Below, one piece after another: positions 1 through 64,000 of a DNA stretch of 64,000 bases. A program made the position numbers and the translations under genes. The notes below the pieces were generated by a model. The model made no database searches, was not told the DNA's origin, and saw only the letters and a program-made list of their open reading frames with translations. The stretch spans positions 7,028-71,027 of the forward strand of contig DAOUQJ010000004.1 of the NCBI GenBank assembly GCA_030625685.1. The letters are read 5' to 3'. This DNA comes from Oscillospiraceae bacterium (lineage in GTDB: Bacteria; Bacillota; Clostridia; Oscillospirales; Oscillospiraceae). The stretch's first letter is position 1; the number at the start of each line of letters is the position of its first letter.

Positions 1-435
1 TTGATCAAGTGCTTCTTCAGACCCACTAGACAATTTAAACGCACGCGCAAGAACAACAAAGACTTCCTCACGAGTAATATTATTATCTGGGTTCAGTTTG
101 TTATCACTTCCCATAAACGTCTTCATTTGTACCGCTTTTGCCATATCAGCATAATACCAAGCATGTTCTGGCACGTCAGTATAATCACTTAAATCTGCTT
201 TTTGTGTTGAGCCAAAAGCACGATTTAAAATCGTAGCCATTTCAGCTCTAGTAAGATTATTCTTTGGAAGTATTTTATCATTATCTCCGTTTAATAATCC
301 GTTTTCTATAGCACTTTCAAGTGCTGGGGTTGACCAGTCATTTGGCATATCAGTAAAATCTGATGCAAATGCTGATACAGTCATAATTGCCATTAATATT
401 AATAACGACAAATATAAAGGTATATATTTTTTCAT
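1..435 (-). CDS. SLH-domain surface protein, N-terminal part (gene continues past the window start)
   Basis: Not in the ORF track because there is no in-window stop. ATG at 435 sits behind AAGGGGA. Translation reads MKKYIPLYLSLLILMAIMTVSAFA (signal peptide), then FTDMPNDWSTPALESAIENGLL and ITREEVFVVLARAF, which are typical SLH repeats. Confidence 0.75.
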   Translation of the reverse strand, partial: MKKYIPLYLSLLILMAIMTVSAFASDFTDMPNDWSTPALESAIENGLLNGDNDKILPKNNLTRAEMATILNRAFGSTQKADLSDYTDVPEHAWYYADMAKAVQMKTFMGSDNKLNPDNNITREEVFVVLARAFKLSSGSEEALDQ

Positions 436-992
436 AAAACTAATTTCCCCTTAAATGTTATATTGTAGTAATATAACATAATTATTCTAAAAAGGAAATG
501 TTAATACAAAAAATTCTATAATTACACTGCAATGTTAAATTTAAAAGCTAAATTCTATAAAATGAGGAAAAAAACAGATGATTTTATTTGAAATATAAGC
601 TGTGAAACTATGTTGTAATGACTTGGAAAATTATTTAGCTCATTTCCTCACTTGCTTGTATAGTTACTTGAGAGACAATATCGCGATACTTCGTTTGTAA
701 CTCCACAAATAACAGTCGAGTATTATTACTATCTAATAGCCAAATATGGGGCAGGTACAGAAGAGCTTTCGAATCACATCGGTTAACTATCGTAGTACTA
801 TTCCCCTAGATTCTTCTCTATCTCTTTTACTTTGATAAGCTCATCTATGTGTTTATCTAAATAATATATATCTCATTAAATTTTTTCTTCAGTTTCATTG
901 TCTCGAACAGTAAAACAGTATTAAAATGCAATCTTATGAAAAAATTTTACTTTTTTGTTGCTAGATAAAATATTAACCATAAGTATTATAAA

Positions 993-1028
993 GAAAAGAA
1001 GGACTACCTATATGGTAGTCCTTCTTTT
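993..1028 (-). terminator. Intrinsic terminator downstream of the XRE gene
   Basis: Perfect 11-bp stem gaaggactacc/ggtagtccttc with A and T runs on the flanks. Confidence 0.6.
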
Positions 1029-1041
1029 CGAATACTAATAA

Positions 1042-1239
1042 TTATAAAAGTACAATCATTGAAGGTGTGATATTCAATGCCTTTGAAATTTTTATAATAT
1101 TTTCAAGTGATACGTTTCTCTTTCCTAATTCTATATCACTAATATACGTTCTTTGTAATCCACACAGTTCAGGAAATTTACTTTCTCTAATTTTAGAATT
1201 TTCTATCTGTGCAACATCTTTTTCCAAGTTTAACATCAT
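1042..1239 (-). CDS. Short XRE-family HTH protein
   Basis: LCGLQRTYISDIELGKRNVSLENIIKISKALNI matches the XRE helix-turn-helix pattern. Confidence 0.6.
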   Translation of the reverse strand: MMLNLEKDVAQIENSKIRESKFPELCGLQRTYISDIELGKRNVSLENIIKISKALNITPSMIVLL

Positions 1240-1277
1240 TTATGCTCATTCTATGAAGATCAAGCAGATAATAATTT

Positions 1278-1997
1278 CTATTTATACGCAACTGCTACTG
1301 TTGCAAAAGAATTTATGTTATACTCACTTTCATCAAATCCACCATAAATCTCAATATCTTTAAAGCCTGCTTCTACAAACATTTCCGTTAAGCTTTCACT
1401 TGTTAAAGGATAAAGTTTAACACAATTATTATATTCTTGATTATTCTCAACAATAAGCTTAGTTTTAAATAATATTTTTTCATCATTCAATTCATAATCA
1501 CGAATAAATTTCACACCGTGTTCAGGTCTATCAATTGTTGGAAGATTTTTAACGCCAAATTCTAGTATTCTATCATAATTGACGATTTGTATAATGACCT
1601 TTCCATTTTCGTTTAGTAAATCATAAATTTTCTTAATTATGTCTGCTATTTCCTTTGGATTATCTAAATGAACAATTGAATTACCTATACAAAATATCAG
1701 ATCAAAATTATTATCTTCAATCGTGTTTATATGTCTCATATCTAATGAATAAGCTTTAATATTATCTAACTTCTCTTCTCTGCTCTTATTTTTTATATGT
1801 CTTATCATCTCTTTATCTAAATCAGTAGCTACAACATGATATCCAAGCTTTCCCAAATCTATAGTATAATTACCTGTTCCTGCAGCCAAATCTAAAACAT
1901 TCTTTCCCTTTATTCTTTCCTTAATAAATTGTAGTTGGGCATCTCCCTTCGGAAATACAATATCATAATATTTACTAAGTTCATCATAAAACCCCAT
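1278..1997 (-). CDS. Class I SAM-dependent methyltransferase
   Basis: Motif I VLDLAAGTGNYT, followed by ATDLD and LIFCIGNS motifs. Confidence 0.8.
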   Translation of the reverse strand: MGFYDELSKYYDIVFPKGDAQLQFIKERIKGKNVLDLAAGTGNYTIDLGKLGYHVVATDLDKEMIRHIKNKSREEKLDNIKAYSLDMRHINTIEDNNFDLIFCIGNSIVHLDNPKEIADIIKKIYDLLNENGKVIIQIVNYDRILEFGVKNLPTIDRPEHGVKFIRDYELNDEKILFKTKLIVENNQEYNNCVKLYPLTSESLTEMFVEAGFKDIEIYGGFDESEYNINSFATVAVAYK

Positions 1998-2089
1998 ATT
2001 CTCACCGTTTCCTTCCTTGAATCAAATGATTTTCTCCTGTTCTCAGCACCATTACCATTTTTTCATAAATAGCCAATACTATGCATAAT

Positions 2090-2323
2090 TTATCTTGGCC
2101 ACTTTAAACCCCTTGGAAGACCAAGAACATAGTCAACAGAAACTCCAAACAACAAACAAAACTCCTTAAGCAAATCTATAGGCAACTTCCTTTTTCCACT
2201 CTCATAAAGCTGATATTGTTGTCGAGTTATATTAAGTGCAAAAGCAACTTGCTCTTGAGTATAATCCATATCCTCTCTGATCTGTTTCAGCATACCATTA
2301 TTGATAATATCTATATTAATCAC
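2090..2323 (-). CDS. XRE-family transcriptional regulator (cI-like)
   Basis: YTQEQVAFALNITRQQYQLYESGKRKLPIDLL is an HTH motif. The gene is divergent from the next one. Confidence 0.8.
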   Translation of the reverse strand: MINIDIINNGMLKQIREDMDYTQEQVAFALNITRQQYQLYESGKRKLPIDLLKEFCLLFGVSVDYVLGLPRGLKWPR

Positions 2324-2354
2324 CTTCTGTTGTTAATATGAAAATATTATCATG

Positions 2355-2368
2355 CATTCGAACGAATG
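2355..2368. promoter_or_regulatory. Candidate operator palindrome in the divergent XRE/Xis-like intergenic region
   Basis: Perfect palindrome CATTCG-AA-CGAATG, next to a TTGACA at 2371-2376. CATGCATTC is repeated at 2351 and 2375. Confidence 0.3.
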
Positions 2369-2433
2369 ACTTGACATGCATTCATTTGGATGCTTTGATT
2401 ATGTAAATTCTCGACCTGAAAGGAAGTCTACTA

Positions 2434-2664
2434 ATGAAAACTTGCTTATCTGCTAAAAAAGCTGCTCAGTACATAAAGAAACGAAACCCAAAAACTATGA
2501 TCGGTGAAAGAACAATTCATACTCTAGTTAAACAGGGATTCCCTTGTTTAAGGATCGACTCAAGAACACTAATCAATGCAGATACTTTTGAAGCAGACTT
2601 AGAAGAATTCGTAAAAAACAGCAGGAAAAAAATGAATCTAAACCTTCTGGAATTAAAAAAATAA
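2434..2664 (+). CDS. Small excisionase/AlpA-like HTH DNA-binding protein
   Basis: 76 aa. LSAKKAAQYIKK...TIHTLVKQGFPCLRI resembles the excisionase-family HTH. A terminator hairpin lies at about 2680-2722. Confidence 0.45.
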   Translation: MKTCLSAKKAAQYIKKRNPKTMIGERTIHTLVKQGFPCLRIDSRTLINADTFEADLEEFVKNSRKKMNLNLLELKK

Positions 2665-2796
2665 AGCTTTAAAATTATGAGAAATCCCCATGACTTAAGA
2701 TACATTTAGCATGGGGATTTTTCTTAAATTTTTTAAATATACTATTATTAAATTACCAGTAAATCAGGGTCTTTATAACATAAAAATTTCGTAGGT

Positions 2797-2829
2797 AGTT
2801 CCTCAATAGTTCCCCAAAAGTTCCCCATT
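2797..2829. repeat. Three tandem 11-bp repeats (AGTTCCtCAAt / AGTTCCCCAAa / AGTTCCCCAtt)
   Basis: Read directly from the sequence. The period is one helical turn, and the array is about 70 bp from the tRNA 3' end. Confidence 0.7.
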
Positions 2830-2849
2830 TTTGATATTTTCGGAAAACA

Positions 2850-2892
2850 AAAAGTCCGGAAACCCTTGTATATCAACGGTTTCCGGACTTTT
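2850..2892. terminator. Bidirectional terminator hairpin just 3' of tRNA-Leu
   Basis: Stem gtccggaaac/gtttccggac flanked by AAAA and TTTT. Confidence 0.6.
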
Positions 2893-2897
2893 CAGCT

Positions 2898-2981
2898 TGG
2901 TGCGAGTGATGGGACTTGAACCCATACGTCAGAGACACACGCCCCTCAAACGTGCCTGTCTACCAATTCCAGCACACTCGC
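2898..2981 (-). tRNA. tRNA-Leu (anticodon GAG), type II with a long variable arm and encoded CCA
   Basis: The reverse complement reads GCGAGTG...CACTCGC-A-CCA (7-bp acceptor stem). The anticodon arm is CACGT/TTGAGGG/GCGTG, and the T-arm is GGGTTCAAGTCCC. Confidence 0.9.
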
Positions 2982-3408
2982 ATACTCTATTTAATTGCCT
3001 ATCTATTATACTCTTTTTATTCACTTTTTGTCAACTGTTTTTTGCTTATTTCTCTTTACATACAAATTACACTCATGTATATCATAAATATTACAAGTAA
3101 TCCAACCAAAAAGAATCATCGTTTACTCAAACAAAATTTATTCTAACAATTGCGCTACGTCATTCCATTTTATCTACAATCAATTTCTTTCTCAGCATGC
3201 TCAAACACTTTATTTTCACTAAGTTTTTTCTCTATCATGCTAACATTCTTCCATCGAGTCAATATGTCATTCACATCAATCCTACAAATTACAGTTTTCT
3301 TTCTATGTTGCAACAATATTTAGTTATATATATTATTCCATTTATGTTGATTGTTCCCAATAACAATGATAAACTAAATAAAATAATTTTGAAGAAAGGA
3401 ATCGAATA

Positions 3409-4851
3409 ATGTTTGCAAGCAAATTTGATGCTCTCATGAATATAGCTGAAATTTCGAATAGCTTACTAAGTCGTGCTGTTAACATCAATAGCTCACACAT
3501 CGGAAGACTTCGCAATGGGACTAGACCACTTCCCAAAAAACACGACTTTCTTTCTCCAACATGCCAGTTTCTAGCAAAACATATTACAAAAGACTATCAG
3601 CTTAAAGCTTTGTCTCAGCTTACTGATTTTAATATCCCCTCCATTCCTTCATCAGATATTTTGGCAGAGTTTTTAGAAAATTGGCTTACCGATGAGCAAA
3701 GCAGCGACGCACGAGCAACTGGAATGTTCATATCGGCTTTTACCAATCAATCTTCTCCATCATCCATTACAATTCCAACTTCTAAAGAACAACAATTCTG
3801 TCTACAAAATTCTCCCTATTTCTTTGGTGAGACAGGAAAACAAAAAGCAGTGGAGCAGTTTTTTCACGCTATTCTCAAAGAGACTCAGCCTCAAACGCTA
3901 CTTCTATTTTCTGATGAAAATATGACCTGGCTTTATGAAAACCCAAACTTTTCTAGAGGATGGATCACACTATTTAATCAAGTTCTTTCACAGGGAAACC
4001 GAGTAAAAATTATTCACAGCATCAATCGAAATATGCCTGAGTTGTTTGAAGCTCTCATAAAATGGATTCCACTGTATTTGACTGGTGGGATTGAACCATA
4101 TTATTACCCATATTTGCGTGACGGATTGTTTCGACGCACCCTATTCATTGCCCCGCAAACCGCTGCCATTTGCACCAATTCAGTGCAACACAATACCAAT
4201 GACATGCTCAACTTATTCTTAACAGATATATCTGCCATCAAAGCCCTGACTACCGAATTTGAGCGCTACGAATCTTTGTGTAAACCTCTGGTGCGTATAT
4301 ATACGGAACAAAACAAAGAAGACTGCCTGACTACATTAACACAACTTGCACATGCAAAGGGAAATGTCATCATCACACATACCTTGCCCTTTATATTCTC
4401 CATGCCAGAATATTTGATTTCGAATATAGCCCTCACTTATGAGAGACCAGAATTATTGGATATTTGGCAAGAAAGTCTTCGTACCTTCGAAGAAAACATT
4501 GGGCATCATAGTGTGACCGAAATCATTCTCACACGTTCTGAAATGTTACGCAATTTAAAAACGCAAAAGCCAGCTATTTCAGAAATCTTGTTACCAAAAG
4601 AGTTCACCTATACTAGGAAACAATATCTTGCACATCTAAGTCATTTACATCAATTAGAACGGAAGCATGAAAATTTTAAAGTAATTCGAAAAAAGCAACT
4701 GCAAAATGATACCTTCCTCTATGTCAAAGAAAATGCTGGTGCCATCATATCTAAATCGGATGCACCCACTTTTCTCTTTACGGAACAAAATATTGTGAAT
4801 GCCTTTTGGGATTATTCTCAAAAAGAATTAGATCAAAGATTCTCATTTTAA
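3409..4851 (+). CDS. Hypothetical protein with an N-terminal HTH
   Basis: 480 aa. The N-terminus ISNSLLSRAVNINSSHIGRLRNG looks like an XRE-type HTH. I do not recognise the rest. Confidence 0.5.
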   Translation: MFASKFDALMNIAEISNSLLSRAVNINSSHIGRLRNGTRPLPKKHDFLSPTCQFLAKHITKDYQLKALSQLTDFNIPSIPSSDILAEFLENWLTDEQSSDARATGMFISAFTNQSSPSSITIPTSKEQQFCLQNSPYFFGETGKQKAVEQFFHAILKETQPQTLLLFSDENMTWLYENPNFSRGWITLFNQVLSQGNRVKIIHSINRNMPELFEALIKWIPLYLTGGIEPYYYPYLRDGLFRRTLFIAPQTAAICTNSVQHNTNDMLNLFLTDISAIKALTTEFERYESLCKPLVRIYTEQNKEDCLTTLTQLAHAKGNVIITHTLPFIFSMPEYLISNIALTYERPELLDIWQESLRTFEENIGHHSVTEIILTRSEMLRNLKTQKPAISEILLPKEFTYTRKQYLAHLSHLHQLERKHENFKVIRKKQLQNDTFLYVKENAGAIISKSDAPTFLFTEQNIVNAFWDYSQKELDQRFSF

Positions 4852-4912
4852 CCTCTGTTTTCTATTCATACTAGCATGTTATGTTTCAGCAAATATGACT
4901 CGAAAGTTTAAG

Positions 4913-4954
4913 AAAGCTCTGTCTCTCTTCTAGTATAAAAGAGACAGAGCTTTT
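4913..4954 (+). terminator. Intrinsic terminator
   Basis: Stem gctctgtctct/agagacagagc followed by TTTT. Confidence 0.65.
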
Positions 4955-5127
4955 ACGCATCTTAGAAAACCAATTCTTCCATTCATGCATCTCAAAACCT
5001 ATCAGAGCCGCAACAACAAAAAGAAAGTAACTATATCCCTCGCTTTTTGTTTATGGTTTTATTCATTATATTGAATTAATAATTGCATTTATATTGTGGA
5101 GTTTTACTACTGTGTAAAACTGACACA

Positions 5128-6051
5128 TCATCTAATTGATTCTGGATAAACACCATTTTGATGTAATTGCGCCAGCGAATTTACCACGTTTTCTCTATCT
5201 TCCTGATACGTGACCCCGATCCATTTTGCTTCACTTTTTAGTACTGAAACACTGAGCTCTCCCGTTTTCATCAGCGCATCTACCAAAGAGGGCAATAGGC
5301 ATTCCGCTTTGAGTTCATTTTCAGATAAGCTATGCAAAAATGAATCAAAATAAGCCGACATTTCCTCAAAAATCCAAGGAGTAAAGCCCCAAAAATTCAT
5401 AGAAACAAGCGCACTTGGGTCCAGTGGTTTTTCAACATTGGGGTCTTCTGCATCTACAATTTCACCATTTTCTTTCAGTTTAATCTGGTAAGTTTCATTG
5501 ATTCCATTGAGTTTACCTTCTTCACTCATGCATAAGCCTCTTGTTACAGTACCATTTTCACTGACTGTATTTTTAAGCTCATATCCAACCATTGTAGCTT
5601 CGCCAGTTTCTGCGAGTCTATTGAGTTCTTCATATATCGTTTGATACGCTTCTCTTCCATAATAATCATCCGCATTGATGAGTGCAAACGGATTGGTTAC
5701 GATATCTTTTGCACATAGTGTTGCATGCACTGTTCCAAACGGTTTTACGCGATCTGCTGGCACCTCATACCACTCTGGAACACAAGCAAAATCTTGAAAT
5801 ACATAACTTACTTCAACTGTATTTCCACTTTTAGCTTTCATACGAGAAATGCGATCTCCACATATGCTTTTCACGCGTTCCAGCATATCTGGTTTAATAA
5901 TAAATACAATTTGTTCAAACCCAGCCTTAACAGCATCATAAATGGAATATTCCATGATAATTTCACCATTGGGGCCCACGCCATCCGTCTGTTTTTCTCC
6001 ACCATATCTTGAGCCCATACCTGCTGCCATAATCACTAAAGTTGCTTTCAT
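5128..6051 (-). CDS. Sugar-phosphate nucleotidyltransferase family protein
   Basis: MAAGMGSRYGGEKQ is the G-rich NTP-transferase motif. I place the start at the internal ATG 6051 (MKATLVIM) behind GGGGGA, not at the ORF-track start 6090. Confidence 0.7.
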   Translation of the reverse strand: MKATLVIMAAGMGSRYGGEKQTDGVGPNGEIIMEYSIYDAVKAGFEQIVFIIKPDMLERVKSICGDRISRMKAKSGNTVEVSYVFQDFACVPEWYEVPADRVKPFGTVHATLCAKDIVTNPFALINADDYYGREAYQTIYEELNRLAETGEATMVGYELKNTVSENGTVTRGLCMSEEGKLNGINETYQIKLKENGEIVDAEDPNVEKPLDPSALVSMNFWGFTPWIFEEMSAYFDSFLHSLSENELKAECLLPSLVDALMKTGELSVSVLKSEAKWIGVTYQEDRENVVNSLAQLHQNGVYPESIR

Positions 6052-6186
6052 GTATTCTATTCCCCCACTTCCTTTTTTTGTATTATACACTATTTCTAAA
6101 TATGTTTCTATCTAAAATGACTTTATATTTATTTTTTTCCAACATTATGGTATGATATGAAAAATATTTACCTTCAGGGAGGCTCT

Positions 6187-6750
6187 ATGAAGAAGCTTCA
6201 GTATAACGCGCCTGTCATTTTGACCTTTGTCATTATTTCAGGTATTGCTCTCTTGTTGGGTGACCTCACAAACGGCACAACCACCACGAAACTCTTTTCG
6301 GTGTATCGCTCATCTCTTGAAGACCCCTATACTTATGTGCGCATCTTCACACATGTGTTAGGGCATTCAAGCGTTTCTCACTATACAAGCAATATGATGA
6401 TGATTCTTATTATAGGACCCATTGTTGAAGAACGCTATGGCAACAAACATCTAATGGTGCTTATCAGTATCACCGCACTTGTGACAGGTGTTGTGCATTG
6501 CATCTTCTCTTCTGGAACTATCCTACTCGGCTCTAGTGGTATTGTCTTTATGTTGATTTTCCTCGCCTCACTGTCTGGAATGAAGCGAAACAAAATACCA
6601 CTCACACTGATTTTACTCATCATCATTTATTTTGGAAAAGAAATCTACAGTGGCATCGTTCTTTCAGACAACATTTCGCAAATGACACATATGGTCGGAG
6701 GCGGTTGTGGAATCTTTCTCGGTCTTTTCCTTCGGACGCAAAAACGATAA
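6187..6750 (+). CDS. Rhomboid-family intramembrane serine protease
   Basis: Multi-TM protein with GSSGIVF (GxSG) and a distal HMVGGGCG histidine. The start at MKKLQ follows AGGGAGG. Confidence 0.75.
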   Translation: MKKLQYNAPVILTFVIISGIALLLGDLTNGTTTTKLFSVYRSSLEDPYTYVRIFTHVLGHSSVSHYTSNMMMILIIGPIVEERYGNKHLMVLISITALVTGVVHCIFSSGTILLGSSGIVFMLIFLASLSGMKRNKIPLTLILLIIIYFGKEIYSGIVLSDNISQMTHMVGGGCGIFLGLFLRTQKR

Positions 6751-6796
6751 TCAAAATATAAAGCACAGCTTCCTAGGAAGCTGTGCTTTTTTTGTG

Positions 6797-8503
6797 TTAA
6801 ATATTTGCTTCTTTTGCAATCGCATTGAGTAATATCTCTGCCTTTTGTGCCACTTCTGCAAGCGCACCTTTTTCAAACGGAGACATGAGTCCCGCTTCTT
6901 TTACAAGCTGAGTAAAGGTCTTTTCGCCACCTTGAGAAAGTAGCTGAACATAGCGACGAAACGCATCATCATAGTCTTCTTGCATACAAAGCAAAAACTG
7001 CAACGCTGTCACCTGTGCAAGGCAATAATCAATATAATAAAACGGTGTTTCATAAATATGCATTTGATATTGCCAACGTGTGCCATCTTCCAAATAGGGA
7101 ATTCCTGTAATGTCCAAAAATGGTCTAAAGTCTGCTTCAAGTTTCTTCCAAGCATCTTTTCTCTCTTTGGGTGTGAGGTTTGGGTTTTCGTAAACTTGTC
7201 GTTGGAATTCATCCACAATCGTGCCGTATGGCAAAAATGATAAGGCACTGAGTAAATGCATAAATTGATATTTTTTTGCTTGATCGCCAAAGAACAACTC
7301 CATATACTTCCAGGCAAAAAACTCCATACTCATCGAATGGGTTTCGGCAGTTTCCATACCGCCTACATCTAGCTCAATCGAAAAACGATTGTCAGCCGTC
7401 ATATAAGAAGCAAACGCATGCCCCGCTTCATGTGTCACCACATCCACGTCATCCGAAGTGCCATTGAAATTGGCTAGAATAAAGGGCTGTTTATACTCTG
7501 CAAACTCTGTGCAGTAACCTCCACCCCATTTATTTTTCCGCGACTCTACATCAAATGCTTCTGTTTCCAGCATAAAATCGAAAAAGCGCTTTGTATCTTC
7601 CCCCATATCAGCATACATGCTTTTTGCCGCTTTGAAAATATCCTCTTTTCCACCAAGTGGTTTTGGGTCACCACCTGCGATGATGATGTCATTGTCGTAA
7701 AGCTTCATAGAGTCCAATCCCAAACGAGCAGCGTTCTGGGTACGAAGACGGCTCACCATTGGTACAATATCGGATTTGATATTGTCGCGGAATGTGAGAA
7801 GCTCTGTTCTGCCATAACCGAGACGACCCATGCGGTAGTCTCCCATTTCGACGAAATTTTGATACCCCATTTTCTTTGCCATGCGGTCACGAACTGCAAC
7901 CAAACGGTCAAAGATATCATCTAGCATATCTTCATACTGTTTTAGCGTGTTCCCCAAAACTTCATAGGCTTCTTTTCTCGTTTCTCTGTCCTCATCTTTT
8001 GCATATTTCATAAGCATAGGACGAGGGAGCATCTCCCCTCGGAAGGGAAACTCCAAACTTGCCATGAGTTTAGAATACTCACTCACGATTTTGTTTTCTT
8101 CCACCATGTCTTCAATAATGTCAGCAGACATGGACTTCATTTCCACCTCAAAGGCATCAAATACAAGAGGAATAATTTCCCCTGAACGCTCTAACTCTCC
8201 TCTAAATGGAGTTTTTAGCATTGCCTTTGCATACTCAAGTAAATAGTTTTGCACAAGTGGCCCAATTTCATCATAATAGTCTTTTTCTGCAAGGTAAAAT
8301 TCATCCACAGTATTGATGCTATAGCGCATATAGGAAAGCGCTCTTGCTGTCTGATACTCCTTCACAAGTGCCACATAGCCATCTCTCGCCTGAGACACAT
8401 CCATTGCTGATGTTGCGCTTTGAATGGATTCAATGACAGCCTTTGCTTTGCTGCTAAAATCCTCTATGGTCACTCGTTTATATGGTAAGTCAGTTACTTT
8501 CAT
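6797..8503 (-). CDS. M3-family oligoendopeptidase (PepF-like)
   Basis: HEAGHAF zinc motif, and the 568-aa length is typical of M3B peptidases. Confidence 0.85.
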   Translation of the reverse strand: MKVTDLPYKRVTIEDFSSKAKAVIESIQSATSAMDVSQARDGYVALVKEYQTARALSYMRYSINTVDEFYLAEKDYYDEIGPLVQNYLLEYAKAMLKTPFRGELERSGEIIPLVFDAFEVEMKSMSADIIEDMVEENKIVSEYSKLMASLEFPFRGEMLPRPMLMKYAKDEDRETRKEAYEVLGNTLKQYEDMLDDIFDRLVAVRDRMAKKMGYQNFVEMGDYRMGRLGYGRTELLTFRDNIKSDIVPMVSRLRTQNAARLGLDSMKLYDNDIIIAGGDPKPLGGKEDIFKAAKSMYADMGEDTKRFFDFMLETEAFDVESRKNKWGGGYCTEFAEYKQPFILANFNGTSDDVDVVTHEAGHAFASYMTADNRFSIELDVGGMETAETHSMSMEFFAWKYMELFFGDQAKKYQFMHLLSALSFLPYGTIVDEFQRQVYENPNLTPKERKDAWKKLEADFRPFLDITGIPYLEDGTRWQYQMHIYETPFYYIDYCLAQVTALQFLLCMQEDYDDAFRRYVQLLSQGGEKTFTQLVKEAGLMSPFEKGALAEVAQKAEILLNAIAKEANI

Positions 8504-8521
8504 ATAAGTTCCTTTCTGGTT

Positions 8522-9019
8522 TTATCGATTATCCACACGCTCTGGATACATATCATGCGTGGTGAGTCTATTCCATGCCACGTCTTCCCATTTGGTAGAA
8601 GGTTCACCGTAATTGCAATATGGGTCAATGGATATCCCACCTCTGGGTGTGAATTTCCCCCACACTTCAATGTATTTTGGTTTCATGATTTTGACAAGGT
8701 CTTTCATAATAATATTCATACAATCCTCATGAAAATCACCATGATTGCGAAAAGAAAACAAATATAGTTTTAAACTCTTGCTTTCGACCATTTTTTCATT
8801 GGGCACGTATGAAATATAAATGGTTGCAAAATCTGGCTGACCAGTCATTGGACAAAGGGATGTAAATTCTGGACAGTTGAATTTGACAAAGTAATCATTT
8901 TCTGGATGTTTGTTATCAAAGGTTTCAAGCACCTCTGGTGCATAATCGCTTGGATATTTTGTATTTTGATTGCCCAGCAAGCTAATATCTTGCAGTTCAT
9001 GGGCTCCTCTTCCACTCAT
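8522..9019 (-). CDS. queF: NADPH-dependent 7-cyano-7-deazaguanine (preQ0) reductase
   Basis: [23 protein letters not shown] is the QueF signature. It is the last gene of the que operon. Confidence 0.9.
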
Positions 9020-9705
9020 TGTTCTTTCTCCTTTATCAAAGGGTCAACGACACCATTTTCTCTAAACCCACGCTCGCGGTCTACACAAGTTGCACAAAGG
9101 TGACAAGGCTCGTCGCCTCCCTCATAACAAGACCATGTAAGTTCATATGGTGCAGCTAGCTCTAACCCTGTTTTTACAATATCAGCCTTATTCCAATGGA
9201 CAAACGGTGCTTCTAACTGAAGCGCTCCTCCTGTTCCTTGAGCAATTGACGCTTTCATGGCTTCCACAAATTCAGGCGAGCAGTCAGGATAGGCACTGCC
9301 TGCCCAATCATCATGATGCGCGCCATAGTAAACGTGTGTGCAATCATTCGACAATCCCACACTTGCGGCGACAGATAAGAAAAGCCCATTGCGAAATGGC
9401 ACATAGGTGGAAATCAGCTTGTCCTCCTGCATTTTTTGTCTATCATAACTTCCAGTTGGAATCTCTTTCTCAGAATGAGATAGTAAAGCACTGTCACTAT
9501 TGCGGAATATTTCCGCTAAGTCAATGCTTTGCAGTTCCACGCCATAATAATCGGCAACTGCCTTTGCTGCTTCCACTTCCTTTGTGTGCTTTTGTCCATA
9601 TGATATGGACAGTGCCACCACATTTTCTTTGCCATATTTTTCGATGACCACGGCAAGCAATGTTGTAGAATCCAGTCCACCACTAAATAGTATCAGTGCT
9701 TTCAT
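9016..9705 (-). CDS. queC: 7-cyano-7-deazaguanine synthase
   Basis: [12 protein letters not shown]-loop and a C-terminal CxxCxxC zinc motif ([10 protein letters not shown]). Confidence 0.9.
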
Positions 9706-9719
9706 ATGATAACCCTTTC

Positions 9720-10289
9720 CTAGCGCATTTTCTTATATAAGTCGTCATTAAACTCAAACACACCGCGATAGGTCGTGCTGAATGTTTTTGCATTCGTCTT
9801 CTGAATGCCACGCGCTGTCATGCAACTGTGATATGCTTCAATTTCGACTGCAATATCTTCAGAGCCAGTGACTTTGGTCATGATATCTGCAATATCAGCG
9901 CCTAACTTTTCTTGTAGTTGCAAACGTCTAGATGCCATGTCTACTATGCGTGCAATCTTTGACAGACCAATGAGACGCCCATTTGGTATATAAGACACAC
10001 TGACTTTCATGTCATACATGAGCGCCAAATGATGTTCACAATAACTGAACACTTGAATATCCTTGACTTGAATCATATCTTTGCTCGTTGAAGGAATATC
10101 TTCATCAAAGGTTTTATCAAACATCGTTGCAATTTCATCGTTTGTATAGTTCATACCCTCAAAAATTTCTGCATACATGCGCGCAACTCTATCTGGGGTT
10201 TCTTTAATGCCCTCTCTATTGGGATCATCGCCCAGTGCAATCAAAATTCCCTGCACATGCTCTTTGATTTTCTCTATATCTATCGCCAT
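9720..10289 (-). CDS. folE: GTP cyclohydrolase I
   Basis: FSYCEHHL and HSCMTARG motifs. The gene is embedded in the que operon. Confidence 0.9.
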
Positions 10290-10291
10290 AA

Positions 10292-10966
10292 TTAAACTCC
10301 TTTATCTATCGTAGGCCAAATCATTTTATGTAACTGTAGTTGCACTCTCACCTGAGGATATGTCCTCAAATGCTCTTTCACAAAGTCAACGATAGTCGCT
10401 GGCTCAATTTCACCAAAAACAGGGCTCAAGTACACTGGCACATCTTTTGAGACTACATCGCCTCTCATGAGCTCCTTCACTCGCATGAGATCCTGCACAG
10501 ATCCACAGACAAATTTGAGCGTATCTGTTTGACGCACTGCACATAAATTCTCTACATGCATGGCTATTTCCATGCCACTGCTGGGCAATTTATAATCCGT
10601 AGTAAATTGTACTTGAGGACACAACGCTTGAAATGGCGCAATCGGAACACTCCCATTGGTCTCCACTTCAACAATCACACCCACTTCTTCACTCAACGCT
10701 GAGAGCAAAACATGAATGTTTTCTTGCAACAATGGTTCTCCACCTGTGACGGTAACATACTGCACTCCTTCTGCTTTCACTAAAGAGCAAATCTCCTGCA
10801 CTGTGAGCCATTCCACGTTACAATTGTCTTCGTTTGCCCACATGGTGTCACAATATGAACAGCGCAAGTTGCATCCTCGCATGCGAAGAAACATCGCAAG
10901 TTTCCCTGCATGTTGTCCTTCTCCATTGATACTAATAAAATACTCTGCTATGGGAAACTGTTGCAT
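10292..10966 (-). CDS. queE: 7-carboxy-7-deazaguanine synthase (radical SAM)
   Basis: [16 protein letters not shown] is a CxxxCxxC-type cluster. Operon context supports the call. Confidence 0.9.
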
Positions 10967-11389
10967 TTAATCCCCCTCGTACATAGCGCAGTTATCTGGG
11001 GTTTCATACACCGTCATCAAACAAACGGGAAACCCTTCTTTGCGCAAACGCTCAAATAAATATTTCGCCAGATTCTCTGCTGTAGGACGAAATGGCACAA
11101 CCACAAAGGAAAACCCTTCCGCCTCAAGCGCATCTAGCGTCGCAAGTTGCAAGCTACCTTGCTCATATATAAATGTGTGATCCAAAGAATCGGCAATCTC
11201 CTGCAGTGCTTTTTTGAAATCTGAAAAGTCAATCAGCATCCCTTTTTCAGGTCCGTCTTCTTTCAACTGCTCGCCAGCAATTTTGGCAACCATCCGCCAA
11301 CGATGACCATGTAAATTGGAACATTTTCCATCGTGTTCGTTCAAAAAATGAGCCGAGTCGAAGCTTGCTTCTGCTGTCAAATAATACAT
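10967..11389 (-). CDS. queD: 6-carboxy-5,6,7,8-tetrahydropterin synthase
   Basis: FDSAHFL...CSNLHGHRW is the PTPS-family motif. It is the first gene of the operon. Confidence 0.9.
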   Translation of the reverse strand: MYYLTAEASFDSAHFLNEHDGKCSNLHGHRWRMVAKIAGEQLKEDGPEKGMLIDFSDFKKALQEIADSLDHTFIYEQGSLQLATLDALEAEGFSFVVVPFRPTAENLAKYLFERLRKEGFPVCLMTVYETPDNCAMYEGD

Positions 11390-11467
11390 ATAAAATCCTT
11401 CCTCATTGGTGCAATCCTCAACAAAAAAATAAGAAGGAAGTTAGAAACTCCCCCCTCAAAAAAATTG

Positions 11468-11506
11468 CCTAGTTTTGTTTTGGGACAGGAGGGTCACGAA
11501 CTGTCC
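11468..11506 (-). promoter_or_regulatory. preQ1-I riboswitch aptamer upstream of queD
   Basis: The minus strand reads GGACAG-TTCGTGACCCTC-CTGTCC-CAAAACAAAACTAGG. That gives the P1 hairpin, an ACCC loop and the A-rich tail ending CTAGG, as in the preQ1-I consensus. A candidate terminator and T run follow, before queD. Confidence 0.7.
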
Positions 11507-11524
11507 TATTCTATTATGTCTCGT

Positions 11525-12907
11525 TTATTTACTTTCTTGCAAATTGACGAGTGTTTCTGCAACTTCAAATACATTTCCCGCGCCGACTGTCAAGATAAGA
11601 TCACCTGGTTTTGCCATATCATATAGCATTTGTGCCAATGTGTCAAGGTCACCTACCACCTTGGCATTGGGAATTTGATTGGCCAAATCTTGCGAAGAAA
11701 TGCCCACGATATTTCGCTCTCTCGCGGCATAGATTTCAGTTAGCCATAAAACATCTGCTTTTTGTAGTTCATAGACAAAATCAGAAAAGAGTTCTTTTGT
11801 CCTTGTATAAGTATGTGGCTGAAAAACGCAAATCACTCTTTCATAACCCATTTGAGATACACTGTCAAAGAGCGCTCTGAGTTCACTTGGATGATGTGCA
11901 TAGTCGTCGTATACCTTAGCACCTTTGACTTCGCCTTTATATTCAAAGCGTCGCCCTGCGCCAAAATAACTTTCTAAACCTTCTTTGATTGCTGAAGATG
12001 GAATTCCCAGTTGCATAGATGCCACAGCACTAGCCAGTGCATTTTGCACATTGTGCAAACCTGGTACACGCAAATCAATATGCGTGACAAACGCTCCCTT
12101 ATAAATCAAATCAAAGCTTGCATTTCCCTCGTTCCACTCTAGATTTTCTGTGTGCATATCACCTTGCGCTATGCCATACGTTATGGTTGCATCTACTTTC
12201 TCATAAATGGCATCCATTGCAATTTCATCATCTGCATTCACAATGACCGCACCATGCGATGGCACTTTTCGAGCAAAGTCTAAAAACGACTGTTTGATTT
12301 CGTCCAAACTCGTAAAGAAATCTAAGTGGTCGAGTTCAATATTCAAAATCACGGCAACTGTTGGGAAAAAGGAATGGAACGAATTGCAATATTCGCAAGA
12401 CTCCATAATAATGGTTTCACCTTCGCCTACACGATAGCCAGAACCGAGCAGTGGAATGGTGCCACCAATCATCACAGTAGGATCAATGTTAGCTGCCATT
12501 GCAATGTGTGTACACATAGATGTTGTCGTTGTTTTGCCATGCGTGCCTGCAAGGCAAAGTGCATTTTGGTAACGACGCATTAATACGCCCCACACTTCTG
12601 CACGTTCAAAAACAGGAATATTACACTGCCTTGCCATCACTATTTCTGGATTTTCATCTTTGACAGCAGCAGTTCGAATGACCATTTCTGCCTTTTTTAC
12701 ATCCTCATTTTGATGTCCAATCACCACAGGAATGCCCATGTCGCGCAAACGTGTGACTGCTTCAGATTCTTGCATGTCAGAACCTGTAATTGAAAGACCT
12801 TGGCCTTTGAGCACCTGAGCAAGCGGCGACATAGAAACCCCAGCAATCCCCACTAAGTGCGCACGGCGATGGTTTATAATATATTCTTCTATAAAATCTG
12901 CTTTCAT
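11525..12907 (-). CDS. murC: UDP-N-acetylmuramate--L-alanine ligase
   Basis: GIAGVSMS and GTHGKTTTTSM P-loop; Mur ligase architecture. Confidence 0.9.
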   Translation of the reverse strand: MKADFIEEYIINHRRAHLVGIAGVSMSPLAQVLKGQGLSITGSDMQESEAVTRLRDMGIPVVIGHQNEDVKKAEMVIRTAAVKDENPEIVMARQCNIPVFERAEVWGVLMRRYQNALCLAGTHGKTTTTSMCTHIAMAANIDPTVMIGGTIPLLGSGYRVGEGETIIMESCEYCNSFHSFFPTVAVILNIELDHLDFFTSLDEIKQSFLDFARKVPSHGAVIVNADDEIAMDAIYEKVDATITYGIAQGDMHTENLEWNEGNASFDLIYKGAFVTHIDLRVPGLHNVQNALASAVASMQLGIPSSAIKEGLESYFGAGRRFEYKGEVKGAKVYDDYAHHPSELRALFDSVSQMGYERVICVFQPHTYTRTKELFSDFVYELQKADVLWLTEIYAARERNIVGISSQDLANQIPNAKVVGDLDTLAQMLYDMAKPGDLILTVGAGNVFEVAETLVNLQESK

Positions 12908-13024
12908 TCCGGTTTACACACCTTTTAATTCAGATTATAATAATTATAATACGAAGCGGTGGATCAAAACAAGTATTTTTGAAATCCATCGCGATTCGAC
13001 TCTTTTGAATTCACGTTAATTTAG

Positions 13025-13552
13025 ATGGAAGTAGGGATTTTCTTGTTAAAGCTTTTCGGCGCAATGCACCTATCCTCAAGAGAGCTATTACAGCTTGCAC
13101 TAAGACGCACACATGGCAATCTAACCCTTCCTGGCATTGCTTATACCAGTCATGGAAAACCGTATTTTCCCAACTTGCCAGAGATTCACTTTAACCTCAG
13201 TCACAGTGGTGTCTACACACTCTGCGCGCTTTCTTCTCATTGCGTCGGCGTTGATATTGAGATCATAAAAACAAGAAAAACGCAATTACCTCAGTATGCC
13301 CTAACTGAGAAAGAATACACAGAGTATTTATCTCTTGGTGGAGACTTAGCATCCTTTTATCACATTTGGACGAAGAAAGAAGCTTATGTAAAATTCAACG
13401 GGCAAAGTATAGTGTCCTTTAAAAATACCGAAATTGACAACACCCTGCAATACAGTCATTACACCCAAGCAAACTTCAAAGCCTGCCTTTGTAGCACCCT
13501 ACCTGGTCCAGTATCTATTGTGTGGCTGACCGAATCTCCATCTGCTTTATGA
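13025..13552 (+). CDS. 4'-phosphopantetheinyl transferase (Sfp type)
   Basis: GKPYF, FNLSHSG, GVDIE and WTKKEAYVK motifs. The exact start is uncertain. Confidence 0.75.
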   Translation: MEVGIFLLKLFGAMHLSSRELLQLALRRTHGNLTLPGIAYTSHGKPYFPNLPEIHFNLSHSGVYTLCALSSHCVGVDIEIIKTRKTQLPQYALTEKEYTEYLSLGGDLASFYHIWTKKEAYVKFNGQSIVSFKNTEIDNTLQYSHYTQANFKACLCSTLPGPVSIVWLTESPSAL

Positions 13553-13635
13553 TATGTCATTTACTCAGTGATTTGTGACAAACATACACAAAACACTGAT
13601 TAGATGCAAGTTTTTTTCGCTTGCGTCTCTTTTTA

Positions 13636-16035
13636 TTATTTTGTCATATGTTGCGCTGCAGTCTTTAGCATCATTCGTTTTGTGCCCACTGTATCGAAAG
13701 CGATTTCAATCAGTGCATCGCCCCCCATAGCTTGGATGGACAAAATCATACCTTTGCCAAACGCCTTGTGTTCCACCATATCGCCTTTTGTATAGCTTGG
13801 CAGTGGGGCAGACTTAATTGGAGGTTTGCGATAAGCCACCTTATTTTTTGGCACTGCATGATAATTAGATGGTGGTGCAATCGTTTCTCTTGCTACTGGA
13901 CGCTCTGTTTGTGCGTTTTGTTTTCTGCTTCGCACATTGAGGTATTCTTCGGGAATTTCTCTAGAAAAACGGGAAGGCAAGTTTGCTGTTGTTTTCCCAA
14001 ACAGCATGCGTTGCCCTGCCGACGATAAGTGCAGCACTTTCTTTGCTCTTGTCATCGCAACATAACATAAGCGCCGTTCTTCCTCGAGCTCTTCCGTTTC
14101 TCCAATGGAGCGGAACCCAGGAAATACACCTTCCTCCATACCGACCACAAACACATGGGGAAACTCCAGCCCCTTGGCTGCGTGCATCGTCATGAGTGTG
14201 ACACTGTTATTGGTTTCGTCATGGCTATCTAAGTCAGTATACAGTGCGACTTCATCCAAAAATCCAGATAAGCTGCCTTCTTCTGTATTTTCTAGGTAAC
14301 CCGCAATCGAAGACCTGAGTTCTTTCACGTTTTCAATACGACTCATGTTCTCCTTCGGTTTTTCATTTAACATAGCCATATAGCCTGTCTTCTCCATCAC
14401 CTGCTCATAAAACTCAGGAAGAGATAGAAATTGTGCCGCTTGTTGCAATTCTTCCATCATACTGTAAAAGGCACGAAACTTGGGCGCCGATTTCGCAAGT
14501 GATGGATATTGTTCCACTCGCTCCAACACACTCCACAAAGGCAGTGACATTCCCTCTGCCACTTCTTTGAGTGTATCCAATGCTTTTTTCCCAATGCCAC
14601 GTGCAGGCACATTGATGATGCGAAGCAGTCTCAAATCATCTCTTGGGTTGTGTATGACACACAAATACGAGAGCATGTCTTTGACTTCTGCCCTTTCAAA
14701 ATAGCGCACGCCACCCACAATTTTGTATGAAATACTATTGCGTTTGAATGCAATTTCCATTTGATTTGACAGGGCATTCATGCGATATAATACGGCATTG
14801 TCTCGAAAAGGCGTTCCCTCACGATACGCTTCTAAAATCTGATTTGCCACATGATTGGCTTCATCTTGTTCATTGAACGCTTCATAAACTTGAATTTTTT
14901 CCCCATTGCCTTGGTCTGTCCACAGCTTTTTTCCTTTTCTTCCTTGGTTGTTGCCAATGACTGCATTGGCTGACTCCAAAATATGACCCGTTGAACGATA
15001 GTTTTGTTCCAATCGAATCACACGCGCATTGGGATAGTCTTGCTCAAAGGACAAAATATTGCGGATGGTCGCACCGCGAAAACGATAGATAGACTGGTCA
15101 TCATCACCCACAACGCACAAGTTTTTGTGACCATCGGCAAGCAGGGTTGTCAGCAAATATTGCAAATGGTTGGTATCTTGATATTCGTCCACTAAAATAT
15201 AACGAAATTTTTGCTGATAGTACGCGCGGACATCTTTATGTTGCTGCAAAATGCGCACTGTATGCAAAATAATATCATCAAAGTCGAGTGCGCCTGCACT
15301 CCACAGTTTATTCTGATATGACTGATACACCTTTGCTATCATTTCACGCCGGTAATCATTGTTATTTCTACTTTCTTCCAAATACTCCTCCGCGAGCATA
15401 CACTCATCTTTGGCTTTGGATATATAATTCATAATCGTGCGAGGTGGAAGCATTTTTTCATCAATATTCAGTTCTTTCATTGATGCTTTGATGACCCGCA
15501 AACTGTCGTCTGAGTCATAGATGGTAAAGCTAGATGGAAAACCCAAAACCTCAATTTCACGACGCAAAATTCGAACACAGGCAGAGTGAAACGTAGCCGC
15601 CCAAACATCTTGTCCCATTCCTCCAATTGATTGCTCCAAGCGTTCTTTGAGCTCGCCAGCTGCTTTATTGGTAAAGGTAATGGCCAATATTTGCCACGGT
15701 TTTGCTGGCTCTAGCGCGCAAATACGCTGCATTTTGAAATTGTCTTCCTCTGAGTGCGTCTCTTGACCTATATACGCTTCTAAATATGCAAGGTCCTCTT
15801 CTTTAATATAGGAAGGCACTTCATCTCGGTCAGACCCACCACCAAATCGAAGTAAATTTACAATGCGATTGATGAGCACCGTTGTCTTACCACTGCCTGC
15901 ACCAGCAAGGAGCAGAAGTGGCCCTTCCGTACTGAGAATGCCCTGTTGTTGCTCAGCATTCAATCGGTTAAATTGCATTGCGATTGCTTTTTTTCGCAAG
16001 ATGCAAAATTTGTTATGTAAACTCGTGTCGAGCAT
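13636..16035 (-). CDS. pcrA: ATP-dependent DNA helicase PcrA/UvrD
   Basis: AGAGSGKTT Walker A, VDEYQDTN, and the UvrD helicase motif series. 799 aa. Confidence 0.9.
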   Translation of the reverse strand: MLDTSLHNKFCILRKKAIAMQFNRLNAEQQQGILSTEGPLLLLAGAGSGKTTVLINRIVNLLRFGGGSDRDEVPSYIKEEDLAYLEAYIGQETHSEEDNFKMQRICALEPAKPWQILAITFTNKAAGELKERLEQSIGGMGQDVWAATFHSACVRILRREIEVLGFPSSFTIYDSDDSLRVIKASMKELNIDEKMLPPRTIMNYISKAKDECMLAEEYLEESRNNNDYRREMIAKVYQSYQNKLWSAGALDFDDIILHTVRILQQHKDVRAYYQQKFRYILVDEYQDTNHLQYLLTTLLADGHKNLCVVGDDDQSIYRFRGATIRNILSFEQDYPNARVIRLEQNYRSTGHILESANAVIGNNQGRKGKKLWTDQGNGEKIQVYEAFNEQDEANHVANQILEAYREGTPFRDNAVLYRMNALSNQMEIAFKRNSISYKIVGGVRYFERAEVKDMLSYLCVIHNPRDDLRLLRIINVPARGIGKKALDTLKEVAEGMSLPLWSVLERVEQYPSLAKSAPKFRAFYSMMEELQQAAQFLSLPEFYEQVMEKTGYMAMLNEKPKENMSRIENVKELRSSIAGYLENTEEGSLSGFLDEVALYTDLDSHDETNNSVTLMTMHAAKGLEFPHVFVVGMEEGVFPGFRSIGETEELEEERRLCYVAMTRAKKVLHLSSAGQRMLFGKTTANLPSRFSREIPEEYLNVRSRKQNAQTERPVARETIAPPSNYHAVPKNKVAYRKPPIKSAPLPSYTKGDMVEHKAFGKGMILSIQAMGGDALIEIAFDTVGTKRMMLKTAAQHMTK

Positions 16036-16163
16036 ATCGCCACCAATACTTTCTTTTGAAATTTCAAGACAAAATTATATACCAATCTAAGGGAATATGC
16101 AAACATAAAACGTCCACTAACTGACTTTTTCAAAATAAATTGACAGTAATATAGATATATGTC

Positions 16164-16192
16164 TTGTCATTTGTTAATACTCATGTTATAAT
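16164..16192 (+). promoter_or_regulatory. Candidate sigma-A promoter of the nad operon
   Basis: TTGTCA (16164-16169), a 17-nt spacer, then the extended -10 TGtTATAAT (16184-16192). Confidence 0.45.
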
Positions 16193-16274
16193 GTGCCGAA
16201 AACCATCGAAAAACTGTGCAACATTCCCTCATCAAGAGGTAAATACCTCCCAGTTTTGGGTATACTTTTATTAG

Positions 16275-17573
16275 GTGATAAACATGAACAAGGATTATGA
16301 TATTATAATCGTCGGCACTGGCGCAGCTGGTCTTTACTGTGCACTAAACCTGCCAACACATTTGCGCGTTCTGATGATTACAAAAAAAGAAGCAAAAGCT
16401 TCTGACTCTTTTCTCGCGCAAGGTGGGATTTGTGTTCTACGTGGTGAGAAAGACTATGATGCCTTTTATGAAGATACCATGAAAGCAGGTCATTATGTAA
16501 ATAACCCTAAAGCGGTTGATCTCATGATTCGCTCTTCAAACGCCATCATTCACGATTTGTTAAACCACGATATTCAATTTAATCAAGACGAAAATGGCAA
16601 CTTTTCTTACACAAAAGAAGGTGCTCATTCCCGTCCTCGCATCATGCACCATCAAGACATCACAGGGAAAGAAATCACCTCTGGTTTGCTTGATGCTGTT
16701 CGATCGCTCCCTAACGTTGATCTTTATGAAAATACCACAATGCTTGACATTGTGGAGACTGACAACGTCTGTGGCGGCATTGTGTTAGAACACATGAATA
16801 CTGGAAAACAGCAAATTGTCACATCCTCTTATGTTGTCTTATCAACAGGTGGCTTAGGTGGACTTTACGATAACACCACCAATTTTCAACATATCACAGG
16901 GGATGCTTTGGGCATTGCCATTGCACACAATGTCACGATGCAAAACATGGACTATGTCCAAATCCACCCCACTTCTTTATATTCAGAAACGAATGGAAGA
17001 CGCTTCTTAATATCTGAATCTGTACGTGGGGAAGGTGCTTATTTATACGACAAGAATTTGAACCGTTTCACCGATGAACTCATGCCAAGAGATAAGCTCA
17101 CTGCAGTCATTTTAAATCAGATGGAGAAAGATGGCACCCCACACGTATGGGAAGACATGCGCCATATGGGAAAAGAGCGTATTATGAGCCATTTTCCTAA
17201 TATTTATGACCACTGTCTCAAACAAGGCATTAACGTTTTAAAAGACCTGATTCCTGTAGTTCCTGCTCAGCACTATTTCATGGGCGGCATTGCAGTCAAT
17301 TTAGCTGGTCAAACTTCCATGCGCGGCTTATATGCCTGCGGAGAAACTGCTTGCAATGGTGTACATGGCAAAAACCGTCTAGCCAGCAACTCTCTACTGG
17401 AAGCCTTGGTTTTTTCGAAACGCGTGGCAGAAGACATCATGTTCAGCACAGATCACAAAGGTGGTTGCAGTACTGAACATGTAAAACTAGAACAATATAA
17501 AGACAAAGAAGCCTTACTCGAACACTATAAAAAACTTGTACTGGCTGAAATGGAAAGGACGACCCCATCATGA
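16275..17573 (+). CDS. nadB: L-aspartate oxidase
   Basis: IIIVGTGAAGL FAD motif. Operon context with nadC and nadA. Confidence 0.9.
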   Translation: MINMNKDYDIIIVGTGAAGLYCALNLPTHLRVLMITKKEAKASDSFLAQGGICVLRGEKDYDAFYEDTMKAGHYVNNPKAVDLMIRSSNAIIHDLLNHDIQFNQDENGNFSYTKEGAHSRPRIMHHQDITGKEITSGLLDAVRSLPNVDLYENTTMLDIVETDNVCGGIVLEHMNTGKQQIVTSSYVVLSTGGLGGLYDNTTNFQHITGDALGIAIAHNVTMQNMDYVQIHPTSLYSETNGRRFLISESVRGEGAYLYDKNLNRFTDELMPRDKLTAVILNQMEKDGTPHVWEDMRHMGKERIMSHFPNIYDHCLKQGINVLKDLIPVVPAQHYFMGGIAVNLAGQTSMRGLYACGETACNGVHGKNRLASNSLLEALVFSKRVAEDIMFSTDHKGGCSTEHVKLEQYKDKEALLEHYKKLVLAEMERTTPS

Positions 17574-18439
17574 ATGAACTCACTTTGTTGCTACAATGTG
17601 ACGAACTAATCAAACAAGCTCTGCGGGAAGACATCACAAGTGAAGACGTCTCCACCAATGCTGTCATGCCTCAAGCCAAACAAGGAAGTGTAGACCTCAT
17701 TTGTAAAGAAGATGGCGTCATCGCTGGGCTTCCCGTTTTTGGACGCACCTTTTCCCTTTTGGATGACCAAGCACGCATCAAGCTTTACTGCAAAGATGGC
17801 GATGCCGTCCAAAAAGGGCAAGTTATTGCACGTGTATATGGTGACATTCGCGTACTCCTTTCTGGAGAACGCGTTGCACTCAACTACCTCCAACGCATGA
17901 GTGGCATTGCTACCTACACAAGAGCTATGGTCGCACTTTTAGAAAACACTACGACAAAGTTACTTGATACGAGAAAAACAACACCAAACAACCGTGTGTT
18001 TGAAAAATATGCCGTCAAAGTTGGTGGCGCACAAAACCATCGCTATAACTTATCCGATGGTGTCATGCTCAAAGACAACCACATTGCAGCAGCGGGTGGT
18101 GTCCAAAAAGCAATTGAAATGGCAAAGGCATACGCACCTTTTGTCCGGAAAATTGAAGTAGAAACCGAAACACTTGACAGTGTGCGCGAAGCGGTAGAAG
18201 CTGGTGCAGATATCATCATGCTCGACAACATGACCATCCCTCAAATGCAAGAGGCAATGAGCATCATTGATGGACGAGCAGAAACGGAATGCTCAGGAAA
18301 CGTAACTTTAGAACGAATTGCTGCGCTATCCCAATTGGGTATTGACTACATTTCAAGTGGAGCACTCACCCATTCAGCGCCCATTTTGGATATTTCAATG
18401 AAAAACCTAAAACCAATTGAGGAGGGAGATTGTACATGA
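17570..18439 (+). CDS. nadC: Nicotinate-nucleotide pyrophosphorylase (carboxylating)
   Basis: LLDTRKTTP, NHR and IMLDN motifs. Confidence 0.9.
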   Translation: MNELTLLLQCDELIKQALREDITSEDVSTNAVMPQAKQGSVDLICKEDGVIAGLPVFGRTFSLLDDQARIKLYCKDGDAVQKGQVIARVYGDIRVLLSGERVALNYLQRMSGIATYTRAMVALLENTTTKLLDTRKTTPNNRVFEKYAVKVGGAQNHRYNLSDGVMLKDNHIAAAGGVQKAIEMAKAYAPFVRKIEVETETLDSVREAVEAGADIIMLDNMTIPQMQEAMSIIDGRAETECSGNVTLERIAALSQLGIDYISSGALTHSAPILDISMKNLKPIEEGDCT

Positions 18440-18996
18440 CAGTATCAGAACGTCGCGGTGAAATATTAAAACTCCTTCAAAATACCGACTCTCCAATCAC
18501 AGCCAAAGATTTAGCTCTTCGCTTCAACGTAAGTAGACAGGTCATTGTGCAAGACTTATCTGTCATACGTGTGGCTCATCCAAACATCATTTCAACCTAT
18601 CGTGGCTATCTCTTTCAACTTGCCACCACGCATTCCAGAGAGTTTAAGCTGCGTCATACAGACGATAAAGTGGAAGAAGAGCTCAATTTAATCGTCGACC
18701 TTGGTGGTCGCGTACAAAATGTCAGCATCAGCCATAAGTTTTATGGACGTGTCACAGCTGAAATGAACATCAGCTCTCGCCAAGATGTACAAGAATTCAT
18801 TGCTGCACTTCGCTCAGGTCAATCTAGTCACTTGAGTAACGCCACAGGTGGATATCATTACCACCTTGTCGAAGCACTCAGCGAAGAGCGCCTAGATATG
18901 ATAGAAAAGACCTTGGCAGAGCATAATTTTCTAGCCCCACTTAGCCCTTGGGAAATGTATGAAAAAAATTCAAAAAACGCAAATTTAAAATCATAG
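18430..18996 (+). CDS. niaR: NiaR (YrxA)-type transcriptional repressor of NAD biosynthesis
   Basis: N-terminal HTH (ERRGEILKLLQ...ITAKDLALRFNVSRQVIVQDL) and a C-terminal 3H-like domain. The gene is embedded in the nad operon. Confidence 0.8.
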   Translation: MYMTVSERRGEILKLLQNTDSPITAKDLALRFNVSRQVIVQDLSVIRVAHPNIISTYRGYLFQLATTHSREFKLRHTDDKVEEELNLIVDLGGRVQNVSISHKFYGRVTAEMNISSRQDVQEFIAALRSGQSSHLSNATGGYHYHLVEALSEERLDMIEKTLAEHNFLAPLSPWEMYEKNSKNANLKS

Positions 18997-19025
18997 AAAC
19001 AATACGATACGATGGAGGTTCCCTC

Positions 19026-19943
19026 ATGACCATTCATGAAATTCAAGCAGAAATTCTGCGTTTAAAAAAAGAAAAGAACATTTGTATTCTTGCACATAGC
19101 TACCAAGGACATGAAATTTTAGAAATCGCTGACTATACAGGCGATTCATATGGCCTCAGTGTAGAGGCGACCAGCGCAGATCAAGACACCGTGCTCATGT
19201 GTGGTGTTCGTTTTATGGCAGAGACTTGCAAAGTTCTCTCCCCAGAAAAAAAAGTCATCTTAGCTTCTCCTGACGCTGGCTGTCCAATGGCTGACCAAAT
19301 GGATCGAGCAATGATTGAGAAAGTGAAAATAGACTATCCCAACCACGCTGTCGTCTGCTACATCAATACCACTTCTGAACTCAAAACTGTGTGTGATGTC
19401 TGTGTAACATCTTCCTCAGCTGTACAAATATGCAATCAACTCCCGCAAAAAGACATTCTATTTATCCCAGACCAAAATTTAGCACAATATGTGGCTGAAA
19501 TGCTCCCAGAGAAAAACATCAAGTTTTTAGATGGTTGCTGTCCTTATCATGCTCTCATGACTATAGAAGATGTAAATCATGCGCGCAAATTATATCCAAA
19601 CGCGCAACTACTAGTGCATCCAGAGTGTCCTCCTGCGGTTGCCAAAGCAGCTGATTATGTCGGCTCTACGACAGGAATCATGCAATATGCTGCAAACTCT
19701 GAACACAATGAATTTATTATTGGAACCGAAACAAGCATTGTCGAGCACATGCAGTTTTCTTATCCTGATAAACATTTTTACCCACTATCAGGTTCTCTCA
19801 TGTGTCCTGAAATGAAAAAGACCACGCTCATGGATGTCTATCACTGCCTCAAACACAATGCAGGTGAAGAAATTGTTCTTTCAGCAGATGTTATGGAAGG
19901 CGCAAAACGCTGTATTGACGAAATGATTCGTTTGGGTGGCTAA
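19026..19943 (+). CDS. nadA: Quinolinate synthase
   Basis: ILAHSYQ, VRFMAET and HPECP motifs. Confidence 0.9.
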   Translation: MTIHEIQAEILRLKKEKNICILAHSYQGHEILEIADYTGDSYGLSVEATSADQDTVLMCGVRFMAETCKVLSPEKKVILASPDAGCPMADQMDRAMIEKVKIDYPNHAVVCYINTTSELKTVCDVCVTSSSAVQICNQLPQKDILFIPDQNLAQYVAEMLPEKNIKFLDGCCPYHALMTIEDVNHARKLYPNAQLLVHPECPPAVAKAADYVGSTTGIMQYAANSEHNEFIIGTETSIVEHMQFSYPDKHFYPLSGSLMCPEMKKTTLMDVYHCLKHNAGEEIVLSADVMEGAKRCIDEMIRLGG

Positions 19944-19973
19944 TCACCCTCGCAATCACGCACTAAACTTTTT

Positions 19974-20012
19974 AACCGCACCTAGAGCATCTCATTCTAA
20001 GGTGCGGTTTTC
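19974..20012 (+). terminator. Intrinsic terminator after nadA
   Basis: Stem aaccgcacct/aggtgcggtt followed by TTTT. Confidence 0.7.
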
Positions 20013-20101
20013 ATATTTCACAATACAATCTTCGACAACATGTTTTGTATCTTTTGCATTTATGATATAATGCAGAAATTAGATTGATAGGAGGCGCAAA
20101 T

Positions 20102-20767
20102 ATGTCTATCATAAGTGTGGTTCATGTTCCTGAAGGCATTGCCATGGCTGCCGATAGCAGGCTCACTGGACATAGAATCTATGAGAATAATCAAATAGAG
20201 AAATTCACTAGTTCAGATAATTTTCAAAAAATAGTCTTGTTATCCAAGTCACCAGTCGGCATCTCATGGGCCGGAGATGCCTTTCTAAACGGCAACGCAG
20301 TTAGTCATTTCATAAGCACATTTGAAACAGAAAATGTACATGAAAACGACTCTGTCACCCAGATTGCCACTGCCCTCAAAGACCGCCTTCGTCAAGAAAG
20401 TCCAGAAGCAAAAACCATGTTTTATATTACAGGCTATCGAAATTCTGTTCCCCATATTTATCTTTTGACAAAAGACGAGTTTACCTTAATCAATCAAAAC
20501 GAAAACGGTTTGGTCTACAGTTCTTTTATTGGAGGAGAAACAGAACCTATCGTAAAACTACTATATGGAGATAAACCTGCCGAAATCAATTATAGAGTGA
20601 TGCCACTCAAAGATGCGCTAGACTTATCCGAATTTTTAGTAGAACTCGTCATAGACTACCAGAGATTTAGCAATAAACTAGCCACTTGTGGTGGCTTTGT
20701 TGATGTGCTTGTGCTTACAAAAGACTATGCAAAATTTATCAAACATAAGGTATTAAATTCCGAATGA
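20102..20767 (+). CDS. Hypothetical protein with a proteasome-beta-like (Ntn hydrolase) N-terminus
   Basis: ATG 20102 follows GGAGG. M-SIISVVHVPEGIAMAADSRLTG resembles the proteasome/HslV beta-subunit start TTIvgi..dGvvlAADtR. The call rests on recall of that pattern only. Confidence 0.4.
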   Translation: MSIISVVHVPEGIAMAADSRLTGHRIYENNQIEKFTSSDNFQKIVLLSKSPVGISWAGDAFLNGNAVSHFISTFETENVHENDSVTQIATALKDRLRQESPEAKTMFYITGYRNSVPHIYLLTKDEFTLINQNENGLVYSSFIGGETEPIVKLLYGDKPAEINYRVMPLKDALDLSEFLVELVIDYQRFSNKLATCGGFVDVLVLTKDYAKFIKHKVLNSE

Positions 20768-20800
20768 GGTTCATCAAAAGACCACAAATTTTAAAAATCG

Positions 20801-20832
20801 AAAAAACCTCTCCTGTTAAAGGAGAGGTTTTT
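20801..20832 (+). terminator. Intrinsic terminator
   Basis: Stem cctctcc/ggagagg followed by TTTTT. Confidence 0.6.
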
Positions 20833-20942
20833 CGTATTCGAATATCAGATATCACTGTATTGCATGACTGAAAATCAAGCTTTTCTTTTTGCACTGCACC
20901 TATATTCTCAGTTTTCTTTTCATCATTTGTTGTCTTTACTTG

Positions 20943-21719
20943 TTAGCTCCAAATATGAAAATATATATTGATGATTTCTTGCCCATATAACATCACAATA
21001 TAAGCAGCCATCGCAATAAATGGCCCAAAAGGAATGGCATCCTTGCTAGACTTCTTCTTCGTAAGAAGCAGAAAAGCGGATATGATTGCTCCAATAAGTA
21101 TAGACAAAACAAGGGTTAAAAGAATTTGTTTAATCCCAAAAAATAACCCAAGTGCTGCAATGAGTTTGATGTCACCTCCACCCATGCCACCACGACTTAA
21201 GATAGCAACGAGTAAAAACACCCCTCCCGCAAGCACAGCACCCAATCCAGCATCCACCAAAGCATGCGATCCTTCAACTGGCATACGCTTATATACCGTA
21301 TAGAATATACCTATGAGTGCAACAGCAAACACAACCCGATCTAGAATGACAAGGTGCTCCAAATCAACAAAAGTCGCGACAATCAAAAACAGGGTCAGCA
21401 CAGCATAAAAGAAGAAAATAAGTGAAATATTCCATTTCCATGCAAGCACAGTAATGAGAATAGCCGTCAACAACTCAACCATTGGGTATCGCATAGAAAT
21501 CTGCATACTGCAATCGCGGCATTTTCCTTTGAGCAAAAAATAACTCACAAAAGGAACCATATTATATAGTTTTATGAATGTGAGACAATTCTCACAATAC
21601 GCACGATGATGAAATATCGACTCATTGTGTGGCATTCGGTCGATACAGACATTCACAAATGCGCCAGCAAACAATGCCAATACAAATACAATTATAAGCA
21701 TTTCTTCTATACTTTCCAT
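20943..21719 (-). CDS. Prepilin peptidase (A24 family, PilD-like)
   Basis: N-terminal CxxC...CxxC (CENC...CRDC), polytopic, GGGDIKL catalytic Asp motif. Confidence 0.85.
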   Translation of the reverse strand: MESIEEMLIIVFVLALFAGAFVNVCIDRMPHNESIFHHRAYCENCLTFIKLYNMVPFVSYFLLKGKCRDCSMQISMRYPMVELLTAILITVLAWKWNISLIFFFYAVLTLFLIVATFVDLEHLVILDRVVFAVALIGIFYTVYKRMPVEGSHALVDAGLGAVLAGGVFLLVAILSRGGMGGGDIKLIAALGLFFGIKQILLTLVLSILIGAIISAFLLLTKKKSSKDAIPFGPFIAMAAYIVMLYGQEIINIYFHIWS

Positions 21720-21811
21720 TCAATATGATATCAATTAAACTCTACTCAATCGCTGTGCTATATGGACTAACAGGGCGTCATCACACAGCGTTTTCTTCTT
21801 CAAAATGCGAC

Positions 21812-23119
21812 TCATTCATCATAGATATTGACGATTTCACCACTGAGCACACGATTCATATTTTTGACGGCACAGAAGTTACCACACATACTACAAGTAT
21901 CTTGTTTTTCTGGCTCCCCTTCTGCTCGATAACGTCTGGCTTTTTCTGGATCCATGGATAGGGAGAACATTTTTTCCCAATCGAGATTTTTTCTCGCTGT
22001 GCTCATTTCATAATCCCAATCTGCGGCATTGGGAATGCCTTTTGCGATATCAGCAGCATGTGCCGCAATTTTTGATGCAATGATGCCTTCTTTTACGTCA
22101 TTTACATCAGGCAACCTCAAATGTTCTGCTGGTGTGACATAACATAAAAAGGAAGCCCCGTGGGTTGCCGCAATCGCTCCGCCAATTGCCGCTGTGATAT
22201 GGTCATATCCTGGTGCCACATCAGTAACCAATGGACCCAACACATAAAATGGAGCGCCATGACAAAGAGTCTTTTGGATTTCCATATTTGCTGCAATCTG
22301 ATTGATTGGCATGTGTCCTGGCCCTTCAATCATGACCTGTACATCTTTTTCCCACGCACGCAGGGTAAGTTCTCCCAAAGTGATGAGTTCTTCGATTTGC
22401 GCAGCGTCTGTCGCATCTGCAAGAGAACCTGGACGACAAGCATCACCCAAACTCAAAGTCACATCATATTCTCGACAGATATCAACAACGGTGTCATAAT
22501 GCTCATAAAAGGGGTTTTCTTTACCCGTCATTTCCATCCAGGCAAAGATAATAGAACCACCGCGCGAAACAATATTCATCAGACGCTCATTGCGTTTGAA
22601 TTTTTCTGCATTCTCTTTGTTAATGCCACAGTGAATGGTCATAAAATCGACCCCATCTTCAGCATGCATGCGCACTACATCAATCCATTCTTCACTGGTG
22701 ATTGTGGCAAGAGGCTTGGCATAATGAATCACAGCGTCATAAATTGGCACTGTGCCAATCATAGCTGGGCATTTTTCCGTCAGCAGTCTTCTGAATTTTC
22801 TCGTATCCCCAAAAGAGCTCAAGTCCATAATTGCTTCTGCACCCATGTCTACCGCTTGATTGACTTTTTCTAGTTCCATTTCCATATCAACCATATCACG
22901 AGACGTGCCTAAATTAACATTGATTTTGGTGGTCAGCATAGAACCAATGCCGTTCGGATTGATACATGTGTGACGCACATTACAAGGAATGATTACCTTA
23001 CCTTCCGCCACCAAACGCATCAGCGTGTCTTCTGCCAAGTGTTCTTTTTTCGCTACCGCTTTCATCTCATCAGTTAAAAAACTGTTTTTGGCAGCTTCCA
23101 TTTGTGTATGATAACGCAT
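21812..23119 (-). CDS. thiC: Phosphomethylpyrimidine synthase
   Basis: Full-length ThiC pattern, including the C-terminal CSMCGNFCA cluster motif. Confidence 0.9.
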
Positions 23120-23149
23120 ATAAGCTCCTTCTTTCTAAAAATAATGGAG

Positions 23150-23272
23150 AATGCCCTGAGCGACATCCTCCAATCACAGTGGTAAGTCAAACTCCCCATT
23201 CGGCATTACCCGAACGGTCTAAGGGTCGAAGTAACAAAACTTCCTCTCAGCTTGTCCACAAGCTCCCCCGTA
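23150..23272 (-). promoter_or_regulatory. TPP (THI-box) riboswitch upstream of thiC
   Basis: The minus strand reads ACGGGGGAGC...GCTGAGAGG...GACCCTTAGACCGTTCGGGTAATGCCGAATGGGGA. This contains the CTGAGA, ACCCTT and TAATGCC...GGGA blocks of the THI element. Confidence 0.85.
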
Positions 23273-23284
23273 TAAATTTTATGC

Positions 23285-23313
23285 ATAGTAACATATGCAT
23301 CTATACTTGTCAA
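23285..23313 (-). promoter_or_regulatory. Candidate sigma-A promoter for the thiC leader
   Basis: On the minus strand: TTGACA (23313-23308), a 17-nt spacer, TACTAT (23290-23285). Confidence 0.45.
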
Positions 23314-23559
23314 CATTTCTTTTTTCTAGCACAATATCTTGTCTTAACAGACTGCTCATCCACATGACACTGTAAAAGAACATTGTTCTTTTACAGGATT
23401 TCAAGTAGAATATCTACACTGCTTTTGAGCGTGCAATTTCTGACATTCTGAATTTTTCATTTGTGCACGCGTTCATTGTAACATATCAGATATTTAATGT
23501 AAACACGCTAAAAAACAAGAGAGTGCACCAAAGACTGGCGCCCCCTCTTATCATCAATC

Positions 23560-24009
23560 TTATTTTTTATTGCTGCGCTTTTTCTTACGTTCTTGGGCTT
23601 CTTGATGTAGACGAATTTCTTCTTCTGTTTCAGGAACGAACTCTGGAACGCGTTGTGGTGTTCCGTTTCTTCCCATTGCAACCATGGTAAAATAAGCAGA
23701 TAGCGCTTTTTGCGCTCCGTTATGAGACTCTAAGTCTTCCATTTCTACATTTACGAAAATCTCCATAGAGGTTTTGCCGACGTATCCAACTGTAGCAGTA
23801 CATGTGACGAGAGCCCCCACAAAGATAGGAAGAATAAATTCAAGTTCATCCACCCTTGCTGTAACACAATTGCTTTTGGAATATTTGATAGCCACGGCAC
23901 CTGCTGCGGCGTCCATCAGTTTCATAATCTCACCACCATGCACATTTCCGGCAACGTTGGCTTGGTGAGGTAGCATTACTTGGCTCATAATGATTTTTCT
24001 ATTAACCAT
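23560..24009 (-). CDS. Acyl-CoA thioesterase (hotdog fold, YciA-like)
   Basis: LPHQANVAGNVHGGEIMKLMD motif. I place the start at ATG 24009 behind AAAGGAGG rather than at the ORF-track start. Confidence 0.8.
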   Translation of the reverse strand: MVNRKIIMSQVMLPHQANVAGNVHGGEIMKLMDAAAGAVAIKYSKSNCVTARVDELEFILPIFVGALVTCTATVGYVGKTSMEIFVNVEMEDLESHNGAQKALSAYFTMVAMGRNGTPQRVPEFVPETEEEIRLHQEAQERKKKRSNKK

Positions 24010-24183
24010 ATGAAAGAACCTCCTTTGGTGTTTTATCTCTTTATTTATTCTATTATAATGCATGAGAGGCTTTGCGTCAAAAGTAAATTTGCTATTTCTC
24101 CCATTTTCCTTCTATTGACAAAGTTAAAATATACGATATACAATATTCTATTATATTCTACTACAAGGGAGTCTATCCGATTC

Positions 24184-25740
24184 ATGAAAAAACACAACTT
24201 CATTGCTATATTACTACTCGTAACACTCAACATACAAACCTGCACCTTATCAGGACTTGCAATCAATTCCTCTACCTTTTCTGATGCAAGCAGCATTGCA
24301 TCTTGGGCAAAAAATGATGTAGATGAAGCCTATGATCTCGGCTTTGTGCAAGGATACAACGGCGCATTTCACCCAGATGCCCCCATCACAAGAAGTGCTT
24401 TCACCAAACTACTTGTCACGATGCTGGGTTTGACTCCAGAAAAACACTATGAATCTATATTTTCTGATGTATCAAAGCAAGATTGGTTTACCCCATATGT
24501 CCTCACAGCTTATGAATATGGACTCATCACGGGGTCTGGTGGTGCATTTCACCCAAACAATAATATTACAAGAGAAGAAATGGCTGTCATCATAGCACGC
24601 GCGTTTCCCCTTTCTCAGTCTTCTCACATGTCGTTTTCAGACCGTTTCACAATCTCATCTTGGGCAACAGACAGTGTCGCATCGGTGTATCATAATGGAA
24701 TCATCACAGGCTACGACGGAAAATTCCATCCCAAAGACACTGCCACTCGTCAAATGGCAACTGTCATATTAATGCGTGCCTATCGTCAAAAGCTTGCTTT
24801 CCAATCGGCAGTTTCATCTGCAATCTGCCAAACAGGCCAGCATCTACTCAGCGCATCCCCTACCCCAAATACTGGCACTGTAGGAGGCGAATGGCTCATA
24901 TTTGGACTAGCGCGCAGTAACGTTGCTATGCCAAAAACATACGCTGATTCTTACATCAGCAAAGCAGAAACATACATTGTTTCCGAACACAACAAACCCA
25001 CACGCAAATTCGGTCACAAAGTCACAGATACTCAACGCCTTGCCATCACTTTGGCTTCTTTGGGCGCTGATATTGAAAATGTAAACGGTATAGACCTTGT
25101 CGATTACACTTGGAACAAAGAAACCTACATGTCTGATTTGATAGAAAGTCAGCGAGAACTTGGCGGAAGACAAGGTCTCAATGAACTCTGCTTTGGTCTT
25201 CTCACCATAGACCTACTGCCAAGCTACACCCCAAGTGGTGCGCAAATCACACGACAAGAAATCATCAAAACCATACTGCAAGACTATCAGCTTTCCTCTG
25301 GCGGTTTTAGTTTGAGCAAAGATAACAAAACTTTTGACCTTGATATCACCGCCATGACCATCACAGCGCTTGCTCCCTATTACAATAGAGCGAGCTATGA
25401 TAATGTCACCAAAGCCATTGACAAAGCACTCACAGTCATTTCGAGCAAGCAAAATGATGATGGTGGCTTTGGCAATCCGAGCAATGTAGAGTCAACCGCG
25501 CAAGTTGTGGTTGCTCTTTGTTCCCTTGGAATTGACCCCACCATAGACACACGTTTTAAACAAGATACCAATCTCATTTCACATGTGCTGTCCTTCCAAG
25601 ACCAAAACGATAGTTTTTCACACACATTGAACGGTGCAACAAGCCAAATGGCCACAGAACAAGCCTTTTATGCGCTTGTGTCTTATGAGCGACTCATTAC
25701 AAACCAAGTGCCACTTTATGATATGTCTGATGTTAATTAA
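24184..25740 (+). CDS. Secreted protein with three SLH repeats and a prenyltransferase/terpene-cyclase-like alpha/alpha-toroid domain
   Basis: The start MKKHNFIAILLL is a signal peptide. SLH repeats include FSD..SWA...GYNGAFHP...ITR. The C-terminal half has repeated GG(E/F) blocks (SSGGFSLS, NDDGGFGNPSNVESTAQ) typical of the squalene-oxidase repeat. Confidence 0.65.
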   Translation: MKKHNFIAILLLVTLNIQTCTLSGLAINSSTFSDASSIASWAKNDVDEAYDLGFVQGYNGAFHPDAPITRSAFTKLLVTMLGLTPEKHYESIFSDVSKQDWFTPYVLTAYEYGLITGSGGAFHPNNNITREEMAVIIARAFPLSQSSHMSFSDRFTISSWATDSVASVYHNGIITGYDGKFHPKDTATRQMATVILMRAYRQKLAFQSAVSSAICQTGQHLLSASPTPNTGTVGGEWLIFGLARSNVAMPKTYADSYISKAETYIVSEHNKPTRKFGHKVTDTQRLAITLASLGADIENVNGIDLVDYTWNKETYMSDLIESQRELGGRQGLNELCFGLLTIDLLPSYTPSGAQITRQEIIKTILQDYQLSSGGFSLSKDNKTFDLDITAMTITALAPYYNRASYDNVTKAIDKALTVISSKQNDDGGFGNPSNVESTAQVVVALCSLGIDPTIDTRFKQDTNLISHVLSFQDQNDSFSHTLNGATSQMATEQAFYALVSYERLITNQVPLYDMSDVN

Positions 25741-25751
25741 GAAGGTGACTT

Positions 25752-26306
25752 ATGCGTAAAAATTGTTTTCTCATCCTTTTATCCTTTGTCTTTTTCTTCA
25801 CTGGATGTTCAGCTCAACCAAGTGAAACTCCTGACTCTGCCACGGAACCTAACACTTCGCAAACTGAGCTGCAGCAATCGGAAGTTGACGCACAAACCAT
25901 TCTAGTTTCACTCGAAATCAGTTGCCACACTGTGCTCCCACAATTGGATGTTCTGCCAGAAGCAAAGCGCCAGCTCATCCCTAGTGATGGCATACTCTTC
26001 CCTATGACTACTCTGGAAGCGACAACTGGCGAATCGGCACATGATTTGCTGCTTCGCACAGTGCGAGAAGAGGGCATCCATATGGAATTTTCCACTTCAC
26101 CTTTTTATCAAACCACTTACATTGAGGGCATAGGCAATCTCTATGAATTTGATATGGGAGAACTGAGTGGATGGATGTATAAAGTCAATGATACCTTCCC
26201 CAATTACGGCATATCCAACTATATACTACAAGATGGTGATACACTCTCCTTGCTGTACACCTGCAATCTAGGAGAAGACATCGGCGGAGATAATTTCTCC
26301 GAATAG
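25752..26306 (+). CDS. DUF4430-like lipoprotein (transcobalamin beta-domain-like)
   Basis: Lipobox FFTGC. C-terminal GWMYKVNDTFPNYGISNYILQDGDTLSLLY matches my recollection of the DUF4430 signature. Confidence 0.65.
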   Translation: MRKNCFLILLSFVFFFTGCSAQPSETPDSATEPNTSQTELQQSEVDAQTILVSLEISCHTVLPQLDVLPEAKRQLIPSDGILFPMTTLEATTGESAHDLLLRTVREEGIHMEFSTSPFYQTTYIEGIGNLYEFDMGELSGWMYKVNDTFPNYGISNYILQDGDTLSLLYTCNLGEDIGGDNFSE

Positions 26307-26325
26307 CATCAAGAAAGGACCGTGC

Positions 26326-27213
26326 ATGACACATTTCAGCCACTATCACCCCGTCACAAATTTTGTTTTTTTTGCCTTGGTTATTGGACATGCCATGGTC
26401 ATTTTTCATCCTGTATATATGGTAATTTCACTACTTGCTAGTTTTCTCTTCAACTGGATAACCAATGGACAAAAAGGGCTCAAATTTGTCCTGACCTTTT
26501 GTCTGCCTGCTTGGATACTCATTGCTCTTTTCAATCCACTTTTTAGTCACGCAGGGATGACTATTTTATTTTATTTTCCCAATGGCAACCCATTCACCTT
26601 AGAAAGCGTCATTTATGGTGTTGTCACAAGCACCATGTTTATCACCGTCATCTTATGGTTTGCCTCATCCAACACCATTATGACCGGAGACAAACTCATG
26701 CATCTCTTTGGGAGAATCATACCCAAAAGCTCTCTCATCATTTCCATGGTTTTGCGCTTTGTGCCCCTGTATAAACAGCGCATCCGTCTTATCGCCCAGG
26801 GTCAAGCTGCCCTGCATGACGCAAACCAGAAACGAAACCTTCTCACCAAAGCCAAAGATGGTATTCAAATTCTATCCATTATGACCACTTGGTCTTTGCA
26901 AAGCAGTATAGAAACCGCAAACAGTATGAAAGCCAGAGGCTATGGCCTATCTGCTCGCACCGCCTATACCCAATATCGGTTTACATCAAGTGACAGAAAA
27001 ATCCTCATCATTCTCCTATCTTGCGCTTTGTTTATTATCGCTTTGCAATTACTCAAAGTCGTGCAATATTCTTACTATCCTTATATCTCATATACTACTA
27101 TTTCATCAATCAATATGCTTGGATACTTCACCTATGCACTCATGTGCTTTTTGCCTTGTATATTAAGTCTATGGAGGGAATTTAAATGGACATATTCCAT
27201 ATCGAAAATCTAA
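26326..27213 (+). CDS. ECF transporter transmembrane (T) component
   Basis: Polytopic protein with a C-terminal ARG..L-type coupling motif (MKARGYGL), positioned upstream of the ATPase. Confidence 0.8.
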   Translation: MTHFSHYHPVTNFVFFALVIGHAMVIFHPVYMVISLLASFLFNWITNGQKGLKFVLTFCLPAWILIALFNPLFSHAGMTILFYFPNGNPFTLESVIYGVVTSTMFITVILWFASSNTIMTGDKLMHLFGRIIPKSSLIISMVLRFVPLYKQRIRLIAQGQAALHDANQKRNLLTKAKDGIQILSIMTTWSLQSSIETANSMKARGYGLSARTAYTQYRFTSSDRKILIILLSCALFIIALQLLKVVQYSYYPYISYTTISSINMLGYFTYALMCFLPCILSLWREFKWTYSISKI

Positions 27214-28811
27214 ATTTTACATACCCTCTCTTGGAACAAAAGGCGCTTCAAGACGTCAGTTTCACAGTGAAAAAAGGTGAGTTTTTAACAATCTTTGGCC
27301 CGAGTGGTTGTGGCAAAACAACGCTCATTTCTCACCTCAAGCCCTCACTCACACCCCATGGCAGCAAAGACGGAACCATCTTATTTAATGGCATCCCCAT
27401 TGACAGCTTAGATATGCGCACTGAAGCTGCGAAAATCGGCTATATTTTTCAGCACCCAGACGAACAAATCGTAACCGACAAAGTTTGGCATGAAATCGCC
27501 TTTGGCCTTGAAAACCTAGGGAAGCCACAAGACTATATCCGCCGCAGTGTCTCTGAAATGGCAAGTTATTTGGATATTGGGCATCTCTTTCATCGCAATG
27601 TTTCTTCTTTAAGTGGTGGTGAAAAACAGCTCCTCAATTTGGCTAGTGTCCTCGCGATGCATCCGGATGTCATCATCCTAGACGAACCCACAAGCCAACT
27701 TGACCCCATTCATGCCACGCAGTTTTTGGATGTCATTGCGAAACTCAATCGCGACTTGGGCATCACCATCATCATGATTGACCATCGCTTAGAAGATATT
27801 TTACCCATGAGCGACCGCGCACTATTGTTGGAAGACGGTAAAATTGGCTGTCTCAGCTCCCCGAAAGACGTTTGTCTTCATCTGGCAAATACCAAGCACA
27901 GCTTACTCAAATCTGTTCCCTCTGGCATTCAAATTTTTGCTGAAATCAATCCAGAGCACATGCCTCTCACAACAGGCAAAGCACGTTTGCAGTTAGAAGA
28001 AGTGTTTTGCAATCCACATCCCCAAGCAGTCACATTTCCCTCTCCAAATAAGCATGAGGATACTCACATTGTTCTTAAAGCCAAAAACCTCTCATTCCGA
28101 TATCAAAAGCATGGCGCAGATATTTTAAAACACTTAACTATGCAAATTCCACGTGGCTCTTTCTACACCATTTTAGGCGCAAATGGTGCTGGGAAATCAA
28201 CGCTACTGTCTCTCATCGCAAAAGTAAACAAACCGTATACAGGGAAACTTACGGTGCATGGCTCAGTTGCGACACTTCCACAAAATCCACAAAGTCTTTT
28301 TCTCAAGCAAACTGTGTGGGATGATTTGCATACCGTTTGTCAAGATGATGAAAAAATCCGTACTCTTGCACAAAAAACAAACATAGAGACAATATTTGAG
28401 CATCATCCCTATGATATCAGTGGCGGTCAAATGCAACTGGTAGCCCTAACAAAGGTACTACTCACTGACCCTGAAATCTTGCTTTTAGATGAACCAACCA
28501 AAGGCTTGGATGCTGAGAGCAAACTGCGATTGGCGAACATTCTCAAGTCACTGATTGAACAAGGCGTCACTGTCATTGTCGTTTCCCATGATGTGGAATT
28601 TTGCGCACAGCATGCCCAGATGTGTGCGATGATGTTTGATGGTTCTTTGATCAGTGAAGCCGACACGCGAAGCTTTTTCTCAAGCAACTATGTTTACACA
28701 ACATCTGCTAACAAAATTGCAAGAACAATACAACCCAATGCCATCACAGTGGAGGATGTTTTAACGCTATGGAACAACTATCAGCAAAACGCAGAAACCT
28801 TATCTTATTAA
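27186..28811 (+). CDS. Fused duplicated ECF/ABC ATPase (EcfA-EcfA')
   Basis: Two Walker A motifs (GPSGCGKTT, GANGAGKST), two signatures (LSGGEKQ, ISGGQMQ) and two Walker B motifs (ILDEPT, LLDEPT). Confidence 0.85.
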   Translation: MDIFHIENLNFTYPLLEQKALQDVSFTVKKGEFLTIFGPSGCGKTTLISHLKPSLTPHGSKDGTILFNGIPIDSLDMRTEAAKIGYIFQHPDEQIVTDKVWHEIAFGLENLGKPQDYIRRSVSEMASYLDIGHLFHRNVSSLSGGEKQLLNLASVLAMHPDVIILDEPTSQLDPIHATQFLDVIAKLNRDLGITIIMIDHRLEDILPMSDRALLLEDGKIGCLSSPKDVCLHLANTKHSLLKSVPSGIQIFAEINPEHMPLTTGKARLQLEEVFCNPHPQAVTFPSPNKHEDTHIVLKAKNLSFRYQKHGADILKHLTMQIPRGSFYTILGANGAGKSTLLSLIAKVNKPYTGKLTVHGSVATLPQNPQSLFLKQTVWDDLHTVCQDDEKIRTLAQKTNIETIFEHHPYDISGGQMQLVALTKVLLTDPEILLLDEPTKGLDAESKLRLANILKSLIEQGVTVIVVSHDVEFCAQHAQMCAMMFDGSLISEADTRSFFSSNYVYTTSANKIARTIQPNAITVEDVLTLWNNYQQNAETLSY

Positions 28812-29491
28812 TTTGCATGCTCCTCATTCCTACAATCTTAATATTTGCACATTTTTACTTGGACGAAGCACGCTACTACCTCACAAGTTCCCTTGTCGTC
28901 TTACTGAGCCTAATCCCATTCATCCTTCTCTTTGAGAGAAGACAAGCCCAAGCTAAAGAAATTGTTTTAATTTCTGTCATCTGCGCCATTGCTGTAGCAG
29001 GTCGCACTGCATTTTATATGCTCCCTCAATTCAAACCTCTCGTCGCTATTGTCATTATCGCAGGGGTTTGCCTTGGCAGTGAATCTGGTTTTATGGTTGG
29101 TGCCATCTCTGCTTTTGTGTCCAATTTTTTTGTAGGACAAGGCCCATGGACACCATATCAAATGCTCGCTCTTGCGATAATTGGCGCCTTAGCTGGTTTT
29201 CTCTTTTCCCGCAAGTTACTCAAACCCAAGCTTTTTAATTTATGTGTGTTTGGTTTTCTTTCTACCTATCTAATTTATGGGCTTATTTTAGATGCTCACT
29301 TCACCTTAGCCGCCTTTGGTACCATCACTTTAAAAAACTATGTTGTTGCCATCACCTCAGGTTTTTTTCCAAACCTGCTCCACAGCACAGCGAGCGTCTT
29401 ATTTTTACTGCTATTTGCTAAGCCCTTTATGAAACAAATAGACCGCATTACGATCAAATATGGACTAGTATTTGGCGAAAATGGTCACTAA
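28769..29491 (+). CDS. ECF transporter substrate-specific (S) component, substrate unknown
   Basis: About 6 TM helices in 240 aa, overlapping the ATPase gene. The gene order is typical for a dedicated ECF module. Confidence 0.6.
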   Translation: MEQLSAKRRNLILLICMLLIPTILIFAHFYLDEARYYLTSSLVVLLSLIPFILLFERRQAQAKEIVLISVICAIAVAGRTAFYMLPQFKPLVAIVIIAGVCLGSESGFMVGAISAFVSNFFVGQGPWTPYQMLALAIIGALAGFLFSRKLLKPKLFNLCVFGFLSTYLIYGLILDAHFTLAAFGTITLKNYVVAITSGFFPNLLHSTASVLFLLLFAKPFMKQIDRITIKYGLVFGENGH

Positions 29492-29504
29492 TACTGCTTT
29501 GCAC

Positions 29505-29531
29505 ATAACTGAGCTTGTATCTGCATACACT
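29505..29531 (+). promoter_or_regulatory. Candidate sigma-E-type (mother-cell) promoter upstream of spoIIID
   Basis: ATA (29505-29507), a 16-nt spacer, CATACACT (29524-29531). This fits the recalled sigma-E consensus ATA-N16/17-CATACAnT, and it ends 19 nt before the AAGGAG SD. Confidence 0.4.
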
Positions 29532-29566
29532 CTCTACATAATGCTACGCAAGGAGTGTTGCCGTTA

Positions 29567-29680
29567 GTGAGAGAAACAATAGAAGAACGTGCTTGTCAAT
29601 TGGCACTTTACATCATAGAAAACAATGCCACTGTCCGAAGTACAGCCACGCAATTTGGTATTTCAAAGTCAACTGTACAT
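29567..29680 (+). CDS. spoIIID: spoIIID 5' segment (codons 1 to ~38, HTH region); the gene is interrupted here
   Basis: (V)RETIEERACQLALYIIENNATVRSTATQFGISKSTVH parallels B. subtilis SpoIIID ...KERTIKIGKYIVETKKTVRVIAKEFGVSKSTVH. After H the similarity stops. The ORF-track 101-aa ORF reads on into unrelated sequence. Confidence 0.8.
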
Positions 29681-29681
29681 A
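29670..29681. repeat. Left junction (attL) core CAACTGTACATA, identical to 37391-37402
   Basis: A 12-bp direct repeat read at both junctions, with the presumed crossover CA at 29678-29679. Confidence 0.8.
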
Positions 29682-29711
29682 CAGTTGTCACAAAACAGAA
29701 CGTTTTACCTA

Positions 29712-29746
29712 ACGCTGAGACACTTCGTCTTAGCGTATTTTATTTT
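29712..29746 (+). terminator. Intrinsic terminator just inside the left end of the element
   Basis: 10-bp stem acgctgagac/gtcttagcgt (one G-T pair), followed by ATTTTATTTTA. Confidence 0.5.
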
Positions 29747-29801
29747 ATAAAACGCACAATCCATGCCAACCTTTTATTCTGTATTATCCTAGGAGAATTA
29801 T

Positions 29802-30473
29802 ATGAAACGACAAATTATCATCCCCAGTCTCATCGCTTGTACCATCTTATTTTTGATTGAACAATACTTACACGTTCCATTCATTGTCAAATCCATGATT
29901 AAACTGCCGACCTTTGCTATTTTGCCTCTTTGGTACATAAAAGCAATCAAAAAGGAGACCATAAAAAGGGCACTCAATTTACAGCATTTCAAACTTTCTG
30001 AAGTCAAACTAGGGTTACTTTTATCTGCTATCTTAGTGATTCTCATTCCCCTAGTCTACTTTACTGTTGCAACACCGTATATAGACACTGCTAAACTGAT
30101 TTCAGAGCTCAGCCTAATCGGCGTGACAAAGACTAACTTTCTCTTCGTATCACTATACATTGCCATCGTCAATTCATTTTTAGAAGAATTCTTCTTTAGA
30201 GGCTTCGTATTTTTGAACTTATATGAAACACATGCACGCTTTAGCATGGTCTTTTCTGCCCTTCTTTTTGCAACATATCATATTGGTATTTTTGTCTCTT
30301 GGTTTCAAATTTCTATGCTATTTCTGGCTCTGTTTTCTCTATTTATTGGTGGTCTTATCTTCAATTTTTTGGCAACTAAAAGCAAAAATTTTCTCAATTC
30401 GTGGCTTGTGCATTTCTTTGCTGACGCTGTCATCTTGGTCTTAGGCGGACTAATTTTGCATGAAATAATTTAA
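29802..30473 (+). CDS. CPBP-family (CAAX) intramembrane metalloprotease
   Basis: Polytopic protein with EEFFFRGF and a later FATYH / HFFAD pattern. Confidence 0.8.
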   Translation: MKRQIIIPSLIACTILFLIEQYLHVPFIVKSMIKLPTFAILPLWYIKAIKKETIKRALNLQHFKLSEVKLGLLLSAILVILIPLVYFTVATPYIDTAKLISELSLIGVTKTNFLFVSLYIAIVNSFLEEFFFRGFVFLNLYETHARFSMVFSALLFATYHIGIFVSWFQISMLFLALFSLFIGGLIFNFLATKSKNFLNSWLVHFFADAVILVLGGLILHEII

Positions 30474-30546
30474 CGCCAAAGCCTTGCTATTACTAGCTTT
30501 TTCATGTTTTTCACCTCTCTTTTTGCAAGAGTTTTGAAAAATTTTG

Positions 30547-30576
30547 TTGACAACGCAACTTGAATATGCGTATACT
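30547..30576 (+). promoter_or_regulatory. Candidate sigma-A promoter of the rib leader
   Basis: TTGACA (30547-30552), an 18-nt spacer, TATACT (30571-30576). Confidence 0.45.
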
Positions 30577-30596
30577 TTAAGCTAAGAATTGAATAC

Positions 30597-30731
30597 TGAT
30601 AATTTTCGGGATGGTGTGAAATTCACCACCGGCGGTAAAAGTCCGTGAGCGTTGCGTGTTTAAACTTGCAATTAGCTGATCTTGTGGAATTCAAGAACCG
30701 ACAGTATAGTCTGGATGGGAGAAAAATTGTC
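30597..30731 (+). promoter_or_regulatory. FMN riboswitch (RFN element)
   Basis: TTCGGGATGGTGTGAAATTCACCACCGGCGGTAAAAGTCCGTGAGC...GTGGAATTCAAGAACCGACAGTATAGTCTGGATGGGAGAA matches the RFN consensus blocks. P1 is AATTTTC/GAAAAATT. Confidence 0.85.
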
Positions 30732-30777
30732 ACATATGAAGTATGTAACTTTGTTTACATATGTCTTTTTGTGTTGT

Positions 30778-30808
30778 CCTGAAGAAATAACTTCAGGGCT
30801 TTTTTTAT
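30778..30808 (+). terminator. Riboswitch expression-platform terminator
   Basis: Stem cctgaag/cttcagg followed by GCTTTTTTT. Confidence 0.65.
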
Positions 30809-30828
30809 TTTGAAAGTGGGGTGATGAC

Positions 30829-31926
30829 TTGAATAATCATGAATTTTATATGCAAAAAGCATTAGAACTAGCCAAACAAGGCGAGGGACATGTGAATCCC
30901 AATCCTATGGTTGGCGCTGTCATAGTAAAAGATGGCGAAATCCTATCCACCGGTTATCACAAACAATTCGGAAAACGACACGCAGAACGAATCGCAATAG
31001 AAGATGCCCCGACAAGCGTCGAAGGTGCAACGCTGTATGTCACGTTAGAACCTTGCTGTCACGTAGGAAAAACACCCGCGTGCACCGACATCATTCTGCA
31101 AAGTGGAATCAAAACTGTGGTCGTCGCCATGCAAGACCCTAATACACTTGTCAGCGGAAAAGGCAATCAGATTTTGCGAGAACATGGCGTTGAAGTCATC
31201 GTAGGCGTGTTGGAACACGAAGCAAAGGCACTCAATGAAATTTTTTGCAAATTCATAACGAAAAGAAATCCCTTTGTTACCTACAAATACGCTATGACGC
31301 TAGACGGAAAAATTGCAACGCCCAACGGTGCTTCACAGTGGATTTCATCTGAAGCGTCACGCAACTATGTTCAGCATTTGCGCAACAAACACATGGCCAT
31401 CATGGTCGGCGTAAACACTGTCCTTTCTGACAACCCACGACTCAATCCTCGGATTCCAAATCCAAGCACTAGCATCAAAATCATTGTGGATAGCCTCGGA
31501 AAAACACCGCTAGACAGCAATATATTCACATCACCTGGTGAAGTCATCATTGCAGCAACCTATCAAATCGAACCGCAAACAGAAGAAGCGCTCATCCAGC
31601 ATGGTGCAACGGTAATCAAGACCACAGCAGTTGACGGTCAAGTCAATCTCGCTGAGCTTTTAGAGGCGCTTCATAAAAGACAAATTGACAGCATCTTATT
31701 GGAAGGCGGCAAGACCTTGGCAGGCAGTATGCTCACACTTGGTCTCATTGACAAAATTGAAGCGTTTGTCTGTCCTAAAATCATTGGTGAAGGACTCTCG
31801 CCTGTGGGTGGATTTTCCCTCACTGACATTGCAGACAGCATTTCATATTCCATCAAAGATGTAAAAACAATCGGTCAAGATGTGCTACTCACAGCGTATA
31901 AGGAGACACTATGTTTACAGGATTAA
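30829..31926 (+). CDS. ribD: Bifunctional diaminohydroxyphosphoribosylaminopyrimidine deaminase / 5-amino-6-(5-phosphoribosylamino)uracil reductase
   Basis: HAERIAI...TLEPCCHVGKTPAC deaminase zinc motif plus a reductase domain. Confidence 0.9.
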   Translation: MNNHEFYMQKALELAKQGEGHVNPNPMVGAVIVKDGEILSTGYHKQFGKRHAERIAIEDAPTSVEGATLYVTLEPCCHVGKTPACTDIILQSGIKTVVVAMQDPNTLVSGKGNQILREHGVEVIVGVLEHEAKALNEIFCKFITKRNPFVTYKYAMTLDGKIATPNGASQWISSEASRNYVQHLRNKHMAIMVGVNTVLSDNPRLNPRIPNPSTSIKIIVDSLGKTPLDSNIFTSPGEVIIAATYQIEPQTEEALIQHGATVIKTTAVDGQVNLAELLEALHKRQIDSILLEGGKTLAGSMLTLGLIDKIEAFVCPKIIGEGLSPVGGFSLTDIADSISYSIKDVKTIGQDVLLTAYKETLCLQD

Positions 31927-32546
31927 TCGAAGAAATTGGAACCGTTGAGCGCATCCAATCACATGGAACATCAAAACAGCTCAGCATCCATTGTGATAAA
32001 GTTCTCGATGCTGTCTCTATGGGAGATAGCATTGCAACCAATGGCGTATGCTTAACCGTTTCAGACTTTACAAAAAACGCTTTCACAGCAGATGTCATGG
32101 TAGAAACGGTCACCAAAACCAACTTATCTAGCATAAAGATTGGCGACAAAGTCAATTTAGAGAGAGCATTGCGTGTTGGTGACAGATTGGGCGGACATTT
32201 TGTTTCAGGTCACATTGATGGCACAGGCAAAATTCGTTCCGTTCGTAGACTGGAACACGACATTCTCATTAAGATTTCCTGTCCAGATGACCTACTTTCC
32301 TTTATTGTGGAAAAAGGCTCCATCGCTATTGACGGCATTAGCCTAACGGTTGCAAATCTCGGACGAGATTACTTCACCGTTTCCATCATTCCCACCACCA
32401 GCAGTGACACAACACTCACCTCAAGAAATGTAGGCGACGTTGTCAATTTGGAATGTGACATGATCGGAAAATACATTTATAAATTTACAAATCGTGATAC
32501 CCAAGGGGTCACGCTCGACTTACTCAAAGAAAACGGCTTTATTTAG
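31911..32546 (+). CDS. ribE: Riboflavin synthase alpha chain
   Basis: [10 protein letters not shown] start and a duplicated lumazine-binding repeat ([13 protein letters not shown] / [12 protein letters not shown]). Confidence 0.9.
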
Positions 32547-32557
32547 GAGGATTATCT

Positions 32558-33754
32558 ATGTTTGACACGATTGAACAAGCCATAGAAGACATCAAACAAG
32601 GCAAAATGATTGTCGTCGTTGACGATGAAGATAGAGAAAACGAAGGAGATCTTCTCATGGCTGCAGAAAAAGCCACCATGGAAAGCATCAACTTTATGGC
32701 AACTTACGGTCGTGGACTCATTTGTGTGCCCATGAAACGTGATCGCCTTGACAACCTTGGCATTGATCTTATGGTTAAAAATACGACTGACCCCAAAGAA
32801 ACTGCATTTACCATCAGCGTTGACTGCGTTACAAACTCCACTGGCATTTCAGCGCACGACAGAGCAGATACCATCGCTGCCCTTGTCAATGATGAGAGTA
32901 AAAAAACTGATTTTACTACCCCTGGTCATATCTTCCCTCTCATTAGTAAAGAAGGCGGTGTACTGAAACGCGCAGGTCATACTGAAGCTGCCACAGACTT
33001 TGCTACTCTTGCAGGTCTCAAACCAGCTGGCGTAATCTGTGAAATCATGAATGACGATGGCACGATGGCTAGAGTTCCTGACCTCATTAAATACAAAGAA
33101 AAGCACAACCTCACGTTTGTCACCATCAAAGATTTGATTGCTTATCGCAGAAAAACTGAAAAAATCATTCGCAGAGAAGCTGAAGTGCCAATGCCAACCA
33201 AATATGGCGAATTCAAAGCAGTAGGCTATGAAAACAAACTAGATGGCACTCATCATGTAGCACTAGTCAAAGGCGATATTTCCCCTGATGAACCTGTTTT
33301 GGTACGTGTACACTCCGAATGCCTAACGGGTGACGTATTCGGCTCACTACGTTGCGACTGTGGTGAACAGTTTGCTGCTGCCATGAACGCCATTGAAAAA
33401 GAAGGTAAAGGCATTTTACTTTATCTAAGACAAGAAGGCCGCGGCATTGGTCTTATCAATAAACTCAAAGCCTATCATCTGCAAGACCAAGGTATGGACA
33501 CTGCAGAGGCCAATCTTGCCCTCGGTTTTCCCGCTGAAATGCGTGAGTATGGTGTTGGGGCTGAAATCTTATCGGATTTGGGTGCAAACAAAATTCGTCT
33601 TCTCACAAACAATCCTAAGAAAATCAGTGGGCTGTCTGGATACGGCATTGAAATTGTAGAACGTGTTCCCATTGATATGGGTTATCACGAAGAAAACTAT
33701 CACTATTTGAAGACAAAGAAAAATAAAATGGGTCACATCTTAGACATCAACTAA
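32558..33754 (+). CDS. ribBA: Bifunctional 3,4-dihydroxy-2-butanone-4-phosphate synthase / GTP cyclohydrolase II
   Basis: [11 protein letters not shown] (DHBP synthase) and [18 protein letters not shown] (GCH II) motifs. Confidence 0.9.
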
Positions 33755-33769
33755 TAAGGAGAATTAATC

Positions 33770-34231
33770 ATGAAAAAATTTGAAGGATTATTACATTCCA
33801 CAGGCAAAAAATATGGCATTGTTGTTGGACGTTTCAACGATTTCATTGGCAGCAAACTGTTAGATGGCGCGATTGATGCTCTCACTCGTCACGGCGTTGA
33901 CCGCTCTGAAATCGAAATCGCCTATGTTCCTGGCGCTTTTGAAATCCCACTTGTGGCGCAAAAAATGGCGCAAAGCGATACGTATCATGCCGTCATCTGT
34001 TTGGGTGCAGTCATCAAAGGCAGCACACCACACTTTGACTACGTATCCAGTGAAGTGACAAAAGGCATTGCGCAAGTTTCTCTACAAACTGGCAAACCAG
34101 TTATCTTTGGCGTTCTCACCACTGATTCTATTGAGCAAGCAATTGAACGTGCAGGCACAAAATCTGGAAACAAAGGCTTTGAAGCTGCAGTCACTGCCAT
34201 TGAAATGGTCAATTTGTTGGAAAGCATTTAA
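33770..34231 (+). CDS. ribH: 6,7-dimethyl-8-ribityllumazine synthase
   Basis: [11 protein letters not shown] and VPGAFEIPL motifs. Confidence 0.9.
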
Positions 34232-34270
34232 CCTTGTCACATTATTAAAATTTCCTCCCCTATATATTCA

Positions 34271-34309
34271 AAAAACACCTCTTCAAGATGAAGAGGTGTT
34301 TTCTTTTTC
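34271..34309. terminator. Bidirectional terminator between ribH and the HD-domain gene
   Basis: Stem acacctcttc/gaagaggtgt flanked by A and T runs. Confidence 0.65.
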
Positions 34310-34321
34310 ATTATTCATTGG

Positions 34322-34807
34322 TTATGCCGGTACATGTGCTGGTCTATACTTGCTTCTCACGAAGAATCTAAGACGTCCAAAGTATTCTGCGATGGCAAGA
34401 CCTTTGTCAACAAAGCTGACCACAAAGGCTTCTCTCGTCTTTGGCAATCCCATTGGGAACATGTGACCTGTAATGATATTTCGTTCTTTGGCATTGAGCT
34501 CAAAGTGTTGTAGTGCATTTTGTAGTGCAATTTTAGGATGGTTTTTTGTGTGACAAAACGCGTCTTTCAACAAACTTAATCCACTGGTTTTTTTGAATTT
34601 ATACAAGTAAAAATCATGTAAGAGGCATCCTCTTGTGATAGCCACATGATCCAATTTTAGCTTCTTGGCAATTTTATAAGAAACATATGCTGTTCCCAAA
34701 CAGTGATCAAACACAGTACCATGGTGGTGCGGAATGTTTCGCATTTCTAAATATGCTTCATGCGTAATGATAGGTCTGGCAATTTGGTAAAACTCTTTTT
34801 TATGCAT
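34322..34807 (-). CDS. HD-domain phosphohydrolase
   Basis: The H...HD pattern (HHHGTVFDHCL, LLHD) in a 161-aa protein. Confidence 0.65.
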   Translation of the reverse strand: MHKKEFYQIARPIITHEAYLEMRNIPHHHGTVFDHCLGTAYVSYKIAKKLKLDHVAITRGCLLHDFYLYKFKKTSGLSLLKDAFCHTKNHPKIALQNALQHFELNAKERNIITGHMFPMGLPKTREAFVVSFVDKGLAIAEYFGRLRFFVRSKYRPAHVPA

Positions 34808-35031
34808 GAGCTGGCATTACCCCTTTCAGAAATCATTGCAACTATCCTGCTAATCATATTGTATCACATTTACTGTGCTTTGCAAGTCATTTATAAAGGT
34901 AATACAGCAATAAAACACCCCACATTTTGTCATAATATACAAATTGAACGGGGTGTTTTCTCAATTTTTCAATATATTTTCACAAATGAGAATATATGTG
35001 TTATATTGAATGTATGAAAAAATGAAGATAC

Positions 35032-35463
35032 TTAGTCTAGTTTATATTCAAAACAGTATGCGCATTTATGGAAACCATACTTTTCATAAAATTTATGCGC
35101 ACCTTCTCTTGGCAAACCAGTGTCAAGAATCATGGCATGACAACCATGTTCAGTTGCAATGGTTTTTGTATGGTTCATAAGGGCAGTGCCATAGCCTTTT
35201 GTTCTTTGATCTTCATTTGTGATAATACTTGCAATATAACAAGTTTTTCCAGACATCCAAAATGTATTGAAAAAGGAACCATGACAAAATCCAACTGGTT
35301 TTCCGTCATCATACAAGAAGAACGCAAAGTCATTCTCGTTTTTAAGCACTTCTTTGTAAACCTTTTCAATCACTGCGCGATCGTATGTGTTATACGTCCA
35401 AAGTTTTTCGATATAATCAAAAGCCAAATCAAAATCATCCATAGTTGCATTTTTAATTTCCAT
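35032..35463 (-). CDS. GNAT-family N-acetyltransferase
   Basis: QRTKGYGTALMNH (the R/QxxGxG/A acetyl-CoA motif). Confidence 0.8.
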   Translation of the reverse strand: MEIKNATMDDFDLAFDYIEKLWTYNTYDRAVIEKVYKEVLKNENDFAFFLYDDGKPVGFCHGSFFNTFWMSGKTCYIASIITNEDQRTKGYGTALMNHTKTIATEHGCHAMILDTGLPREGAHKFYEKYGFHKCAYCFEYKLD

Positions 35464-35640
35464 GATTAATTCCCCTTATTGTAAAAATTCTACAATAGAT
35501 TATATCACACAATTTCCATATTGCAAGCTTGTATTCCTTTGTTTTTTCGTGATAATGACCAATTCATCGCTTCACAATCAATCATTGGTATGTTGCTCTT
35601 CCCTTCTGCATAGAAATGAAAGAGAAAGGATGGACAAGCC

Positions 35641-35811
35641 ATGTGTACAGAAAAACAAAACTTGCAAATACGTTTTCATAACCCCAATCCGCAAGGGGAT
35701 TTTGAACGACATCTATGTCATTTACTTGCAAAGGAGCTGAGCATTATTTCAGCTACGCAAGTTAATGTGCTCGAACATCCCCCCTATTCCCATCAAAAAC
35801 AACCTAAATGA
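35641..35811 (+). CDS. Small ORF (56 aa) upstream of the recombinase gene; candidate accessory or directionality factor
   Basis: Below the ORF-track cutoff. MCTEKQNLQIRFHNPNPQGDFERHLCHLLAKELS... AGGA lies about 10 nt upstream. I recognise no homology. Confidence 0.3.
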   Translation: MCTEKQNLQIRFHNPNPQGDFERHLCHLLAKELSIISATQVNVLEHPPYSHQKQPK

Positions 35812-35877
35812 TTACGAGCAAGGCTAATTGCCTTGCTCGCTTAGCTATATCCCAATTTTTGAAAGCAGGTGATCACA

Positions 35878-37371
35878 ATGCAGGCAGTTGCCTACTGTCG
35901 CGTATCCACAAACAAAGAGGAACAAATAGATAGTCTTCAAGCACAACAAGAGTTTTTTACAGAATATGCAAAAAGGCACAATCACGAACTCATCGAAATC
36001 TATGCTGATGAAGGCAAAAGTGGGACCAAAATGAAACACAGGGTCGCTCTCATTCAAATGTTATGCGATGCTGAGCGAGGTGAGTTTCAAATGGTTCTCA
36101 TTAAAGACGTTTCCAGACTTGCTAGAAATACCGTTGATTTTTTAACAAGCATTCGCAAACTCAAATCTGCAGGAATAGAAGTCATCTTTGTCAATTATGA
36201 TATGACAACATCAGACTCCAGTGAGTTTATGCTCACCATGCTCTCTGCCATCGCACAAGAAGAGAGCTCTAACACCTCAAAGAGAATAAAATTTGGTAAA
36301 AAAATAAATGCAGAAAAGGGACGCATTCCAAATTTATGTTATGGGTATGAAAAAACAAAGGGCGATTACTTTCAGCTTGCAATAAACCCCGAAGAGGCCG
36401 CCATTATACAAAACATCTTTCATATGTATATTCATGAAGGCTTGGGGTCAAGTCGCATTGCCAAACAGCTCAACGCACAAGGCGCTCTCACCAAACGACT
36501 GCTACCTTTTAGTCAGCATAGCATTTCTCGCATCCTCACAAATGAAATCTACATAGGAAAAGTTGTCAATGGCAAAGAGTGTATTGAAGATTTTCTAACT
36601 GGAAAGCGCCTTTCCCAGCCTGAAGATGCTTGGTCTATCACGTGCAATGAATCTCTTCGCATTATAGATGATGAAACCTTTTTCAAAGCGCAACGAGTCA
36701 TGAAAGATCGTCAAAATACCTTTCATCAAACTGGTGAAAAGAAAAGCTCTAAACACCCATTTTCCAAAGTCATTTACTGTGCATGTTGTGGATACGCATA
36801 CCGTCAAATCGTGCGAAAGTATAAACGCACCTATGTGCGCTGGTGTTGTAGTGGGCGCAATACGAAAGGCACAGACTTTTGCCATAACACGGTAAATCTT
36901 GACGAGCAATTTCTGCTGAGCACAATCAAATCAAAGCTACTCGAAATGCTACAATCTCAGCAAAATGCCTTGTTTCTCATCAAAACTGAATATCAAAAGT
37001 GTATGAAGACTACCAAACGTGATGCTACCAATATACTCACATTAAAAAAAGAGCGTGACCTTTTTAAACACCACATGCGAAAATACAAAGAAATGTTCAA
37101 AGCAAATATCATTGAACTAAACGAACTTCAACTGGAAACGACTAGACTCCAAGACAAAATTGATGTTTTGGATTGTCGCATAGCAAATCATGCCACCTGT
37201 AGCAAACCACCTTTGCTTTCTCTGCTCGATCATACTAGTGCTTGTGATGGGTTAGAAAGCATTCTGACTCTAATGCCCTTTTCGAATCAATTCATTTGTG
37301 AACTTGTAGAAAATATCACCGTAGATCATGACGGTGCTGTTTGCATCAATTTCAAGCAACTCAAACACTAA
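35878..37371 (+). CDS. Large serine recombinase (resolvase/invertase catalytic domain, recombinase domain and zinc ribbon)
   Basis: MQAVAYCRVSTNKEEQ (catalytic Ser), DVSRLARN, AQEESSNTSKRIKFG, and Cys-rich CACCGYAY...WCCSG. The stop is about 20 bp from the right att core. I prefer ATG 35878 to the upstream GTG. Confidence 0.9.
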   Translation: MQAVAYCRVSTNKEEQIDSLQAQQEFFTEYAKRHNHELIEIYADEGKSGTKMKHRVALIQMLCDAERGEFQMVLIKDVSRLARNTVDFLTSIRKLKSAGIEVIFVNYDMTTSDSSEFMLTMLSAIAQEESSNTSKRIKFGKKINAEKGRIPNLCYGYEKTKGDYFQLAINPEEAAIIQNIFHMYIHEGLGSSRIAKQLNAQGALTKRLLPFSQHSISRILTNEIYIGKVVNGKECIEDFLTGKRLSQPEDAWSITCNESLRIIDDETFFKAQRVMKDRQNTFHQTGEKKSSKHPFSKVIYCACCGYAYRQIVRKYKRTYVRWCCSGRNTKGTDFCHNTVNLDEQFLLSTIKSKLLEMLQSQQNALFLIKTEYQKCMKTTKRDATNILTLKKERDLFKHHMRKYKEMFKANIIELNELQLETTRLQDKIDVLDCRIANHATCSKPPLLSLLDHTSACDGLESILTLMPFSNQFICELVENITVDHDGAVCINFKQLKH

Positions 37372-37390
37372 AAACCGTTCTATTATATGA

Positions 37391-37402
37391 CAACTGTACA
37401 TA
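37391..37402. repeat. Right junction (attR) core CAACTGTACATA
   Basis: Identical to 29670-29681. Confidence 0.8.
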
Positions 37403-37548
37403 AAGACTTATCAGAACGTCTGCCTTCATTTAACCAGCCTTTGTACATGCAAGCCAAGCGTGTATTAGAGCAAAACAAAGCAGAACGCCATATTAGAGGC
37501 GGAATTGCCACTCGCAATAAGTATAAAAGTAATTGTGTTGAATCATAG
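37401..37548 (+). CDS. spoIIID: spoIIID 3' segment (about 48 codons plus stop)
   Basis: Not in the ORF track because it has no start codon. In frame with the 5' segment it reads (STVH)KDLSERLPSFNQPLYMQAKRVLEQNKAERHIRGGIATRNKYK. Compare B. subtilis STVHKDLTERLPEINPDLANEVKEILDYHKSIRGHLGGKATKLKYK. Confidence 0.8.
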
Positions 37549-37572
37549 TATTTAGTAGCCTCACTCAATTGC

Positions 37573-37606
37573 AAAAAACCTGCTTACACATGTGCAAGCA
37601 GGTTTT
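37573..37606. terminator. Bidirectional terminator between spoIIID and the yloV-like gene
   Basis: Stem cctgctt/aagcagg, with AAAAAA upstream and TTTT downstream. Confidence 0.55.
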
Positions 37607-37622
37607 ACTTTTCATATAATAT

Positions 37623-39248
37623 TTATTCTACAGAAATCACATAGGCATACACTGGCTGGCCGCCACGCACCAAAGTAATTTCAGCATCTGGACAAGCCTC
37701 TGCAAATTGTGTTTCCACTTGCTGTGCCTCTTCCAAATTCACATCTTCTCCATAGAATATAGTGACAAACTCTGCATTTTTCTTCTTGCATTCTTCTGCC
37801 AATCCATCTAAGAGCACTTCCATTTTTTCATTGGTGGCAAAGAGTTGATTGTCTACGAGTGCCAAGTAATCCCCTTCGCTGATTTCAGCCCCATCAAAAG
37901 AAGAATTTCTAGCCGCATAGGTCACTTCCATTGTCGCAACGTTAGAAAGCGCATCTTGCATTGCTGCAGTATTCGTATGCTCTTCCCCTTCAAAATCCAT
38001 ATTGAGCATTGCGGAAATGCCTTGTGGCACGGTCTTACTCGGAATGACAATAACCGTTTTGTTTTCCACCAATTTCACACACTGTTCCGCCGCCATAATG
38101 ATGTTTTTGTTGTTTGGCAAAACATAGACGATTTCAGCAGGGGTTTGATTAATCTTTGTTAAAATATCATCGGTGGAGGGATTCATCGTTTGCCCACCTT
38201 CAATGATTTGGTCTGCACCCAATTCAGAGAAGACGTTTGCCACACCGTCACCTGCACAAACTGCGACAAAACCATAGCGTTTTTCAGGTTCTGCTTCTGT
38301 CACTTGGCTTGCACTCTTCTCCAAAATCTCTGAGTGTTGTTCACGCATGTTTTCAATTTTGATTGTTTGAAGTGCTCCATATGTGAGTGCCTCTTCCAGC
38401 ACATTTCCAGGATGATTGGTATGCACATGCACTTTGATGATTTCATCGTCTTCTACCATAACGATGCTATCTCCAATGTCTTTTAAGAAAAAGCGCAGTG
38501 CATCGGGGTCTTTGTCTGTATCACGAGAGCAAATGAATTCTGTACAGTATCCAAAGGTAATATCTTCTGGTGCAATAGAAGCCATTGCAGAAGATTCTGA
38601 CTTCGTCTCAATTTCTTCTACCTCAGGCGCTTTAATGCCTCGAATTTCATTGAGCATGGCTTTCACGATAATAAGGTAACCCATACCACCTGCATCGACT
38701 ACGCCAGCTTTCTTGAGCACTGGATTTTGCTCGGTGGTTTCTGCCAGTGCAACTTCACCTGCTTTTATTGCTTCTTCAATGACAAATTCTGCATTGTTAT
38801 CTTCATTTGCTGCTTCTTCTGCACGTGTTGCCATCACGCGAGACACCGTCAAAATAGTGCCTTCGGCAGGTTTCATCACCGCTTTATACGCTGATGTCAC
38901 CCCTTTGCTCAGTGCCGTTGCAAACTGCAAGCCATCCACTGTATCCGCATCTTTGAGTGATTTTGAAAAACCACGAAATAACAAGGATAAAATGACCCCT
39001 GAATTTCCTCTTGCGCCTCTGAGCATGGCATTTGCCACAACAGAAGTCACCTCACCAATGCTGCTTGGATTTTTTTCAATGAGTTCTTTTGCTGCGCTTG
39101 CTATGGTCAAACTCATATTGGTTCCCGTGTCACCATCTGGAACAGGAAATACGTTGAGTTCGTTGATCGTTTCTTTTTCTTGAAACAGAGAAGCTGAAGC
39201 ATTTTTCATCATTCTAGCCAGCAGATCTCCTTCTAGAAATTGTTTCAT
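37623..39248 (-). CDS. DAK2-domain fusion protein (YloV family)
   Basis: N-terminal DhaL-like FPVPDGDTGTNM and a C-terminal DegV-like half. It sits downstream of an Asp23 gene, as in the yloU-yloV pair. Confidence 0.85.
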   Translation of the reverse strand: MKQFLEGDLLARMMKNASASLFQEKETINELNVFPVPDGDTGTNMSLTIASAAKELIEKNPSSIGEVTSVVANAMLRGARGNSGVILSLLFRGFSKSLKDADTVDGLQFATALSKGVTSAYKAVMKPAEGTILTVSRVMATRAEEAANEDNNAEFVIEEAIKAGEVALAETTEQNPVLKKAGVVDAGGMGYLIIVKAMLNEIRGIKAPEVEEIETKSESSAMASIAPEDITFGYCTEFICSRDTDKDPDALRFFLKDIGDSIVMVEDDEIIKVHVHTNHPGNVLEEALTYGALQTIKIENMREQHSEILEKSASQVTEAEPEKRYGFVAVCAGDGVANVFSELGADQIIEGGQTMNPSTDDILTKINQTPAEIVYVLPNNKNIIMAAEQCVKLVENKTVIVIPSKTVPQGISAMLNMDFEGEEHTNTAAMQDALSNVATMEVTYAARNSSFDGAEISEGDYLALVDNQLFATNEKMEVLLDGLAEECKKKNAEFVTIFYGEDVNLEEAQQVETQFAEACPDAEITLVRGGQPVYAYVISVE

Positions 39249-39274
39249 GACTGTTTCCTTCCCTTCGATCCGCT

Positions 39275-39625
39275 TTAGTCTATTTGCATGGCGTCAACAT
39301 AAACGTTGACATCCTTAATTTCTATGCCAGTTAAATTTGTTACTTCATATTTCACTTCATTCATAATGGCATTGCCCACTGCTTGTAAGTTAATACCATT
39401 ATCCACAATGATATGCAATTCCACTGAAACTACGTTGTCTTCTTCTGGAATCACTTTTACGCCTTTGGCCATACTTTCACTGCGCAATAAATGTACAAGA
39501 CCATCTTTTTTGGAACGAGCCGCCATACCTTTCACACCAAAACAACTGGTGGCTACAGCACCTGTGATTGTCGTAAACACTTCTTGACTCATTTCAATCG
39601 TGCCAAATTCATTTCGAATTTTCAT
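39275..39625 (-). CDS. Asp23/Gls24-family alkaline shock protein (YloU-like)
   Basis: 116 aa. The GVKGMA... pattern and genomic context. Confidence 0.8.
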   Translation of the reverse strand: MKIRNEFGTIEMSQEVFTTITGAVATSCFGVKGMAARSKKDGLVHLLRSESMAKGVKVIPEEDNVVSVELHIIVDNGINLQAVGNAIMNEVKYEVTNLTGIEIKDVNVYVDAMQID

Positions 39626-39755
39626 GTGCGATTCTTCCTTTCTATTACGTATGTATTATAATTTCACAATTTTTTTCTTTGAGCGTTGTATTTTTCTTCA
39701 ATATCGTGTAAAATACTAACATCAACATTATACAATAAAAGAAGGAGGATTTTGC

Positions 39756-39947
39756 ATGAAAGTTGCAAATCTTGTATTGAAAATTGCTGCACTCATACTT
39801 GGCGCTGCCGCAATTGTCTGTTGCATCCTTGGAAACCTAGAAACCATTACGGATGGACTTGTATGCGTAAGAGATCGCATCAAATCCAAAGGAGTTCGTT
39901 GCTGTTCTGGCGACGCCGAAGTAGATTTCGAAGACTGGGATATTTAA
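39756..39947 (+). CDS. Small membrane protein, hypothetical
   Basis: Strong AAGGAGGA SD 6 nt upstream, one TM helix, and a terminator at 40011-40043. Confidence 0.45.
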   Translation: MKVANLVLKIAALILGAAAIVCCILGNLETITDGLVCVRDRIKSKGVRCCSGDAEVDFEDWDI

Positions 39948-40010
39948 TCCTCCATCTATAACCGTCATATACGCTAGTGCACCATGAACCAAATAGATTT
40001 ATGACACAGC

Positions 40011-40043
40011 CATCCAGAAGTTAATGCTTCTGGATGTTTTTTT
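40011..40043 (+). terminator. Intrinsic terminator
   Basis: Stem catccagaag/cttctggatg followed by TTTTTTT. Confidence 0.7.
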
Positions 40044-40521
40044 ATTCCAATCGTTGGATGATATGTGGTTCAATATCCTTCATTTTATAAAATGTAAACG
40101 TCGCCATACCAATTAACTCATCTTTGGGGTCAATCACCTCAAGCTCTAATGTGCTCACCGTTTTCCCCAATTTTTTAATTTTAGAGCGACATCTCAGCCA
40201 TTCTCCCATCGCTGGTTTCAAAAAATTCATCGTACAGTTAAGTGTCACACATAGACGCCCTGTCGATGCGATGTGATGGCCTGCTACCGTATCTGCTAAA
40301 GAAGAGATGCATCCGCCGTGAACCATGCCAAATGGATTTAACACCTTATCGGTCACGTGCAAAATGCCTTCTGCTTCTTCTTCATTTGCATGGAGCATTT
40401 CAATGTGTAGCATTTGCACAAATGGGTCTAACGTTCTTCCTCCATTTTTCATATACATCTGCAATTTTTCAATATGCGCCTCCGTGCGCGCTCTTTTATC
40501 TTCCATTTTGTCAGAAGTCAT
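40042..40521 (-). CDS. PaaI-family hotdog thioesterase
   Basis: NPFGMVHGGCISSLADTVAG motif. Confidence 0.8.
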   Translation of the reverse strand: MTSDKMEDKRARTEAHIEKLQMYMKNGGRTLDPFVQMLHIEMLHANEEEAEGILHVTDKVLNPFGMVHGGCISSLADTVAGHHIASTGRLCVTLNCTMNFLKPAMGEWLRCRSKIKKLGKTVSTLELEVIDPKDELIGMATFTFYKMKDIEPHIIQRLE

Positions 40522-40900
40522 AACACAGTTTCTCCTTATTCATTGACCAGACGCCATTTCAGAACGAATCTCAATTGTCGACTTAATCATCTGGCATATG
40601 AACAATTCATGAAACAGGCTATCTAAGTGCAAAGCAAAAAATCTATCCACAATGCTCGAACATTTTTCCCACCAAGCACATATATTTTGACAAATCAAAG
40701 CAGATTATACCACGAATTGCACATTATGACAAGTAAGTATATAGTATCAGCCTTTGCCCATCATCACTCGATTCAAATGCAGTTTTTTATGTGTTTTTTA
40801 GAAAGCATCGCACTTGACATTTTGTCATTTATTTTGTATATTATTAAGTTAATTGAATCTATATTTATTTGCCATATTTACACTGTGAAAGGAAGTTACC

Positions 40901-42391
40901 TTGTTTATGAAAAACCTTGGTTTTGACAATCAGAAATACGTAGAAATGCAATCTAAACATATCCGTGATCGCATCAATCGCTTTGGCGGAAAGCTATACT
41001 TAGAATTCGGAGGAAAGCTCTTCGATGATCACCATGCTTCCCGCATCATGCCTGGTTTTGAGCCAGACTCAAAGATTCGCATGCTCAAAGAACTGAAAAA
41101 CCAAGTAGACATTGTCATTGCCGTTTCCAGTGAAGATATCGAAAAAAATAAAGTCCGTGGTGACCTTGGCATCCCATATACTACAGACACGTTGCGTCTC
41201 ATTGATGAATTTCGCAATGAAGGCTTTCATGTTGGAAGCATCGTGCTCACAAAATATGCAGGTCAAAAAGTAGTCCAACTATTCAAACAACAACTAGAGC
41301 ATTTGGGGCTTACTGTATATCTCCACTATCCTATTGAAGGGTATCCATATGACATTCCAACCATCGTCAGCGACAATGGCTATGGAAAAAATGAATTTAT
41401 TGAATCTGATGCCCCTCTTATCGTCGTAACTGCTCCTGGCCCTGGCAGTGGCAAGATGGCCGTTTGTCTTTCTCAACTCTATCATGAACACAAAAACGGT
41501 GTGGCAGCAGGATACGCTAAATTTGAAACCTTCCCAATCTGGAATTTACCTTTGCGTCATCCTGTCAATCTTGCATATGAAGCTGCTACAGCTGATCTCA
41601 ATGATATGAACATGATTGATCCTTTCCATTTAGAAGCGTATGGAGAAACCACCGTAAACTACAACCGAGACGTCGAAATTTTCCCTGTCCTCAAAACAAT
41701 GTTTGAAGGCATTTTAGGCACTTCGCCTTATCAGTCACCCACAGACATGGGCGTTAATATGGCTGGCAATTGCATCATTGATGATGCTGTTGTGAAAAAA
41801 GCATGCTGTGTCGAAATTGTGCGTAGATATTATCAAGAATTATACCGTCATTTTCGTGGTCTATCTGATGGGCGCGAAATGTATAAAATTGAACTACTCA
41901 TGAAAGAACTCGACCTCACGCCACTCAGCCGCAACGTTGTCCCTCCTGCTTTAGCGCTCGCAGAAAAGACCTCAGCACCAGCTGCAGCCATTGAACTGCT
42001 TGATGGCACAATTTTAACTGGCAAAACTTCATCGCTTTTGGGTGCTGCTTCTGCTCTGTTACTCAATGCACTCAAGCATTTGGCGAATATTGATGATTCC
42101 ATACACCTAATTGCTCCAACGGTCATTGAGCCAGTGCAAGATCTCAAAGTAAATGTTCTAGGGAATAAAAACCCTTTGTTACATATCGATGAACTGCTCG
42201 TTGCACTTTCCATCTGTGCTGTATCTGACCCGAATGCAAAACTAGCAATGGACTATTTGCAACACTTGCGTGGCGCAGAAGTGCACTCAACAGTAATCCT
42301 ATCTCAAGCTGACCAAGATAGTTTCCGTCGTCTTGGTATTCGACTCACATGTGACCCAAAACTTGAAGCTGACAAAGTCTATCAGGCGTAA
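40901..42391 (+). CDS. DUF1846 (UPF0371) family protein
   Basis: GFDNQKYVEMQSKHIRDRI...GKLYLEFGGKLFDDHHASRIMPGF is the family N-terminus as I recall it. The start is either 40901 or 40907. Confidence 0.75.
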   Translation: MFMKNLGFDNQKYVEMQSKHIRDRINRFGGKLYLEFGGKLFDDHHASRIMPGFEPDSKIRMLKELKNQVDIVIAVSSEDIEKNKVRGDLGIPYTTDTLRLIDEFRNEGFHVGSIVLTKYAGQKVVQLFKQQLEHLGLTVYLHYPIEGYPYDIPTIVSDNGYGKNEFIESDAPLIVVTAPGPGSGKMAVCLSQLYHEHKNGVAAGYAKFETFPIWNLPLRHPVNLAYEAATADLNDMNMIDPFHLEAYGETTVNYNRDVEIFPVLKTMFEGILGTSPYQSPTDMGVNMAGNCIIDDAVVKKACCVEIVRRYYQELYRHFRGLSDGREMYKIELLMKELDLTPLSRNVVPPALALAEKTSAPAAAIELLDGTILTGKTSSLLGAASALLLNALKHLANIDDSIHLIAPTVIEPVQDLKVNVLGNKNPLLHIDELLVALSICAVSDPNAKLAMDYLQHLRGAEVHSTVILSQADQDSFRRLGIRLTCDPKLEADKVYQA

Positions 42392-42428
42392 CCTAAACCA
42401 CACTAAAATTTTGTAGAGGAGACCTCTT

Positions 42429-43442
42429 ATGCAAAAGTCAATTATACCGCAAGACTATTCATCCCTTTTATCACTATATGACACCCAAAAAGCAATTAGT
42501 CTTCTAAAAAGACTGTTTCAAGACAAACTCTGTGGAAATTTGCACTTATTCCGTGTTTCTGCCCCCTTGTTTGTGGAGGCCTCCACAGGTCTAAATGATG
42601 ATTTAAACGGCGTAGAGCGCCCTGTTTCCTTTGACGTTCCAGCAACCGGAAGAGAAGCACAAGTTGTCCACTCTTTGGCAAAATGGAAACGTCTTGCCCT
42701 ACATCGCTATCACTTTCCTGTCGGTGAGGGTCTCTTTACTGATATGAACGCCATTCGTCGTGATGAAGAACTTGACAACATCCACTCCGTCTATGTTGAC
42801 CAGTGGGATTGGGAAAAAGTCATTTCAAAAGAAGATCGCTCACTTGATTTTCTCAAACAAACTGCAAGTTTAATTATGTCTGCCATTTCTGACACACAAC
42901 AAACTTTGCGAGCAATTTATCCGCAACTAGCCTCACTTCCCACCATTGACCCAAACCTCAGTTTTGTCACCACACAAGAACTAGAAGACCTCTATCCAGA
43001 CCTCACATCGAAAGAAAGAGAACATGCTTACGTAAAAGAGCATCCATCTACCTTCATCATGCAAATCGGTGGCGCTCTCAAATCAGGCTCAGCACACGAT
43101 GGCAGAGCTCCTGACTATGACGATTGGTGTCTCAACGGTGACTTGCTCGTGTGGAACTCAATTTTAGGTGAGTCTTTAGAACTGTCTTCCATGGGAATCC
43201 GGGTTGACCCAGCTTCACTAGATGCCCAACTGCGCATTGCAGGTTGTGACAATCGCCGTGAGTTGGATTTCCATCGTCAATTGCTCGCTGACGAACTTCC
43301 ACTCACCATCGGCGGTGGCATCGGTCAATCTCGACTTTCTATGTTCATGCTTGGTAAAGCACATATTGGCGAAGTGCAAGCCTCCATTTGGGATGAAGAA
43401 ACAATACAAACCTGTGATAAAGCAGGCGTTATATTATTATAA
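42429..43442 (+). CDS. asnA: Aspartate--ammonia ligase (asparagine synthetase A)
   Basis: 337 aa with class-II-synthetase-like AsnA motifs (RVSAPLFV, DWDWE, GGGIGQSR). Confidence 0.9.
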   Translation: MQKSIIPQDYSSLLSLYDTQKAISLLKRLFQDKLCGNLHLFRVSAPLFVEASTGLNDDLNGVERPVSFDVPATGREAQVVHSLAKWKRLALHRYHFPVGEGLFTDMNAIRRDEELDNIHSVYVDQWDWEKVISKEDRSLDFLKQTASLIMSAISDTQQTLRAIYPQLASLPTIDPNLSFVTTQELEDLYPDLTSKEREHAYVKEHPSTFIMQIGGALKSGSAHDGRAPDYDDWCLNGDLLVWNSILGESLELSSMGIRVDPASLDAQLRIAGCDNRRELDFHRQLLADELPLTIGGGIGQSRLSMFMLGKAHIGEVQASIWDEETIQTCDKAGVILL

Positions 43443-43446
43443 ATCA

Positions 43447-43484
43447 AAACAAACCCGACAGAGTACTTCTGTCGGGTTTGTTTT
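43447..43484. terminator. Bidirectional terminator between asnA and dpaB
   Basis: Stem aaacccgacag/ctgtcgggttt with flanking A and T runs. Confidence 0.7.
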
Positions 43485-44070
43485 ATAAACTGGGTGCAAG
43501 CAAAATGGGCTGAAGTTGCTCACCTTCCAATGCTTTATCAATGGTTTCAGATATTTGCTCCATATCTGCCACTGTTGAGCGTGGTTTATCCATTGGATTA
43601 TCCTGCCGAAATGGCACAAAATAATAGTGTTTTCTACTGAGAAGTTCTCCAATATTTTTTGCAGCAACTCCCAACCCATCATTGGTAGAAATAGCAACTA
43701 CTACAGGTCTCTCATTTCTCAAATGAGATTTGACAGCCATTGTGACTGGAGTATCCGCAATCCCCATTGCCAATTTGGCAAGTGTGTTTCCTGTGCAAGG
43801 TGCTACAACTAGCACATCCAATAATTTCCCAGGTCCAATTGGCTCTGCCTTTACGATACTGTCTATTATCTTTTGATTCTTTGTGATATAGGATAGTTCT
43901 TTACGTAAGTTTTCTGCTGTTCCAAATCGAGTGTCTGTACTTCCTGTCTCAGAAGACAAAATTGGAATAATCGTACGATACTCCTCGGCAAGGTCTGATA
44001 GTGTTTTCATTACTTCTTCGTGTGTACAAAATGAGCCGCACATGGCTACACCGACACTGATATCTTTCAA
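43483..44070 (-). CDS. dpaB: Dipicolinate synthase subunit B (flavoprotein)
   Basis: GVAMCGSFCT...APCTGNTLAKLA flavoprotein pattern, immediately downstream of the dpaA 3' segment. Confidence 0.85.
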   Translation of the reverse strand: MKDISVGVAMCGSFCTHEEVMKTLSDLAEEYRTIIPILSSETGSTDTRFGTAENLRKELSYITKNQKIIDSIVKAEPIGPGKLLDVLVVAPCTGNTLAKLAMGIADTPVTMAVKSHLRNERPVVVAISTNDGLGVAAKNIGELLSRKHYYFVPFRQDNPMDKPRSTVADMEQISETIDKALEGEQLQPILLAPSL

Positions 44071-44076
44071 CTACAA

Positions 44077-44553
44077 TTACACCCCCAATTCGTGCAAAAT
44101 GTTATAAATGGTGTCTTTGATTGCCTTAGCCGCTGTTTTGGGCGCTGTTTTCCCCGGAAGTCCTGGCAGTCTTTGTGCATTGAGCCCCAATCGTGCGGCT
44201 GCATCCATATCAACCCCGCCTGGGTCAGATGCCAAATCAATGATAAATGCATCCATCTGCACTCGTTCGAGATGCACTTCATCAAGAATAAGCGCAGGCA
44301 CTGTATTGATGATGAGCTCATACCCACCCATCCAATACAGTAGTTGTCTACTGTCTTCCACACCATATCCATATGCTTCTGCCCATGCCCAATCTTCACA
44401 CTTTCGAGAAGCTACCGTTACTCTTGCACCTAAGTTTTGAAGACGATGCGCCGTGAGTTTCCCCACTCTACCATAGCCAATCACTAGTGCTTTAGTGCCA
44501 TGCAAGGTAGAAGGCATATTTCGCATGGCAACCTGTATAGCACCTTCTGCAGT
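44077..44553 (-). CDS. dpaA: dpaA (spoVFA) 3' segment (about 158 codons, Rossmann domain)
   Basis: The reading frame is open up to the junction: ...PT-AEGAIQVAMRNMPSTLHGTKALVIGYGRVGKLTAHRLQNLGARV. Compare B. subtilis DpaA IPTVEGTIMLAIQHTDYTIHGSQVAVLGLGRTGMTIA. There is no start codon or SD at its 5' end. Confidence 0.8.
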   Translation of the reverse strand, partial: TAEGAIQVAMRNMPSTLHGTKALVIGYGRVGKLTAHRLQNLGARVTVASRKCEDWAWAEAYGYGVEDSRQLLYWMGGYELIINTVPALILDEVHLERVQMDAFIIDLASDPGGVDMDAAARLGLNAQRLPGLPGKTAPKTAAKAIKDTIYNILHELGV

Positions 44554-44558
44554 AGGTA
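44552..44558. repeat. dpaA junction core GTAGGTA (partner GTCGGTA at 60789-60795)
   Basis: The two copies are offset by exactly 16,237 bp, and the reading frames of the two gene halves coincide at this offset. Confidence 0.65.
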
Positions 44559-44682
44559 GGGGGTTGTCAATAGTGCAATATAGGTTTGCATTTTACCTTA
44601 TATAAATCTTTAAAATATATGTTTAAAATTCAAACTGCTAATTCTCTTAAAATCTTATCCTATAAACAAAGCTTTTATAAAA

Positions 44683-44723
44683 TAACCATCCGATGAATTG
44701 AAATAAAATTCATCGGATGGTTA
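44683..44723. repeat. Perfect 17-bp inverted repeat (hairpin) about 130 bp inside the dpaB-proximal end of the element
   Basis: taaccatccgatgaatt-gaaataa-aattcatcggatggtta. A T run follows only on the minus strand. Confidence 0.6.
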
Positions 44724-44865
44724 TCATATATTATGTGCTCAGCGTATATCTAATTGATTTTTGCATTTTACAGAGTTCGAAATGATAGAGTTAATAGCTG
44801 ACAATCATTATCAAAATCAACCATATTTCTAGTAATTAACAACTTTAAACCATTATTTGGAAAGC

Positions 44866-44894
44866 TTGAAAATTCTGACGATTTATGATATATT
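44866..44894 (+). promoter_or_regulatory. Candidate sigma-A promoter of the tmk-like operon
   Basis: TTGAAA (44866-44871), a 17-nt spacer, TATATT (44889-44894). Confidence 0.4.
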
Positions 44895-44941
44895 TTAATA
44901 AATAAAGTATAAGAACCTCAAAAAAAACAGGAGGTAATAAT

Positions 44942-45919
44942 ATGTTGTCAAAACTGAAATTATTATTATTGGAAAATTCTGAATTAGATTTTGTAATGGA
45001 AAGAATAAATGAAAATGACAAGCTAAAATTATTAGCCTGGTATTCAAAAAGTATTACTCACAATAAAAATATAGATATAGTTGAAATCCTAAAAATATTT
45101 TTATGGTGCTATACAGAAGGCAGAAGAATTGAAGAAAGAGAAAATCCCGAAATGTTTGGAAGGTGTTTTGAAGAAAAATCCAATGAATTCCAACTTTCTA
45201 AAAACGATTTAGCGAATTTGTTTTTTTCCCATTATTCACTTTACAATGATGATACGAATTTTGAAATCAATAACGAGAACAATCAAAGTGAAAATGTTCG
45301 TGGCAAGTTCATTGTTTTTGAAGGATTAGACGGTTCAGGTAAAAGTACTCAAATTGCTAAATTAGTTAGTAAGCTTCGAGCTATAGGCAAACATGTTCAT
45401 GAAACAGCTGAACCCACAAACTCTGGTACTGGAGGGCTAATTAGAGATACTTTGAGTAATAATTATCAACGTGATCCATACGAATTAGCTTCACTATTTT
45501 TAGCTGATAGAATTTCACATAATGTAAATCCTATGTATGGAATTAATAAGTACTTAGATGAAGGCATAAATGTTATTTGTGATAGATACTACTATTCCTC
45601 CTTTGCATATCAAGGTATTTCTGCAGATATTGATTATGTGATGGATATAAACTTAACTTGCAAAAAAATCACTAAACCTGATTTATGTATATTCTTAGAT
45701 TTAGATGTTGACGATTGTATTGAGAGAGTACACAAAGAGCGCGAGCATTATGAAATATTTGAAACAGATGCTAAAATTATGAGTAAAATCAGAAAACAAT
45801 TTCTAGACGTCTTTAAAAAATTAAATGAAACAGAAAATATATTTATTGTTGATTCTAATAGAGCTGTTAGCTCTGTCTCTGAGGAGATTTTTTCTCAGGT
45901 ACTGAAATTATTTTACTAA
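44942..45919 (+). CDS. Thymidylate-kinase-like protein with an unrecognised ~120-aa N-terminal extension
   Basis: FIVFEGLDGSGKSTQ P-loop, TAEPTNSGTGGLIRD, LFLADRISH and CDRYYYSSFAYQG are Tmk family motifs. The strong SD is AACAGGAGG. Confidence 0.7.
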   Translation: MLSKLKLLLLENSELDFVMERINENDKLKLLAWYSKSITHNKNIDIVEILKIFLWCYTEGRRIEERENPEMFGRCFEEKSNEFQLSKNDLANLFFSHYSLYNDDTNFEINNENNQSENVRGKFIVFEGLDGSGKSTQIAKLVSKLRAIGKHVHETAEPTNSGTGGLIRDTLSNNYQRDPYELASLFLADRISHNVNPMYGINKYLDEGINVICDRYYYSSFAYQGISADIDYVMDINLTCKKITKPDLCIFLDLDVDDCIERVHKEREHYEIFETDAKIMSKIRKQFLDVFKKLNETENIFIVDSNRAVSSVSEEIFSQVLKLFY

Positions 45920-45939
45920 TTAATTAAGGAGATATAGGA

Positions 45940-46590
45940 TTGAAAAGCTCGAAAGATTTAAAAACTGTTGAGTATGTTAAATTTTTTCTCAACTCATTCT
46001 TGATGATTATTGGCTGGGTGTGTACAACATATGGTGTAATTTTGCAATATTTTGATAAATCTTATCAGGCTTTAAGCATTATTGTTATTTTTATCATAAT
46101 TAGTTCTCTTATTTATTTCCAATTTAAACATCTTAAAAATATAAATGTTAATAAATCTGAACAATTTTCACAAGAAGAAGTAAACAAATACCTTTTAGAC
46201 TGGATTTCTACTCATGAAAGAACCGTTATATTTACTAGAGATTTTAGTTGGGCAAAGTACAATTTTGAATTATTTGAATGTTTAGTAAATAAATCAAAAA
46301 GAAGAGAGTTAGTAATTTGTCTATCCCAAAAAAATGAGGCAACTAATGAATTAGAAAAATTAGGAGCCGAAGTTTTTGAACACAATATTCCAGAGTCCAA
46401 TTTAAAATCAAGATTTATAATAAATGGATATGGAACAAATTCCCCGCGGGTTAATGTTGGTTCTAAAAAAACAAATGCTCATTTTGTAAATGAAATTTAT
46501 GATGTTAATTCTTCCTCAAATGCTTGTCATTCATTTGTAGAATTATTTGAATTAGCAAAGCAAAAAAACTTAGCCATAAATAATACATAA
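45940..46590 (+). CDS. 2-TM membrane protein with an uncharacterised cytoplasmic domain
   Basis: Two hydrophobic helices (FLNSFLMIIGWVCTTYGVIL, LSIIVIFIIISSLIYF). It starts 20 nt after the tmk-like gene behind AAGGAG and ends at a strong terminator. Confidence 0.5.
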   Translation: MKSSKDLKTVEYVKFFLNSFLMIIGWVCTTYGVILQYFDKSYQALSIIVIFIIISSLIYFQFKHLKNINVNKSEQFSQEEVNKYLLDWISTHERTVIFTRDFSWAKYNFELFECLVNKSKRRELVICLSQKNEATNELEKLGAEVFEHNIPESNLKSRFIINGYGTNSPRVNVGSKKTNAHFVNEIYDVNSSSNACHSFVELFELAKQKNLAINNT

Positions 46591-46635
46591 AGAACTAGGA
46601 TGAGCTATATTTTTCAGCTCATCCTAGTTCTTTCT
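46591..46635 (+). terminator. Intrinsic terminator of the tmk-like operon
   Basis: Perfect 16-bp stem agaactaggatgagct/agctcatcctagttct. Confidence 0.7.
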
Positions 46636-46778
46636 TGATTGGTTTCCTTATATACTATTTAGGAATAATTCTAATCTACAAATTTCGTTTTGACAGAATT
46701 GCTTGACAGAACAACTGTAAATCTAGGTATATTTTTTGTTAGGCATTAAATTAATAGTAAAAGATTAATATTTTTCCA

Positions 46779-48377
46779 TCAGGAATCTTCTAAAATTTTA
46801 CTTTCTGTTATAAAAAATTTATACTCCCAATTAGCTCTACTAATACGAAAATGAATATCAAATATGTAGGGAAATGCATGAAAGTAAATTTGAACACTTC
46901 GATTAAATATAACTATTTTATCAATTATACTCTGATATAGTTGTTCGGATCTTATGCTATGATTAAAAATATTGTTAATTGTATTAAGAATATTTTCAAA
47001 CCGTTCCTTTTGCTGTTTTTGCATTGACTCTTGAATTTCTAGTTCATGAATATCTTTAAATAAAATATTTAATCTTTGATCAAGTTCTGTTTTTAAAATA
47101 TTCAATTCTTCTCTTGTTATCTTTTCATCTATCAATGCACTTATAGCATTAGATTTTTTGTTTTTTAATACATCAACTTTTCTTTTCAGTATATTAATTC
47201 TTCTATTGTAATTGATATATTTTAAACTAGTAATTTCTTTTAAGATTTCTTTTTTGGTTTCTATAGCATTATCACATAATAAATCTATTGCTTCATTTAT
47301 ACATAATATGAGTATATCTTCTCGAATCCTAGCATTATTACAACCCACAAATTCATTATTGTCGTTTAAATGCTGTTTACCATTCTTCCTTTTATTCCCG
47401 CATACCCAAGAATGATTATAACCTTCTTTGCTCTTTGTCATAGAAGAAAGAAACTTGTGTCCACATTCACCACAAAATACTTTTCCTGAACACCAATATT
47501 TATTTGAAAACTTCGATTTATCTTTTTGAGGAGTTTGTCGTGATTTAAGAATAACTTGAGCCTTATTCCAACGTTCTCTATCAATAATCGCTTCGTGATT
47601 ATTCTCTATGTAAATCTTATCATCTTTATCTTTATTTAATTCTTTGATATGCGATAAAAAGTCCTTTGTAATATACTTTTTATGTAGAATATCTCCTACA
47701 TATTTTTCGTTTTTTAGTATCTTTAAAACACTTTCTTCAGACCACAAATCAGCATATACTGGTTTAATCCCTTTATTATTTAATTCTTTCGCTATTACAC
47801 TTGAACCTTTTTGTTCCTCTACATATTTATAATAAATTTGTTTTACAATTTCAGCTTGGCTTTCATTAATTGATAGTTTTCCGTCTACTAAATTATATCC
47901 TAAAATTGAGTTGTTTCCAAATACAACCCCCTGTTCCATCCGTCTCTTTTGACCCCATTTGACACGTTCAGAAGTTTTTCTGGATTCTTCCTGAGCAACA
48001 GAAGCCATAATAGTGAGTCGAAACTCGCCTTCGTTATCAAGAGTATTGATGTTATCATTGATAAAAAAAACGCCAACTCCAATTTCTTTCAATTTTCTCG
48101 TTTGAGTCAAAGTATCCACCGTATTTCTTGAAAAACGTGATACTTCTTTTGTGATAATTAAATCAATCTCTCTATGATTTGCTAAAAATATCATTTTATT
48201 AAATTGCACTCGATTCTTAATAGATGTGCCTGAAATTCCTTCATCAGCAAAGATTGCAACTAACTCCCAGTCATCGTGTTCTTCTATATATGACTTAAAA
48301 TACTTTTGTTGGTTTTCTAAACTGTTGACTTGGTCTTCTTTGTCAGTAGATACTCTACAATAAACTGCTACCTTCAT
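46779..48377 (-). CDS. Large serine recombinase (paralog A)
   Basis: MKVAVYCRVSTDKEDQ, EVSRFSRNT, AQEESRKTSERVKWG, and zinc ribbon CSGKVFCGECGHKF...WVCGN. About two-thirds identical by eye to 50705-52333. Confidence 0.9.
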   Translation of the reverse strand: MKVAVYCRVSTDKEDQVNSLENQQKYFKSYIEEHDDWELVAIFADEGISGTSIKNRVQFNKMIFLANHREIDLIITKEVSRFSRNTVDTLTQTRKLKEIGVGVFFINDNINTLDNEGEFRLTIMASVAQEESRKTSERVKWGQKRRMEQGVVFGNNSILGYNLVDGKLSINESQAEIVKQIYYKYVEEQKGSSVIAKELNNKGIKPVYADLWSEESVLKILKNEKYVGDILHKKYITKDFLSHIKELNKDKDDKIYIENNHEAIIDRERWNKAQVILKSRQTPQKDKSKFSNKYWCSGKVFCGECGHKFLSSMTKSKEGYNHSWVCGNKRKNGKQHLNDNNEFVGCNNARIREDILILCINEAIDLLCDNAIETKKEILKEITSLKYINYNRRINILKRKVDVLKNKKSNAISALIDEKITREELNILKTELDQRLNILFKDIHELEIQESMQKQQKERFENILNTINNIFNHSIRSEQLYQSIIDKIVIFNRSVQIYFHAFPYIFDIHFRISRANWEYKFFITESKILEDS

Positions 48378-48418
48378 TTAGCTTATCATCCTTTTTGTAT
48401 TACTTCATAATAATATTA

Positions 48419-48565
48419 TTACTCATTAAGTTCTACTAACTTTTTTAATTCCTCATTTGTTATTAGCTTTTTTTCATACAATGTGTAGTATATACCAACT
48501 TTAAGACGTTTCTTAGTAGCTGAATAATTTTGAAGATTATATTTGGAGCAATCATTTAACAACAT
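48419..48565 (-). CDS. Conserved 48-aa ORF upstream of recombinase A
   Basis: Below the ORF-track cutoff. MLLNDCSKYNLQNYSATKKRLKVGIYYTLYEKKLITNEELKKLVELNE, with SD GAGGTG. Ungapped, 23 of 48 residues are identical to the ORF at 50531-50680. Confidence 0.55.
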   Translation of the reverse strand: MLLNDCSKYNLQNYSATKKRLKVGIYYTLYEKKLITNEELKKLVELNE

Positions 48566-49029
48566 TATATAACACCTCAGCACTCTTTGCACTTTAAATA
48601 ATATGGCTATTTCTTATACTCATAAATAACTATATGGAATAGCTTATTTAACTGTTCATATTTATAAAACTTACTATTAATATAATTGATTAACTGTATG
48701 TTCAACGAAACTCTGATATTACAGTGACGCACATTAAGTATTTTGTGAAGTACAAAACGCTCCGCTCAATGTTGAAAAAAATCACTAGAAGGATTATGCC
48801 TTTTGTTGTTGTCGTATTTAAACATGCGTTTTTTATTCTTCGAGCACAGATTAAACTTGTTCCTTTACAAAGACTGCAATTTTTTTAAGATGTCCTTTTT
48901 ATTATCAATGATTAAATTTTTACTCTAGCAAGTCATCTAAATTTACTATTATTAATTAAAAAAGCATCAGCCGTTAATGGTTGATGCTCTCATACAATAA
49001 ATGTAAAGAAATGAATATGAAATTCGGCT

Positions 49030-49150
49030 AAAAATGCTGATGTAGATTTCCATTGGTTAGATGATAAGGGAATATGGAACAACAGCAACAGCGATCCTGC
49101 CGAGTTGTATAACAGTGCTGGGGAATTAATCGATAGATTAGAGGATTAAG
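49030..49150 (+). pseudogene. Startless C-terminal gene remnant (about 40 codons)
   Basis: The frame reads NSAKNADVDFHWLDDKGIWNNSNSDPAELYNSAGELIDRLED*. It is preceded by in-frame stops and has no ATG. A strong terminator follows at 49181-49225. Confidence 0.35.
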
Positions 49151-49180
49151 AACAACTAACCTCTAAAATTTAATTTTAAT

Positions 49181-49225
49181 AAAAAACCGTTCATTCTTAT
49201 TTTAGTAAGAATGAACGGTTTTTTG
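49181..49225 (+). terminator. Intrinsic terminator
   Basis: Perfect 15-bp stem aaccgttcattctta/taagaatgaacggtt followed by TTTTT. Confidence 0.7.
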
Positions 49226-49333
49226 CTGTTGTTGAAAATCAATAAGACAGCAAGTTATTTAGAAAAAATGGGGGTTGACCAAAATTCTATGGTATTGCAA
49301 TCTATTTTTTGTAGTCTTACACATTTAAATTTC

Positions 49334-50017
49334 TTAATCATACGTATTTGGGGAGTAATTTAACTCATTGAGAACATCTAACATATATTTATCTTTAAAG
49401 TATCCATCTGTATAGAAACATACAAATTGAATAACTTTAATTAAGTAAGCAGTAATAATTCCAACAAAGATTATTGAAAAGACTGATTTTGAAACTATGT
49501 TATTCCCTGCGTAAATCACACTGGCTATGAGCGCACCAAGAGGTACACCAATAAGTATATCATAGATTTTATTCCCGATTTTTTCATATTTATCTTTATG
49601 CAAATTTAAAGCAGTTTCACATTCTTTTTTTAATTGAAATATCATTTGTTCCCCCATAATTCCATGTTTTTCAAGAATACTTTCTATATCAGAAACATAT
49701 TTCTGATAATTCGCATTTTGTTTTTCAAGTTCTTCTTTTCGGGCAGATTCGCAATATAAATTCTTTTCCCTTTGAATCTCACCAAAAATTGCAGCAACAA
49801 TCATTGAAGTTATTGGAAGTAAAATCCATATATTTGTTAAATGTTTAATTATTAGTATAATCATTGTAATAATAGAAATTAGTATTGTTGCTATGATAAC
49901 CCAAAGTGAACGTTTAAAAAGACGTACCATATCTGGGAAACTTCGATTGAAATTTAACTTACTCATCGGGTTCTGCTCGTAGATTTCTCGTCGAACATAA
50001 TAATATTTTTTTGTCAT
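49334..50017 (-). CDS. 4-TM membrane protein with a central coiled-coil-like segment, hypothetical
   Basis: 227 aa. It has two N-terminal and two C-terminal hydrophobic helices flanking a charged EELEKQNANYQKY... segment. I recognise no family. Confidence 0.5.
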   Translation of the reverse strand: MTKKYYYVRREIYEQNPMSKLNFNRSFPDMVRLFKRSLWVIIATILISIITMIILIIKHLTNIWILLPITSMIVAAIFGEIQREKNLYCESARKEELEKQNANYQKYVSDIESILEKHGIMGEQMIFQLKKECETALNLHKDKYEKIGNKIYDILIGVPLGALIASVIYAGNNIVSKSVFSIIFVGIITAYLIKVIQFVCFYTDGYFKDKYMLDVLNELNYSPNTYD

Positions 50018-50422
50018 TTATCTTATTCCTTATTCCTTTATGATATAATCAATATTGTTTAATATTACGTTATATTTATCATCATTTTAATCAGATAAAT
50101 GAATATTATCGAAATCTTTTCATTCACGCCATTTATGAAAAAGTTGCGACAATATTTACCTAACTCCATTTTTGTTCTGTTAACTTTTACATGTTACTAC
50201 AATATATTGATTTTTACAACTTTTAAAAATAAAAGGATATGTCTCCACATATTAAACCCATCATCCTAGAGAATGAAATCATACAGCCAATCAATTTCAA
50301 AATTGATTTAACTAAAATGAGGGGTTCACTTTTATCTTTTTGGTTTAAAATCTATATTGATATAAAACTCACTGATCTGGGTATTTTGTTATATCCAATA
50401 TTACTGTCTGCGATTAATTTTT

Positions 50423-50460
50423 AAAAAAGACGTTCAGAAATTGTTCTGAACGTCTTTTTT
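50423..50460 (+). terminator. Intrinsic terminator
   Basis: Stem aagacgttcagaa/ttctgaacgtctt followed by TTTT. Confidence 0.65.
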
Positions 50461-50530
50461 AGATGATATAAATATATTAATTCAATAACCGCATAAAATA
50501 TTCAAAGTCTAATCTAAAAGGTGGGATAGT

Positions 50531-50680
50531 ATGAAGACAATGGACAACAACAAATACAGTTTAGACAATTACTCAACTGCTCGTAAATGCTTTAAACGAG
50601 GTGTTTACTTTACTTTATTTGAAAAGAATAAAATATCCTACGTTCAGTTAAAAAAACTAATCGAAAAAAACCGCTTATAA
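50531..50680 (+). CDS. Conserved 49-aa ORF upstream of recombinase B
   Basis: MKTMDNNKYSLDNYSTARKCFKRGVYFTLFEKNKISYVQLKKLIEKNRL, with SD AAAGGTGGG. It is a homolog of the ORF at 48419-48565. Confidence 0.55.
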   Translation: MKTMDNNKYSLDNYSTARKCFKRGVYFTLFEKNKISYVQLKKLIEKNRL

Positions 50681-50704
50681 TTCATATGGGAGAAAAAGAT
50701 TTTC

Positions 50705-52333
50705 ATGAAAGTAGCAGCCTATTGTCGTGTATCAACAGATAAAGATGATCAATTACATAGTCTAGCCAACCAAATTGAATACTTTACAACATATATCAAT
50801 AACCACAATACTTGGCAGTTGGTGGACATTTTCGCTGACGAAGGTATCACTGGAACTTCTACCAAAAATCGAACCGAGTTTAATCGAATGATTTCTATGG
50901 CACAGAATAAAGAACTTGATTTTATCATTACAAAAGAAGTATCTCGTTTTTCTAGAAACACCATTGACACATTATCATATACGCGTCAGTTAAAAGAGAT
51001 GGGAATAGGGGTTCTATTTATTAATGATAATATCAACACCCTCGACAATGAAGGTGAATTTAGACTCACCATTATGGCATCCGTTGCGCAGGAAGAATCC
51101 AGAAAAATATCTGAACGTGTTAAGTGGGGTCAAAGAAGAAGCATGGAACAAGGTGTGGTGTTCGGTAATAATTCAATATATGGCTATCATTTAGTCAGTG
51201 GAACATTGACCATTGACAAAAAGCAAGCTGAAATTGTAAAAGAAATCTATTTCAAATATGTAGAAGAGAGAAAAGGCTCAAAAACAATTGCAAATGAATT
51301 AACACGCAATGGGATAAAACCTGTATACGCGAATTCTTGGTCAGCAGAAACCATTATGAAAATTTTAAAAAACGAAAAATATGCTGGCGATGTTTTACAT
51401 AGAAAATATGTGACGACAAATCATCTAAACCATACTGCGACACTAAATACCAATAAAGATGATGTCATTTTCATCAAAGACAATCATCCTGCGATTATTG
51501 ATAAAAAAACATGGAACAAAGCACAATCTATCATAAAATCAAGAAATTTCAAACTAGAAAATCAAAGAAACAGAGACGAGTATTGGTGCTCAGGTAAGCT
51601 GTTTTGTGGGGACTGTGGCGCTAAATTTTTTTCCTGTGCTACGAAAGGAAAAGAAGGCTATCATCACTCTTGGGTATGCTCTAACAAGAAAAAACACGGC
51701 AAGCAAAAGTTGAATCACAATCTCGAATGCGTTGGGTGCAATAATTCTAGAATTCGTGATGATATCCTCGTGTTATGCTTGAGCGCGGCAATAAAATTAT
51801 ATTGTAGCCATTCGAGCAAGACAAAAAAAGAGATAGTAAACGAGTTAGAGCATCTTCAATTTGTAAATTATAAAAAACAAAAGAATCAATTAAAAAAAAC
51901 CATAGAAACGTTACATGACAACAAAACCAAAGCTTATATCTCATTTCTCAATAATGAACTAGCGAAAGATGAAATCGACTATATTAACAAGGAAATTGAC
52001 AAAAAAATCAATATACAACATGAAGAACTAGAGAAAATTGAAAAACTCGATTCTCTGCAGAACATGCAAAAAGAAAACTTCAAAGAAAGAGATGCTATCC
52101 TTCAAGATATTTATAATAACACGTCAAATGAAATGCTAGAAAAATTATATGATTGTATCGTCGAAAAAATAGTTATCTTCAAAAGAAATGTCCAAATTCA
52201 CTTCTATGGCTTACCTTTTGTCTTTGACATTCATTTTCGTGTCAGTAGAACAAATTCAAAATATAACGTATACATAACAGAACAACAAATCTTAGAAAAC
52301 ATGAACAATTCTCACAACACGCTTTTCTCATAA
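50705..52333 (+). CDS. Large serine recombinase (paralog B)
   Basis: MKVAAYCRVSTDKDDQ, EVSRFSRNT, AQEESRKISERVKWG, and CSGKLFCGDCGAKF...WVCSN. Confidence 0.9.
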   Translation: MKVAAYCRVSTDKDDQLHSLANQIEYFTTYINNHNTWQLVDIFADEGITGTSTKNRTEFNRMISMAQNKELDFIITKEVSRFSRNTIDTLSYTRQLKEMGIGVLFINDNINTLDNEGEFRLTIMASVAQEESRKISERVKWGQRRSMEQGVVFGNNSIYGYHLVSGTLTIDKKQAEIVKEIYFKYVEERKGSKTIANELTRNGIKPVYANSWSAETIMKILKNEKYAGDVLHRKYVTTNHLNHTATLNTNKDDVIFIKDNHPAIIDKKTWNKAQSIIKSRNFKLENQRNRDEYWCSGKLFCGDCGAKFFSCATKGKEGYHHSWVCSNKKKHGKQKLNHNLECVGCNNSRIRDDILVLCLSAAIKLYCSHSSKTKKEIVNELEHLQFVNYKKQKNQLKKTIETLHDNKTKAYISFLNNELAKDEIDYINKEIDKKINIQHEELEKIEKLDSLQNMQKENFKERDAILQDIYNNTSNEMLEKLYDCIVEKIVIFKRNVQIHFYGLPFVFDIHFRVSRTNSKYNVYITEQQILENMNNSHNTLFS

Positions 52334-52598
52334 TTTAACACGTATTGAATAGCGTGTTACTCCTTTATTTTTACTATAAACATGCAGTATTTGAATCTAT
52401 ACCCAATTGCAAGCATCTATTACTCTCATTTCACTCTGTTGTATGATAACTATATAAGATCATATATGCTTTAAAAGTCCTTTTCATAAGGACTTTTTAT
52501 TTTTATAAAGTAGCTAACAAAAAACATTCTGTATTTACGAAAATATTTTTCTATAAAATAGAAAATTACGAAAATGAATTTTTTACGTGAAAACAATA

Positions 52599-52627
52599 TT
52601 GACAATACCATAGTATTGATATACTAT
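52599..52627 (+). promoter_or_regulatory. Candidate sigma-A promoter of the c-di-GMP riboswitch leader
   Basis: TTGACA (52599-52604), a 17-nt spacer, TACTAT (52622-52627). Confidence 0.45.
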
Positions 52628-52654
52628 ACACGTATACAATTAAATATAATTATC

Positions 52655-52757
52655 GAAAATCCGATAACAGCAAACTTGCCGAAAGGCAAGGACGCAAAGC
52701 CAAGGGTCTAATGCTGAGCAGCAATCTGCAAGGCTATGACAGCCGGTTGCCGAAGGT
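52655..52757 (+). promoter_or_regulatory. c-di-GMP-I (GEMM-I) riboswitch
   Basis: AACAGCAAACTTGCCGAAAGGCAAGGACGCAAAGCCAAGGGTCTAA...GACAGCCGGTTGCCGAAGG matches Vc2-type blocks: GCAAAC, a GAAA tetraloop, GGACGCAAAGCC, and GGTTaCCGAtGG. Confidence 0.85.
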
Positions 52758-52777
52758 ATTCGTCTTTTTGGAGAGTT

Positions 52778-52806
52778 CCGTTCAGTCAACCTGGACGGTT
52801 TTTTGT
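52778..52806 (+). terminator. Riboswitch expression-platform terminator
   Basis: Stem ccgttcag/ctggacgg followed by TTTTTTGTTGTTT. Confidence 0.6.
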
Positions 52807-52907
52807 TGTTTAAATAATCAATAAAAAACGCAAAAGCTCTTACTGAAAACCGCACGAAAAATTGTTACCTACACACAGAAATGAAATAAATTGAAGAAGG
52901 GATAACC

Positions 52908-53669
52908 ATGAAAAATAATAAACTAAATAGATGTTCCTCGTTCTTTCTTGCTCTTATCATAAGTTTGTCACTTTTTTCTTTTAATGCATCTGCTGTGAAG
53001 AATACCCCAGATACTCAAGAAGCTCCTGTAGTGACTGATAGTATTCCAGACACGCAAGAATCTCCCGAAGTGACCGACACTACTCCAGATACCCAAGAAT
53101 CTCTCGAAGTGACCGACACTACTCCAGACGCGCAAGAATCTCCCCAGGTGACCGACACTTCTCCAGATACTCAGGATTCTTCTGAAGCTGCTAATACTAA
53201 CACTGAAGAAGCTACTCTCATAAAATTAGAACCTGAACTAACTGCTGAAGAAAAAGCTGCAATTGAGTTTACGCAAGAAGTGTTAAGACTTGTGAATGAA
53301 AAGCGAGTAGAAGCAGGTATACTAGAACTGAATTCAATGGATGTTTTAACTGAACTAGCTCAAATAAGAGCGATTGAATCTTCTCAAGCTTTTAGTCACA
53401 CAAGACCTGACGGCACCAAATATTATACTATATTTAGTGAATACTTCCTTAGATATCGATGTGTGGGCGAAAATCTGGCTTATGGCTATAATACACCTGA
53501 ATCAGTCGTCAGAGCTTGGATGAAATCAAAATCACATAAAGCCAATATCTTAAATGCTAATTATAAATACATTGGCATTGGTTATACAAAAAAATCTGGT
53601 AAAGTGTATTGCTCACAACTATTTTATACCCCAACAATGATGCTCGCACAACCACAACCAATGATTTAA
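52908..53669 (+). CDS. Secreted CAP/SCP (YkwD-like) domain protein with an acidic tandem-repeat linker
   Basis: Signal peptide, PDTQE(S/A)P(E/V)VTD repeats, and a C-terminal CAP pattern (VNEKR...L, AFSHTRPDG, GENLAYGY, WMKSKSHKANIL). Confidence 0.8.
   Translation: MKNNKLNRCSSFFLALIISLSLFSFNASAVKNTPDTQEAPVVTDSIPDTQESPEVTDTTPDTQESLEVTDTTPDAQESPQVTDTSPDTQDSSEAANTNTEEATLIKLEPELTAEEKAAIEFTQEVLRLVNEKRVEAGILELNSMDVLTELAQIRAIESSQAFSHTRPDGTKYYTIFSEYFLRYRCVGENLAYGYNTPESVVRAWMKSKSHKANILNANYKYIGIGYTKKSGKVYCSQLFYTPTMMLAQPQPMI
53007..53201 (+). repeat. Five tandem 39-bp (13-aa) coding repeats, the last one degenerate
   Basis: Units begin CCAGA(T/C)AC at 53007, 53046, 53085, 53124 and 53163. Confidence 0.85.
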
Positions 53670-53823
53670 ACGCAAAAGCTCCCATAACTCAATAAAGAGT
53701 TATGGGAGCTTTTTACTGGCATCTATCATAGCTTAGAATACATCTACCAGTATAAAACAAGGTGGCAACTTAAGTTGCCACCTTGTTTTTACATTTTTAA
53801 ATGCTTATCAGTTTTCAATGATT

Positions 53824-56800
53824 CTAGGAAAGAACTTCTCCTGGATTTTCTGAGGAGTTTGCATTAGACCATTCCGCTTCTAATGCTGCCCAATCTCTAA
53901 CTGGTAGCAATTCAGTCCATGTTTCATGTACATCGCCAGACTCATACATAAAGTTATGTGAGTTTGTTGCTTCTTGAATATCAGGATAATACCATTTGTT
54001 TTCATCTGCATTATCAGGCCATGTAATCATACCATCAAGCATATGATCTTTTTCAGGAGAACGACCGAGCAAATTATTAATAATACGGATTGCTTCAGCT
54101 CTTGTAATATTGTTATCCGGTTTGAATGTGCCATCTGGATAACCTGCGATCAATCCATTTTCAGCAATATGGTTGATATAATTTACTGCCCAATGCCCGT
54201 TGATATCTGAGAACCAGTCATTTGATCCTGTATAGCTTCCTCCATAGAACCTTGAAGTCATAGTCGCAAGCTCAGCGCGCGTAATCGGACTGTTCGGATA
54301 GAAATTTCCATTAGGATGGCCTTCTACTATGCTTCCTTTGGTAAGTGTTGATATCGCATTGTTATACCAAAGTATAGATTCTACATCCGCATATTTATTG
54401 CTTTGGCTCCAATATGAATCTCTTGCGGAATCGTTCAGCATTCTGAAGAATATTGTAGCAACCTCTGCTCTTGTAATTGGAGCTTCTGGATATACAAATC
54501 CATCATCAAAACCAATAATGTATGCATAATGATCTGTAATCATATCTTCTTCACCCAAAACTCCACCACTTGATGTACTAGATCTTTTTGCTTTAATTCT
54601 GAAATCTCCAGGAATAACTGTTACATTATAGTTGAAATTTTCTGTGAAATCTGCTGTGATTACACCATCATATGTACCAACTGATTCATCACTATTGGCT
54701 CGGATGTATGTTATGGTTCCAAGATCATCAGGAGAAACCAAGGTGCCTGAGGTAATGCTTCCTGTAAATTCAGGATCATCTCTTCTGACTGTTTTTCTAC
54801 CGTCATCCACAGTGATTGTGATATCAACTTGTGTAATTGTCAGTGTGCCTTCTTCTTTGGTGATGTTATAAGCACTTGTTACATCATCTGTGCCACGCAT
54901 AATCGCAATATCTGTAATTGTATTTGCTGCTGTGCCCGCGTCTGTAATCGTTCCCGTTACCATCGCAGTTAAAACGTCACCTTGAACTAGGGTATCACTA
55001 TAGGTATAGCTACTTTCTCCAGTTGTGAGCGCTGTTCCATCATACATTTTACTTGCATCTGGGGAAGATACTGTCACGGAATTGCCACCTTCTGTTACCC
55101 TCAATGTACCCAAAACTTTTGCAATGATGTAGTTTTCAGCAAGTGTTACTTCATTCAGTGTGTAAGTAAATGTATTGTCACTGCTTCCAACAGATGTTTG
55201 GCTACCAGTCACATTGAAAGTTGCCCCTTCACCTTGAACAAAACCATCTCCACTTTCGGCAACTGTATGATTGAGCAATGCTGTTCCATCATATACCTTA
55301 GTAGCATCTCCTGAAGTTAAAGTAACCGACCGCGCTGTCACTTGAATGGTGACATCATCCGTAAATAAGTCTTCATTTCCTTCTTGCAATGCTTTCACAC
55401 TTACTGTCACGATACCTTCAGATACATTTGTGACACTAGGGGCTGTGGAAGACCACTCTCCAGTACCAACTTTATAGTAAATCGTGTATCCTGTCGGTGC
55501 GTTTGCCATGACAGCGTGTGCATTTCCGTCATAAAGCCAAGCCCCACCGTATGCTTCTAACTCTTCTCCAGTTGAATTGTCTTTAATCTCAAAATCACCT
55601 GGCATAATGGTTACATCATAATTTGAATTTGCAGTATAGTTTGCAGACAACACTTCCATATATACTCCAACACTTTCTTCAGATGTATTGGTACGATAGT
55701 AAGAAATTGTTCCCAAATCATTGCCGTCTACTAGTGCTCCTGATGTAATGGAGCCAGTAAAGACTGGGTCTGCTTCTCCAAAGAATTTTTCTGCATCGTT
55801 GACTGTGATTGTAACCATACTTGCGGTCAAATTCAGTTGACCGTTTTCAATTGTGATATCATATTTCGTCGTCACATCATAATCATCTGACGTATCGCCC
55901 TCTGTGCCATCATCATTCATAATTGCATATCCAGCATCAATTGCATTCGTTACAGGACTGTCAGCAACATTTGTAATACTACCACTTGAGCTGGCTACCA
56001 AGTAATCGCCATCATTCAAACTTCCTGATGTAACTGTAACGCTGTCGAAGCTATGAGCATTGCCATCATATTCCCAAGTTTGGCTGCCAGCAGTAATTGT
56101 AATGGGTGTGAGCGCGAAATAGGAATAGTAGATATCGATAGCACCATAATATTCACTTGTCAAATCAACAGTAACTGTTCCGTCTTCTGATACGCTTACC
56201 GTTCCTTCACCACTAGGTATCGCCTGGTCAACAACAGTATTTCCGACAGATGTCTCAGAAATAACTTCCTCTCCATCAATCTCTACGACAACATTCAGAT
56301 AGTCATATCCTTCAATGGATACTGGATTTTTTTCGTATGTTCCAACTTGCAATCCATTAAAACTAACAGGTTCTGTTTGTGTTAAGTCAATGATAGGATC
56401 AGCGGGTGGATATTCATGAAACACATTTAGAGAACCTAACACTTGAAAATATGTATTTTCTAATTCAAATCCTCCTGGAAAATTAAGAGCAATTAAAAGT
56501 TGAGCTGGTATTTCAGATACTTCAATGGCTCCAATCATCCAATAATATGCGCCACTGTCATTTTTTCCATATGGCGCTTCGTCTATCACTATTGCACCAC
56601 TGCCATCCTTAACTACTAAGTTTGTATTATCTGGATAATTTCTCACATCGGGGAGTTCATCCCAATAATCAACAGTTATACCATCAACTTCTAAATGGTA
56701 TTTTGCATCACTCAAACTGTGGTTCATGGTTGTAAGTGCTACATACACGTAATTTCCATCTTGCCACACATATCGCGCATTGGTATGGTCATTAGTTGAA

Positions 56801-56982
56801 TCAGCTATCAAATTGTATACACCTAAATCAGCAGTATACCCATTTCCTGAATCAAAGGCAGGTGTTGCAGCGGAAGAAGTTGTAGAAACCACCAATGCCA
56901 ATAATGCAACAACGATTACAGATGCAATGAGCCATTTTCTCAATCTCTGCGGATGTGCATTTATTTTACTCGTGTCATTCAT
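53824..56982 (-). CDS. Large SLH-anchored surface protein with MBG-type (YDGxA) repeat domains
   Basis: Signal anchor, repeated ...YDG(N/T)A... and DP(V/E)FTGSITSG(A/T)LV..DDLGTI(S/T)Y modules, and three C-terminal SLH repeats (ITRAEVATIFFRML etc.). I place the start at ATG 56982 behind AAAGGGGA. Confidence 0.8.
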   Translation of the reverse strand: MNDTSKINAHPQRLRKWLIASVIVVALLALVVSTTSSAATPAFDSGNGYTADLGVYNLIADSTNDHTNARYVWQDGNYVYVALTTMNHSLSDAKYHLEVDGITVDYWDELPDVRNYPDNTNLVVKDGSGAIVIDEAPYGKNDSGAYYWMIGAIEVSEIPAQLLIALNFPGGFELENTYFQVLGSLNVFHEYPPADPIIDLTQTEPVSFNGLQVGTYEKNPVSIEGYDYLNVVVEIDGEEVISETSVGNTVVDQAIPSGEGTVSVSEDGTVTVDLTSEYYGAIDIYYSYFALTPITITAGSQTWEYDGNAHSFDSVTVTSGSLNDGDYLVASSSGSITNVADSPVTNAIDAGYAIMNDDGTEGDTSDDYDVTTKYDITIENGQLNLTASMVTITVNDAEKFFGEADPVFTGSITSGALVDGNDLGTISYYRTNTSEESVGVYMEVLSANYTANSNYDVTIMPGDFEIKDNSTGEELEAYGGAWLYDGNAHAVMANAPTGYTIYYKVGTGEWSSTAPSVTNVSEGIVTVSVKALQEGNEDLFTDDVTIQVTARSVTLTSGDATKVYDGTALLNHTVAESGDGFVQGEGATFNVTGSQTSVGSSDNTFTYTLNEVTLAENYIIAKVLGTLRVTEGGNSVTVSSPDASKMYDGTALTTGESSYTYSDTLVQGDVLTAMVTGTITDAGTAANTITDIAIMRGTDDVTSAYNITKEEGTLTITQVDITITVDDGRKTVRRDDPEFTGSITSGTLVSPDDLGTITYIRANSDESVGTYDGVITADFTENFNYNVTVIPGDFRIKAKRSSTSSGGVLGEEDMITDHYAYIIGFDDGFVYPEAPITRAEVATIFFRMLNDSARDSYWSQSNKYADVESILWYNNAISTLTKGSIVEGHPNGNFYPNSPITRAELATMTSRFYGGSYTGSNDWFSDINGHWAVNYINHIAENGLIAGYPDGTFKPDNNITRAEAIRIINNLLGRSPEKDHMLDGMITWPDNADENKWYYPDIQEATNSHNFMYESGDVHETWTELLPVRDWAALEAEWSNANSSENPGEVLS

Positions 56983-57455
56983 AATACTATCCCCTTTCAT
57001 CTACTTTGATGTACGAAACATCATTTTCTTTACAACGTTCCTGTCAATGCGCTCGTCTTGATTTTCTGCTGATAAAATGATCTATCCACAACCCTTACCC
57101 TAACCATTGTACTGTTTTTGTATATCTTAATTAATTGTTTTAGACTTCCATAAAATTCATTACATTTTTGTTTATTTTGCATATTTATAACTAGATTTTT
57201 TTATATTTTTTGTCTATTTTATTTTGTTATTATACCATGCATGAATTATTTGTCAAATTATTTATCAAAAATTGGATAAATTAATTTATGTATATATGTA
57301 AGACCTAAAAAAAACTACTTTAGACTCAATAGAAAAGATTGAACCCTCTGTTTTTTCTTAAATTTTAAATACCAAGACGCTTTTTTTCTACCTTTCTCGC
57401 TTCATCTATGTTAATTTACGATAAAATCAAACGCAATACTCTGTTATATACTTCC

Positions 57456-57493
57456 AAAAACCCCCTATAGCCAATAAAGGTTATAGGGGGTTT
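57456..57493. terminator. Bidirectional terminator hairpin
   Basis: Stem ccccctata/tataggggg flanked by AAAAA and TTT. Confidence 0.55.
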
Positions 57494-57631
57494 AATATTA
57501 TTTATTCATCATATCACAAATTGAGAAGCTCAATTGTTAGTATAGTTCATCGTCACTTTCAATTTGAAAACTGTTTCCATAGAGTAAAGCGTTACGATTC
57601 ATTCTGTAAAGTAACAAGCCTGAACTTCTTT

Positions 57632-60310
57632 TTATTTTGACAACACTTTTGCAATGAATACTGAAACAACATTGGGATCAAACTGTTTTCCAGCACAACT
57701 TTTAAGCTCAACAATCGCTTCTTCTTGCGTCATCGGTGCTCGATAAGGTCTTTCCGTTGTCATAACATCAAAAGCATCCGCAACTGAAATAATCCTAGAC
57801 TCTAATGGAATCTCGTCCCCTTTCAGTCCTTTGGGATATCCTCTGCCATCATAACGCTCATGGTGTGAAAGAACAACATCTGAAATGTCTTTATATTCCA
57901 CCGTATTTTCCAAAATACGTGCGCTCTTGGCAGGATGTGATTTCATAATTTCCCATTCATCATCTGCCAATGAATTAGGCTTATTTAGAATGCTCTCATT
58001 GATGCCAATTTTTCCGATATCATGAAACAGCCCAGCCACACGAATTCGATTGATTGCCACTTCATCCAAATTCATTTTTAGGGCTATCGTTTCACATAAA
58101 AGGCTTACGCGTGCCGAGTGCTTCTGTTCTCTTTCACTCTTTTCAAACAGTGTCATCATAATTGCCTTGATTGTTTTGCTTTTCATACTTCTACTATTGT
58201 AGAATTTTCTTCGATACATGAAGACGCCAGCTTCCTTCATCAAGGTATCCAAAGAATCGCCATGATTCTTTTGCATAGCATATCCAAAGGAAATGGATAA
58301 GCCAATGGATTTTCGTCTATCTTCAGTGTTAACAACACGTTCTCTATTGATAGAATCTAAATTTTGAATGAGTCTTTGCACTTCTTTTTCGTTGGTGCCT
58401 GTCATTAAGATTGCAAATTCATCGCCACCGATTCTTGCAACGACCTCACCTTCTCGAAGAAAAGAATTAATTCTTTGCGCAGTCTCTTTGAGCATTTCAT
58501 CGCCGACGGTATGTCCGAATGAATCATTGATGAGTTTGAGCCCATTCAAATCACCAAGGATAATCGCCAATGGGAAATGCTCCGATCTATTTTTTTTGTC
58601 AAACTCCAATTCCAAATATCGCCGATTGTTGATCGCCGTTAGATGGTCATGATACGCCAATTTCTTGATTTCTTTTAAGGCATCTTCGCGATCTGTAACA
58701 TCAAAAATTATGGAACACAGCGCACTCTGATTGTCATACTCAATTTGAGAAGAAAACACATCCACCATTTTAATTTCACCACTTTTTAACCGATGTGGAA
58801 ATGTAAAATGTTGTTGTTCTTTTACCAGTGCCTTCGTCAATGACTCTCGAACGGTATCTTCGTCAAGCATATTTAATTTTGCAATATTCATACTGCGTAG
58901 TTCTTGGATAGAATATCCATAAAACTCAATTGCAGCAGGATTTGCATCCAAAATCGTACCTGATATTGGATCCACGACTAAAATATTTGCATGTGTTCCA
59001 TTGATCATCGCATTAAAATGTGACAACTGTTTGTCTTTTTCGTCTGACACACGCTTTTTCTCTGTGATATCAAGGCCTATTGCATAAAATGTAAAATAAT
59101 TGCCTTGCTGATCAAACACAGCCGTACCGCGCCATTCAATCCATTTAACATGCCCAGCAACTTGAATGCTGTGTGTATACGTCGCATATGGTTTGTCTAT
59201 TGTTAGGTTCAAATATCGGTTGCTTACTTCGGCTCTTTCTTCCGATGGAATAAAGTCTTGAATGCTTCTACCCAAAAGCTGTTGAGGTGTTTTTCCAAAA
59301 TAATCGCAACAAGCTTCATTGACAAATGTCATTTTTCCATCTGTTTGAAACTCACAAACCAATGCAGACAGCGCATTGAAAATAATCTTATATTTCTGTT
59401 CTTCAACCTGAATTCGTTCAATCAAATCTTTTTGCTTATGAACGCTCCAACCACTTTGCAGTAATATCATCACCTGATTGGCATCAAAATCGCTATACTC
59501 ATGCGAATTATTGGCCAAATCAACTACCGCCACAACTTGCTCATTAACGATAATTGGCAGGGACATATGATATTTATATTGATGATAGGGTTTTGTAAAA
59601 TAACTGGGTTTTTGTGAACTGTTAAAAATAATGTAGTTTTTTTCCACAACAACCTTTTGCCACACGTGTCTCATGCTATCTTGTAGCGTGCTTTGATCGT
59701 TACTATTCTGTATTTGCAATGCAACTTCGTTACCATTGGATGTGATGCGAAATTCCTCTAATGTCTCATCATATAAACATAGATTGACGAATTCACTACT
59801 CGTAAGTTCGAGTGTTTTTTGTTGAATGTACATTAAAAATTCATTTTGATCGTCAAACCGTACGCTGTAAATATCCAACAGTATCTCCTGTCTTTTCACA
59901 ACGCTTTCGTTTTCTAGCATCTTTGTTTCAATGTTTATTTTTTCAGTCATATTTTCAAAAGTGCTTACAAAATAACCTTTTTCTGTTGAAAATGAATTTA
60001 CCTTATAATAGCTGTTATTGTGTGTTTGAAATATTTCAAACACCATTTTTCTGCCGTCCATCGCCACACGAGAAAACTTTAAAAGTCTCCAATTGAGCTC
60101 TTCTGATTTCATCTTAGGAAGGATTTCTGTAACTCGTTTTCCGATGATATCCGAAGCGCGAAGTTGCATCTCTTCTTCAAACGCTGGATTGACTTCTAGA
60201 ATTATGTAGTCATAAGGAACCCCTTGCTCATCTACTAACAGCTGGTTGAGTGAATACGCAAGCGGCAAATTCATTATGATATCATCTGATATTCTACGCT
60301 TCATTTTCAA
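57632..60310 (-). CDS. Multidomain c-di-GMP signalling protein (PAS/GAF sensors, GGDEF, HD-GYP)
   Basis: RIGGDEFAIL (an intact GGDEF), HDIGK and HHERYDGRGYPKGL (HD-GYP), and N-terminal PAS-like repeats. Confidence 0.85.
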   Translation of the reverse strand: MKMKRRISDDIIMNLPLAYSLNQLLVDEQGVPYDYIILEVNPAFEEEMQLRASDIIGKRVTEILPKMKSEELNWRLLKFSRVAMDGRKMVFEIFQTHNNSYYKVNSFSTEKGYFVSTFENMTEKINIETKMLENESVVKRQEILLDIYSVRFDDQNEFLMYIQQKTLELTSSEFVNLCLYDETLEEFRITSNGNEVALQIQNSNDQSTLQDSMRHVWQKVVVEKNYIIFNSSQKPSYFTKPYHQYKYHMSLPIIVNEQVVAVVDLANNSHEYSDFDANQVMILLQSGWSVHKQKDLIERIQVEEQKYKIIFNALSALVCEFQTDGKMTFVNEACCDYFGKTPQQLLGRSIQDFIPSEERAEVSNRYLNLTIDKPYATYTHSIQVAGHVKWIEWRGTAVFDQQGNYFTFYAIGLDITEKKRVSDEKDKQLSHFNAMINGTHANILVVDPISGTILDANPAAIEFYGYSIQELRSMNIAKLNMLDEDTVRESLTKALVKEQQHFTFPHRLKSGEIKMVDVFSSQIEYDNQSALCSIIFDVTDREDALKEIKKLAYHDHLTAINNRRYLELEFDKKNRSEHFPLAIILGDLNGLKLINDSFGHTVGDEMLKETAQRINSFLREGEVVARIGGDEFAILMTGTNEKEVQRLIQNLDSINRERVVNTEDRRKSIGLSISFGYAMQKNHGDSLDTLMKEAGVFMYRRKFYNSRSMKSKTIKAIMMTLFEKSEREQKHSARVSLLCETIALKMNLDEVAINRIRVAGLFHDIGKIGINESILNKPNSLADDEWEIMKSHPAKSARILENTVEYKDISDVVLSHHERYDGRGYPKGLKGDEIPLESRIISVADAFDVMTTERPYRAPMTQEEAIVELKSCAGKQFDPNVVSVFIAKVLSK

Positions 60311-60787
60311 AACTCCTTATACGACATACGGGTAAATGCCAATGAACCTCTTTTCACTCTCTTTGTGTTGTAACTGTTTCCCAAACTATTTTAATTCAAA
60401 CCTTAAAATAATTGCACACAAACAAAGCACATTTGTAAGATTGAGAACTTTCCTTAGAATTTTTCAGAAATGTACCCATTATATCTTAAAATGTAGGATC
60501 AGAAATATTATAGCATATAAACAACATAAAACAACATATTTTGGAATATTCATGCAAAAATTATAGCATTTTTTTCAAAATATCATTCTATACTACCATA
60601 TTTTCTCTTTCTAAAAAATCTGATATCTCACTGTTAATCAGAAGAATCGCCTTTTTCTTTTCAATTCCCTTCACAAATTTAAAAGGGCTTGGTTTAGATT
60701 TTTGAAAAGCCTAATGATTTGATGTATCTTCATCCTTCTATCGAAATTGACTTTTTACACACACTTAAATAGACACTTGGATAACAA

Positions 60788-61177
60788 GGTCGGTACCGCA
60801 TTGGCAATTTGGCATTCTTCTCTTGCATAATAGTCTATGAGCTTGAGTTCTTTTTCGCATGCCATTTCAGTCACTTCTAAAGATGGCATCCCTCCGCAGA
60901 CAATTTGTCCTGGTGATAATCCATCAAAGATTTCTTCTAAGGTATATTCCCTACCGCTAAAAGGTGCATTGAGAGCTCCCTTTTTTAAGACTGGCAAAGG
61001 CAATATGACACAATGCGCCCGTCTGGGATCCATACTGTGTGTATCTTGCATTAGAAACAATGTTTCCAGTGCCACAGTATGTACAGTGTTGCCTTCATTT
61101 TTTAACATATGTGCCAGTTCAACCTGTCGTTGGTCACCGCCAACAATCCAATAATTTCGCTCTCGTTCCAATGGCAC
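60788..61177 (-). CDS. dpaA: dpaA (spoVFA) 5' segment (about 130 codons)
   Basis: NYWIVGGDQRQVELAHML...LIDYYAREECQIANAVPT parallels B. subtilis KIAVIGGDARQLEIIRKL...ERDDIAIYNSIPT. After PT the ORF runs 10 unrelated codons (LLSKCLFKCV*) into the element. Confidence 0.8.
60789..60795. repeat. dpaA junction core GTCGGTA
   Basis: Partner of 44552-44558. Confidence 0.65.
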
Positions 61178-61257
61178 ACACCCCTTTCCTTTTCGTGTTA
61201 CTCCATACTATTCTCTTTTCTAGAAAGAGTGTCTGCCTTACATTTCAATAAAAACGC

Positions 61258-61291
61258 AAAAAAAGAGCAATCTATTAGAATTGCTCTTTTA
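61258..61291. terminator. Bidirectional terminator upstream of dpaA
   Basis: Stem agagcaat/attgctct flanked by AAAAAAA and TTTT. Confidence 0.55.
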
Positions 61292-61297
61292 TCTTAC

Positions 61298-61771
61298 TCA
61301 AAACAATCGTAAACCACCATTTTGAATGAAATCATTGATTCTTTTCCTTGCCTCTGTAAAATCTGTTTGTTCAATAAATGACTGTTCAATTTGTCTTAGA
61401 AACTCTATCATCTCATCAGCTTCATCATCAAAGGTTTTATCTAATTCATACTCTTTGATGACATCTCTAGCAAAATGTTTGGCACTTTTTTCATCATGTA
61501 CTGAGAACAGAAATAGCTCAAACGACCCCAAGCCATCATAGTGATAATAGCCATTATATTGCATCAGATCTTCTGGTTTCATCACCTCGGGACATTGAAA
61601 CTCAGTGGATGGATCATCTCCAAATTCCAAACCACAAGACTGCTCTATCCACGTTTTGATATGTTGTTCAGCATCTTTCACATCTTCAAATGAAAGAAAA
61701 CTGGATACGCTTGTATTTCCTTGATTGACTGCTTGCATACAAAGAAACATTCCATTCTCCCCCTTTGTCAC
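61298..61771 (-). CDS. Hypothetical acidic protein
   Basis: 157-aa ORF overlapping the murB stop by 4 nt, which suggests translational coupling. I recognise no family. Confidence 0.45.
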   Translation of the reverse strand: MTKGENGMFLCMQAVNQGNTSVSSFLSFEDVKDAEQHIKTWIEQSCGLEFGDDPSTEFQCPEVMKPEDLMQYNGYYHYDGLGSFELFLFSVHDEKSAKHFARDVIKEYELDKTFDDEADEMIEFLRQIEQSFIEQTDFTEARKRINDFIQNGGLRLF

Positions 61772-62688
61772 TCTCCGATATATTCTTGTTCTGTTTCTAA
61801 ACGAACGCCCGCCATTTCATACACGCTGTTTTGCACTACTTTGATAAGTTCCAATACATCCTTGCATGTGGCATTGCCTGTATTTACAATAAATCCTGCA
61901 TGCTTTTTCGAGACTTGAGCACCACCAACTGACTTGCCTTTAAGCCCAGCCTGTTCAATCAGCGCTCCCGCAAAATTTCCTGGTGGTCTCTTGAATACGC
62001 TGCCTGCATTAGGATATTCAAGAGGTTGTTTATCCTGTCTACGCTTCTTAAAGTCTGCCATTTTTGCAGCAATCTCTTCTCGATTGCCTGTTTTCAGTTT
62101 CATTTTGGTTTCCAACACATAGTATTGCCCATCTTGAAACACACTATGCCGATATGAAAATTTTGCATCTCCATTCGAAAACGTCATTTCTTCGCCCTCT
62201 TTTGTAAGACACAAAACCTCATCTACCACATCAGACATTTCTCCATCGTAAGCGCCTGCATTCATATAAACTGCACCGCCTAAATTTCCAGGAATGCCAT
62301 GTGCAAACTCTAAACCAGTTAAGTTGTGCTCCAATGCAAAGTTTGCAAGTTGGGTGAGAGAGACACCACTTTCTGCAATGATATAATCTCCAACCTGACG
62401 CATACTGTGCACGCCACCCATATACCGGATGGCGAATCGATTGATTCGAGCATCTGTTACGAGTAGATTTGACCCTTTTCCCATATAAATTGGAGAAATG
62501 CCAAGTTTGTATGCTTGCTTCACACAAACCATGAGTTCTTCTTTATTTTGGGGAAGCGCCATAAGTGCAATTGGTCCACCAATGCGAAAGGTCGTGTGTT
62601 TTTTCATAGGCTCATTTTCACGCAATTCAATATTCTGCGAATGCCTTTTGATTTCCTCTTTTAATGTTGTCATAAGATTCATATACAC
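61768..62688 (-). CDS. murB: UDP-N-acetylenolpyruvoylglucosamine reductase
   Basis: MKKHTTFRIGGP, GKGSNLLV, and GSVFKRP motifs. Confidence 0.9.
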   Translation of the reverse strand: MYMNLMTTLKEEIKRHSQNIELRENEPMKKHTTFRIGGPIALMALPQNKEELMVCVKQAYKLGISPIYMGKGSNLLVTDARINRFAIRYMGGVHSMRQVGDYIIAESGVSLTQLANFALEHNLTGLEFAHGIPGNLGGAVYMNAGAYDGEMSDVVDEVLCLTKEGEEMTFSNGDAKFSYRHSVFQDGQYYVLETKMKLKTGNREEIAAKMADFKKRRQDKQPLEYPNAGSVFKRPPGNFAGALIEQAGLKGKSVGGAQVSKKHAGFIVNTGNATCKDVLELIKVVQNSVYEMAGVRLETEQEYIGE

Positions 62689-62783
62689 CCCTCCTCACTT
62701 ATATCTATACGCAAATGACGCAAAATCGCCACGCAACTATAGTGACGTGGCGATTGCATATCTAATCAGATTGCGAAACTATC

Positions 62784-64000
62784 TTATTGAAAGTCTTCTT
62801 GGATTTGTTCTTCTTGAACTGTATTTTCTGTAAACAGAGCTTCTTGCCCTTCTAGCATGAAAGACTCTTCTGCTGCATCGCCCACTTGTTCAGCATCATC
62901 TTCTGCTCCATTGTGTTTATATATCGCCAAACCAGAACCAGCTGGGATGAGTTTACCAATGATAACATTTTCTTTCAGGCCAAGCAAATTGTCCACTTTG
63001 CCTTTGATTGCTGCTTCTGTAAGCACTTTGGTTGTCTCTTGGAAGGAAGCGGCAGACAAGAATGATTCTGTTGCCAGCGCAGCTTTTGTGATACCCATGA
63101 GCAATCTGGTTGCTTCTGGCAATTGTAATTCAATTCCATTGTTGGTTTCACCTGCATCAATTCTTTCTTGCACTTTACGCACAGCGTCCAAATATTCCAT
63201 ATATTCAACGGTAGAACCTGAAAGCAGTCCAGAATCTCCAGCTTCTTCAATACGCACCTTACGCATCATTTGACGCACAATGATTTCAATATGTTTGTCG
63301 TTGATGTCAACGCCCTGTTGACGATATGGTTTTTGAACCTCTTGAATGAGGTAATTGTGAACAGCTGACAATCCACGTACACGCAAAACATCGTGTGGAG
63401 ACAGAGCACCTTCAGAAAGCTGGTCGCCTTGTTCTACCACATCACCGTCTTTGACACGAATGCCTGAACTATATGGAAGTGCATAGCTCACCATTTCACC
63501 ATCAGCTCCAGTGATATTCACTTCGCAAAGCGTAGCACGTTTGCTTTCGCCTATGCTGACAACACCTGAGATTTCCGCAAGTTGCGCCATTTTCTTTGGT
63601 TTTCTCGCTTCGAATAGTTCTTCAACACGAGGCAAACCTTGCGTGATATCTCCTCCCGCAACACCGCCGGTGTGGAACGTACGCATAGTAAGCTGTGTAC
63701 CAGGTTCACCAATGGATTGCGCAGCAATGATACCAACTGCTTCGCCTTCACCTGTCACTTCACCAATAGCAAGATTCATGCCGTAACATTTAGAACAAAC
63801 CCCACTACGAGCATGACAAGTAAGTACGGAACGAATTTGCACTTCAAAAATATCATGGGCTTCAAGAAGTGCAGCATCTTCATGTGTCATCATTCTATCG
63901 TTGCTGATGAGAACTTCTCCAGTCTTTGGATCAACAATATCATGTACAGGATATCGACCTTTGAGACGATCAGCAAAGGTTTCAATGACTTGCCCACCAT
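62784..64000 (-). CDS. rpoC: DNA-directed RNA polymerase beta' subunit, C-terminal part (gene continues past the window end)
   Basis: [30 protein letters not shown] trigger-loop region. The frame stays open to position 64000. Confidence 0.9.

Follow-up and report, generated by a model that had tools for sequence, protein, structure and literature searches.

Within the 64,000-nucleotide stretch of an Oscillospiraceae genome analysed here (the window), spoIIID, whose product regulates sporulation early in the mother cell, lies in two parts separated by a 7,721-bp element. We think it likely that a large serine recombinase (LSR) integrated this insert into spoIIID, that the insert belongs with the non-phage, gene-intervening elements of the skin/gin type, and that its excision in the mother cell rebuilds the gene. 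The split spoIIID is probably a conserved DNA switch, excised during sporulation. If true, a recombination step would come after sigma-E becomes active and before SpoIIID is made, a tier higher than the sigK/skin switch. A split spoIIID is itself already known from one genome, as an entry in a supplementary table (Galperin et al. 2022), and the preliminary description of this DNA, which did not count spoIIID among the known targets, therefore overstated the novelty.

The spoIIID halves and their att sites

The 5' part of spoIIID (29567..29680, plus strand) comprises codons 1-38, through the helix-turn-helix to ...SKSTVH, and aligns with HMM positions 1-43 (hmmsearch). It begins at GTG 29567 behind a Shine-Dalgarno sequence (AAGGAG, 29550-29555) and reads VRETIEERACQLALYIIENNATVRSTATQFGISKSTVH before passing into unrelated sequence. 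The 3' part (37402..37548, plus strand; codons 39-86 and the stop; HMM positions 35-81) resumes in the same frame as KDLSERLP...RGGIATRNKYKSNCVES* and carries the C-terminal basic region ...ERHIRGGIATRNKYK; a re-reading of the sequence bore out this arrangement as first described. Removing the element in silico (29681..37401, with boundaries that are arbitrary within a shared 12-bp core) leaves 261 nt, or 86 codons plus a stop, as had been predicted. The joined product scores 116.1 bits against the TIGR02844 SpoIIID model (NCBI equivalog cut-off 111.5), spans positions 1-81 of 82 of Pfam PF12116 (E = 9e-37), and is 74-84% identical to intact Oscillospiraceae SpoIIID over 90-100% of its length. 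A search for another intact spoIIID, suggested earlier, found none within the 64-kb window. Upstream lies a candidate sigma-E-like promoter (29503..29531, plus strand; ACATAAC, 14 nt, CATACACT), identified by consensus match only, whose -10 fits the B. subtilis sigma-E consensus, CATACAmT. It scores only modestly with a PWM trained on the promoters of relatives, and its -35 includes ATA, a sigma-E motif (PMC3789822).

Searched on both strands, the window has the 12-mer CAACTGTACATA only at 29670 and 37391; for any one 12-mer, about 0.004 occurrences would be expected in 64 kb. Joining the element ends gives TGACAACTGTA-CA-TACAGTTGTCA, an 11-bp inverted repeat around CA that was again found to be perfect. 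The left site, attL (29655..29710, plus strand; core CAACTGTACATA at 29670-29681, central CA at 29678-29679), is a hybrid of B arm and P' arm, and attR (37366..37420, plus strand; core 37391-37402, central CA 37399-37400) is a hybrid of P arm and B' arm. Across 11 loci, a proximal motif, TAcaGtTG, is common to all four att arms, and the arms also carry a distal GAAcG-like motif, placed at offset 18 in attP (11/11 and 10/11 loci for the two arms) and at offset 13 in attB (9/11 and 10/11). In the window, the distal motifs are GAAAT at offset 13 (B arm) and GAACG at offset 18 (P' arm) in attL, and GAACG at offset 18 (P arm) and at offset 13 (B' arm) in attR. The 5-bp difference is the shift expected from an LSR zinc-ribbon domain, and the sites are true attP x attB products, genuine attL/attR hybrids. 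The attB site lies within the codons for the SpoIIID recognition helix (...SKSTVH|KD...). Excision is predicted to create the junctions ...AAGTCAACTGTACATAAAGACTT... (attB) and ...ATGACAACTGTACATACAGTTGTCAC... (attP circle).

Cargo and the recombinase module

Inside the element GC skew is about 0 to -0.06, versus about -0.15 in the flanks, and a PHROGs search found no phage structural genes in it. A terminator-like hairpin with a T-run (29712..29746, plus strand; 10-bp stem, tail ATTTTATTTT) is situated in the element just inward of attL and would end the truncated spoIIID transcript. It is followed by a gene for a 223-aa CPBP/Rce1-like intramembrane protease (29802..30473, plus strand; Pfam PF02517, E = 1.3e-13) and by a complete riboflavin (vitamin B2) operon, ribD-ribE-ribBA-ribH (30829..34231, plus strand; NCBIfam). 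The operon leader (30547..30799, plus strand) combines a sigma-70-like promoter (TTGACA-18-TATACT, 30547-30576), an FMN riboswitch (30598-30730; Rfam RF00050, 106 bits against a gathering score of 66.2) and a terminator hairpin (30776-30799), the promoter and terminator coming from a promoter/terminator scan. All four genes, on the plus strand, exceed their NCBIfam equivalog cut-offs: ribD (30829-31926; 352.4 bits vs 156.35), ribE (31911-32546; 241.9 vs 155), ribBA (32558-33754; 645.9 vs 569) and ribH (33770-34231; 191.5 vs 84.6). A terminator at 34272-34302 closes the operon. On the minus strand are genes for a 161-aa HD-domain protein (34322..34807; Pfam PF01966) and a 143-aa GNAT acetyltransferase (35032..35463; Pfam PF00583, E = 2e-21).

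The LSR gene (35878..37371, plus strand) encodes 497 aa from ATG 35878, or 500 aa from GTG 35869, and its stop codon ends 19 bp before the right core, close to the 20 bp first estimated. The protein has all three Pfam domains, Resolvase, Recombinase and Zn_ribbon_recom, and matches the PHROG 95 integrase (E = 2e-106); its catalytic Ser lies in the motif AYCRVST, and its invariant residues are common with those of 24 relatives. Just upstream is a 56-aa ORF (35641..35811, plus strand; MCTEKQNLQIRFHNPNPQGDFERHLCHLLAKEL...), a member of a conserved family that we call FHNPN and that has no match in Pfam or PHROGs. In 24 loci a motif search found a homologue immediately before the recombinase, and the two frequently overlap at the recombinase start codon. 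An HMM added seven more loci at E < 0.01, always just upstream of the recombinase, and a further weak match in the same position (L034, E = 0.054); the ORFs it found include some beside recombinases outside spoIIID. Position and co-occurrence alone make the FHNPN protein a candidate recombination directionality factor. Between the two genes an RNA hairpin is predicted (35809..35875, plus strand), in which the small-ORF stop region (UGAUUAC) pairs with the Shine-Dalgarno region of the recombinase (GUGAUCA). From this single sequence it has -24 kcal/mol (z = -4.1, with 0/200 shuffles as stable), and it could possibly couple translation of the two; in several relatives the ORFs overlap instead.

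The preliminary description had also held that the recombinase would be SpoIIID-independent, and the cascade's logic does imply an excision machinery that works without SpoIIID. The sigma-E consensus has ATA at -35, a mark of sigma-E rather than sigma-K, and CATAnnnT at -10 (PMC3789822). A pattern built from the literature consensus ([GT][AC]ATA-NN-N13-15-CATANNNT) occurs upstream of the FHNPN ORF in 14/24 loci, where 0.018 would be expected per 260 nt. Related elements thus lend the idea indirect support, but the region upstream of the ORF in the window holds no convincing sigma-E-type promoter; its best candidate, GTATGTT-14-CATAGAAA, ranks only within the top 1.4% of window positions.

Conservation and competing explanations

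The same break recurs in 25 species-representative genomes from Oscillospiraceae, Ruminococcus and Lachnospiraceae: each has a 39-53% identical LSR (also given as 42-53%) and, after it, a spoIIID 3' fragment that is interrupted at this same codon and starts at HMM position 32-36. A further example is found on a faecal contig filed as 'Bacteriophage sp.'. Together with the att motif offsets, this recurrence strengthens the original view of the split gene as the work of an LSR element. Alternatively, the element could be an ordinary integrative one that uses spoIIID as attB and inactivates it, without developmental excision, in a host that is asporogenous or has another copy of the gene. Sporulation is often lost among gut Clostridia. 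Four loci of the Anaerocolumna group (L018, labelled Lachnoclostridium sp.; L022, labelled Clostridium sp. KNHs205; L024; L025) carry, adjacent to the split spoIIID, a further paralogue that is intact; the split gene may therefore not be the sole source of SpoIIID in some hosts. The lack of a clear sporulation promoter before the recombinase module in the window points the same way, as does the absence of the exact attB and attP junctions from JGI metagenome contigs and IMG/VR, although this is weak negative evidence since the organism may be unsampled there. However, in silico excision gives full-length SpoIIID in 11/11 two-ended loci (window included), with both halves intact and in frame, and the halves differ by 34 synonymous and 0 non-synonymous codons between L024 and L032 and by 35 and 3 between L018 and L024. 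Such strong purifying selection, as read from these codon comparisons, argues that the halves are not a dead gene. The arrangement is also kept in at least 25 species, the host retains further genes for sporulation (an intact dpaB and a restorable dpaA), and the sigma-E-type pattern is strongly enriched before the module in relatives. Inactivation is accordingly unlikely.

It is slightly less likely still that the element excises without mother-cell control, stochastically or with growth phase to give mixed populations, and that rejoining of spoIIID is a by-product. The yin element in C. botulinum yabG provides a precedent, being excised at all time points (PMC10747680). Cargo varies widely among related elements, which indicates ongoing gene flux and would suit such behaviour, as would the missing recognisable sigma-E promoter in the window. 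Yet with frequent excision before sporulation a non-replicating circle would be lost from the germ line, which is at odds with retention of the element at one site across many species; the divergence of the recombinases follows that of SpoIIID (Spearman rho 0.68), and sigma-E-type promoters precede the module in the 14 relatives noted above. An assembly artefact, or two independent small genes resembling spoIIID halves, is very improbable. Nothing speaks for it beyond the general possibility of metagenome mis-assembly, and against it stand an independent assembly (Logan SRR14270297) in which recombinase, spoIIID 3' fragment and fakA follow one another as they do here, with the same attR junction, the same break point beside a homologous recombinase in 25 other genomes, a coherent att half-site architecture, and fragments that in the relatives examined are never free-standing conserved genes away from a recombinase, the case that the preliminary description had named as refuting its view.

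Excision in the mother cell, which analogy and the signatures of selection suggest, would proceed as follows. In vegetative cells and the forespore the element would stay in place, yielding only a truncated spoIIID transcript, while its cargo would be expressed from its own promoters, the rib operon under its sigma-70-like promoter and riboswitch. The FHNPN protein would then enable the recombinase to act on attL x attR, and the element would leave as a 7.7-kb circle with a symmetric attP, restoring the 86-codon spoIIID. The insertion would still be inherited, because the terminal mother cell leaves no descendants and the forespore would retain its copy.

Comparison with known elements

The closest parallels are gin and skin. 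Like the spoIIID element, gin in gerE of Bacillus cereus ATCC 10987 is non-phage (Abe et al. 2017, PMC5595907), interrupts the gene for a mother-cell transcription factor, one of very small size (gerE, 225 bp; spoIIID, 261 bp), encodes a serine recombinase plus a small accessory factor (GirC and GirX in gin; a candidate factor here), and has a short core at its junctions with in-frame reconstitution. However, GerE acts with sigma-K and SpoIIID earlier, with sigma-E; gin has 28.6 kb and three recombinases against 7.7 kb, one recombinase and a riboflavin operon here; and gin excision was shown experimentally, whereas the spoIIID element is known from its sequence. In skin, too, mother-cell-restricted excision by an LSR (SpoIVCA in B. 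subtilis, CD1231 in C. difficile) rebuilds a regulator of the mother-cell cascade, the layout proposed here, and in C. difficile it is controlled by CD1234, a small directionality factor whose expression depends on sigma-E (PMC5025042). Skin is prophage-like, with a size of 48 kb or 14.6 kb, and cannot excise without SpoIIID, on which B. subtilis spoIVCA and C. difficile CD1234 depend; control of the spoIIID element cannot run through SpoIIID, because SpoIIID is what its rearrangement produces.

[quoted passage not shown] These are prophages or prophage-like and interrupt late structural or enzymatic genes, whereas the element described here has an early regulator as its target and housekeeping metabolic genes as its cargo. 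In Ruminiclostridium cellulolyticum H10, a skin-like element of 64.7 kb splits spoIIID (Ccel_3110/Ccel_3179; Galperin et al. 2022, Table S3). It encodes a SpoIVCA-like recombinase of 511 aa, and a 5' fragment of about 42 codons implies a similar insertion position. It differs in size and in that the recombinase gene directly adjoins the 5' fragment and runs in the opposite direction, as in L029, and it is a table listing without analysis of att sites, accessory ORF, distribution or cargo. The preliminary description had passed over the riboflavin operon, the small conserved ORF by the recombinase, and a second split sporulation gene in the window, dpaA, which is interrupted by another LSR element.

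The split spoIIID gene and the element within it

The preliminary description read spoIIID in the window as interrupted by a serine-recombinase element; the finding is real and that interpretation is correct. The 5′ open reading frame (ORF) begins at a GTG at 29567, is preceded by AAGGAG at 29550-29555, and encodes VRETIEERACQLALYIIENNATVRSTATQFGISKSTVH before passing into unrelated sequence. A second candidate start, the GTG at 29555, was rejected because it overlaps the Shine-Dalgarno sequence, and the GTG at 29567 fits the N terminus of the family. The proposed continuation is in the same frame, with the sequence from 37402 onward reading KDLSERLPSFNQPLYMQAKRVLEQNKAERHIRGGIATRNKYKSNCVES up to a stop codon. 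Removing 7,721 bp in silico gives, as predicted, an 86-codon spoIIID in which the insertion point falls after codon 38. The end-to-end match expected of its product was obtained with TIGR02844 (score 116.1 bits, cut-off 111.5; alignment over 2-79 of the 80 model positions) and can also be seen with Pfam PF12116 (positions 1-81 of 82, E = 9e-37); neither half spans the family model singly. The joined product is 74-84% identical to intact SpoIIID proteins over 90-100% of its length, and the matches that carry names are from Oscillospiraceae (Pseudoflavonifractor, Flavonifractor). These best SpoIIID matches are the basis for the Oscillospiraceae affinity, as the housekeeping proteins all fall into singleton clusters at 90% identity.

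The junctions were also described accurately. The shared 12-mer, CAACTGTACATA, has its only copies at 29670 and 37391 when both strands are searched, and the joined element ends give TGACAACTGTA-CA-TACAGTTGTCA, a perfect 11-bp inverted repeat. The gene for the large serine recombinase (LSR), said to end close to the right core, has its stop 19 bp before the attR core. A chimeric contig can be ruled out by the independent Logan assembly SRR14270297, which has the same order of LSR, spoIIID 3′ fragment, and fakA. Searching the 64-kb window with tblastn (E up to 100) did not find a second spoIIID. At 29503-29531, ahead of the split gene, lies ACATAAC-14-CATACACT, which agrees well with the sigma-E consensus of B. 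subtilis. Work on B. subtilis and C. difficile has established spoIIID as a mother-cell gene under sigma-E control (PMC517825, PMC3789822).

Read from attL, the element opens with a terminator-like hairpin (29712-29746), 30 bp inside the junction, followed by its leftmost cargo gene, for a CPBP/Rce1-like membrane protease. The leader of a riboflavin operon comes next and consists of a sigma-70-like promoter (TTGACA-18-TATACT) and then an FMN riboswitch with its terminator. The riboswitch scores 106 bits against RF00050 (Rfam gathering score 66.2), covers the full model (1-138), and sits 98 nt upstream of ribD. The operon, ribD-ribE-ribBA-ribH, is complete, with all four products above their NCBIfam equivalog cut-offs and a terminator at its end. 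Beyond it the opposite strand encodes an HD-domain protein and then a GNAT acetyltransferase. These are followed by a small ORF of 56 aa (35641-35811) named here for its FHNPN motif, and, next to attR, by an intact LSR of 497 aa with Resolvase, Recombinase, and zinc-ribbon domains. Its catalytic domain matches PF00239 at residues 6-152 (E = 2.6e-34), and the serine of YCRVST is invariant in an alignment of 25 LSR sequences. The C-terminal part matches PF07508 (174-281) and PF13408 (297-357) and keeps the ribbon cysteines invariant. LSRs control directionality through a coiled-coil motif inserted in the zinc ribbon, and here residues at about 380-450 look heptad-rich by eye.

The insert has the marks of an intervening element, in that it lies inside a sporulation coding sequence, carries its own LSR beside an att site, and leaves a restored ORF when removed in silico. 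No phage structural, lysis, or replication genes were found in it with PHROGs, where the matches were an integrase, a generic acetyltransferase, a deaminase domain on ribD, and one family of unknown function on ribBA. The remaining genes belong to metabolism by Pfam and NCBIfam. This combination of metabolic genes with no PHROGs phage genes places the element in a non-phage, gin-like subclass: it is a small insertion with metabolic cargo. A phage or plasmid origin of the LSR was considered and rejected, since the best matches there are only about 30-39% identical and include no close mobile-element donor. The GC content of the element is like that of its flanks, and its GC skew is near 0 against about -0.15 outside. 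Riboswitch-controlled cargo was rejected as a general theme, as seven related loci contain no riboswitch.

Related elements and their attachment sites

Relatives of the LSR at about 50% identity number in the thousands in Clostridia. A profile of 25 of them was run against one genome per GTDB species, giving 585 relatives, and spoIIID fragments were sought in the best 80 loci with the joined SpoIIID and an HMM of intact SpoIIIDs. Among these best 80 of 585, a spoIIID 3′ fragment lies downstream of the LSR in 25 loci, and its start always falls within HMM positions 32-36, which corresponds to the break ...(S)TVH|KD.... The 25 LSRs are 42-53% identical to that of the window and share its position beside the att site; most other loci in this identity range end too near the LSR for spoIIID to be judged. 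The hosts carry the labels Oscillospiraceae, Ruminococcus, Ruminococcaceae, Clostridium sp. CAG:557, Anaerocolumna, Lachnoclostridium, and Lachnospiraceae. Cultured carriers of a split spoIIID include Anaerocolumna aminovalerica DSM 1283, A. jejuensis DSM 15929, A. sedimenticola CBA3638, and Ruminiclostridium cellulolyticum H10. Ten of the loci take in the 5′ fragment as well, with element sizes of 3.4, 3.5, 3.5, 3.6, 5.4, 6.0, 6.0, 8.2, 9.9, and 12.0 kb. In silico excision at a conserved TACATA core yields a full-length SpoIIID (HMM 1-80 or 1-81 of 82) in all 11 complete loci, the window included. LSRs that are 37-40% identical (loci L031, L033-L035, and L041) are not beside spoIIID.

Some of these loci have features of their own. 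In a Ruminococcus MAG (L029, 10001-11607), the LSR is encoded on the opposite strand and directly adjoins the 5′ spoIIID fragment, and the same arrangement is on record for R. cellulolyticum (Galperin 2022, Table S3); elements that target spoIIID thus come in a second orientation class. Four loci of the Anaerocolumna group have a second spoIIID paralogue (MHPYMEERIIELANYTIE...), which is intact and precedes the split one by 0.5-1.2 kb, at 787-1023 in L018 (Lachnoclostridium sp.), 2182-2424 in L022 (Clostridium sp. KNHs205), 5054-5296 in L024, and 5040-5282 in L025. Of the two SpoIIID-like regulators of these four hosts, just one may be gated by the rearrangement. The 8.2-kb element of L022 also contains a group II intron at 7879-9679 (RF02001 at 143.5 bits, with RF01998 and RF00029), a mobile element nested in a mobile element. 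MT838016.1 (L085), a 6,398-bp fecal contig labeled 'UNVERIFIED: Bacteriophage sp.', encodes an LSR that is 39% identical, followed by a spoIIID 3′ fragment with the core GTACACAAAGAC. It was rejected as an excised circle, being a bacterial chromosomal fragment with an LSR and a spoIIID 3′ fragment; it is not a phage genome and seems to be a mislabeled entry in the phage collection.

The att sites of the 11 complete loci were compared by alignment of all four half-site types, each read from the central CA outward. The proximal motif TA(c/a)(a/g)G(t/a)TG is common to all arms. Farther out there is a GAAcG-like motif, which the attP arms have at offset 18 (11/11 and 10/11 loci) and the attB arms at offset 13 (9/11 and 10/11). 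Structural work on a Listeria phage integrase by Rutherford, Van Duyne, and colleagues reportedly predicts just such a 5-bp outward shift of the outer motif in attP relative to attB for the LSR zinc-ribbon domain. The pattern of offsets identifies the element flanks as real attL and attR hybrids. The crossover dinucleotide, CA, lies within the invariant TACATA and is non-palindromic, so the orientation is fixed. Because attB sits in the recognition-helix codons, the best-conserved DNA of spoIIID, recombinases that have diverged are able to keep one target. The predicted junctions are ...TTTCAAAGTCAACTGTACATAAAGACTTATCAGAACG... for attB and ...TATATGACAACTGTACATACAGTTGTCACAAAAC... for attP; the exact 44-nt attB junction was not found in JGI metagenome contigs, nor the exact 34-nt attP junction in IMG/VR. 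The closest intact spoIIID is 84% identical, with no near-identical copy found, and the relatives with an intact gene are not syntenic with the window, so a same-species empty site could not be shown.

Conservation of the split gene itself can be followed between loci that all carry the insertion, where the two halves differ almost only synonymously. There are 34 synonymous and no non-synonymous codon differences between L024 and L032, 35 and 3 between L018 and L024, and 31 and 4 between L022 and L032. This near-absence of non-synonymous change is not the behavior of a gene killed by insertion; both halves are under selection. The LSRs diverge in step with SpoIIID (Spearman rho 0.68, from 55 non-independent pairs), and a purine-type permease of the Xan_ur_permease family is cargo in 8 of the 11 elements; a CorA transporter and a surface protein also occur as cargo outside the window. 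The correlation and the shared permease suggest long residence with turnover of cargo rather than frequent re-invasion.

The FHNPN ORF, sigma-E, and the proposed excision

Directly upstream of the LSR, and frequently overlapping its start codon, is the small ORF, whose core reads l-x-i-x-F-H-N-P-N-(s/t)-x-e-e-T-A-k-(f/y)-L-x-k-i-i and whose family was defined from the loci compared with the window. By motif it is present in 24 loci, one of them the window, and an HMM adds 7 more at E below 0.01 and one weak case (L034, E = 0.054), always in the same position. The HMM also detects it beside LSRs that are not at spoIIID. For instance, L031, L033, L034 (the weak case), and L041, with LSRs that are 37-40% identical, have an FHNPN-type ORF directly upstream and no spoIIID fragment nearby; their targets could be other sporulation genes. 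The protein has no match in Pfam or PHROGs, and in an index of 5.8 billion proteins the 56-aa ORF retrieved only itself, which reflects the limit of the word index. Known directionality factors are small proteins that show no sequence relationship to one another (PMC5025042, PMC12286644). The FHNPN protein has the size expected of one (about 35-60 conserved residues) and the expected location, and it is strictly paired with the LSR, which makes it a candidate recombination directionality factor.

Upstream of this ORF a pattern based on the published mother-cell consensus was sought, with [GT][AC]ATA at -35, two further bases, a spacer of 13-15 nt, and CATANNNT at -10. Such a site is present no more than about 260 nt away in 14 of the 24 loci, typically as GCATATC-14-CATAATAT, against a background of 0.018 per 260 nt (68 matches in 976 kb of the same loci). 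An ATA at -35 marks sigma-E rather than sigma-K (PMC3789822), which puts these sites in the sigma-E type. In the window, no convincing sigma-E-type site upstream of the FHNPN ORF emerged from the strict pattern or from a PWM built on the relatives, the best candidate, GTATGTT-14-CATAGAAA, being unremarkable. The 67-nt spacer between the small ORF and the LSR can fold into an RNA hairpin (35809-35875; -24 kcal/mol, z = -4.1) that pairs the region of the small-ORF stop codon with that of the LSR Shine-Dalgarno sequence. The fold suggests that translation of the LSR may be coupled to that of the small ORF, and the overlapping ORFs of the relatives would have the same effect.

In the proposed mechanism, the element would remain integrated in vegetative cells and in the forespore. 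Recombination of attL with attR would release a 7.7-kb circle and rebuild spoIIID, which would then be expressed from its own sigma-E promoter, and the spore would inherit the unexcised copy. To our knowledge, sigma-E is the only mother-cell-specific factor ahead of SpoIIID. Since excision before septation would also deprive the germ line of the element, the regulatory logic leaves little alternative, as the preliminary description argued. Developmental excision is, on sequence evidence, likely. Purifying selection on the two halves and retention in at least 25 species lend indirect support to excision during sporulation in the mother cell only. A broader proposal is put forward more tentatively: the splitting of spoIIID may be an old developmental switch that Clostridia of gut and soil (Oscillospiraceae, Ruminococcus, Lachnospiraceae) have widely retained. 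A sigma-E-driven LSR and a previously unrecognized family of FHNPN directionality factors would then have to rebuild spoIIID before the mother-cell program could move beyond the sigma-E stage. The element might also act as a carrier of vegetative genes, which would be cut from the terminal mother cell and kept in the germ line.

Elements of this kind are well established. Known targets include sigK (skin), spsM (SPbeta), spoVFB (vfbin), spoVR (vrin), gerE (gin), and yabG (yin). Whereas skin, SPbeta, vfbin, and yin are prophage-like, the spoIIID element has no phage genes, and its closest analogue is gin, also non-phage and also in a tiny regulator gene. In regulatory design the closest is the C. 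difficile skin element, with its small sigma-E-dependent directionality factor. The preliminary description overstated the novelty of spoIIID as a target: Galperin et al. 2022, in one sentence and Table S3, report that spoIIID of Ruminiclostridium cellulolyticum H10 is split by a 64.7-kb skin-like element with a 511-aa recombinase. No other study of spoIIID as a target was found in the open-access literature, although subscription journals may hold one. The spoIIID elements are the first analyzed family of a known kind and not a new kind of system. What we believe to be undescribed is their breadth, the common att architecture, the partner ORF with its sigma-E-type promoter, and the existence of small non-phage elements with metabolic cargo.

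Programmed mother-cell rearrangements have been known for sigK and several late genes, and the sigK switch is SpoIIID-dependent where tested. With spoIIID itself as the product of a rearrangement, the DNA switch would lie in the earliest tier of the mother cell, and a different control logic, by sigma-E alone, would be forced. The arrangement is common in uncultured and gut Clostridia, where the control of sporulation is poorly known. A riboflavin operon as cargo indicates that such elements are able to carry core metabolism rather than phage genes, which bears on their retention; the rib operon, possibly the host's sole source of riboflavin synthesis, may help to keep the element, and the delay that it imposes may be adaptive or may just render the insertion harmless. 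Besides sporulation biology, the system can be of interest for recombinase tool discovery. It offers concrete reagents: a 50-bp attB/attP pair with a CA core, LSRs that are 40-55% identical to each other and predicted to use the same conserved site, and a candidate directionality-factor family. Sets of LSR, att sites, and directionality factor are of practical interest as genome-engineering tools.

Neighboring genes and a second split gene, dpaA

Directly upstream of spoIIID, at 28769-29491, is an ECF-transporter S component with a weak match to PF07155, 'ECF-type riboflavin transporter S component' (34.7 bits against 26.7), in a cluster that also holds DUF4430 and SLH/prenyltransferase-like proteins. 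Its place beside an element with a riboflavin operon may be coincidence. Further off, 16275-19943 and 21812-23119 encode a nadB-like FAD oxidoreductase, nadC, an NiaR-type 3H-domain regulator, nadA, and thiC; these NAD genes and thiC are ordinary core metabolism, unrelated to the spoIIID element.

A second sporulation gene in the window, dpaA (spoVFA), is also split. It lies on the minus strand, with its 5′ half at 61177-60792 and its 3′ half at 44553-44077, about 16.2 kb apart. When joined at a shared TACC, the halves give an in-frame DpaA of 287 aa that aligns end to end with models of dipicolinate synthase subunit A (NF006162, 258.7 bits with a cut-off of 261, aligned 8-284), and an intact dpaB follows at 44070-43483. 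The insert contains two paralogous LSRs, one of 532 aa on the minus strand (46779-48377) and one of 542 aa on the plus strand (50705-52333), and the FHNPN ORF is absent beside both. It also has a c-di-GMP-I riboswitch (52659-52754) upstream of a gene for a CAP-domain protein, as well as genes for a thymidylate-kinase-like protein, an SLH-type surface protein, and a PAS-GGDEF-HD-GYP protein. The split dpaA favors the reading of the host as a spore former in which several programmed rearrangements are at work.

Follow-up and report, generated by a model that had tools for sequence, protein, structure and literature searches.

Why a whole vitamin pathway lies inside the gene of a sporulation regulator is the question raised by the locus described here. 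In the window (the whole stretch of 64,000 nucleotides of Oscillospiraceae DNA that was analysed), an intervening element of 7,721 bp at 29682-37402, delimited by the att repeats and the deduced attP and with its exact boundary ambiguous inside the 12-bp core, interrupts spoIIID after codon 42 and shows 12-bp direct repeats at its ends.

The split spoIIID gene and the ends of the element

The translated 5' half of spoIIID (codons 1-42, ending in GISKSTVH) is at 29555-29681 and the 3' half (codons 43-90, starting with KDLSERLP) at 37402-37548, both on the plus strand. The direct repeat, CAACTGTACATA, forms the attL core at 29670-29681, which is crossed by contigs of two independent runs, and the attR core at 37391-37402, crossed by contigs of runs X1 and X2. 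Precise removal of the element would restore the spoIIID reading frame: the joined halves encode a 90-aa product that reaches 115.9 bits with the SpoIIID equivalog model TIGR02844, spore_III_D (cut-off 111.5). Upstream of the 5' half, a sigma-E-type promoter candidate for spoIIID, ACATAAC-14 nt-CATACACT (29503-29531, plus strand), was identified by consensus match only; it is the sole match to KMATATT-N13-15-CATACAHT between 29.4 and 37.7 kb, and its -10 element agrees at 8 of 8 positions. Just inside the left end, the sequence shows a terminator-like hairpin followed by a T-run (29712-29736, plus strand), which would halt truncated spoIIID transcripts. The terminal arms of the element are 34-nt inverted repeats, and the deduced attP, GACAACTGTA-CA-TACAGTTGTC, is nearly palindromic about its central CA. 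In each attP arm a GAACG motif begins at +19; in the attB' arm it begins at +14, where the B arm contains GAA. In solved complexes of large serine recombinases (LSRs) with DNA, the outer motif of attP half-sites is displaced outwards by about 5 bp relative to that of attB half-sites, and the half-site spacing found here agrees with this offset. The window also contains a second split sporulation gene, dpaA, as in known sporulation-specific rearrangements.

Gene content and composition of the element

The leftmost gene of the element encodes a CPBP (Rce1-like) intramembrane protease family protein (29802-30473, plus strand; Pfam PF02517, 51.4 bits). It is followed by the riboflavin (rib) operon, with a sigma-70-like promoter candidate, TTGACA-18-TATACT (30547-30576, plus strand; 11 of 12 consensus matches), a full-length FMN riboswitch aptamer (30598-30730, plus strand; Rfam RF00050, model positions 1-138, 106 bits against a gathering score of 66) and, as read from the sequence, the attenuator terminator of the riboswitch, with a 9-bp stem and a T-run (30776-30799, plus strand). 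The operon contains four plus-strand genes, every one above at least one NCBIfam equivalog cut-off: ribD, encoding a deaminase/reductase (30829-31926; TIGR00326, 352 bits, cut-off 156), ribE, encoding riboflavin synthase (31911-32546; NF006767, 242 bits, cut-off 155), ribBA, encoding DHBP synthase/GTP cyclohydrolase II (32558-33754; NF006803, 646 bits, cut-off 569), and ribH, encoding lumazine synthase (33770-34231; TIGR00114, 191.5 bits, cut-off 84.6). A bidirectional terminator with a 14-bp stem (34272-34302), also found in the sequence, separates ribH from a minus-strand gene encoding an HD-domain phosphohydrolase of 161 aa (34322-34807; Pfam HD, 34 bits). The HD protein has no relative in the PDB, and its gene diverges only 2.9% from that of X2. 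The next gene, also on the minus strand, encodes a GNAT acetyltransferase (35032-35463; Pfam Acetyltransf_1, 77 bits). Between it and the recombinase gene, a 92-aa ORF at 35462-35740 was rejected as spurious, since a frameshift and a stop interrupt it in the sister lineage X2, where an overlapping 56-aa ORF (35641-35811, plus strand) is open.

Searches of the element with Pfam, PHROGs and PADLOC gave no phage, transfer or defence genes, the only hits being the integrase and the acetyltransferase, together with generic matches of the rib enzymes in PHROGs. No capsid, portal, terminase, tail, lysis or phage replication gene was found in it with PHROGs and Pfam, and no relaxase, coupling protein or type IV secretion gene with Pfam. 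These results bear out the original prediction of an element that carries a complete FMN-riboswitch-controlled rib operon and lacks phage and conjugation genes. The features that it listed were all found at or near the coordinates it gave; its small ORF at 35462-35740 is not a gene, the real small gene being the 56-aa ORF. It had also described the base composition as that of the surrounding chromosome, and this agrees with the rib and LSR genes in GC, GC3, skew and codon usage. The rib genes show a GC content of 42-45%, a GC3 of 0.38-0.42 and a plus-strand GC3 skew of -0.33 to -0.57, similar to the flank genes on the plus strand, and their codon-usage likelihood is at most 1 sd from that of 40 core genes. 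The LSR gene is likewise host-like in GC, GC3, strand skew and codon usage, while the GNAT gene deviates (GC3 0.29). In contrast, the 26-33% GC of a neighbouring element (44.9-52.3 kb) clearly marks it as foreign.

The recombinase and the family of spoIIID elements

The LSR gene (35878-37371, plus strand) encodes 497 aa and ends 31 nt short of the right end of the element. Its product shows the Pfam domains Resolvase, Recombinase and Zn_ribbon_recom (PF00239, PF07508 and PF13408), each above its cut-off, and matches the integrase family phrog_95 with 358 bits; in the LSR family alignment A1, the columns of the catalytic site (R8 and S10) do not vary. Among full-length LSRs of solved structure, SprA is the closest (9dxh, E = 3e-11). 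Outside this lineage, the closest database proteins are at most 55% identical, and IMG/VR contains no LSR of this clade, its best match being 34% identical. Three assignments to curated NCBIfam equivalogs were rejected: CcrB (136 against a cut-off of 900), XisF, the second-best match (118.7 bits against 375), and SpoIVCA, whose cut-off is not reached. Judged by its sequence, the LSR is a member of a separate recombinase clade dedicated to spoIIID and without a curated family. The 56-aa protein is conserved, with the motif L.I.FHNPN followed by a helix, and this motif is directly upstream of the LSR gene in most loci of the family. Outside this core it evolves fast, 11 of its 56 residues differing between lineages. 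It has no match in Pfam, PHROGs or PADLOC and no homology to known directionality factors; by position and conservation only, it is a candidate recombination directionality factor. A sequence scan gave no recognisable sporulation promoter upstream of the small gene or of the LSR gene.

Among relatives of the LSR that are 39-55% identical, a spoIIID half adjoins the LSR gene in 61 of 65 informative loci. The split point in these loci is always KST(V/I)H|KD, and the att arms across the family share a conserved AACCGTTC/GAACGGTT motif. The element belongs to a widespread and apparently undescribed family whose members are small, split spoIIID and vary in cargo. Among candidate carriers, Anaerocolumna sedimenticola (CP048000.1) and Acetanaerobacterium elongatum are cultured. 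The sister elements contain an NCS2 permease (L103), CorA and a permease (L152 and L194), an ABC transporter (L154), PPK2-like genes, judged by eye only (L168), a type I restriction-modification system (L195), and a Mob_Pre relaxase with a TraG/VirD4-like coupling protein (L115). None of the other family members carries rib. L152 shows an intact spoIIID beside the interrupted copy, so that a second intact copy is also possible in the genome from which the window derives.

The element resembles skin in sigK (SpoIVCA in Bacillus subtilis, CD1231 in Clostridioides difficile), likewise an LSR-bearing element that splits the gene of a mother-cell sporulation regulator. Skin elements vary widely in size and cargo and share only the recombinase gene (bioRxiv 10.1101/2022.02.25.481979). 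The present element differs in its target, spoIIID, which acts upstream of sigma-K, in its recombinase, which belongs to a separate clade and has its best NCBIfam scores (CcrB and XisF) far below the cut-offs, and in its cargo, a whole vitamin pathway. In C. difficile, skin excision is controlled by a small directionality factor, CD1234 (PMC5025042). In B. subtilis, spoIVCA expression needs SpoIIID (PMC6957869), and on this account excision of the present element must be SpoIIID-independent. The gin element in gerE of Bacillus cereus ATCC 10987 is a non-prophage gene-intervening element (PMC5595907); like it, the present element is small, not prophage-like and located in the gene of a small helix-turn-helix sporulation regulator, but target gene and recombinase lineage differ, and the cargo here comprises about 5.5 kb of metabolic and accessory genes. 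Sporulation-linked reconstitution of split genes by LSRs is also described for SPbeta in spsM (SprA/SprB), vfbin in spoVFB and yin in yabG (PMC4191935, PMC10747680). Those elements are prophages or prophage remnants, whereas no phage genes occur in the present element and IMG/VR lacks its LSR clade. Homologues of ribBA are found on plasmid records, such as a 35-kb Priestia megaterium plasmid (63% identity), but plasmids are replicons and not excisable gene-intervening elements; in phage records ribBA is almost absent (13 weak matches). The fdxN element of Anabaena heterocysts, with unrelated cargo, is developmentally excised by a serine recombinase, XisF, in a terminally differentiated cell. 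It differs from the present element in phylum, developmental programme and target gene, and the LSR described here is below the XisF cut-off.

Inheritance of the element and origin of its cargo

Run X2, from another study, represents a lineage about 6% diverged that shows the same element with the same cargo at the same site and with both junctions. Between the lineages, the flanks diverge by 6.0%, rib by 6.4% and the LSR gene by 9.5%. The shared site and the flank-like divergence of rib indicate that the element is inherited vertically and kept in the germ line. No difference from X2 was found in the 5' half of spoIIID, attL or the P' arm, and the compared part of the sigma-E candidate (29520-29531) is identical. 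In the 3' half, all five resolvable differences are synonymous third-position changes, and two more within the last 15 codons are unresolved. Purifying selection on the split spoIIID is shown by this pattern of substitutions, which also indicates that the split gene is functional. No attB or attP junction was found in the contigs of two runs, a kind of data from which rare forms are dropped during assembly.

In our judgement, this segment is probably a domesticated, vertically inherited spoIIID-intervening element that the LSR excises in the mother cell, with the rib operon and the CPBP, HD and GNAT genes as passengers. We infer that excision occurs and that it is mother-cell-specific. In a sporulating mother cell, recombination of attL with attR by the LSR, most likely aided by the 56-aa protein, would remove the 7.7-kb element as a circle and restore the 90-aa spoIIID frame, while the integrated copy would stay in the forespore and be passed on. 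The minimal, host-like and non-phage intervening element of the original prediction is supported by the chromosome-like composition and by the presence of this cargo and these junctions in X2. Moreover, no relative carries the 7.7-kb segment as an obviously mobile unit; a relaxase and a coupling protein are present in L115, whose cargo is different.

The alternatives concern mainly how the cargo arrived and whether the split has a developmental role. It is possible, although we regard it as unlikely, that host and element are mutually entrenched, a horizontally acquired, element-borne rib operon being the only riboflavin pathway of the genome, so that the host needs the cargo for growth and the recombinase for sporulation. 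Selection would then oppose germ-line loss of the element, such as through vegetative excision, and this would explain why the cargo is retained. The named relatives of RibBA (about 70-73% identical) belong to Tissierellales, Peptostreptococcales or Clostridium types, with no Oscillospiraceae among the named proteins of the best 120 matches, whereas fakA, in the flank, suggests an Oscillospiraceae-like host. The operon is also complete, regulated and kept at flank-like divergence in X2, and the neighbouring ECF S component is far from RibU equivalog status (23 bits against a cut-off of 99). However, RibBA is so conserved that 70-73% identity across orders says little about phylogeny, names are attached to only about a quarter of the database proteins, and the host-like composition implies that any transfer of rib was old. 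That same composition, with GC3 strand skew and codon usage indistinguishable from the flanks, would suit a rib operon that was an ancestral neighbour of spoIIID and was later enclosed by recombinase and att sites, the recombinase that captured chromosomal DNA of the original prediction. Synteny makes this very improbable. Two relatives, L165 and L170, show an uninterrupted spoIIID or junction in the same asp23-fakA-spoIIID backbone with no rib nearby, spoIIID in L165 lying between fakA and ABC-2 transporter genes, so that neither local capture nor a normal adjacency of rib and spoIIID is supported. None of the best 80 RibBA loci in reference genomes has spoIIID, LSR, CPBP or GNAT genes as neighbours. 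Serine integrases insert closed circles, and everything between attL and attR must therefore have come with the circle or entered later.

It is improbable, though less so than local capture, that the element only uses the conserved helix-turn-helix stretch of spoIIID as a safe att site, with no developmental role, in a host that is asporogenous or has another intact spoIIID. The mobilisation genes of L115, the intact spoIIID next to the interrupted copy in L152 and the lack of a detected sporulation promoter for the LSR fit such a reading. The purifying selection on the split gene, the promoter candidate unchanged over 29520-29531, the absence of transfer genes from the window's element, the co-divergence with the flanks, which speaks for vertical descent, and the split dpaA argue against it. 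That the segment is a chimera of unrelated pieces hardly needs to be considered. The window is metagenome-derived and the Logan assembly breaks inside the GNAT gene, but the source metagenome contains elsewhere another GNAT copy, about 92% identical and equally deep in coverage, and this copy accounts for the break. In run X1, assembled independently, attL lies within a contig of 21,226 nt and attR within one of 18,491 nt, at an even depth of about 16, and both junctions are also crossed by contigs of the unrelated run X2.

For the domesticated element, the coupling of vitamin metabolism to a developmental DNA rearrangement that was originally proposed stands as a formal consequence only. The rib operon would work in vegetative cells as a complete, self-contained and FMN-regulated unit, and on the excised circle it would remain intact, with promoter, riboswitch and all four genes. 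Since the mother cell is terminal and the cargo of the sister elements is unrelated, there is no support for a physiological link of riboflavin to sporulation, and a designed link is not the best reading of the rib cargo. The presence of rib would instead be one case of a habit of the family, that of acquiring and retaining host-type genes that are of use, transporter and metabolic genes among them.

Split spoIIID gene and its recombinase family

The element is a 7,721-bp insertion (29682-37402) that divides spoIIID into a 5' half containing codons 1-42 (29555-29681, last residues ...GISKSTVH) and a 3' half containing codons 43-90 (37402-37548, first residues KDLSERLP). Its termini are 34-nt inverted repeats, and each junction shows one copy of the 12-bp direct repeat CAACTGTACATA (29670-29681 and 37391-37402). 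Removal of the 7,721 bp, one repeat copy included, gives a 90-aa ORF that scores 115.9 bits against TIGR02844, the NCBIfam SpoIIID equivalog (cut-off 111.5 bits). Split spoIIID genes of this kind are easy to miscall as absent or as pseudogenes in genome annotation. The deduced circle junction, attP, is a near-perfect palindrome, GACAACTGTA-CA-TACAGTTGTC. As read from the sequences, the distance from the centre to the start of GAACG is 19 nt in each attP arm and 14 nt in the attB' arm of the rejoined spoIIID site; an offset of 5 bp between attP and attB is what solved complexes lead one to expect at the sites of a large serine recombinase (LSR). Upstream of the 5' half there is a sigma-E-type promoter candidate, ACATAAC-14-CATACACT (29503-29531), which is a consensus match only and the sole strict match within 29.4-37.7 kb; the strict-consensus scan found no sigma-E-type promoter 5' of the small gene preceding the LSR gene or of the LSR gene itself. 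No attB or attP joint is found in X1, the cold-seep metagenome run that matches the window, or in X2, a sediment run with a lineage about 6% diverged, and, since both consist of assembled contigs, this absence carries little weight.

Over its full length, the LSR shares no more than about 55% identity with its closest database relatives. The family set contains the window and 84 loci with LSR relatives of 39-55% identity, and 65 have enough flanking sequence to be judged. A spoIIID fragment lies beside the LSR gene in 61 of these 65 loci: in 43 the 3' half is located at most 400 nt downstream of the LSR gene, as in the window, and the remainder show other orientations. The split point is invariant, between the H and the K of ...KST(V/I)HKD..., and the element-side arms show a motif common to the family, AACCGTTC/GAACGGTT. 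In nearly all members the LSR gene is immediately preceded by a gene for a small protein (42-60 aa) that shows the motif L.I.FHNPN followed by an amphipathic helix and has no family match in Pfam, PHROG or PADLOC. Serine integrases require a recombination directionality factor for attL x attR recombination (attL and attR being the element ends in the chromosome), and position and conservation point to the FHNPN protein as the best candidate for this factor. The LSR clade and its small partner gene are present in many gut, sludge, sediment and termite Clostridia, cultured strains included. No member of the clade is found among 2.9 million viral contigs of IMG/VR (best match 34% identical). Among curated recombinase families the LSR of the element scores highest with CcrB and XisF, below the cut-offs of both, and SprA of SPbeta is the nearest full-length LSR with a solved structure. 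The best match in a phage database is MT838016 (39%). This 6.4-kb record (MT838016.1, "Bacteriophage sp.") was considered as an excised virome circle and rejected, as it is a chromosomal fragment with no terminal overlap; it contains two PPK2-like genes (assigned by eye), a spoIIID-clade LSR gene, the spoIIID 3' half and then chromosomal genes.

Cargo of the element and of its sisters

Just inside the left end of the element there is a terminator-like hairpin (29712-29736), and a gene encoding a CPBP/Rce1-like protein lies between this hairpin and the rib promoter, a strong sigma-70-like promoter (30547-30576) that would drive the riboflavin operon. The leader of this operon contains an FMN riboswitch of full length (106 bits) and, at 30776-30799, an attenuator hairpin with a T-run; its genes are ribD, ribE, ribBA and ribH, each scoring above at least one equivalog cut-off, and a bidirectional terminator with a 14-bp stem is located 3' of them. 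The HD-domain gene (34322-34807), adjoining ribH, and the GNAT gene (including 35119-35293) are on the minus strand, opposite to rib. The small gene of 56 aa (35641-35811) precedes the gene encoding the 497-aa LSR in the right-hand part of the element. Pfam, PHROGs and PADLOC show no capsid, tail, terminase, replication, relaxase, secretion, toxin or defence family in the element, and only the integrase and the acetyltransferase matched in these scans. The gene inventory of the original prediction is thus right by these databases and by the equivalog and riboswitch matches, and so is its statement that capsid, replication, transfer and toxin genes are lacking. It had also listed a small ORF; a small gene is present, but the ORF chosen, of 92 aa (35462-35740), shows a frameshift and a stop in X2, and the overlapping 56-aa ORF, open in X2, is the conserved one of the two.

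The possibility that the GNAT gene is a RibT-like part of the rib operon was rejected, given its opposite strand, its generic GNAT matches only and no RibT among its PDB relatives. A second copy, about 92% identical to 35119-35293, is present in the source metagenome at a depth of about 17, equal to that of the window, and could represent either a paralogue within this genome or a gene of a co-occurring strain. To our knowledge, the dephosphorylation of the pyrimidine intermediate in riboflavin synthesis is a step without an assigned enzyme in many bacteria. An HD homologue is near only one of 80 RibBA loci (L005:6309-6722, 36% identical, 1.5 kb from ribD, in the reference genome with the closest RibBA), too little to claim a link with rib; with one locus in 80 as the basis, a role of the HD gene in riboflavin synthesis is conceivable.

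The composition of the cargo is that of the host. The rib genes have a GC of 42-45% and a GC3 of 0.38-0.42 (core-gene mean 0.375, sd 0.043), and their codon-usage log-likelihood is less than 1 sd from 40 core genes; the LSR gene is host-like to the same degree. The third-position GC skew of rib (-0.33 to -0.57) equals that of the flanking plus-strand genes (-0.27 to -0.53), so the overall GC-skew shift across the element is no indicator of foreign origin. The resemblance to the surrounding chromosome stated in the original prediction is borne out by GC, GC3, skew and codon usage, except for GNAT, the sole compositional outlier inside the spoIIID element (GC3 0.29).

The sister elements, whose sizes are approximate, show different cargoes. 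That of L103 (3.5 kb) contains an NCS2 purine-type permease gene, the small gene and the LSR gene; that of L152 (6.3 kb), DUF3990, CorA and NCS2 permease genes; and that of L154 (7.1 kb), a binding-protein ABC transporter. The 12-kb element of Anaerocolumna sedimenticola (L194, CP048000.1) shows DUF3791/3990, CorA, two NCS2 permeases, GntR, an ABC transporter and PocR-HD. Two further elements are not bounded: L195 (Acetanaerobacterium elongatum), with a type I restriction-modification system, and L168 (MT838016.1), with its PPK2-like genes. The 9.2-kb element of L115 contains genes encoding a Mob_Pre relaxase, a TraG/VirD4-like coupling protein, a small resolvase and HTH regulators. Homologues of rib, CPBP, HD and GNAT are found in none of the 83 sister loci checked, and the window's element is the only family member seen with a biosynthetic pathway. 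By gene content, the family ranges as a graded series from mobilisable elements to fixed host loci loaded with transporter and metabolic genes, and the window's element lies at the domesticated end, in agreement with its original description as domesticated or minimal.

In L152, an intact spoIIID (4062-4307) is followed, 1.2 kb downstream, by a second copy split (5520-5651 and 11914-12042) by the element of about 6.3 kb, so spoIIID paralogues can coexist with an interrupted copy. Upstream of the LSR gene, L004 (1-9173) shows rhamnose/polysaccharide genes (RgpF, MBOAT and dTDP-sugar enzymes) and L002 (1-9890) shows nucleotidyltransferase, amidoligase, Schlafen-AlbA and HTH genes; no spoIIID 5' half was found in the 10 kb upstream of the LSR in these two loci. 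If all of this DNA is inside elements, some would exceed 10 kb and carry cell-envelope pathways.

Origin and inheritance of the rib operon

The original prediction had raised the possibility that rib is normally adjacent to spoIIID and that only the recombinase and att sites were acquired. The closest relatives of fakA, which adjoins spoIIID, are 66-68% identical and lie on metagenome contigs; among those with names (61-64%) are Evtepia, Intestinimonas, Flavonifractor and Pseudoflavonifractor. The same backbone of asnA, DUF1846, 4HBT, asp23, fakA and spoIIID is seen on two of the closest contigs, L165 and L170. On L165 the spoIIID match is intact (85 aa) and has ABC-2 transporter genes on its far side, on L170 the spoIIID junction, at the contig end, is uninterrupted, and rib is seen on neither, which argues that rib is not an ancestral neighbour of spoIIID. 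The closest RibBA (85% identical) is on a 2.9-kb contig (L169), and about 120 further relatives among the matches listed are 69-73% identical. Their names are Sporosalibacterium, Tepidibacter, Thermosediminibacterales, Senegalia, Clostridium, Natranaerovirga and Proteinivorax, with no Oscillospiraceae name among these roughly 120. The best match in reference genomes is 71% identical, and in the 80 reference genomes with the closest RibBA loci rib consists simply of ribD-E-BA-H, and spoIIID, LSR, CPBP and GNAT genes are absent from its neighbourhood. These relatives hint that the operon may be an old horizontal acquisition, since ameliorated to host composition, a signal that the conservation of RibBA makes weak.

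An ECF transporter cluster (23980-29491, plus strand) is located directly upstream of spoIIID and encodes an SLH/prenyltransferase-like protein, DUF4430, a T component, a fused double ATPase and an S component. The last of these matches a riboflavin S-component Pfam family weakly (34.7 bits) and scores 23 bits against the RibU equivalog (cut-off 99 bits), so its assignment as a riboflavin importer is not supported.

X1 contains 99% of the sampled window words, and its independent assembly spans attL with a 21-kb contig and attR with an 18-kb contig at an even depth of about 16. Its sole break is inside the GNAT gene, because of the second copy at equal depth. In X2, from another study, short contigs span both junctions and cover CPBP, rib, HD, GNAT, the small gene and LSR. 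Summed over the compared pieces of these low-depth contigs, the differences from the window are 177 in 2932 nt of flanks (6.0%), 125 in 1939 nt of rib (6.4%), 44 in 567 nt of CPBP (7.8%), 85 in 892 nt of LSR (9.5%) and 14 in 489 nt of HD (2.9%), the most conserved part of the element. From this pattern, the common ancestor of both lineages most likely already had the element with its rib operon at this site, with vertical inheritance since then. Between 29520 and 29710 (5' half, attL and P' arm) there are no differences, and in the 3' half all five resolvable differences are synonymous third-position changes, a count over resolvable sites that leaves two further differences, in the last 15 spoIIID codons, outside. 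Judging from these substitutions, the split spoIIID is constrained; the pattern is unlike that of a dead gene, so its halves must be rejoined at some point.

Proposed excision and a second split sporulation gene

The following account of excision, of when it takes place and of the part played by the small protein is inferred. During vegetative growth and in the forespore, spoIIID would stay interrupted, the terminator just inside the element would stop transcripts of the 5' half, and rib would be expressed from its own FMN-controlled promoter. Once sigma-E becomes active in the mother cell, excision by the LSR together with the small protein would re-form spoIIID behind the sigma-E-type promoter and leave a 7.7-kb circle. 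Between attL and the rib promoter there are 865 bp, and ribH is separated from attR by more than 3 kb, so the circle would keep the whole operon, as originally predicted. The unusual coupling of vitamin metabolism to development drawn from this finds no support: the mother cell neither divides nor replicates further, and a non-replicating rib circle would have no obvious physiological effect. It is more plausible that useful cargo would penalise germ-line loss of the element, while the need to sporulate would preserve the recombination machinery.

A second sporulation gene of the window, dpaA/spoVFA, is also split (44077-44575 and 60755-61177, both minus strand), with 44.58-60.75 kb in between. 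Its C-terminal part is directly upstream of dpaB and its N-terminal part (Pfam DpaA_N, 84.8 bits) is about 16.2 kb away. L170 has the same backbone with an intact 288-aa dpaA, so at least two intervening elements are present in this genome, separated by about 7 kb. The region at 44.9-52.3 kb is clearly foreign (26-33% GC), and this low-GC core of the dpaA-intervening region contains a thymidylate-kinase-like gene and two more LSR genes (46779-48377, minus strand, and 50705-52333, plus strand), inverted and 73% complementary over 710 nt. Beyond the core there are a c-di-GMP-I riboswitch (52659-52754, plus strand, 74.7 bits) upstream of a gene for a secreted CAP-domain protein with 39-nt tandem repeats (52908-53669, plus strand), a gene for a 1058-aa protein with a C-terminal region resembling, by eye, S-layer-homology repeats (53824-57000, minus strand), and one for an 892-aa PAS-GGDEF-HD-GYP protein (57632-60310, minus strand). 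The second element thus has host-like signalling and surface cargo.

Described intervening elements split sigK, gerE, spoVFB, spoVR, spsM and yabG, which are late or structural genes. Skin elements range from 2.6 to 48 kb and have no common genes beyond the recombinase (bioRxiv 10.1101/2022.02.25.481979), and non-prophage "gin" elements are also described. The literature searched contains no report of a spoIIID-splitting element or of an intervening element with a vitamin pathway. The window's element would work like skin and gin, with excision restoring a split sporulation gene. However, the B. subtilis skin recombinase gene depends on SpoIIID (PMC6957869), which is positioned upstream of sigma-K; here spoIIID itself is split, so the trigger must act without SpoIIID, earlier and differently than in skin.

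An element that splits spoIIID would add a checkpoint at the DNA level, close to the top of the mother-cell cascade, and the FHNPN protein offers a concrete, testable directionality-factor candidate. A wider reading joins several claims and is, taken together, rather doubtful: the spoIIID LSR clade and its FHNPN protein would form a widespread, undescribed class of Clostridia elements that park host-type genes, here the lineage's only and horizontally acquired rib pathway, in the gene for the first mother-cell transcription factor, from where they would be eliminated early and SpoIIID-independently from the mother-cell chromosome. Host and element would then be mutually dependent, with no sporulation without the recombinase and no growth without the cargo. 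If true, programmed DNA elimination would have a bacterial parallel in such a germ-line cargo platform.

Follow-up and report, generated by a model that had tools for sequence, protein, structure and literature searches.

Synthesis of the spore chemical dipicolinic acid (DPA) requires the gene dpaA. Why does this gene lie in two pieces 16 kb apart, and can the two still serve as one gene? We examined the locus in a window of 64,000 nucleotides (the whole stretch of DNA analyzed). In the answer we favor, which is probably correct, a large serine recombinase (LSR) inserted an element into dpaA, and this element is excised to rebuild dpaA-dpaB, as are intervening elements of the skin, vfbin, and gin type.

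Two Halves of dpaA Join in Frame

The pieces of the operon are arranged as follows:
43483-44070, minus strand: dpaB (dipicolinate synthase subunit B), downstream of the dpaA 3' fragment and separated by the element from the dpaA promoter
44077-44553, minus strand: dpaA 3' fragment, codons 130-287, AEGAIQ...HELGV
60791-61177, minus strand: dpaA 5' fragment, codons 1-129, ending ...NAVPT; the open reading frame continues into the element and stops at 60755

A sequence-only reading of this DNA had described a 5' part that ends ...CQIANAVPT and runs through 10 unrelated codons to a stop, a 3' part that resumes at 44553 with dpaB next, and an offset of 16,237 bp between two co-oriented, in-phase halves that would join into about 287 codons. 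Our analysis bears out this description: the open reading frame 61177-60755 (minus strand) carries ...CQIANAVPT followed by LLSKCLFKCV and a stop; the 3' frame restarts at 44553 with (PT)AEGAIQVAMRNMPSTLHGTKALVIGYGRVGK and ends at 44077; dpaB scores 269 bits against a cut-off of 156 in the NCBIfam model for dipicolinate synthase subunit B; and the in silico join of 61177-60791 to 44553-44077, which that reading had proposed, yields 864 nt in frame and exactly 287 amino acids.

The joined product is collinear with DpaA: a single continuous match to the NCBIfam DpsA profile PRK08306 covers profile positions 6-290 of 297 (E 7e-77) and scores 258.7 bits, which falls 2.3 bits short of the curated cut-off of 261, and Pfam DpaA_N matches at 83.8 bits (cut-off 29.2). 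Over 99% of its length the product shares 82% identity with an intact 285-aa homologue whose gene lies in the same murB-dpaA-dpaB order; many further homologues, each of about 287 aa, show 62-72% identity. The junction has no indel and falls in the invariant N-V-P-T-A-E-G-A block (NAVPTAEGA motif), both halves and dpaB are intact, and all invariant residues are present. Chance cannot plausibly account for a full-length, collinear, in-frame reconstitution over such a distance (16 kb), and together with dpaB immediately downstream this reconstitution identifies the product as DpaA (SpoVFA). The window contains no second copy of dpaA.

Attachment Sites and Element Ends

The cores at the two ends are:
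44552-44558, minus strand: attR core TACCTAC (TACC = 44558-44555)
60789-60795, minus strand: attL core TACCGAC

The element spans 44554-60790 (16,237 bp), the offset between the dpaA halves. Both junctions share the core GT(A/C)GGTA on the plus strand, or TACC(G/T)AC on the gene strand, as had been read before, and comparison with related elements places the putative crossover inside TACC (60795-60792). The element arm ATTGACAACCCCC beside the attR core is similar to the dpaA arm ATTGCCAATGCGG. The joined element ends, CACTATTGACAAC...GTTATCCAAGTG, form an imperfect inverted repeat, also noted earlier, that is real and weak (about 9/12 positions, one indel). The predicted junctions are GCCAATGCGGTACC[T/G]ACTGCAGAAGGTGC for attB after excision and GACAACCCCCTACC[G/T]ACCTTGTTATCC for attP in the element circle.

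Two relatives (L001 and L171) have the same synteny and an empty site. The order in L001 is rpoC-murB-ORF-dpaA-dpaB with dpaA uninterrupted; alignment of L001 DNA with the window stops at 60789 and resumes at 44556, the two alignments overlapping by 5 bp of L001. Deletion between the short direct-repeat cores restores the gene in frame in silico, and the empty-site relatives agree.

That dpaA is truly intact and foreign DNA was mis-joined into it during assembly is highly improbable. The sequence evidently comes from a metagenome or from the assembly of an uncultured organism, and the attL junction is seen in the window only; yet window positions 40705-53783, including attR and 9 kb of the element, recur at 100% identity in an independent Logan assembly (run SRR14270297), the same core occurs at both junctions, and about ten further contigs, assembled from different samples, have the same insertion site and related recombinases.

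Two Paralogous Recombinase Units

The core of the element encodes the following:
46779-48377, minus strand: LSR r1, 532 aa, 58% identical to r2, catalytic motif intact, parallel to dpaA
48419-48565, minus strand: 48-aa open reading frame, 41 nt upstream of r1, ribosome-binding site GAGGTG, paralogue of the one at 50531-50680
50531-50680, plus strand: 49-aa open reading frame, 24 nt upstream of r2, ribosome-binding site AAGGTGG
50705-52333, plus strand: LSR r2, 542 aa, with Resolvase, Recombinase, and Zn_ribbon_recom domains, Ser10 present, antiparallel to dpaA

LSRs are the enzyme class of skin, vfbin, SPbeta, and gin. Both r1 and r2 belong to it (phiC31/TP901/SpoIVCA type), as each has the catalytic serine and all three domains (Pfam PF00239, PF07508, and PF13408, all above cut-off), with the motif YCRVSTD conserved and an N-terminal domain that matches PDB 3g13 (E 4e-45). 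A search of 5.8 billion proteins found nothing closer to either one than the other (58% identity), and their genes are divergent and 2.3 kb apart. Homologous small open reading frames precede r1, r2, and the LSRs of L082-L085 (HMM E 1e-25 to 1e-28), with weaker matches at the same position in more distant loci. This family of 47-57 aa, directly upstream of the recombinases of the clade, gave no match to a known family. The product of 50531-50680 is a candidate accessory or directionality factor; its gene appears to be cotranscribed with the integrase, an unusual arrangement for a separately regulated directionality factor. We found no convincing sigma-E/sigma-K promoter upstream of either small open reading frame or recombinase, the matches in this AT-rich DNA being loose ones, and a conserved upstream block in relatives looks sigma-A-like.

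Our preferred reading of r1 and its small open reading frame is that they were the recombination unit of another dpaA-targeting element, related to the first, and are now part of a composite; gin, too, has three recombinases and needs just one. A different proposal is that two dpaA elements fused, each unit owning one end, so that excision would need r1 and r2 together, in a mixed synapse or as an obligate pair of the CcrA/CcrB kind; we regard this as decidedly unlikely. It would fit with both units being complete and intact despite 42% protein divergence, with r1 and r2 being about equally close to the dpaA-targeting clade, and with a single recombinase unit being present at the site in all nine relatives. 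However, the element ends make up a single coherent, if imperfect, inverted repeat, as those of one attP should, no internal att-like or hybrid att site that would mark a nested or tandem element was found within the element, the units are divergent rather than tandem, and extra recombinases are dispensable in gin (PMC5595907). Furthermore, r1 and r2 score far below the cut-off of the CcrA/B/C recombinase equivalog family (CcrB 125-127 bits against 900). SCCmec also carries two LSRs on one chromosomal cassette, but its CcrA and CcrB genes are adjacent, co-oriented, and jointly required, whereas r1 and r2 are divergent paralogues, each with a small open reading frame; given these scores and the divergent genes 2.3 kb apart, we rejected an SCC-type cassette. 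Under the preferred reading, with a single excising enzyme, r2 is the likelier cognate excisase because it is antiparallel to dpaA, as is the recombinase in every related dpaA element.

Cargo and Element Type

The remaining features of the element are:
44942-45919, plus strand: 325-aa protein with a C-terminal thymidylate-kinase domain (Pfam 2.5e-45; PHROG thymidylate kinase)
45940-46590, plus strand: 216-aa protein with N-terminal membrane segments, no family match
49334-50017, minus strand: predicted membrane protein, 227 aa, no family match
52659-52754, plus strand: c-di-GMP-I riboswitch upstream of the CAP gene (74.7 bits against a gathering score of 35)
52908-53669, plus strand: cargo, secreted CAP-domain (YkwD-like) protein with a linker of 39-nt tandem repeats
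53824-57000, minus strand: cargo, cell-surface protein, 1058 aa, with MBG_2 repeats and C-terminal SLH domains
57632-60310, minus strand: cargo, GAF/PAS-GGDEF-HD (HD-GYP type) c-di-GMP signaling protein, 892 aa

The riboswitch is flanked by a sigma-70-like promoter (52599-52627) and a terminator-like hairpin (52778-52798). The cargo part is 37% GC and the flanks are 42% GC; the core, with two LSRs that each have their own small open reading frame, is AT-rich (29% GC), which, set against the flanks, points to a rather recent acquisition more than to a switch domesticated long ago. The 325-aa protein is the sole phage-type gene besides the recombinases. PHROGs matches consist of integrases, the thymidylate kinase domain, and generic SLH/GGDEF domains, with no phage structural, lysis, or replication genes among them, and 50,697 phage records hold no similar DNA beyond the recombinase genes. 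Lacking phage structural genes, the element was rejected as prophage-like (skin sensu stricto); an integrative conjugative or mobilizable element was likewise rejected, as a Pfam and PHROGs scan of the element's open reading frames returned no relaxase, coupling protein, or type IV secretion/conjugation genes. The element is a composite, non-phage integrative element. This composite make-up and the two recombinase/small-ORF units had gone unmentioned in the sequence-only reading.

Related Elements Occupy the Same Site

The nearest relatives of the r1/r2 pair (43-54% identity; P0123-P0126, 48-54%; P0127 and P0134, 46-49%; the L086 recombinase, 43%) lie on at least nine other contigs (L082-L086 and L167-L170), and all of these have dpaA split at the same core, GTACC(T/G)AC, so that the clade is tied to one attB. 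Their hosts are other uncultured gut-type Clostridia, and the DpaA proteins of the clade's hosts are only 44-82% identical; some relatives bear a second element at another conserved dpaA motif. The dpaA elements are mobile, since both empty and occupied sites occur among relatives. Between L082 and L083, both element-bearing, dN/dS is 0.065 for the N-terminal piece of dpaA and 0.026 for the middle piece (dS about 0.15), and 0.088 for murB. Values of 0.03-0.07 indicate strong purifying selection on the fragments and argue that the split gene is kept functional in these two relatives.

These comparisons bear on a simpler explanation, which we consider unlikely: that insertion of a plain mobile element knocked out dpaA. 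The conserved motif would then be an integration site, the element would excise only for its own transfer or never, and the host would be asporogenous, form DPA-less spores, or use another route to DPA. Some clostridia do make DPA without DpaAB. The AT-rich core looks recently acquired, empty and occupied sites coexist among relatives, no sporulation promoter could be assigned, and neither the assembled proteins searched (best match 82% identical) nor public assemblies yielded an excised allele of this exact dpaA. Against a knock-out, the dpaA halves and dpaB have kept every invariant residue, and split fragments in relatives of the same architecture have dN/dS as low as murB, which would be unexpected of dead genes. 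In addition, the clade targets dpaA across hosts with widely differing DpaA, and all characterized LSR elements that interrupt mother-cell sporulation genes are excised in the course of sporulation (PMC5595907, PMC4191935, PMC6957869).

Proposed Mechanism and Comparison with Known Systems

We infer excision, its timing and cell type, the acting recombinase, and the small open reading frame as directionality factor along the following lines. An LSR would have inserted the element at TACC(G/T)AC, in the codons of the invariant NAVPTAEGA motif. In the integrated state the dpaA promoter would drive only a truncated 140-aa product, and with dpaA-3' and dpaB 16 kb from that promoter dipicolinate synthase would be off. 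The insert separates the promoter-proximal half of dpaA from dpaA-3' and dpaB, and expression of the synthase should therefore need excision. Recombination of attL with attR would give a 16.2-kb circle and an intact dpaA-dpaB operon. One of the element's own LSRs would catalyze it, r2 (50705-52333) being the most likely, and the product of the small open reading frame just ahead of that gene would probably assist. If the known cases are a guide, excision would take place in the mother cell, which differentiates terminally, and the spore genome would for that reason keep the element.

Expression of dpaAB is mother-cell-specific and sigma-K-dependent in B. subtilis (bioRxiv 10.1101/2022.02.25.481979). 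With mother-cell expression taken from that species, dpaA is a split sporulation gene as in the skin/vfbin/vrin/SPbeta/gin class. We found no published report of dpaA as the target of such an element; the gene would be a new target, the DNA rearrangement itself being of a kind already known from sporulation.

The closest counterpart is gin in gerE of Bacillus cereus ATCC10987, a non-phage element with three recombinases of which GirC, with the 42-aa GirX, is required (PMC5595907). Each is an intervening element of non-phage character within a sporulation gene of the late mother cell, with several serine recombinase genes, a very small open reading frame (accessory in gin, a candidate accessory here), a short shared core within an imperfect inverted repeat, and a composite look. 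They differ in target (dpaA rather than gerE), in recombinases (two paralogous units rather than girA/girB/girC), and in the small open reading frame, which here is unrelated to anything annotated and lies immediately upstream of each recombinase; the cargo here is a c-di-GMP module with surface proteins, and the host is an uncultured Oscillospiraceae-like clostridium.

As relayed in later articles, vfbin interrupts spoVFB (dpaB) of Bacillus weihenstephanensis KBAB4 (Abe et al. 2013, via PMC4191935 and PMC10747680), so that on those accounts dipicolinate synthase is tied to excision of a serine-recombinase element there, as we propose for dpaA. By the same accounts vfbin is prophage-like and resides in dpaB of a Bacillus, whereas the dpaA element lacks phage structural genes and resides in Clostridia.

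The skin elements of sigK (SpoIVCA/Skr in B. subtilis, CD1231/CD1234 in C. difficile) range from 2.6 to 48 kb with variable cargo (PMC5025042; bioRxiv 10.1101/2022.02.25.481979). Precise, LSR-mediated, in-frame reconstitution of a split sporulation gene is their common feature with the dpaA element, for which it is predicted; target gene and att site differ, and the skin recombinase sits at the element edge by the 3' gene fragment, whereas those of the dpaA element lie well inside it, at 2.2 and 8.4 kb from its ends. A skin-like element also occurs in spoIIID of R. cellulolyticum (bioRxiv 10.1101/2022.02.25.481979). The sequence-only reading had called the dpaA element a second skin-like element, next to one in spoIIID. 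The precise split, the LSRs, and a second split sporulation gene support that interpretation, and the comparisons with relatives strengthen it, with the qualification that the element is not prophage-like and stands nearer to gin than to skin. The neighboring spoIIID split is real and lies about 6.5 kb from the dpaA element.

dpaA Is Split by a 16.2-kb Element and Can Be Rejoined in Frame in Silico

The gene for dipicolinate synthase subunit A, dpaA (spoVFA), lies in the window as two widely separated pieces, the second of which is followed by dpaB (subunit B):

61177-60755, minus strand: dpaA 5' ORF, the N-terminal 129-130 residues of DpaA up to ...CQIANAVPT, then 10 unrelated codons and a stop
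44553-44077, minus strand: dpaA 3' frame, beginning AEGAIQVAMRNMPSTLHGTKALVIGYGRVGK...
43483-44070, directly 3' of the dpaA 3' part: dpaB (NCBIfam dipicolinate synthase subunit B, 269 bits vs. a cut-off of 156)

A sequence-only reading had proposed that the halves are co-oriented and in phase at an offset of 16,237 bp, that they share an imperfect core, and that the joined element ends form an imperfect inverted repeat; all of this holds. Joining 61177-60791 to 44553-44077 in silico, as that reading suggested, yields an in-frame sequence of 864 nt, whose 287-aa product aligns in one stretch to positions 6-290 of the 297 in the DpsA model PRK08306 (E 7e-77), with a score of 258.7 bits, 2.3 bits short of the curated cut-off, and matches Pfam DpaA_N well over cut-off. 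The closest intact homologue (285 aa) is 82% identical over 99% of the length, and many further proteins of ~287 aa are 62-72% identical; a scan of reference genomes returned no DpaA closer than 67%. Judged by these alignments, the joined product is full-length DpaA. An alignment of 10 sequences places the junction, without an indel, inside the invariant block N126-V128-P129-T130-A131-E132-G133-A134, and both dpaA halves and dpaB are intact in the window, with every invariant residue kept.

The 82% homologue is encoded on contig L001, which shares the gene order of the window (rpoC-murB-small ORF-dpaA-dpaB) and in which dpaA is uninterrupted. At the DNA level, L001 aligns to the window up to 60789 and resumes from 44556, the alignments overlapping by 5 bp of L001; these breakpoints and the in-frame junction therefore set the insert at exactly 16,237 bp. 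An independent Logan assembly (run SRR14270297) contains window positions 40705-53783, including the right-hand junction, at 100% identity. No further dpaA fragment occurs within the window, and the 140-aa N-terminal fragment, with either V or M as residue 1, has no exact match on record. We are nearly certain that this is a precise serine-recombinase insertion able to restore dpaA.

The Crossover Is Predicted to Lie Within TACC

The element-chromosome junctions, attL and attR, agree in TACC, differ at a G/T mismatch, and agree again in AC:

60795-60789, gene strand: attL core, TACCGAC
44558-44552, gene strand: attR core, TACCTAC

The arms on the element side form the imperfect inverted repeat CACTATTGACAAC / CACTTGGATAAC, and the arm adjacent to attR is like the dpaA arm of attB, the joined dpaA site, at 15/21 positions. 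Among related elements, attL and attR of contig L167 have only CAGTACCT in common, and those of contig L083 read ...GCCAATGCCGTACCTAC/CGCTTGGG and ...GCATACGGTACCTAC/GGCGGAAGG, respectively. Because TACC is the only segment that the two junctions share in the window as well as in L167, we infer from the cores that the crossover dinucleotide is inside it; a symmetry analysis for the dinucleotide (10/20 positions) was indecisive. Excision would create the attB junction 5'-ATTGCCAATGCGGTACC[T/G]ACTGCAGAAGGTGCTATACAG in the chromosome and the attP junction 5'-CACTATTGACAACCCCCTACC[G/T]ACCTTGTTATCCAAGTG in the excised circle; a crossover inside TACC predicts T at the variable base of attB and G at that of attP.

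Tandem or nested elements with the same att sequence were also considered and rejected: neither an interior scan with the element arms (≤3 mismatches) nor local alignments of attP, attB, attL, and attR to the element interior gave anything over shuffled controls. The lone additional TACCTAC (52866, opposite strand) is no more than chance predicts, and its flanks are unrelated.

The Element Carries Two Recombinases and Is Not Prophage-Like

The element consists of an AT-rich core (44554 to ~52400, 28.9% GC) and a cargo part (~52400 to 60790, 36.6% GC), set in chromosomal flanks of 42% GC, and encodes the following:

44942-45919, plus strand: thymidylate-kinase-domain protein
45940-46590, plus strand: 216-aa protein with no assigned function
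46779-48377, minus strand: large serine recombinase r1
49334-50017, minus strand: 227-aa membrane protein
50705-52333, plus strand: large serine recombinase r2
52659-52754: c-di-GMP-I riboswitch (74.7 bits vs. a gathering score of 35)
52908-53669: secreted CAP-domain (YkwD-like) gene
53824-57000, minus strand: MBG/SLH surface protein, 1058 aa
57632-60310, minus strand: GAF/PAS-GGDEF-HD-GYP protein

The recombinases, both in AT-rich units, are 58% identical and divergently transcribed, and each has Resolvase, Recombinase, and Zn-ribbon domains and the catalytic motif YCRVSTD. In PHROGs, Pfam, and PADLOC searches the element showed no genes for capsid, tail, terminase, lysis, relaxase, or conjugation functions, and its similarity to annotated phage and plasmid records is limited to short segments within the recombinase genes. 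It is therefore not prophage-like. The thymidylate-kinase-like gene was rejected as a defense system, PADLOC giving generic kinase-domain matches only.

The riboswitch has a promoter-like site on its 5' side and a terminator-like hairpin on its 3' side, before the CAP-domain gene (region 52599-53669); with that gene, the GAF/PAS-GGDEF-HD-GYP enzyme, and the SLH surface protein it makes the cargo a c-di-GMP module. Comparison with related loci turned up no informative homologue of the cargo genes. The linker of the CAP-domain protein contains four tandem 39-nt (13-codon) repeats of the TPDTQE-SPEVTD type (53003-53197), and the Logan contig stops at 53783, ~600 bp past them. Non-coding DNA of the AT-rich core holds two long perfect or near-perfect hairpins with stems of 18-20 bp (44676-44730 and 49180-49225), and an orphan ORF end, ...DFHWLDDKGIWNNSNSDPAELYNSAGELIDRLED* (~49030-49150, plus strand), resembles what is left at the 3' end of a truncated gene; taken jointly, these features are a hint of earlier rearrangement in the core.

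Two Recombinase Families Target Conserved Motifs of dpaA

In a search of 5.8 billion clustered proteins, the nearest relative of r1 was r2 and vice versa, followed by clusters P0123-P0126 (48-54% identity) and then P0127 and P0134 (46-49%). Contigs of all six clusters have the recombinase inside dpaA at the same position (6/6). Metagenome and viral contigs yielded no recombinase relative over ~53% across full length; a 66% match on viral contig L190 was discarded as a closer relative, since it covers the conserved N-terminal domain only and is equidistant from all clade members.

The order in contigs L082-L085 is DpaA_N, then cargo, recombinase, and small ORF, then the next dpaA piece, and the elements of L082 and L083 span just ~2.6 kb in all (rubrerythrin, recombinase, and a 47-aa ORF). 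The elements of L167-L170 and L086, of which that of L167 is complete at ~7.6 kb, have the same insertion core with other cargo (VWA, BTAD, and surface proteins), in hosts whose DpaA is only ~44% identical to that of the window over the 3' part. In all related elements the recombinase is antiparallel to dpaA, like r2 and unlike r1. The site is empty in L001 and L171, so the elements must be mobile, and their presence is polymorphic across the clade. Large surface proteins occur in related dpaA elements as well (LRR/MBG/SLH in L082, one in L086, and MBG in L170).

In L082, L083, and L084, the middle dpaA piece itself stops at ...DLASLP and is followed by a different serine recombinase (503-505 aa, ~25% identical to r1 and r2), so that dpaA is in three pieces there. 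The best reference-genome match, L002 (an uncultured 'Ruminiclostridium' MAG with a 67% identical DpaA), has the second site alone occupied, by a 9.1-kb insert whose recombinase is 47% identical to the second-site enzyme of L082. The cut at this site is in the motif DLASxPGG/VD:

L082, 7401-12800
L083, 5547-10760
L084, 344-4678
L002, 10735-19884

The two insertion sites are the two most conserved DpaA motifs. The window is not an isolated case. Uncultured Clostridia, largely of gut type, harbor a recombinase clade directed at one invariant dpaA motif; another motif is the target of an unrelated second family (503-561 aa), hence the three-piece dpaA of some genomes.

Between L082 and L083, both with a three-piece dpaA (dS 0.15-0.33), dN/dS is 0.065 for the N-terminal dpaA piece and 0.026 for the middle piece, vs. 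0.088 for murB, 0.05 for the cargo rubrerythrin, and 0.19 for the small ORF. Values this low are unexpected for dead fragments, and the simplest reading of the sequences is that in these relatives of the window's host the pieces are rejoined and used. For the window itself, the intact halves and dpaB and the matching Logan assembly lend indirect support.

Conserved Small ORFs and a Model for Excision

Each recombinase is preceded, 24-41 nt upstream, by a small ORF (48-49 aa) with a good ribosome-binding site:

48565-48419, minus strand: small ORF before r1
50531-50680, plus strand: small ORF before r2

The two are homologous, with the common motif K-x-G-[IV]-Y-x-x-L-[YF]-x(4)-[IL]-[ST]-x-x-[EQ]-L-x-x-L. 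HMM matches to this family are strong only beside r1, r2, and the four dpaA recombinases closest to them; weak ones, in precisely this position (same strand, 50-100 nt upstream of a recombinase), turn up in dpaA elements farther removed and on viral contigs. The viral contigs, which are AT-rich (L172, L173, L174, L180, L181, L185, and L190), have these matches directly upstream of serine integrase genes; that of L190, at 7781-7936, reads ...IGILKQLHQKKFLTNEQLNILINK. The constant position marks the small protein as a conserved partner of this recombinase family, and the viral matches suggest that this partner is widespread and unannotated. With its defined, highly conserved 7-8-bp core and candidate small partner, the family offers potential genome-engineering tools.

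Large serine recombinases integrate attP into attB unaided, and the reversal requires a small directionality factor, as shown for GirC/GirX of gin, the gerE element of Bacillus cereus, and reported for SprA/SprB of SPbeta and for Clostridium difficile skin (PMC5595907, PMC5499854, PMC5025042). Tentatively, the small-ORF protein may be such a factor. The parts for factor-dependent excision would then all be present: attL and attR with a shared core, inverted-repeat arms, intact recombinases, and clade-specific small proteins directly upstream. Because the dpaA promoter region remains on the side of the 5' fragment, it cannot serve dpaA-3' and dpaB as long as the 16.2 kb is in place.

Regular-expression scans for sigma-E and sigma-K promoters upstream of dpaA, the small ORFs, and the cargo genes gave only loose, uninformative matches in AT-rich DNA, and the aligned upstream regions of relatives share a conserved block that is sigma-A-like in look. 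As no sporulation-type promoter could be assigned, excision timing is argued by analogy and from the logic of the target gene; we consider that excision of the dpaA element is probably used in development.

The r1 and r2 units stand at about the same distance from the dpaA-targeting clade, and the element is most economically explained as bringing together recombination units that came from two related dpaA elements. It parallels in this the multi-recombinase make-up of gin, which its authors regard as composite and in which GirC alone of three recombinases is needed (PMC5595907); such units have been shown to be interchangeable (PMC6957869). The conserved antiparallel orientation favors r2 as the active enzyme. 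That excision should require both r1 and r2 seems improbable.

Relation to Known Intervening Elements

The sporulation genes known to be interrupted are sigK, spoVFB, spoVR, spsM, gerE, kamA, and yabG (PMC4191935, PMC5595907, PMC6957869, PMC10747680), together with cotJC and spoIIID (bioRxiv 10.1101/2022.02.25.481979); in the full-text literature searched, outside subscription journals, we found no report of a split dpaA/spoVFA. By our analysis, the dpaA element would work like skin (sigK), vfbin (spoVFB), and gin, whose structural features it shares except for a prophage-like nature, which gin lacks too. The target gene, the recombinase clade, and the host group are new and the mechanism is already known, so the element extends a principle rather than overturning one, widening the phenomenon from cultured bacilli and clostridia to Oscillospiraceae-like organisms.

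Dipicolinic acid accounts for 5-15% of the dry weight of spores and is the basis of their heat resistance. DNA excision as a condition for its synthesis would be an added checkpoint in late sporulation. Annotation pipelines will call such dpaA genes pseudogenes, affecting the prediction of sporulation from MAGs.

A Second Interrupted Sporulation Gene, spoIIID, Lies Nearby

The sequence-only reading had also placed a split spoIIID close by, and we find the gene interrupted at 29.69 and 37.39 kb by an insert of ~7.7 kb with the shared core CAACTGTACATA:

29567-37539: split spoIIID, 5' part to ...GISKSTVH near 29690, 3' part from near 37390
35869-37371, plus strand: third serine recombinase, abutting the spoIIID 3' fragment

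Two interrupted sporulation genes thus fall within 32 kb; a skin-like element in spoIIID was noted earlier in R. cellulolyticum (bioRxiv 10.1101/2022.02.25.481979). It is conceivable, although we think it unlikely, that late sporulation in this lineage is wired through serial programmed excisions (spoIIID here, and dpaA at one site or, in relatives, two) that delete captured cell functions from the mother cell. Excision would then turn sporulation genes on while riboflavin, c-di-GMP, and surface functions are lost from the mother cell, a programmed genome editing with regulatory consequences in which both recombinase units of the dpaA element could be needed.

Within the spoIIID element, at 30598-34231, an FMN riboswitch (106 bits) precedes the full operon ribD-ribE-ribBA-ribH, all four genes scoring over their NCBIfam equivalog cut-offs; a housekeeping operon for riboflavin biosynthesis is here housed in an excisable element.
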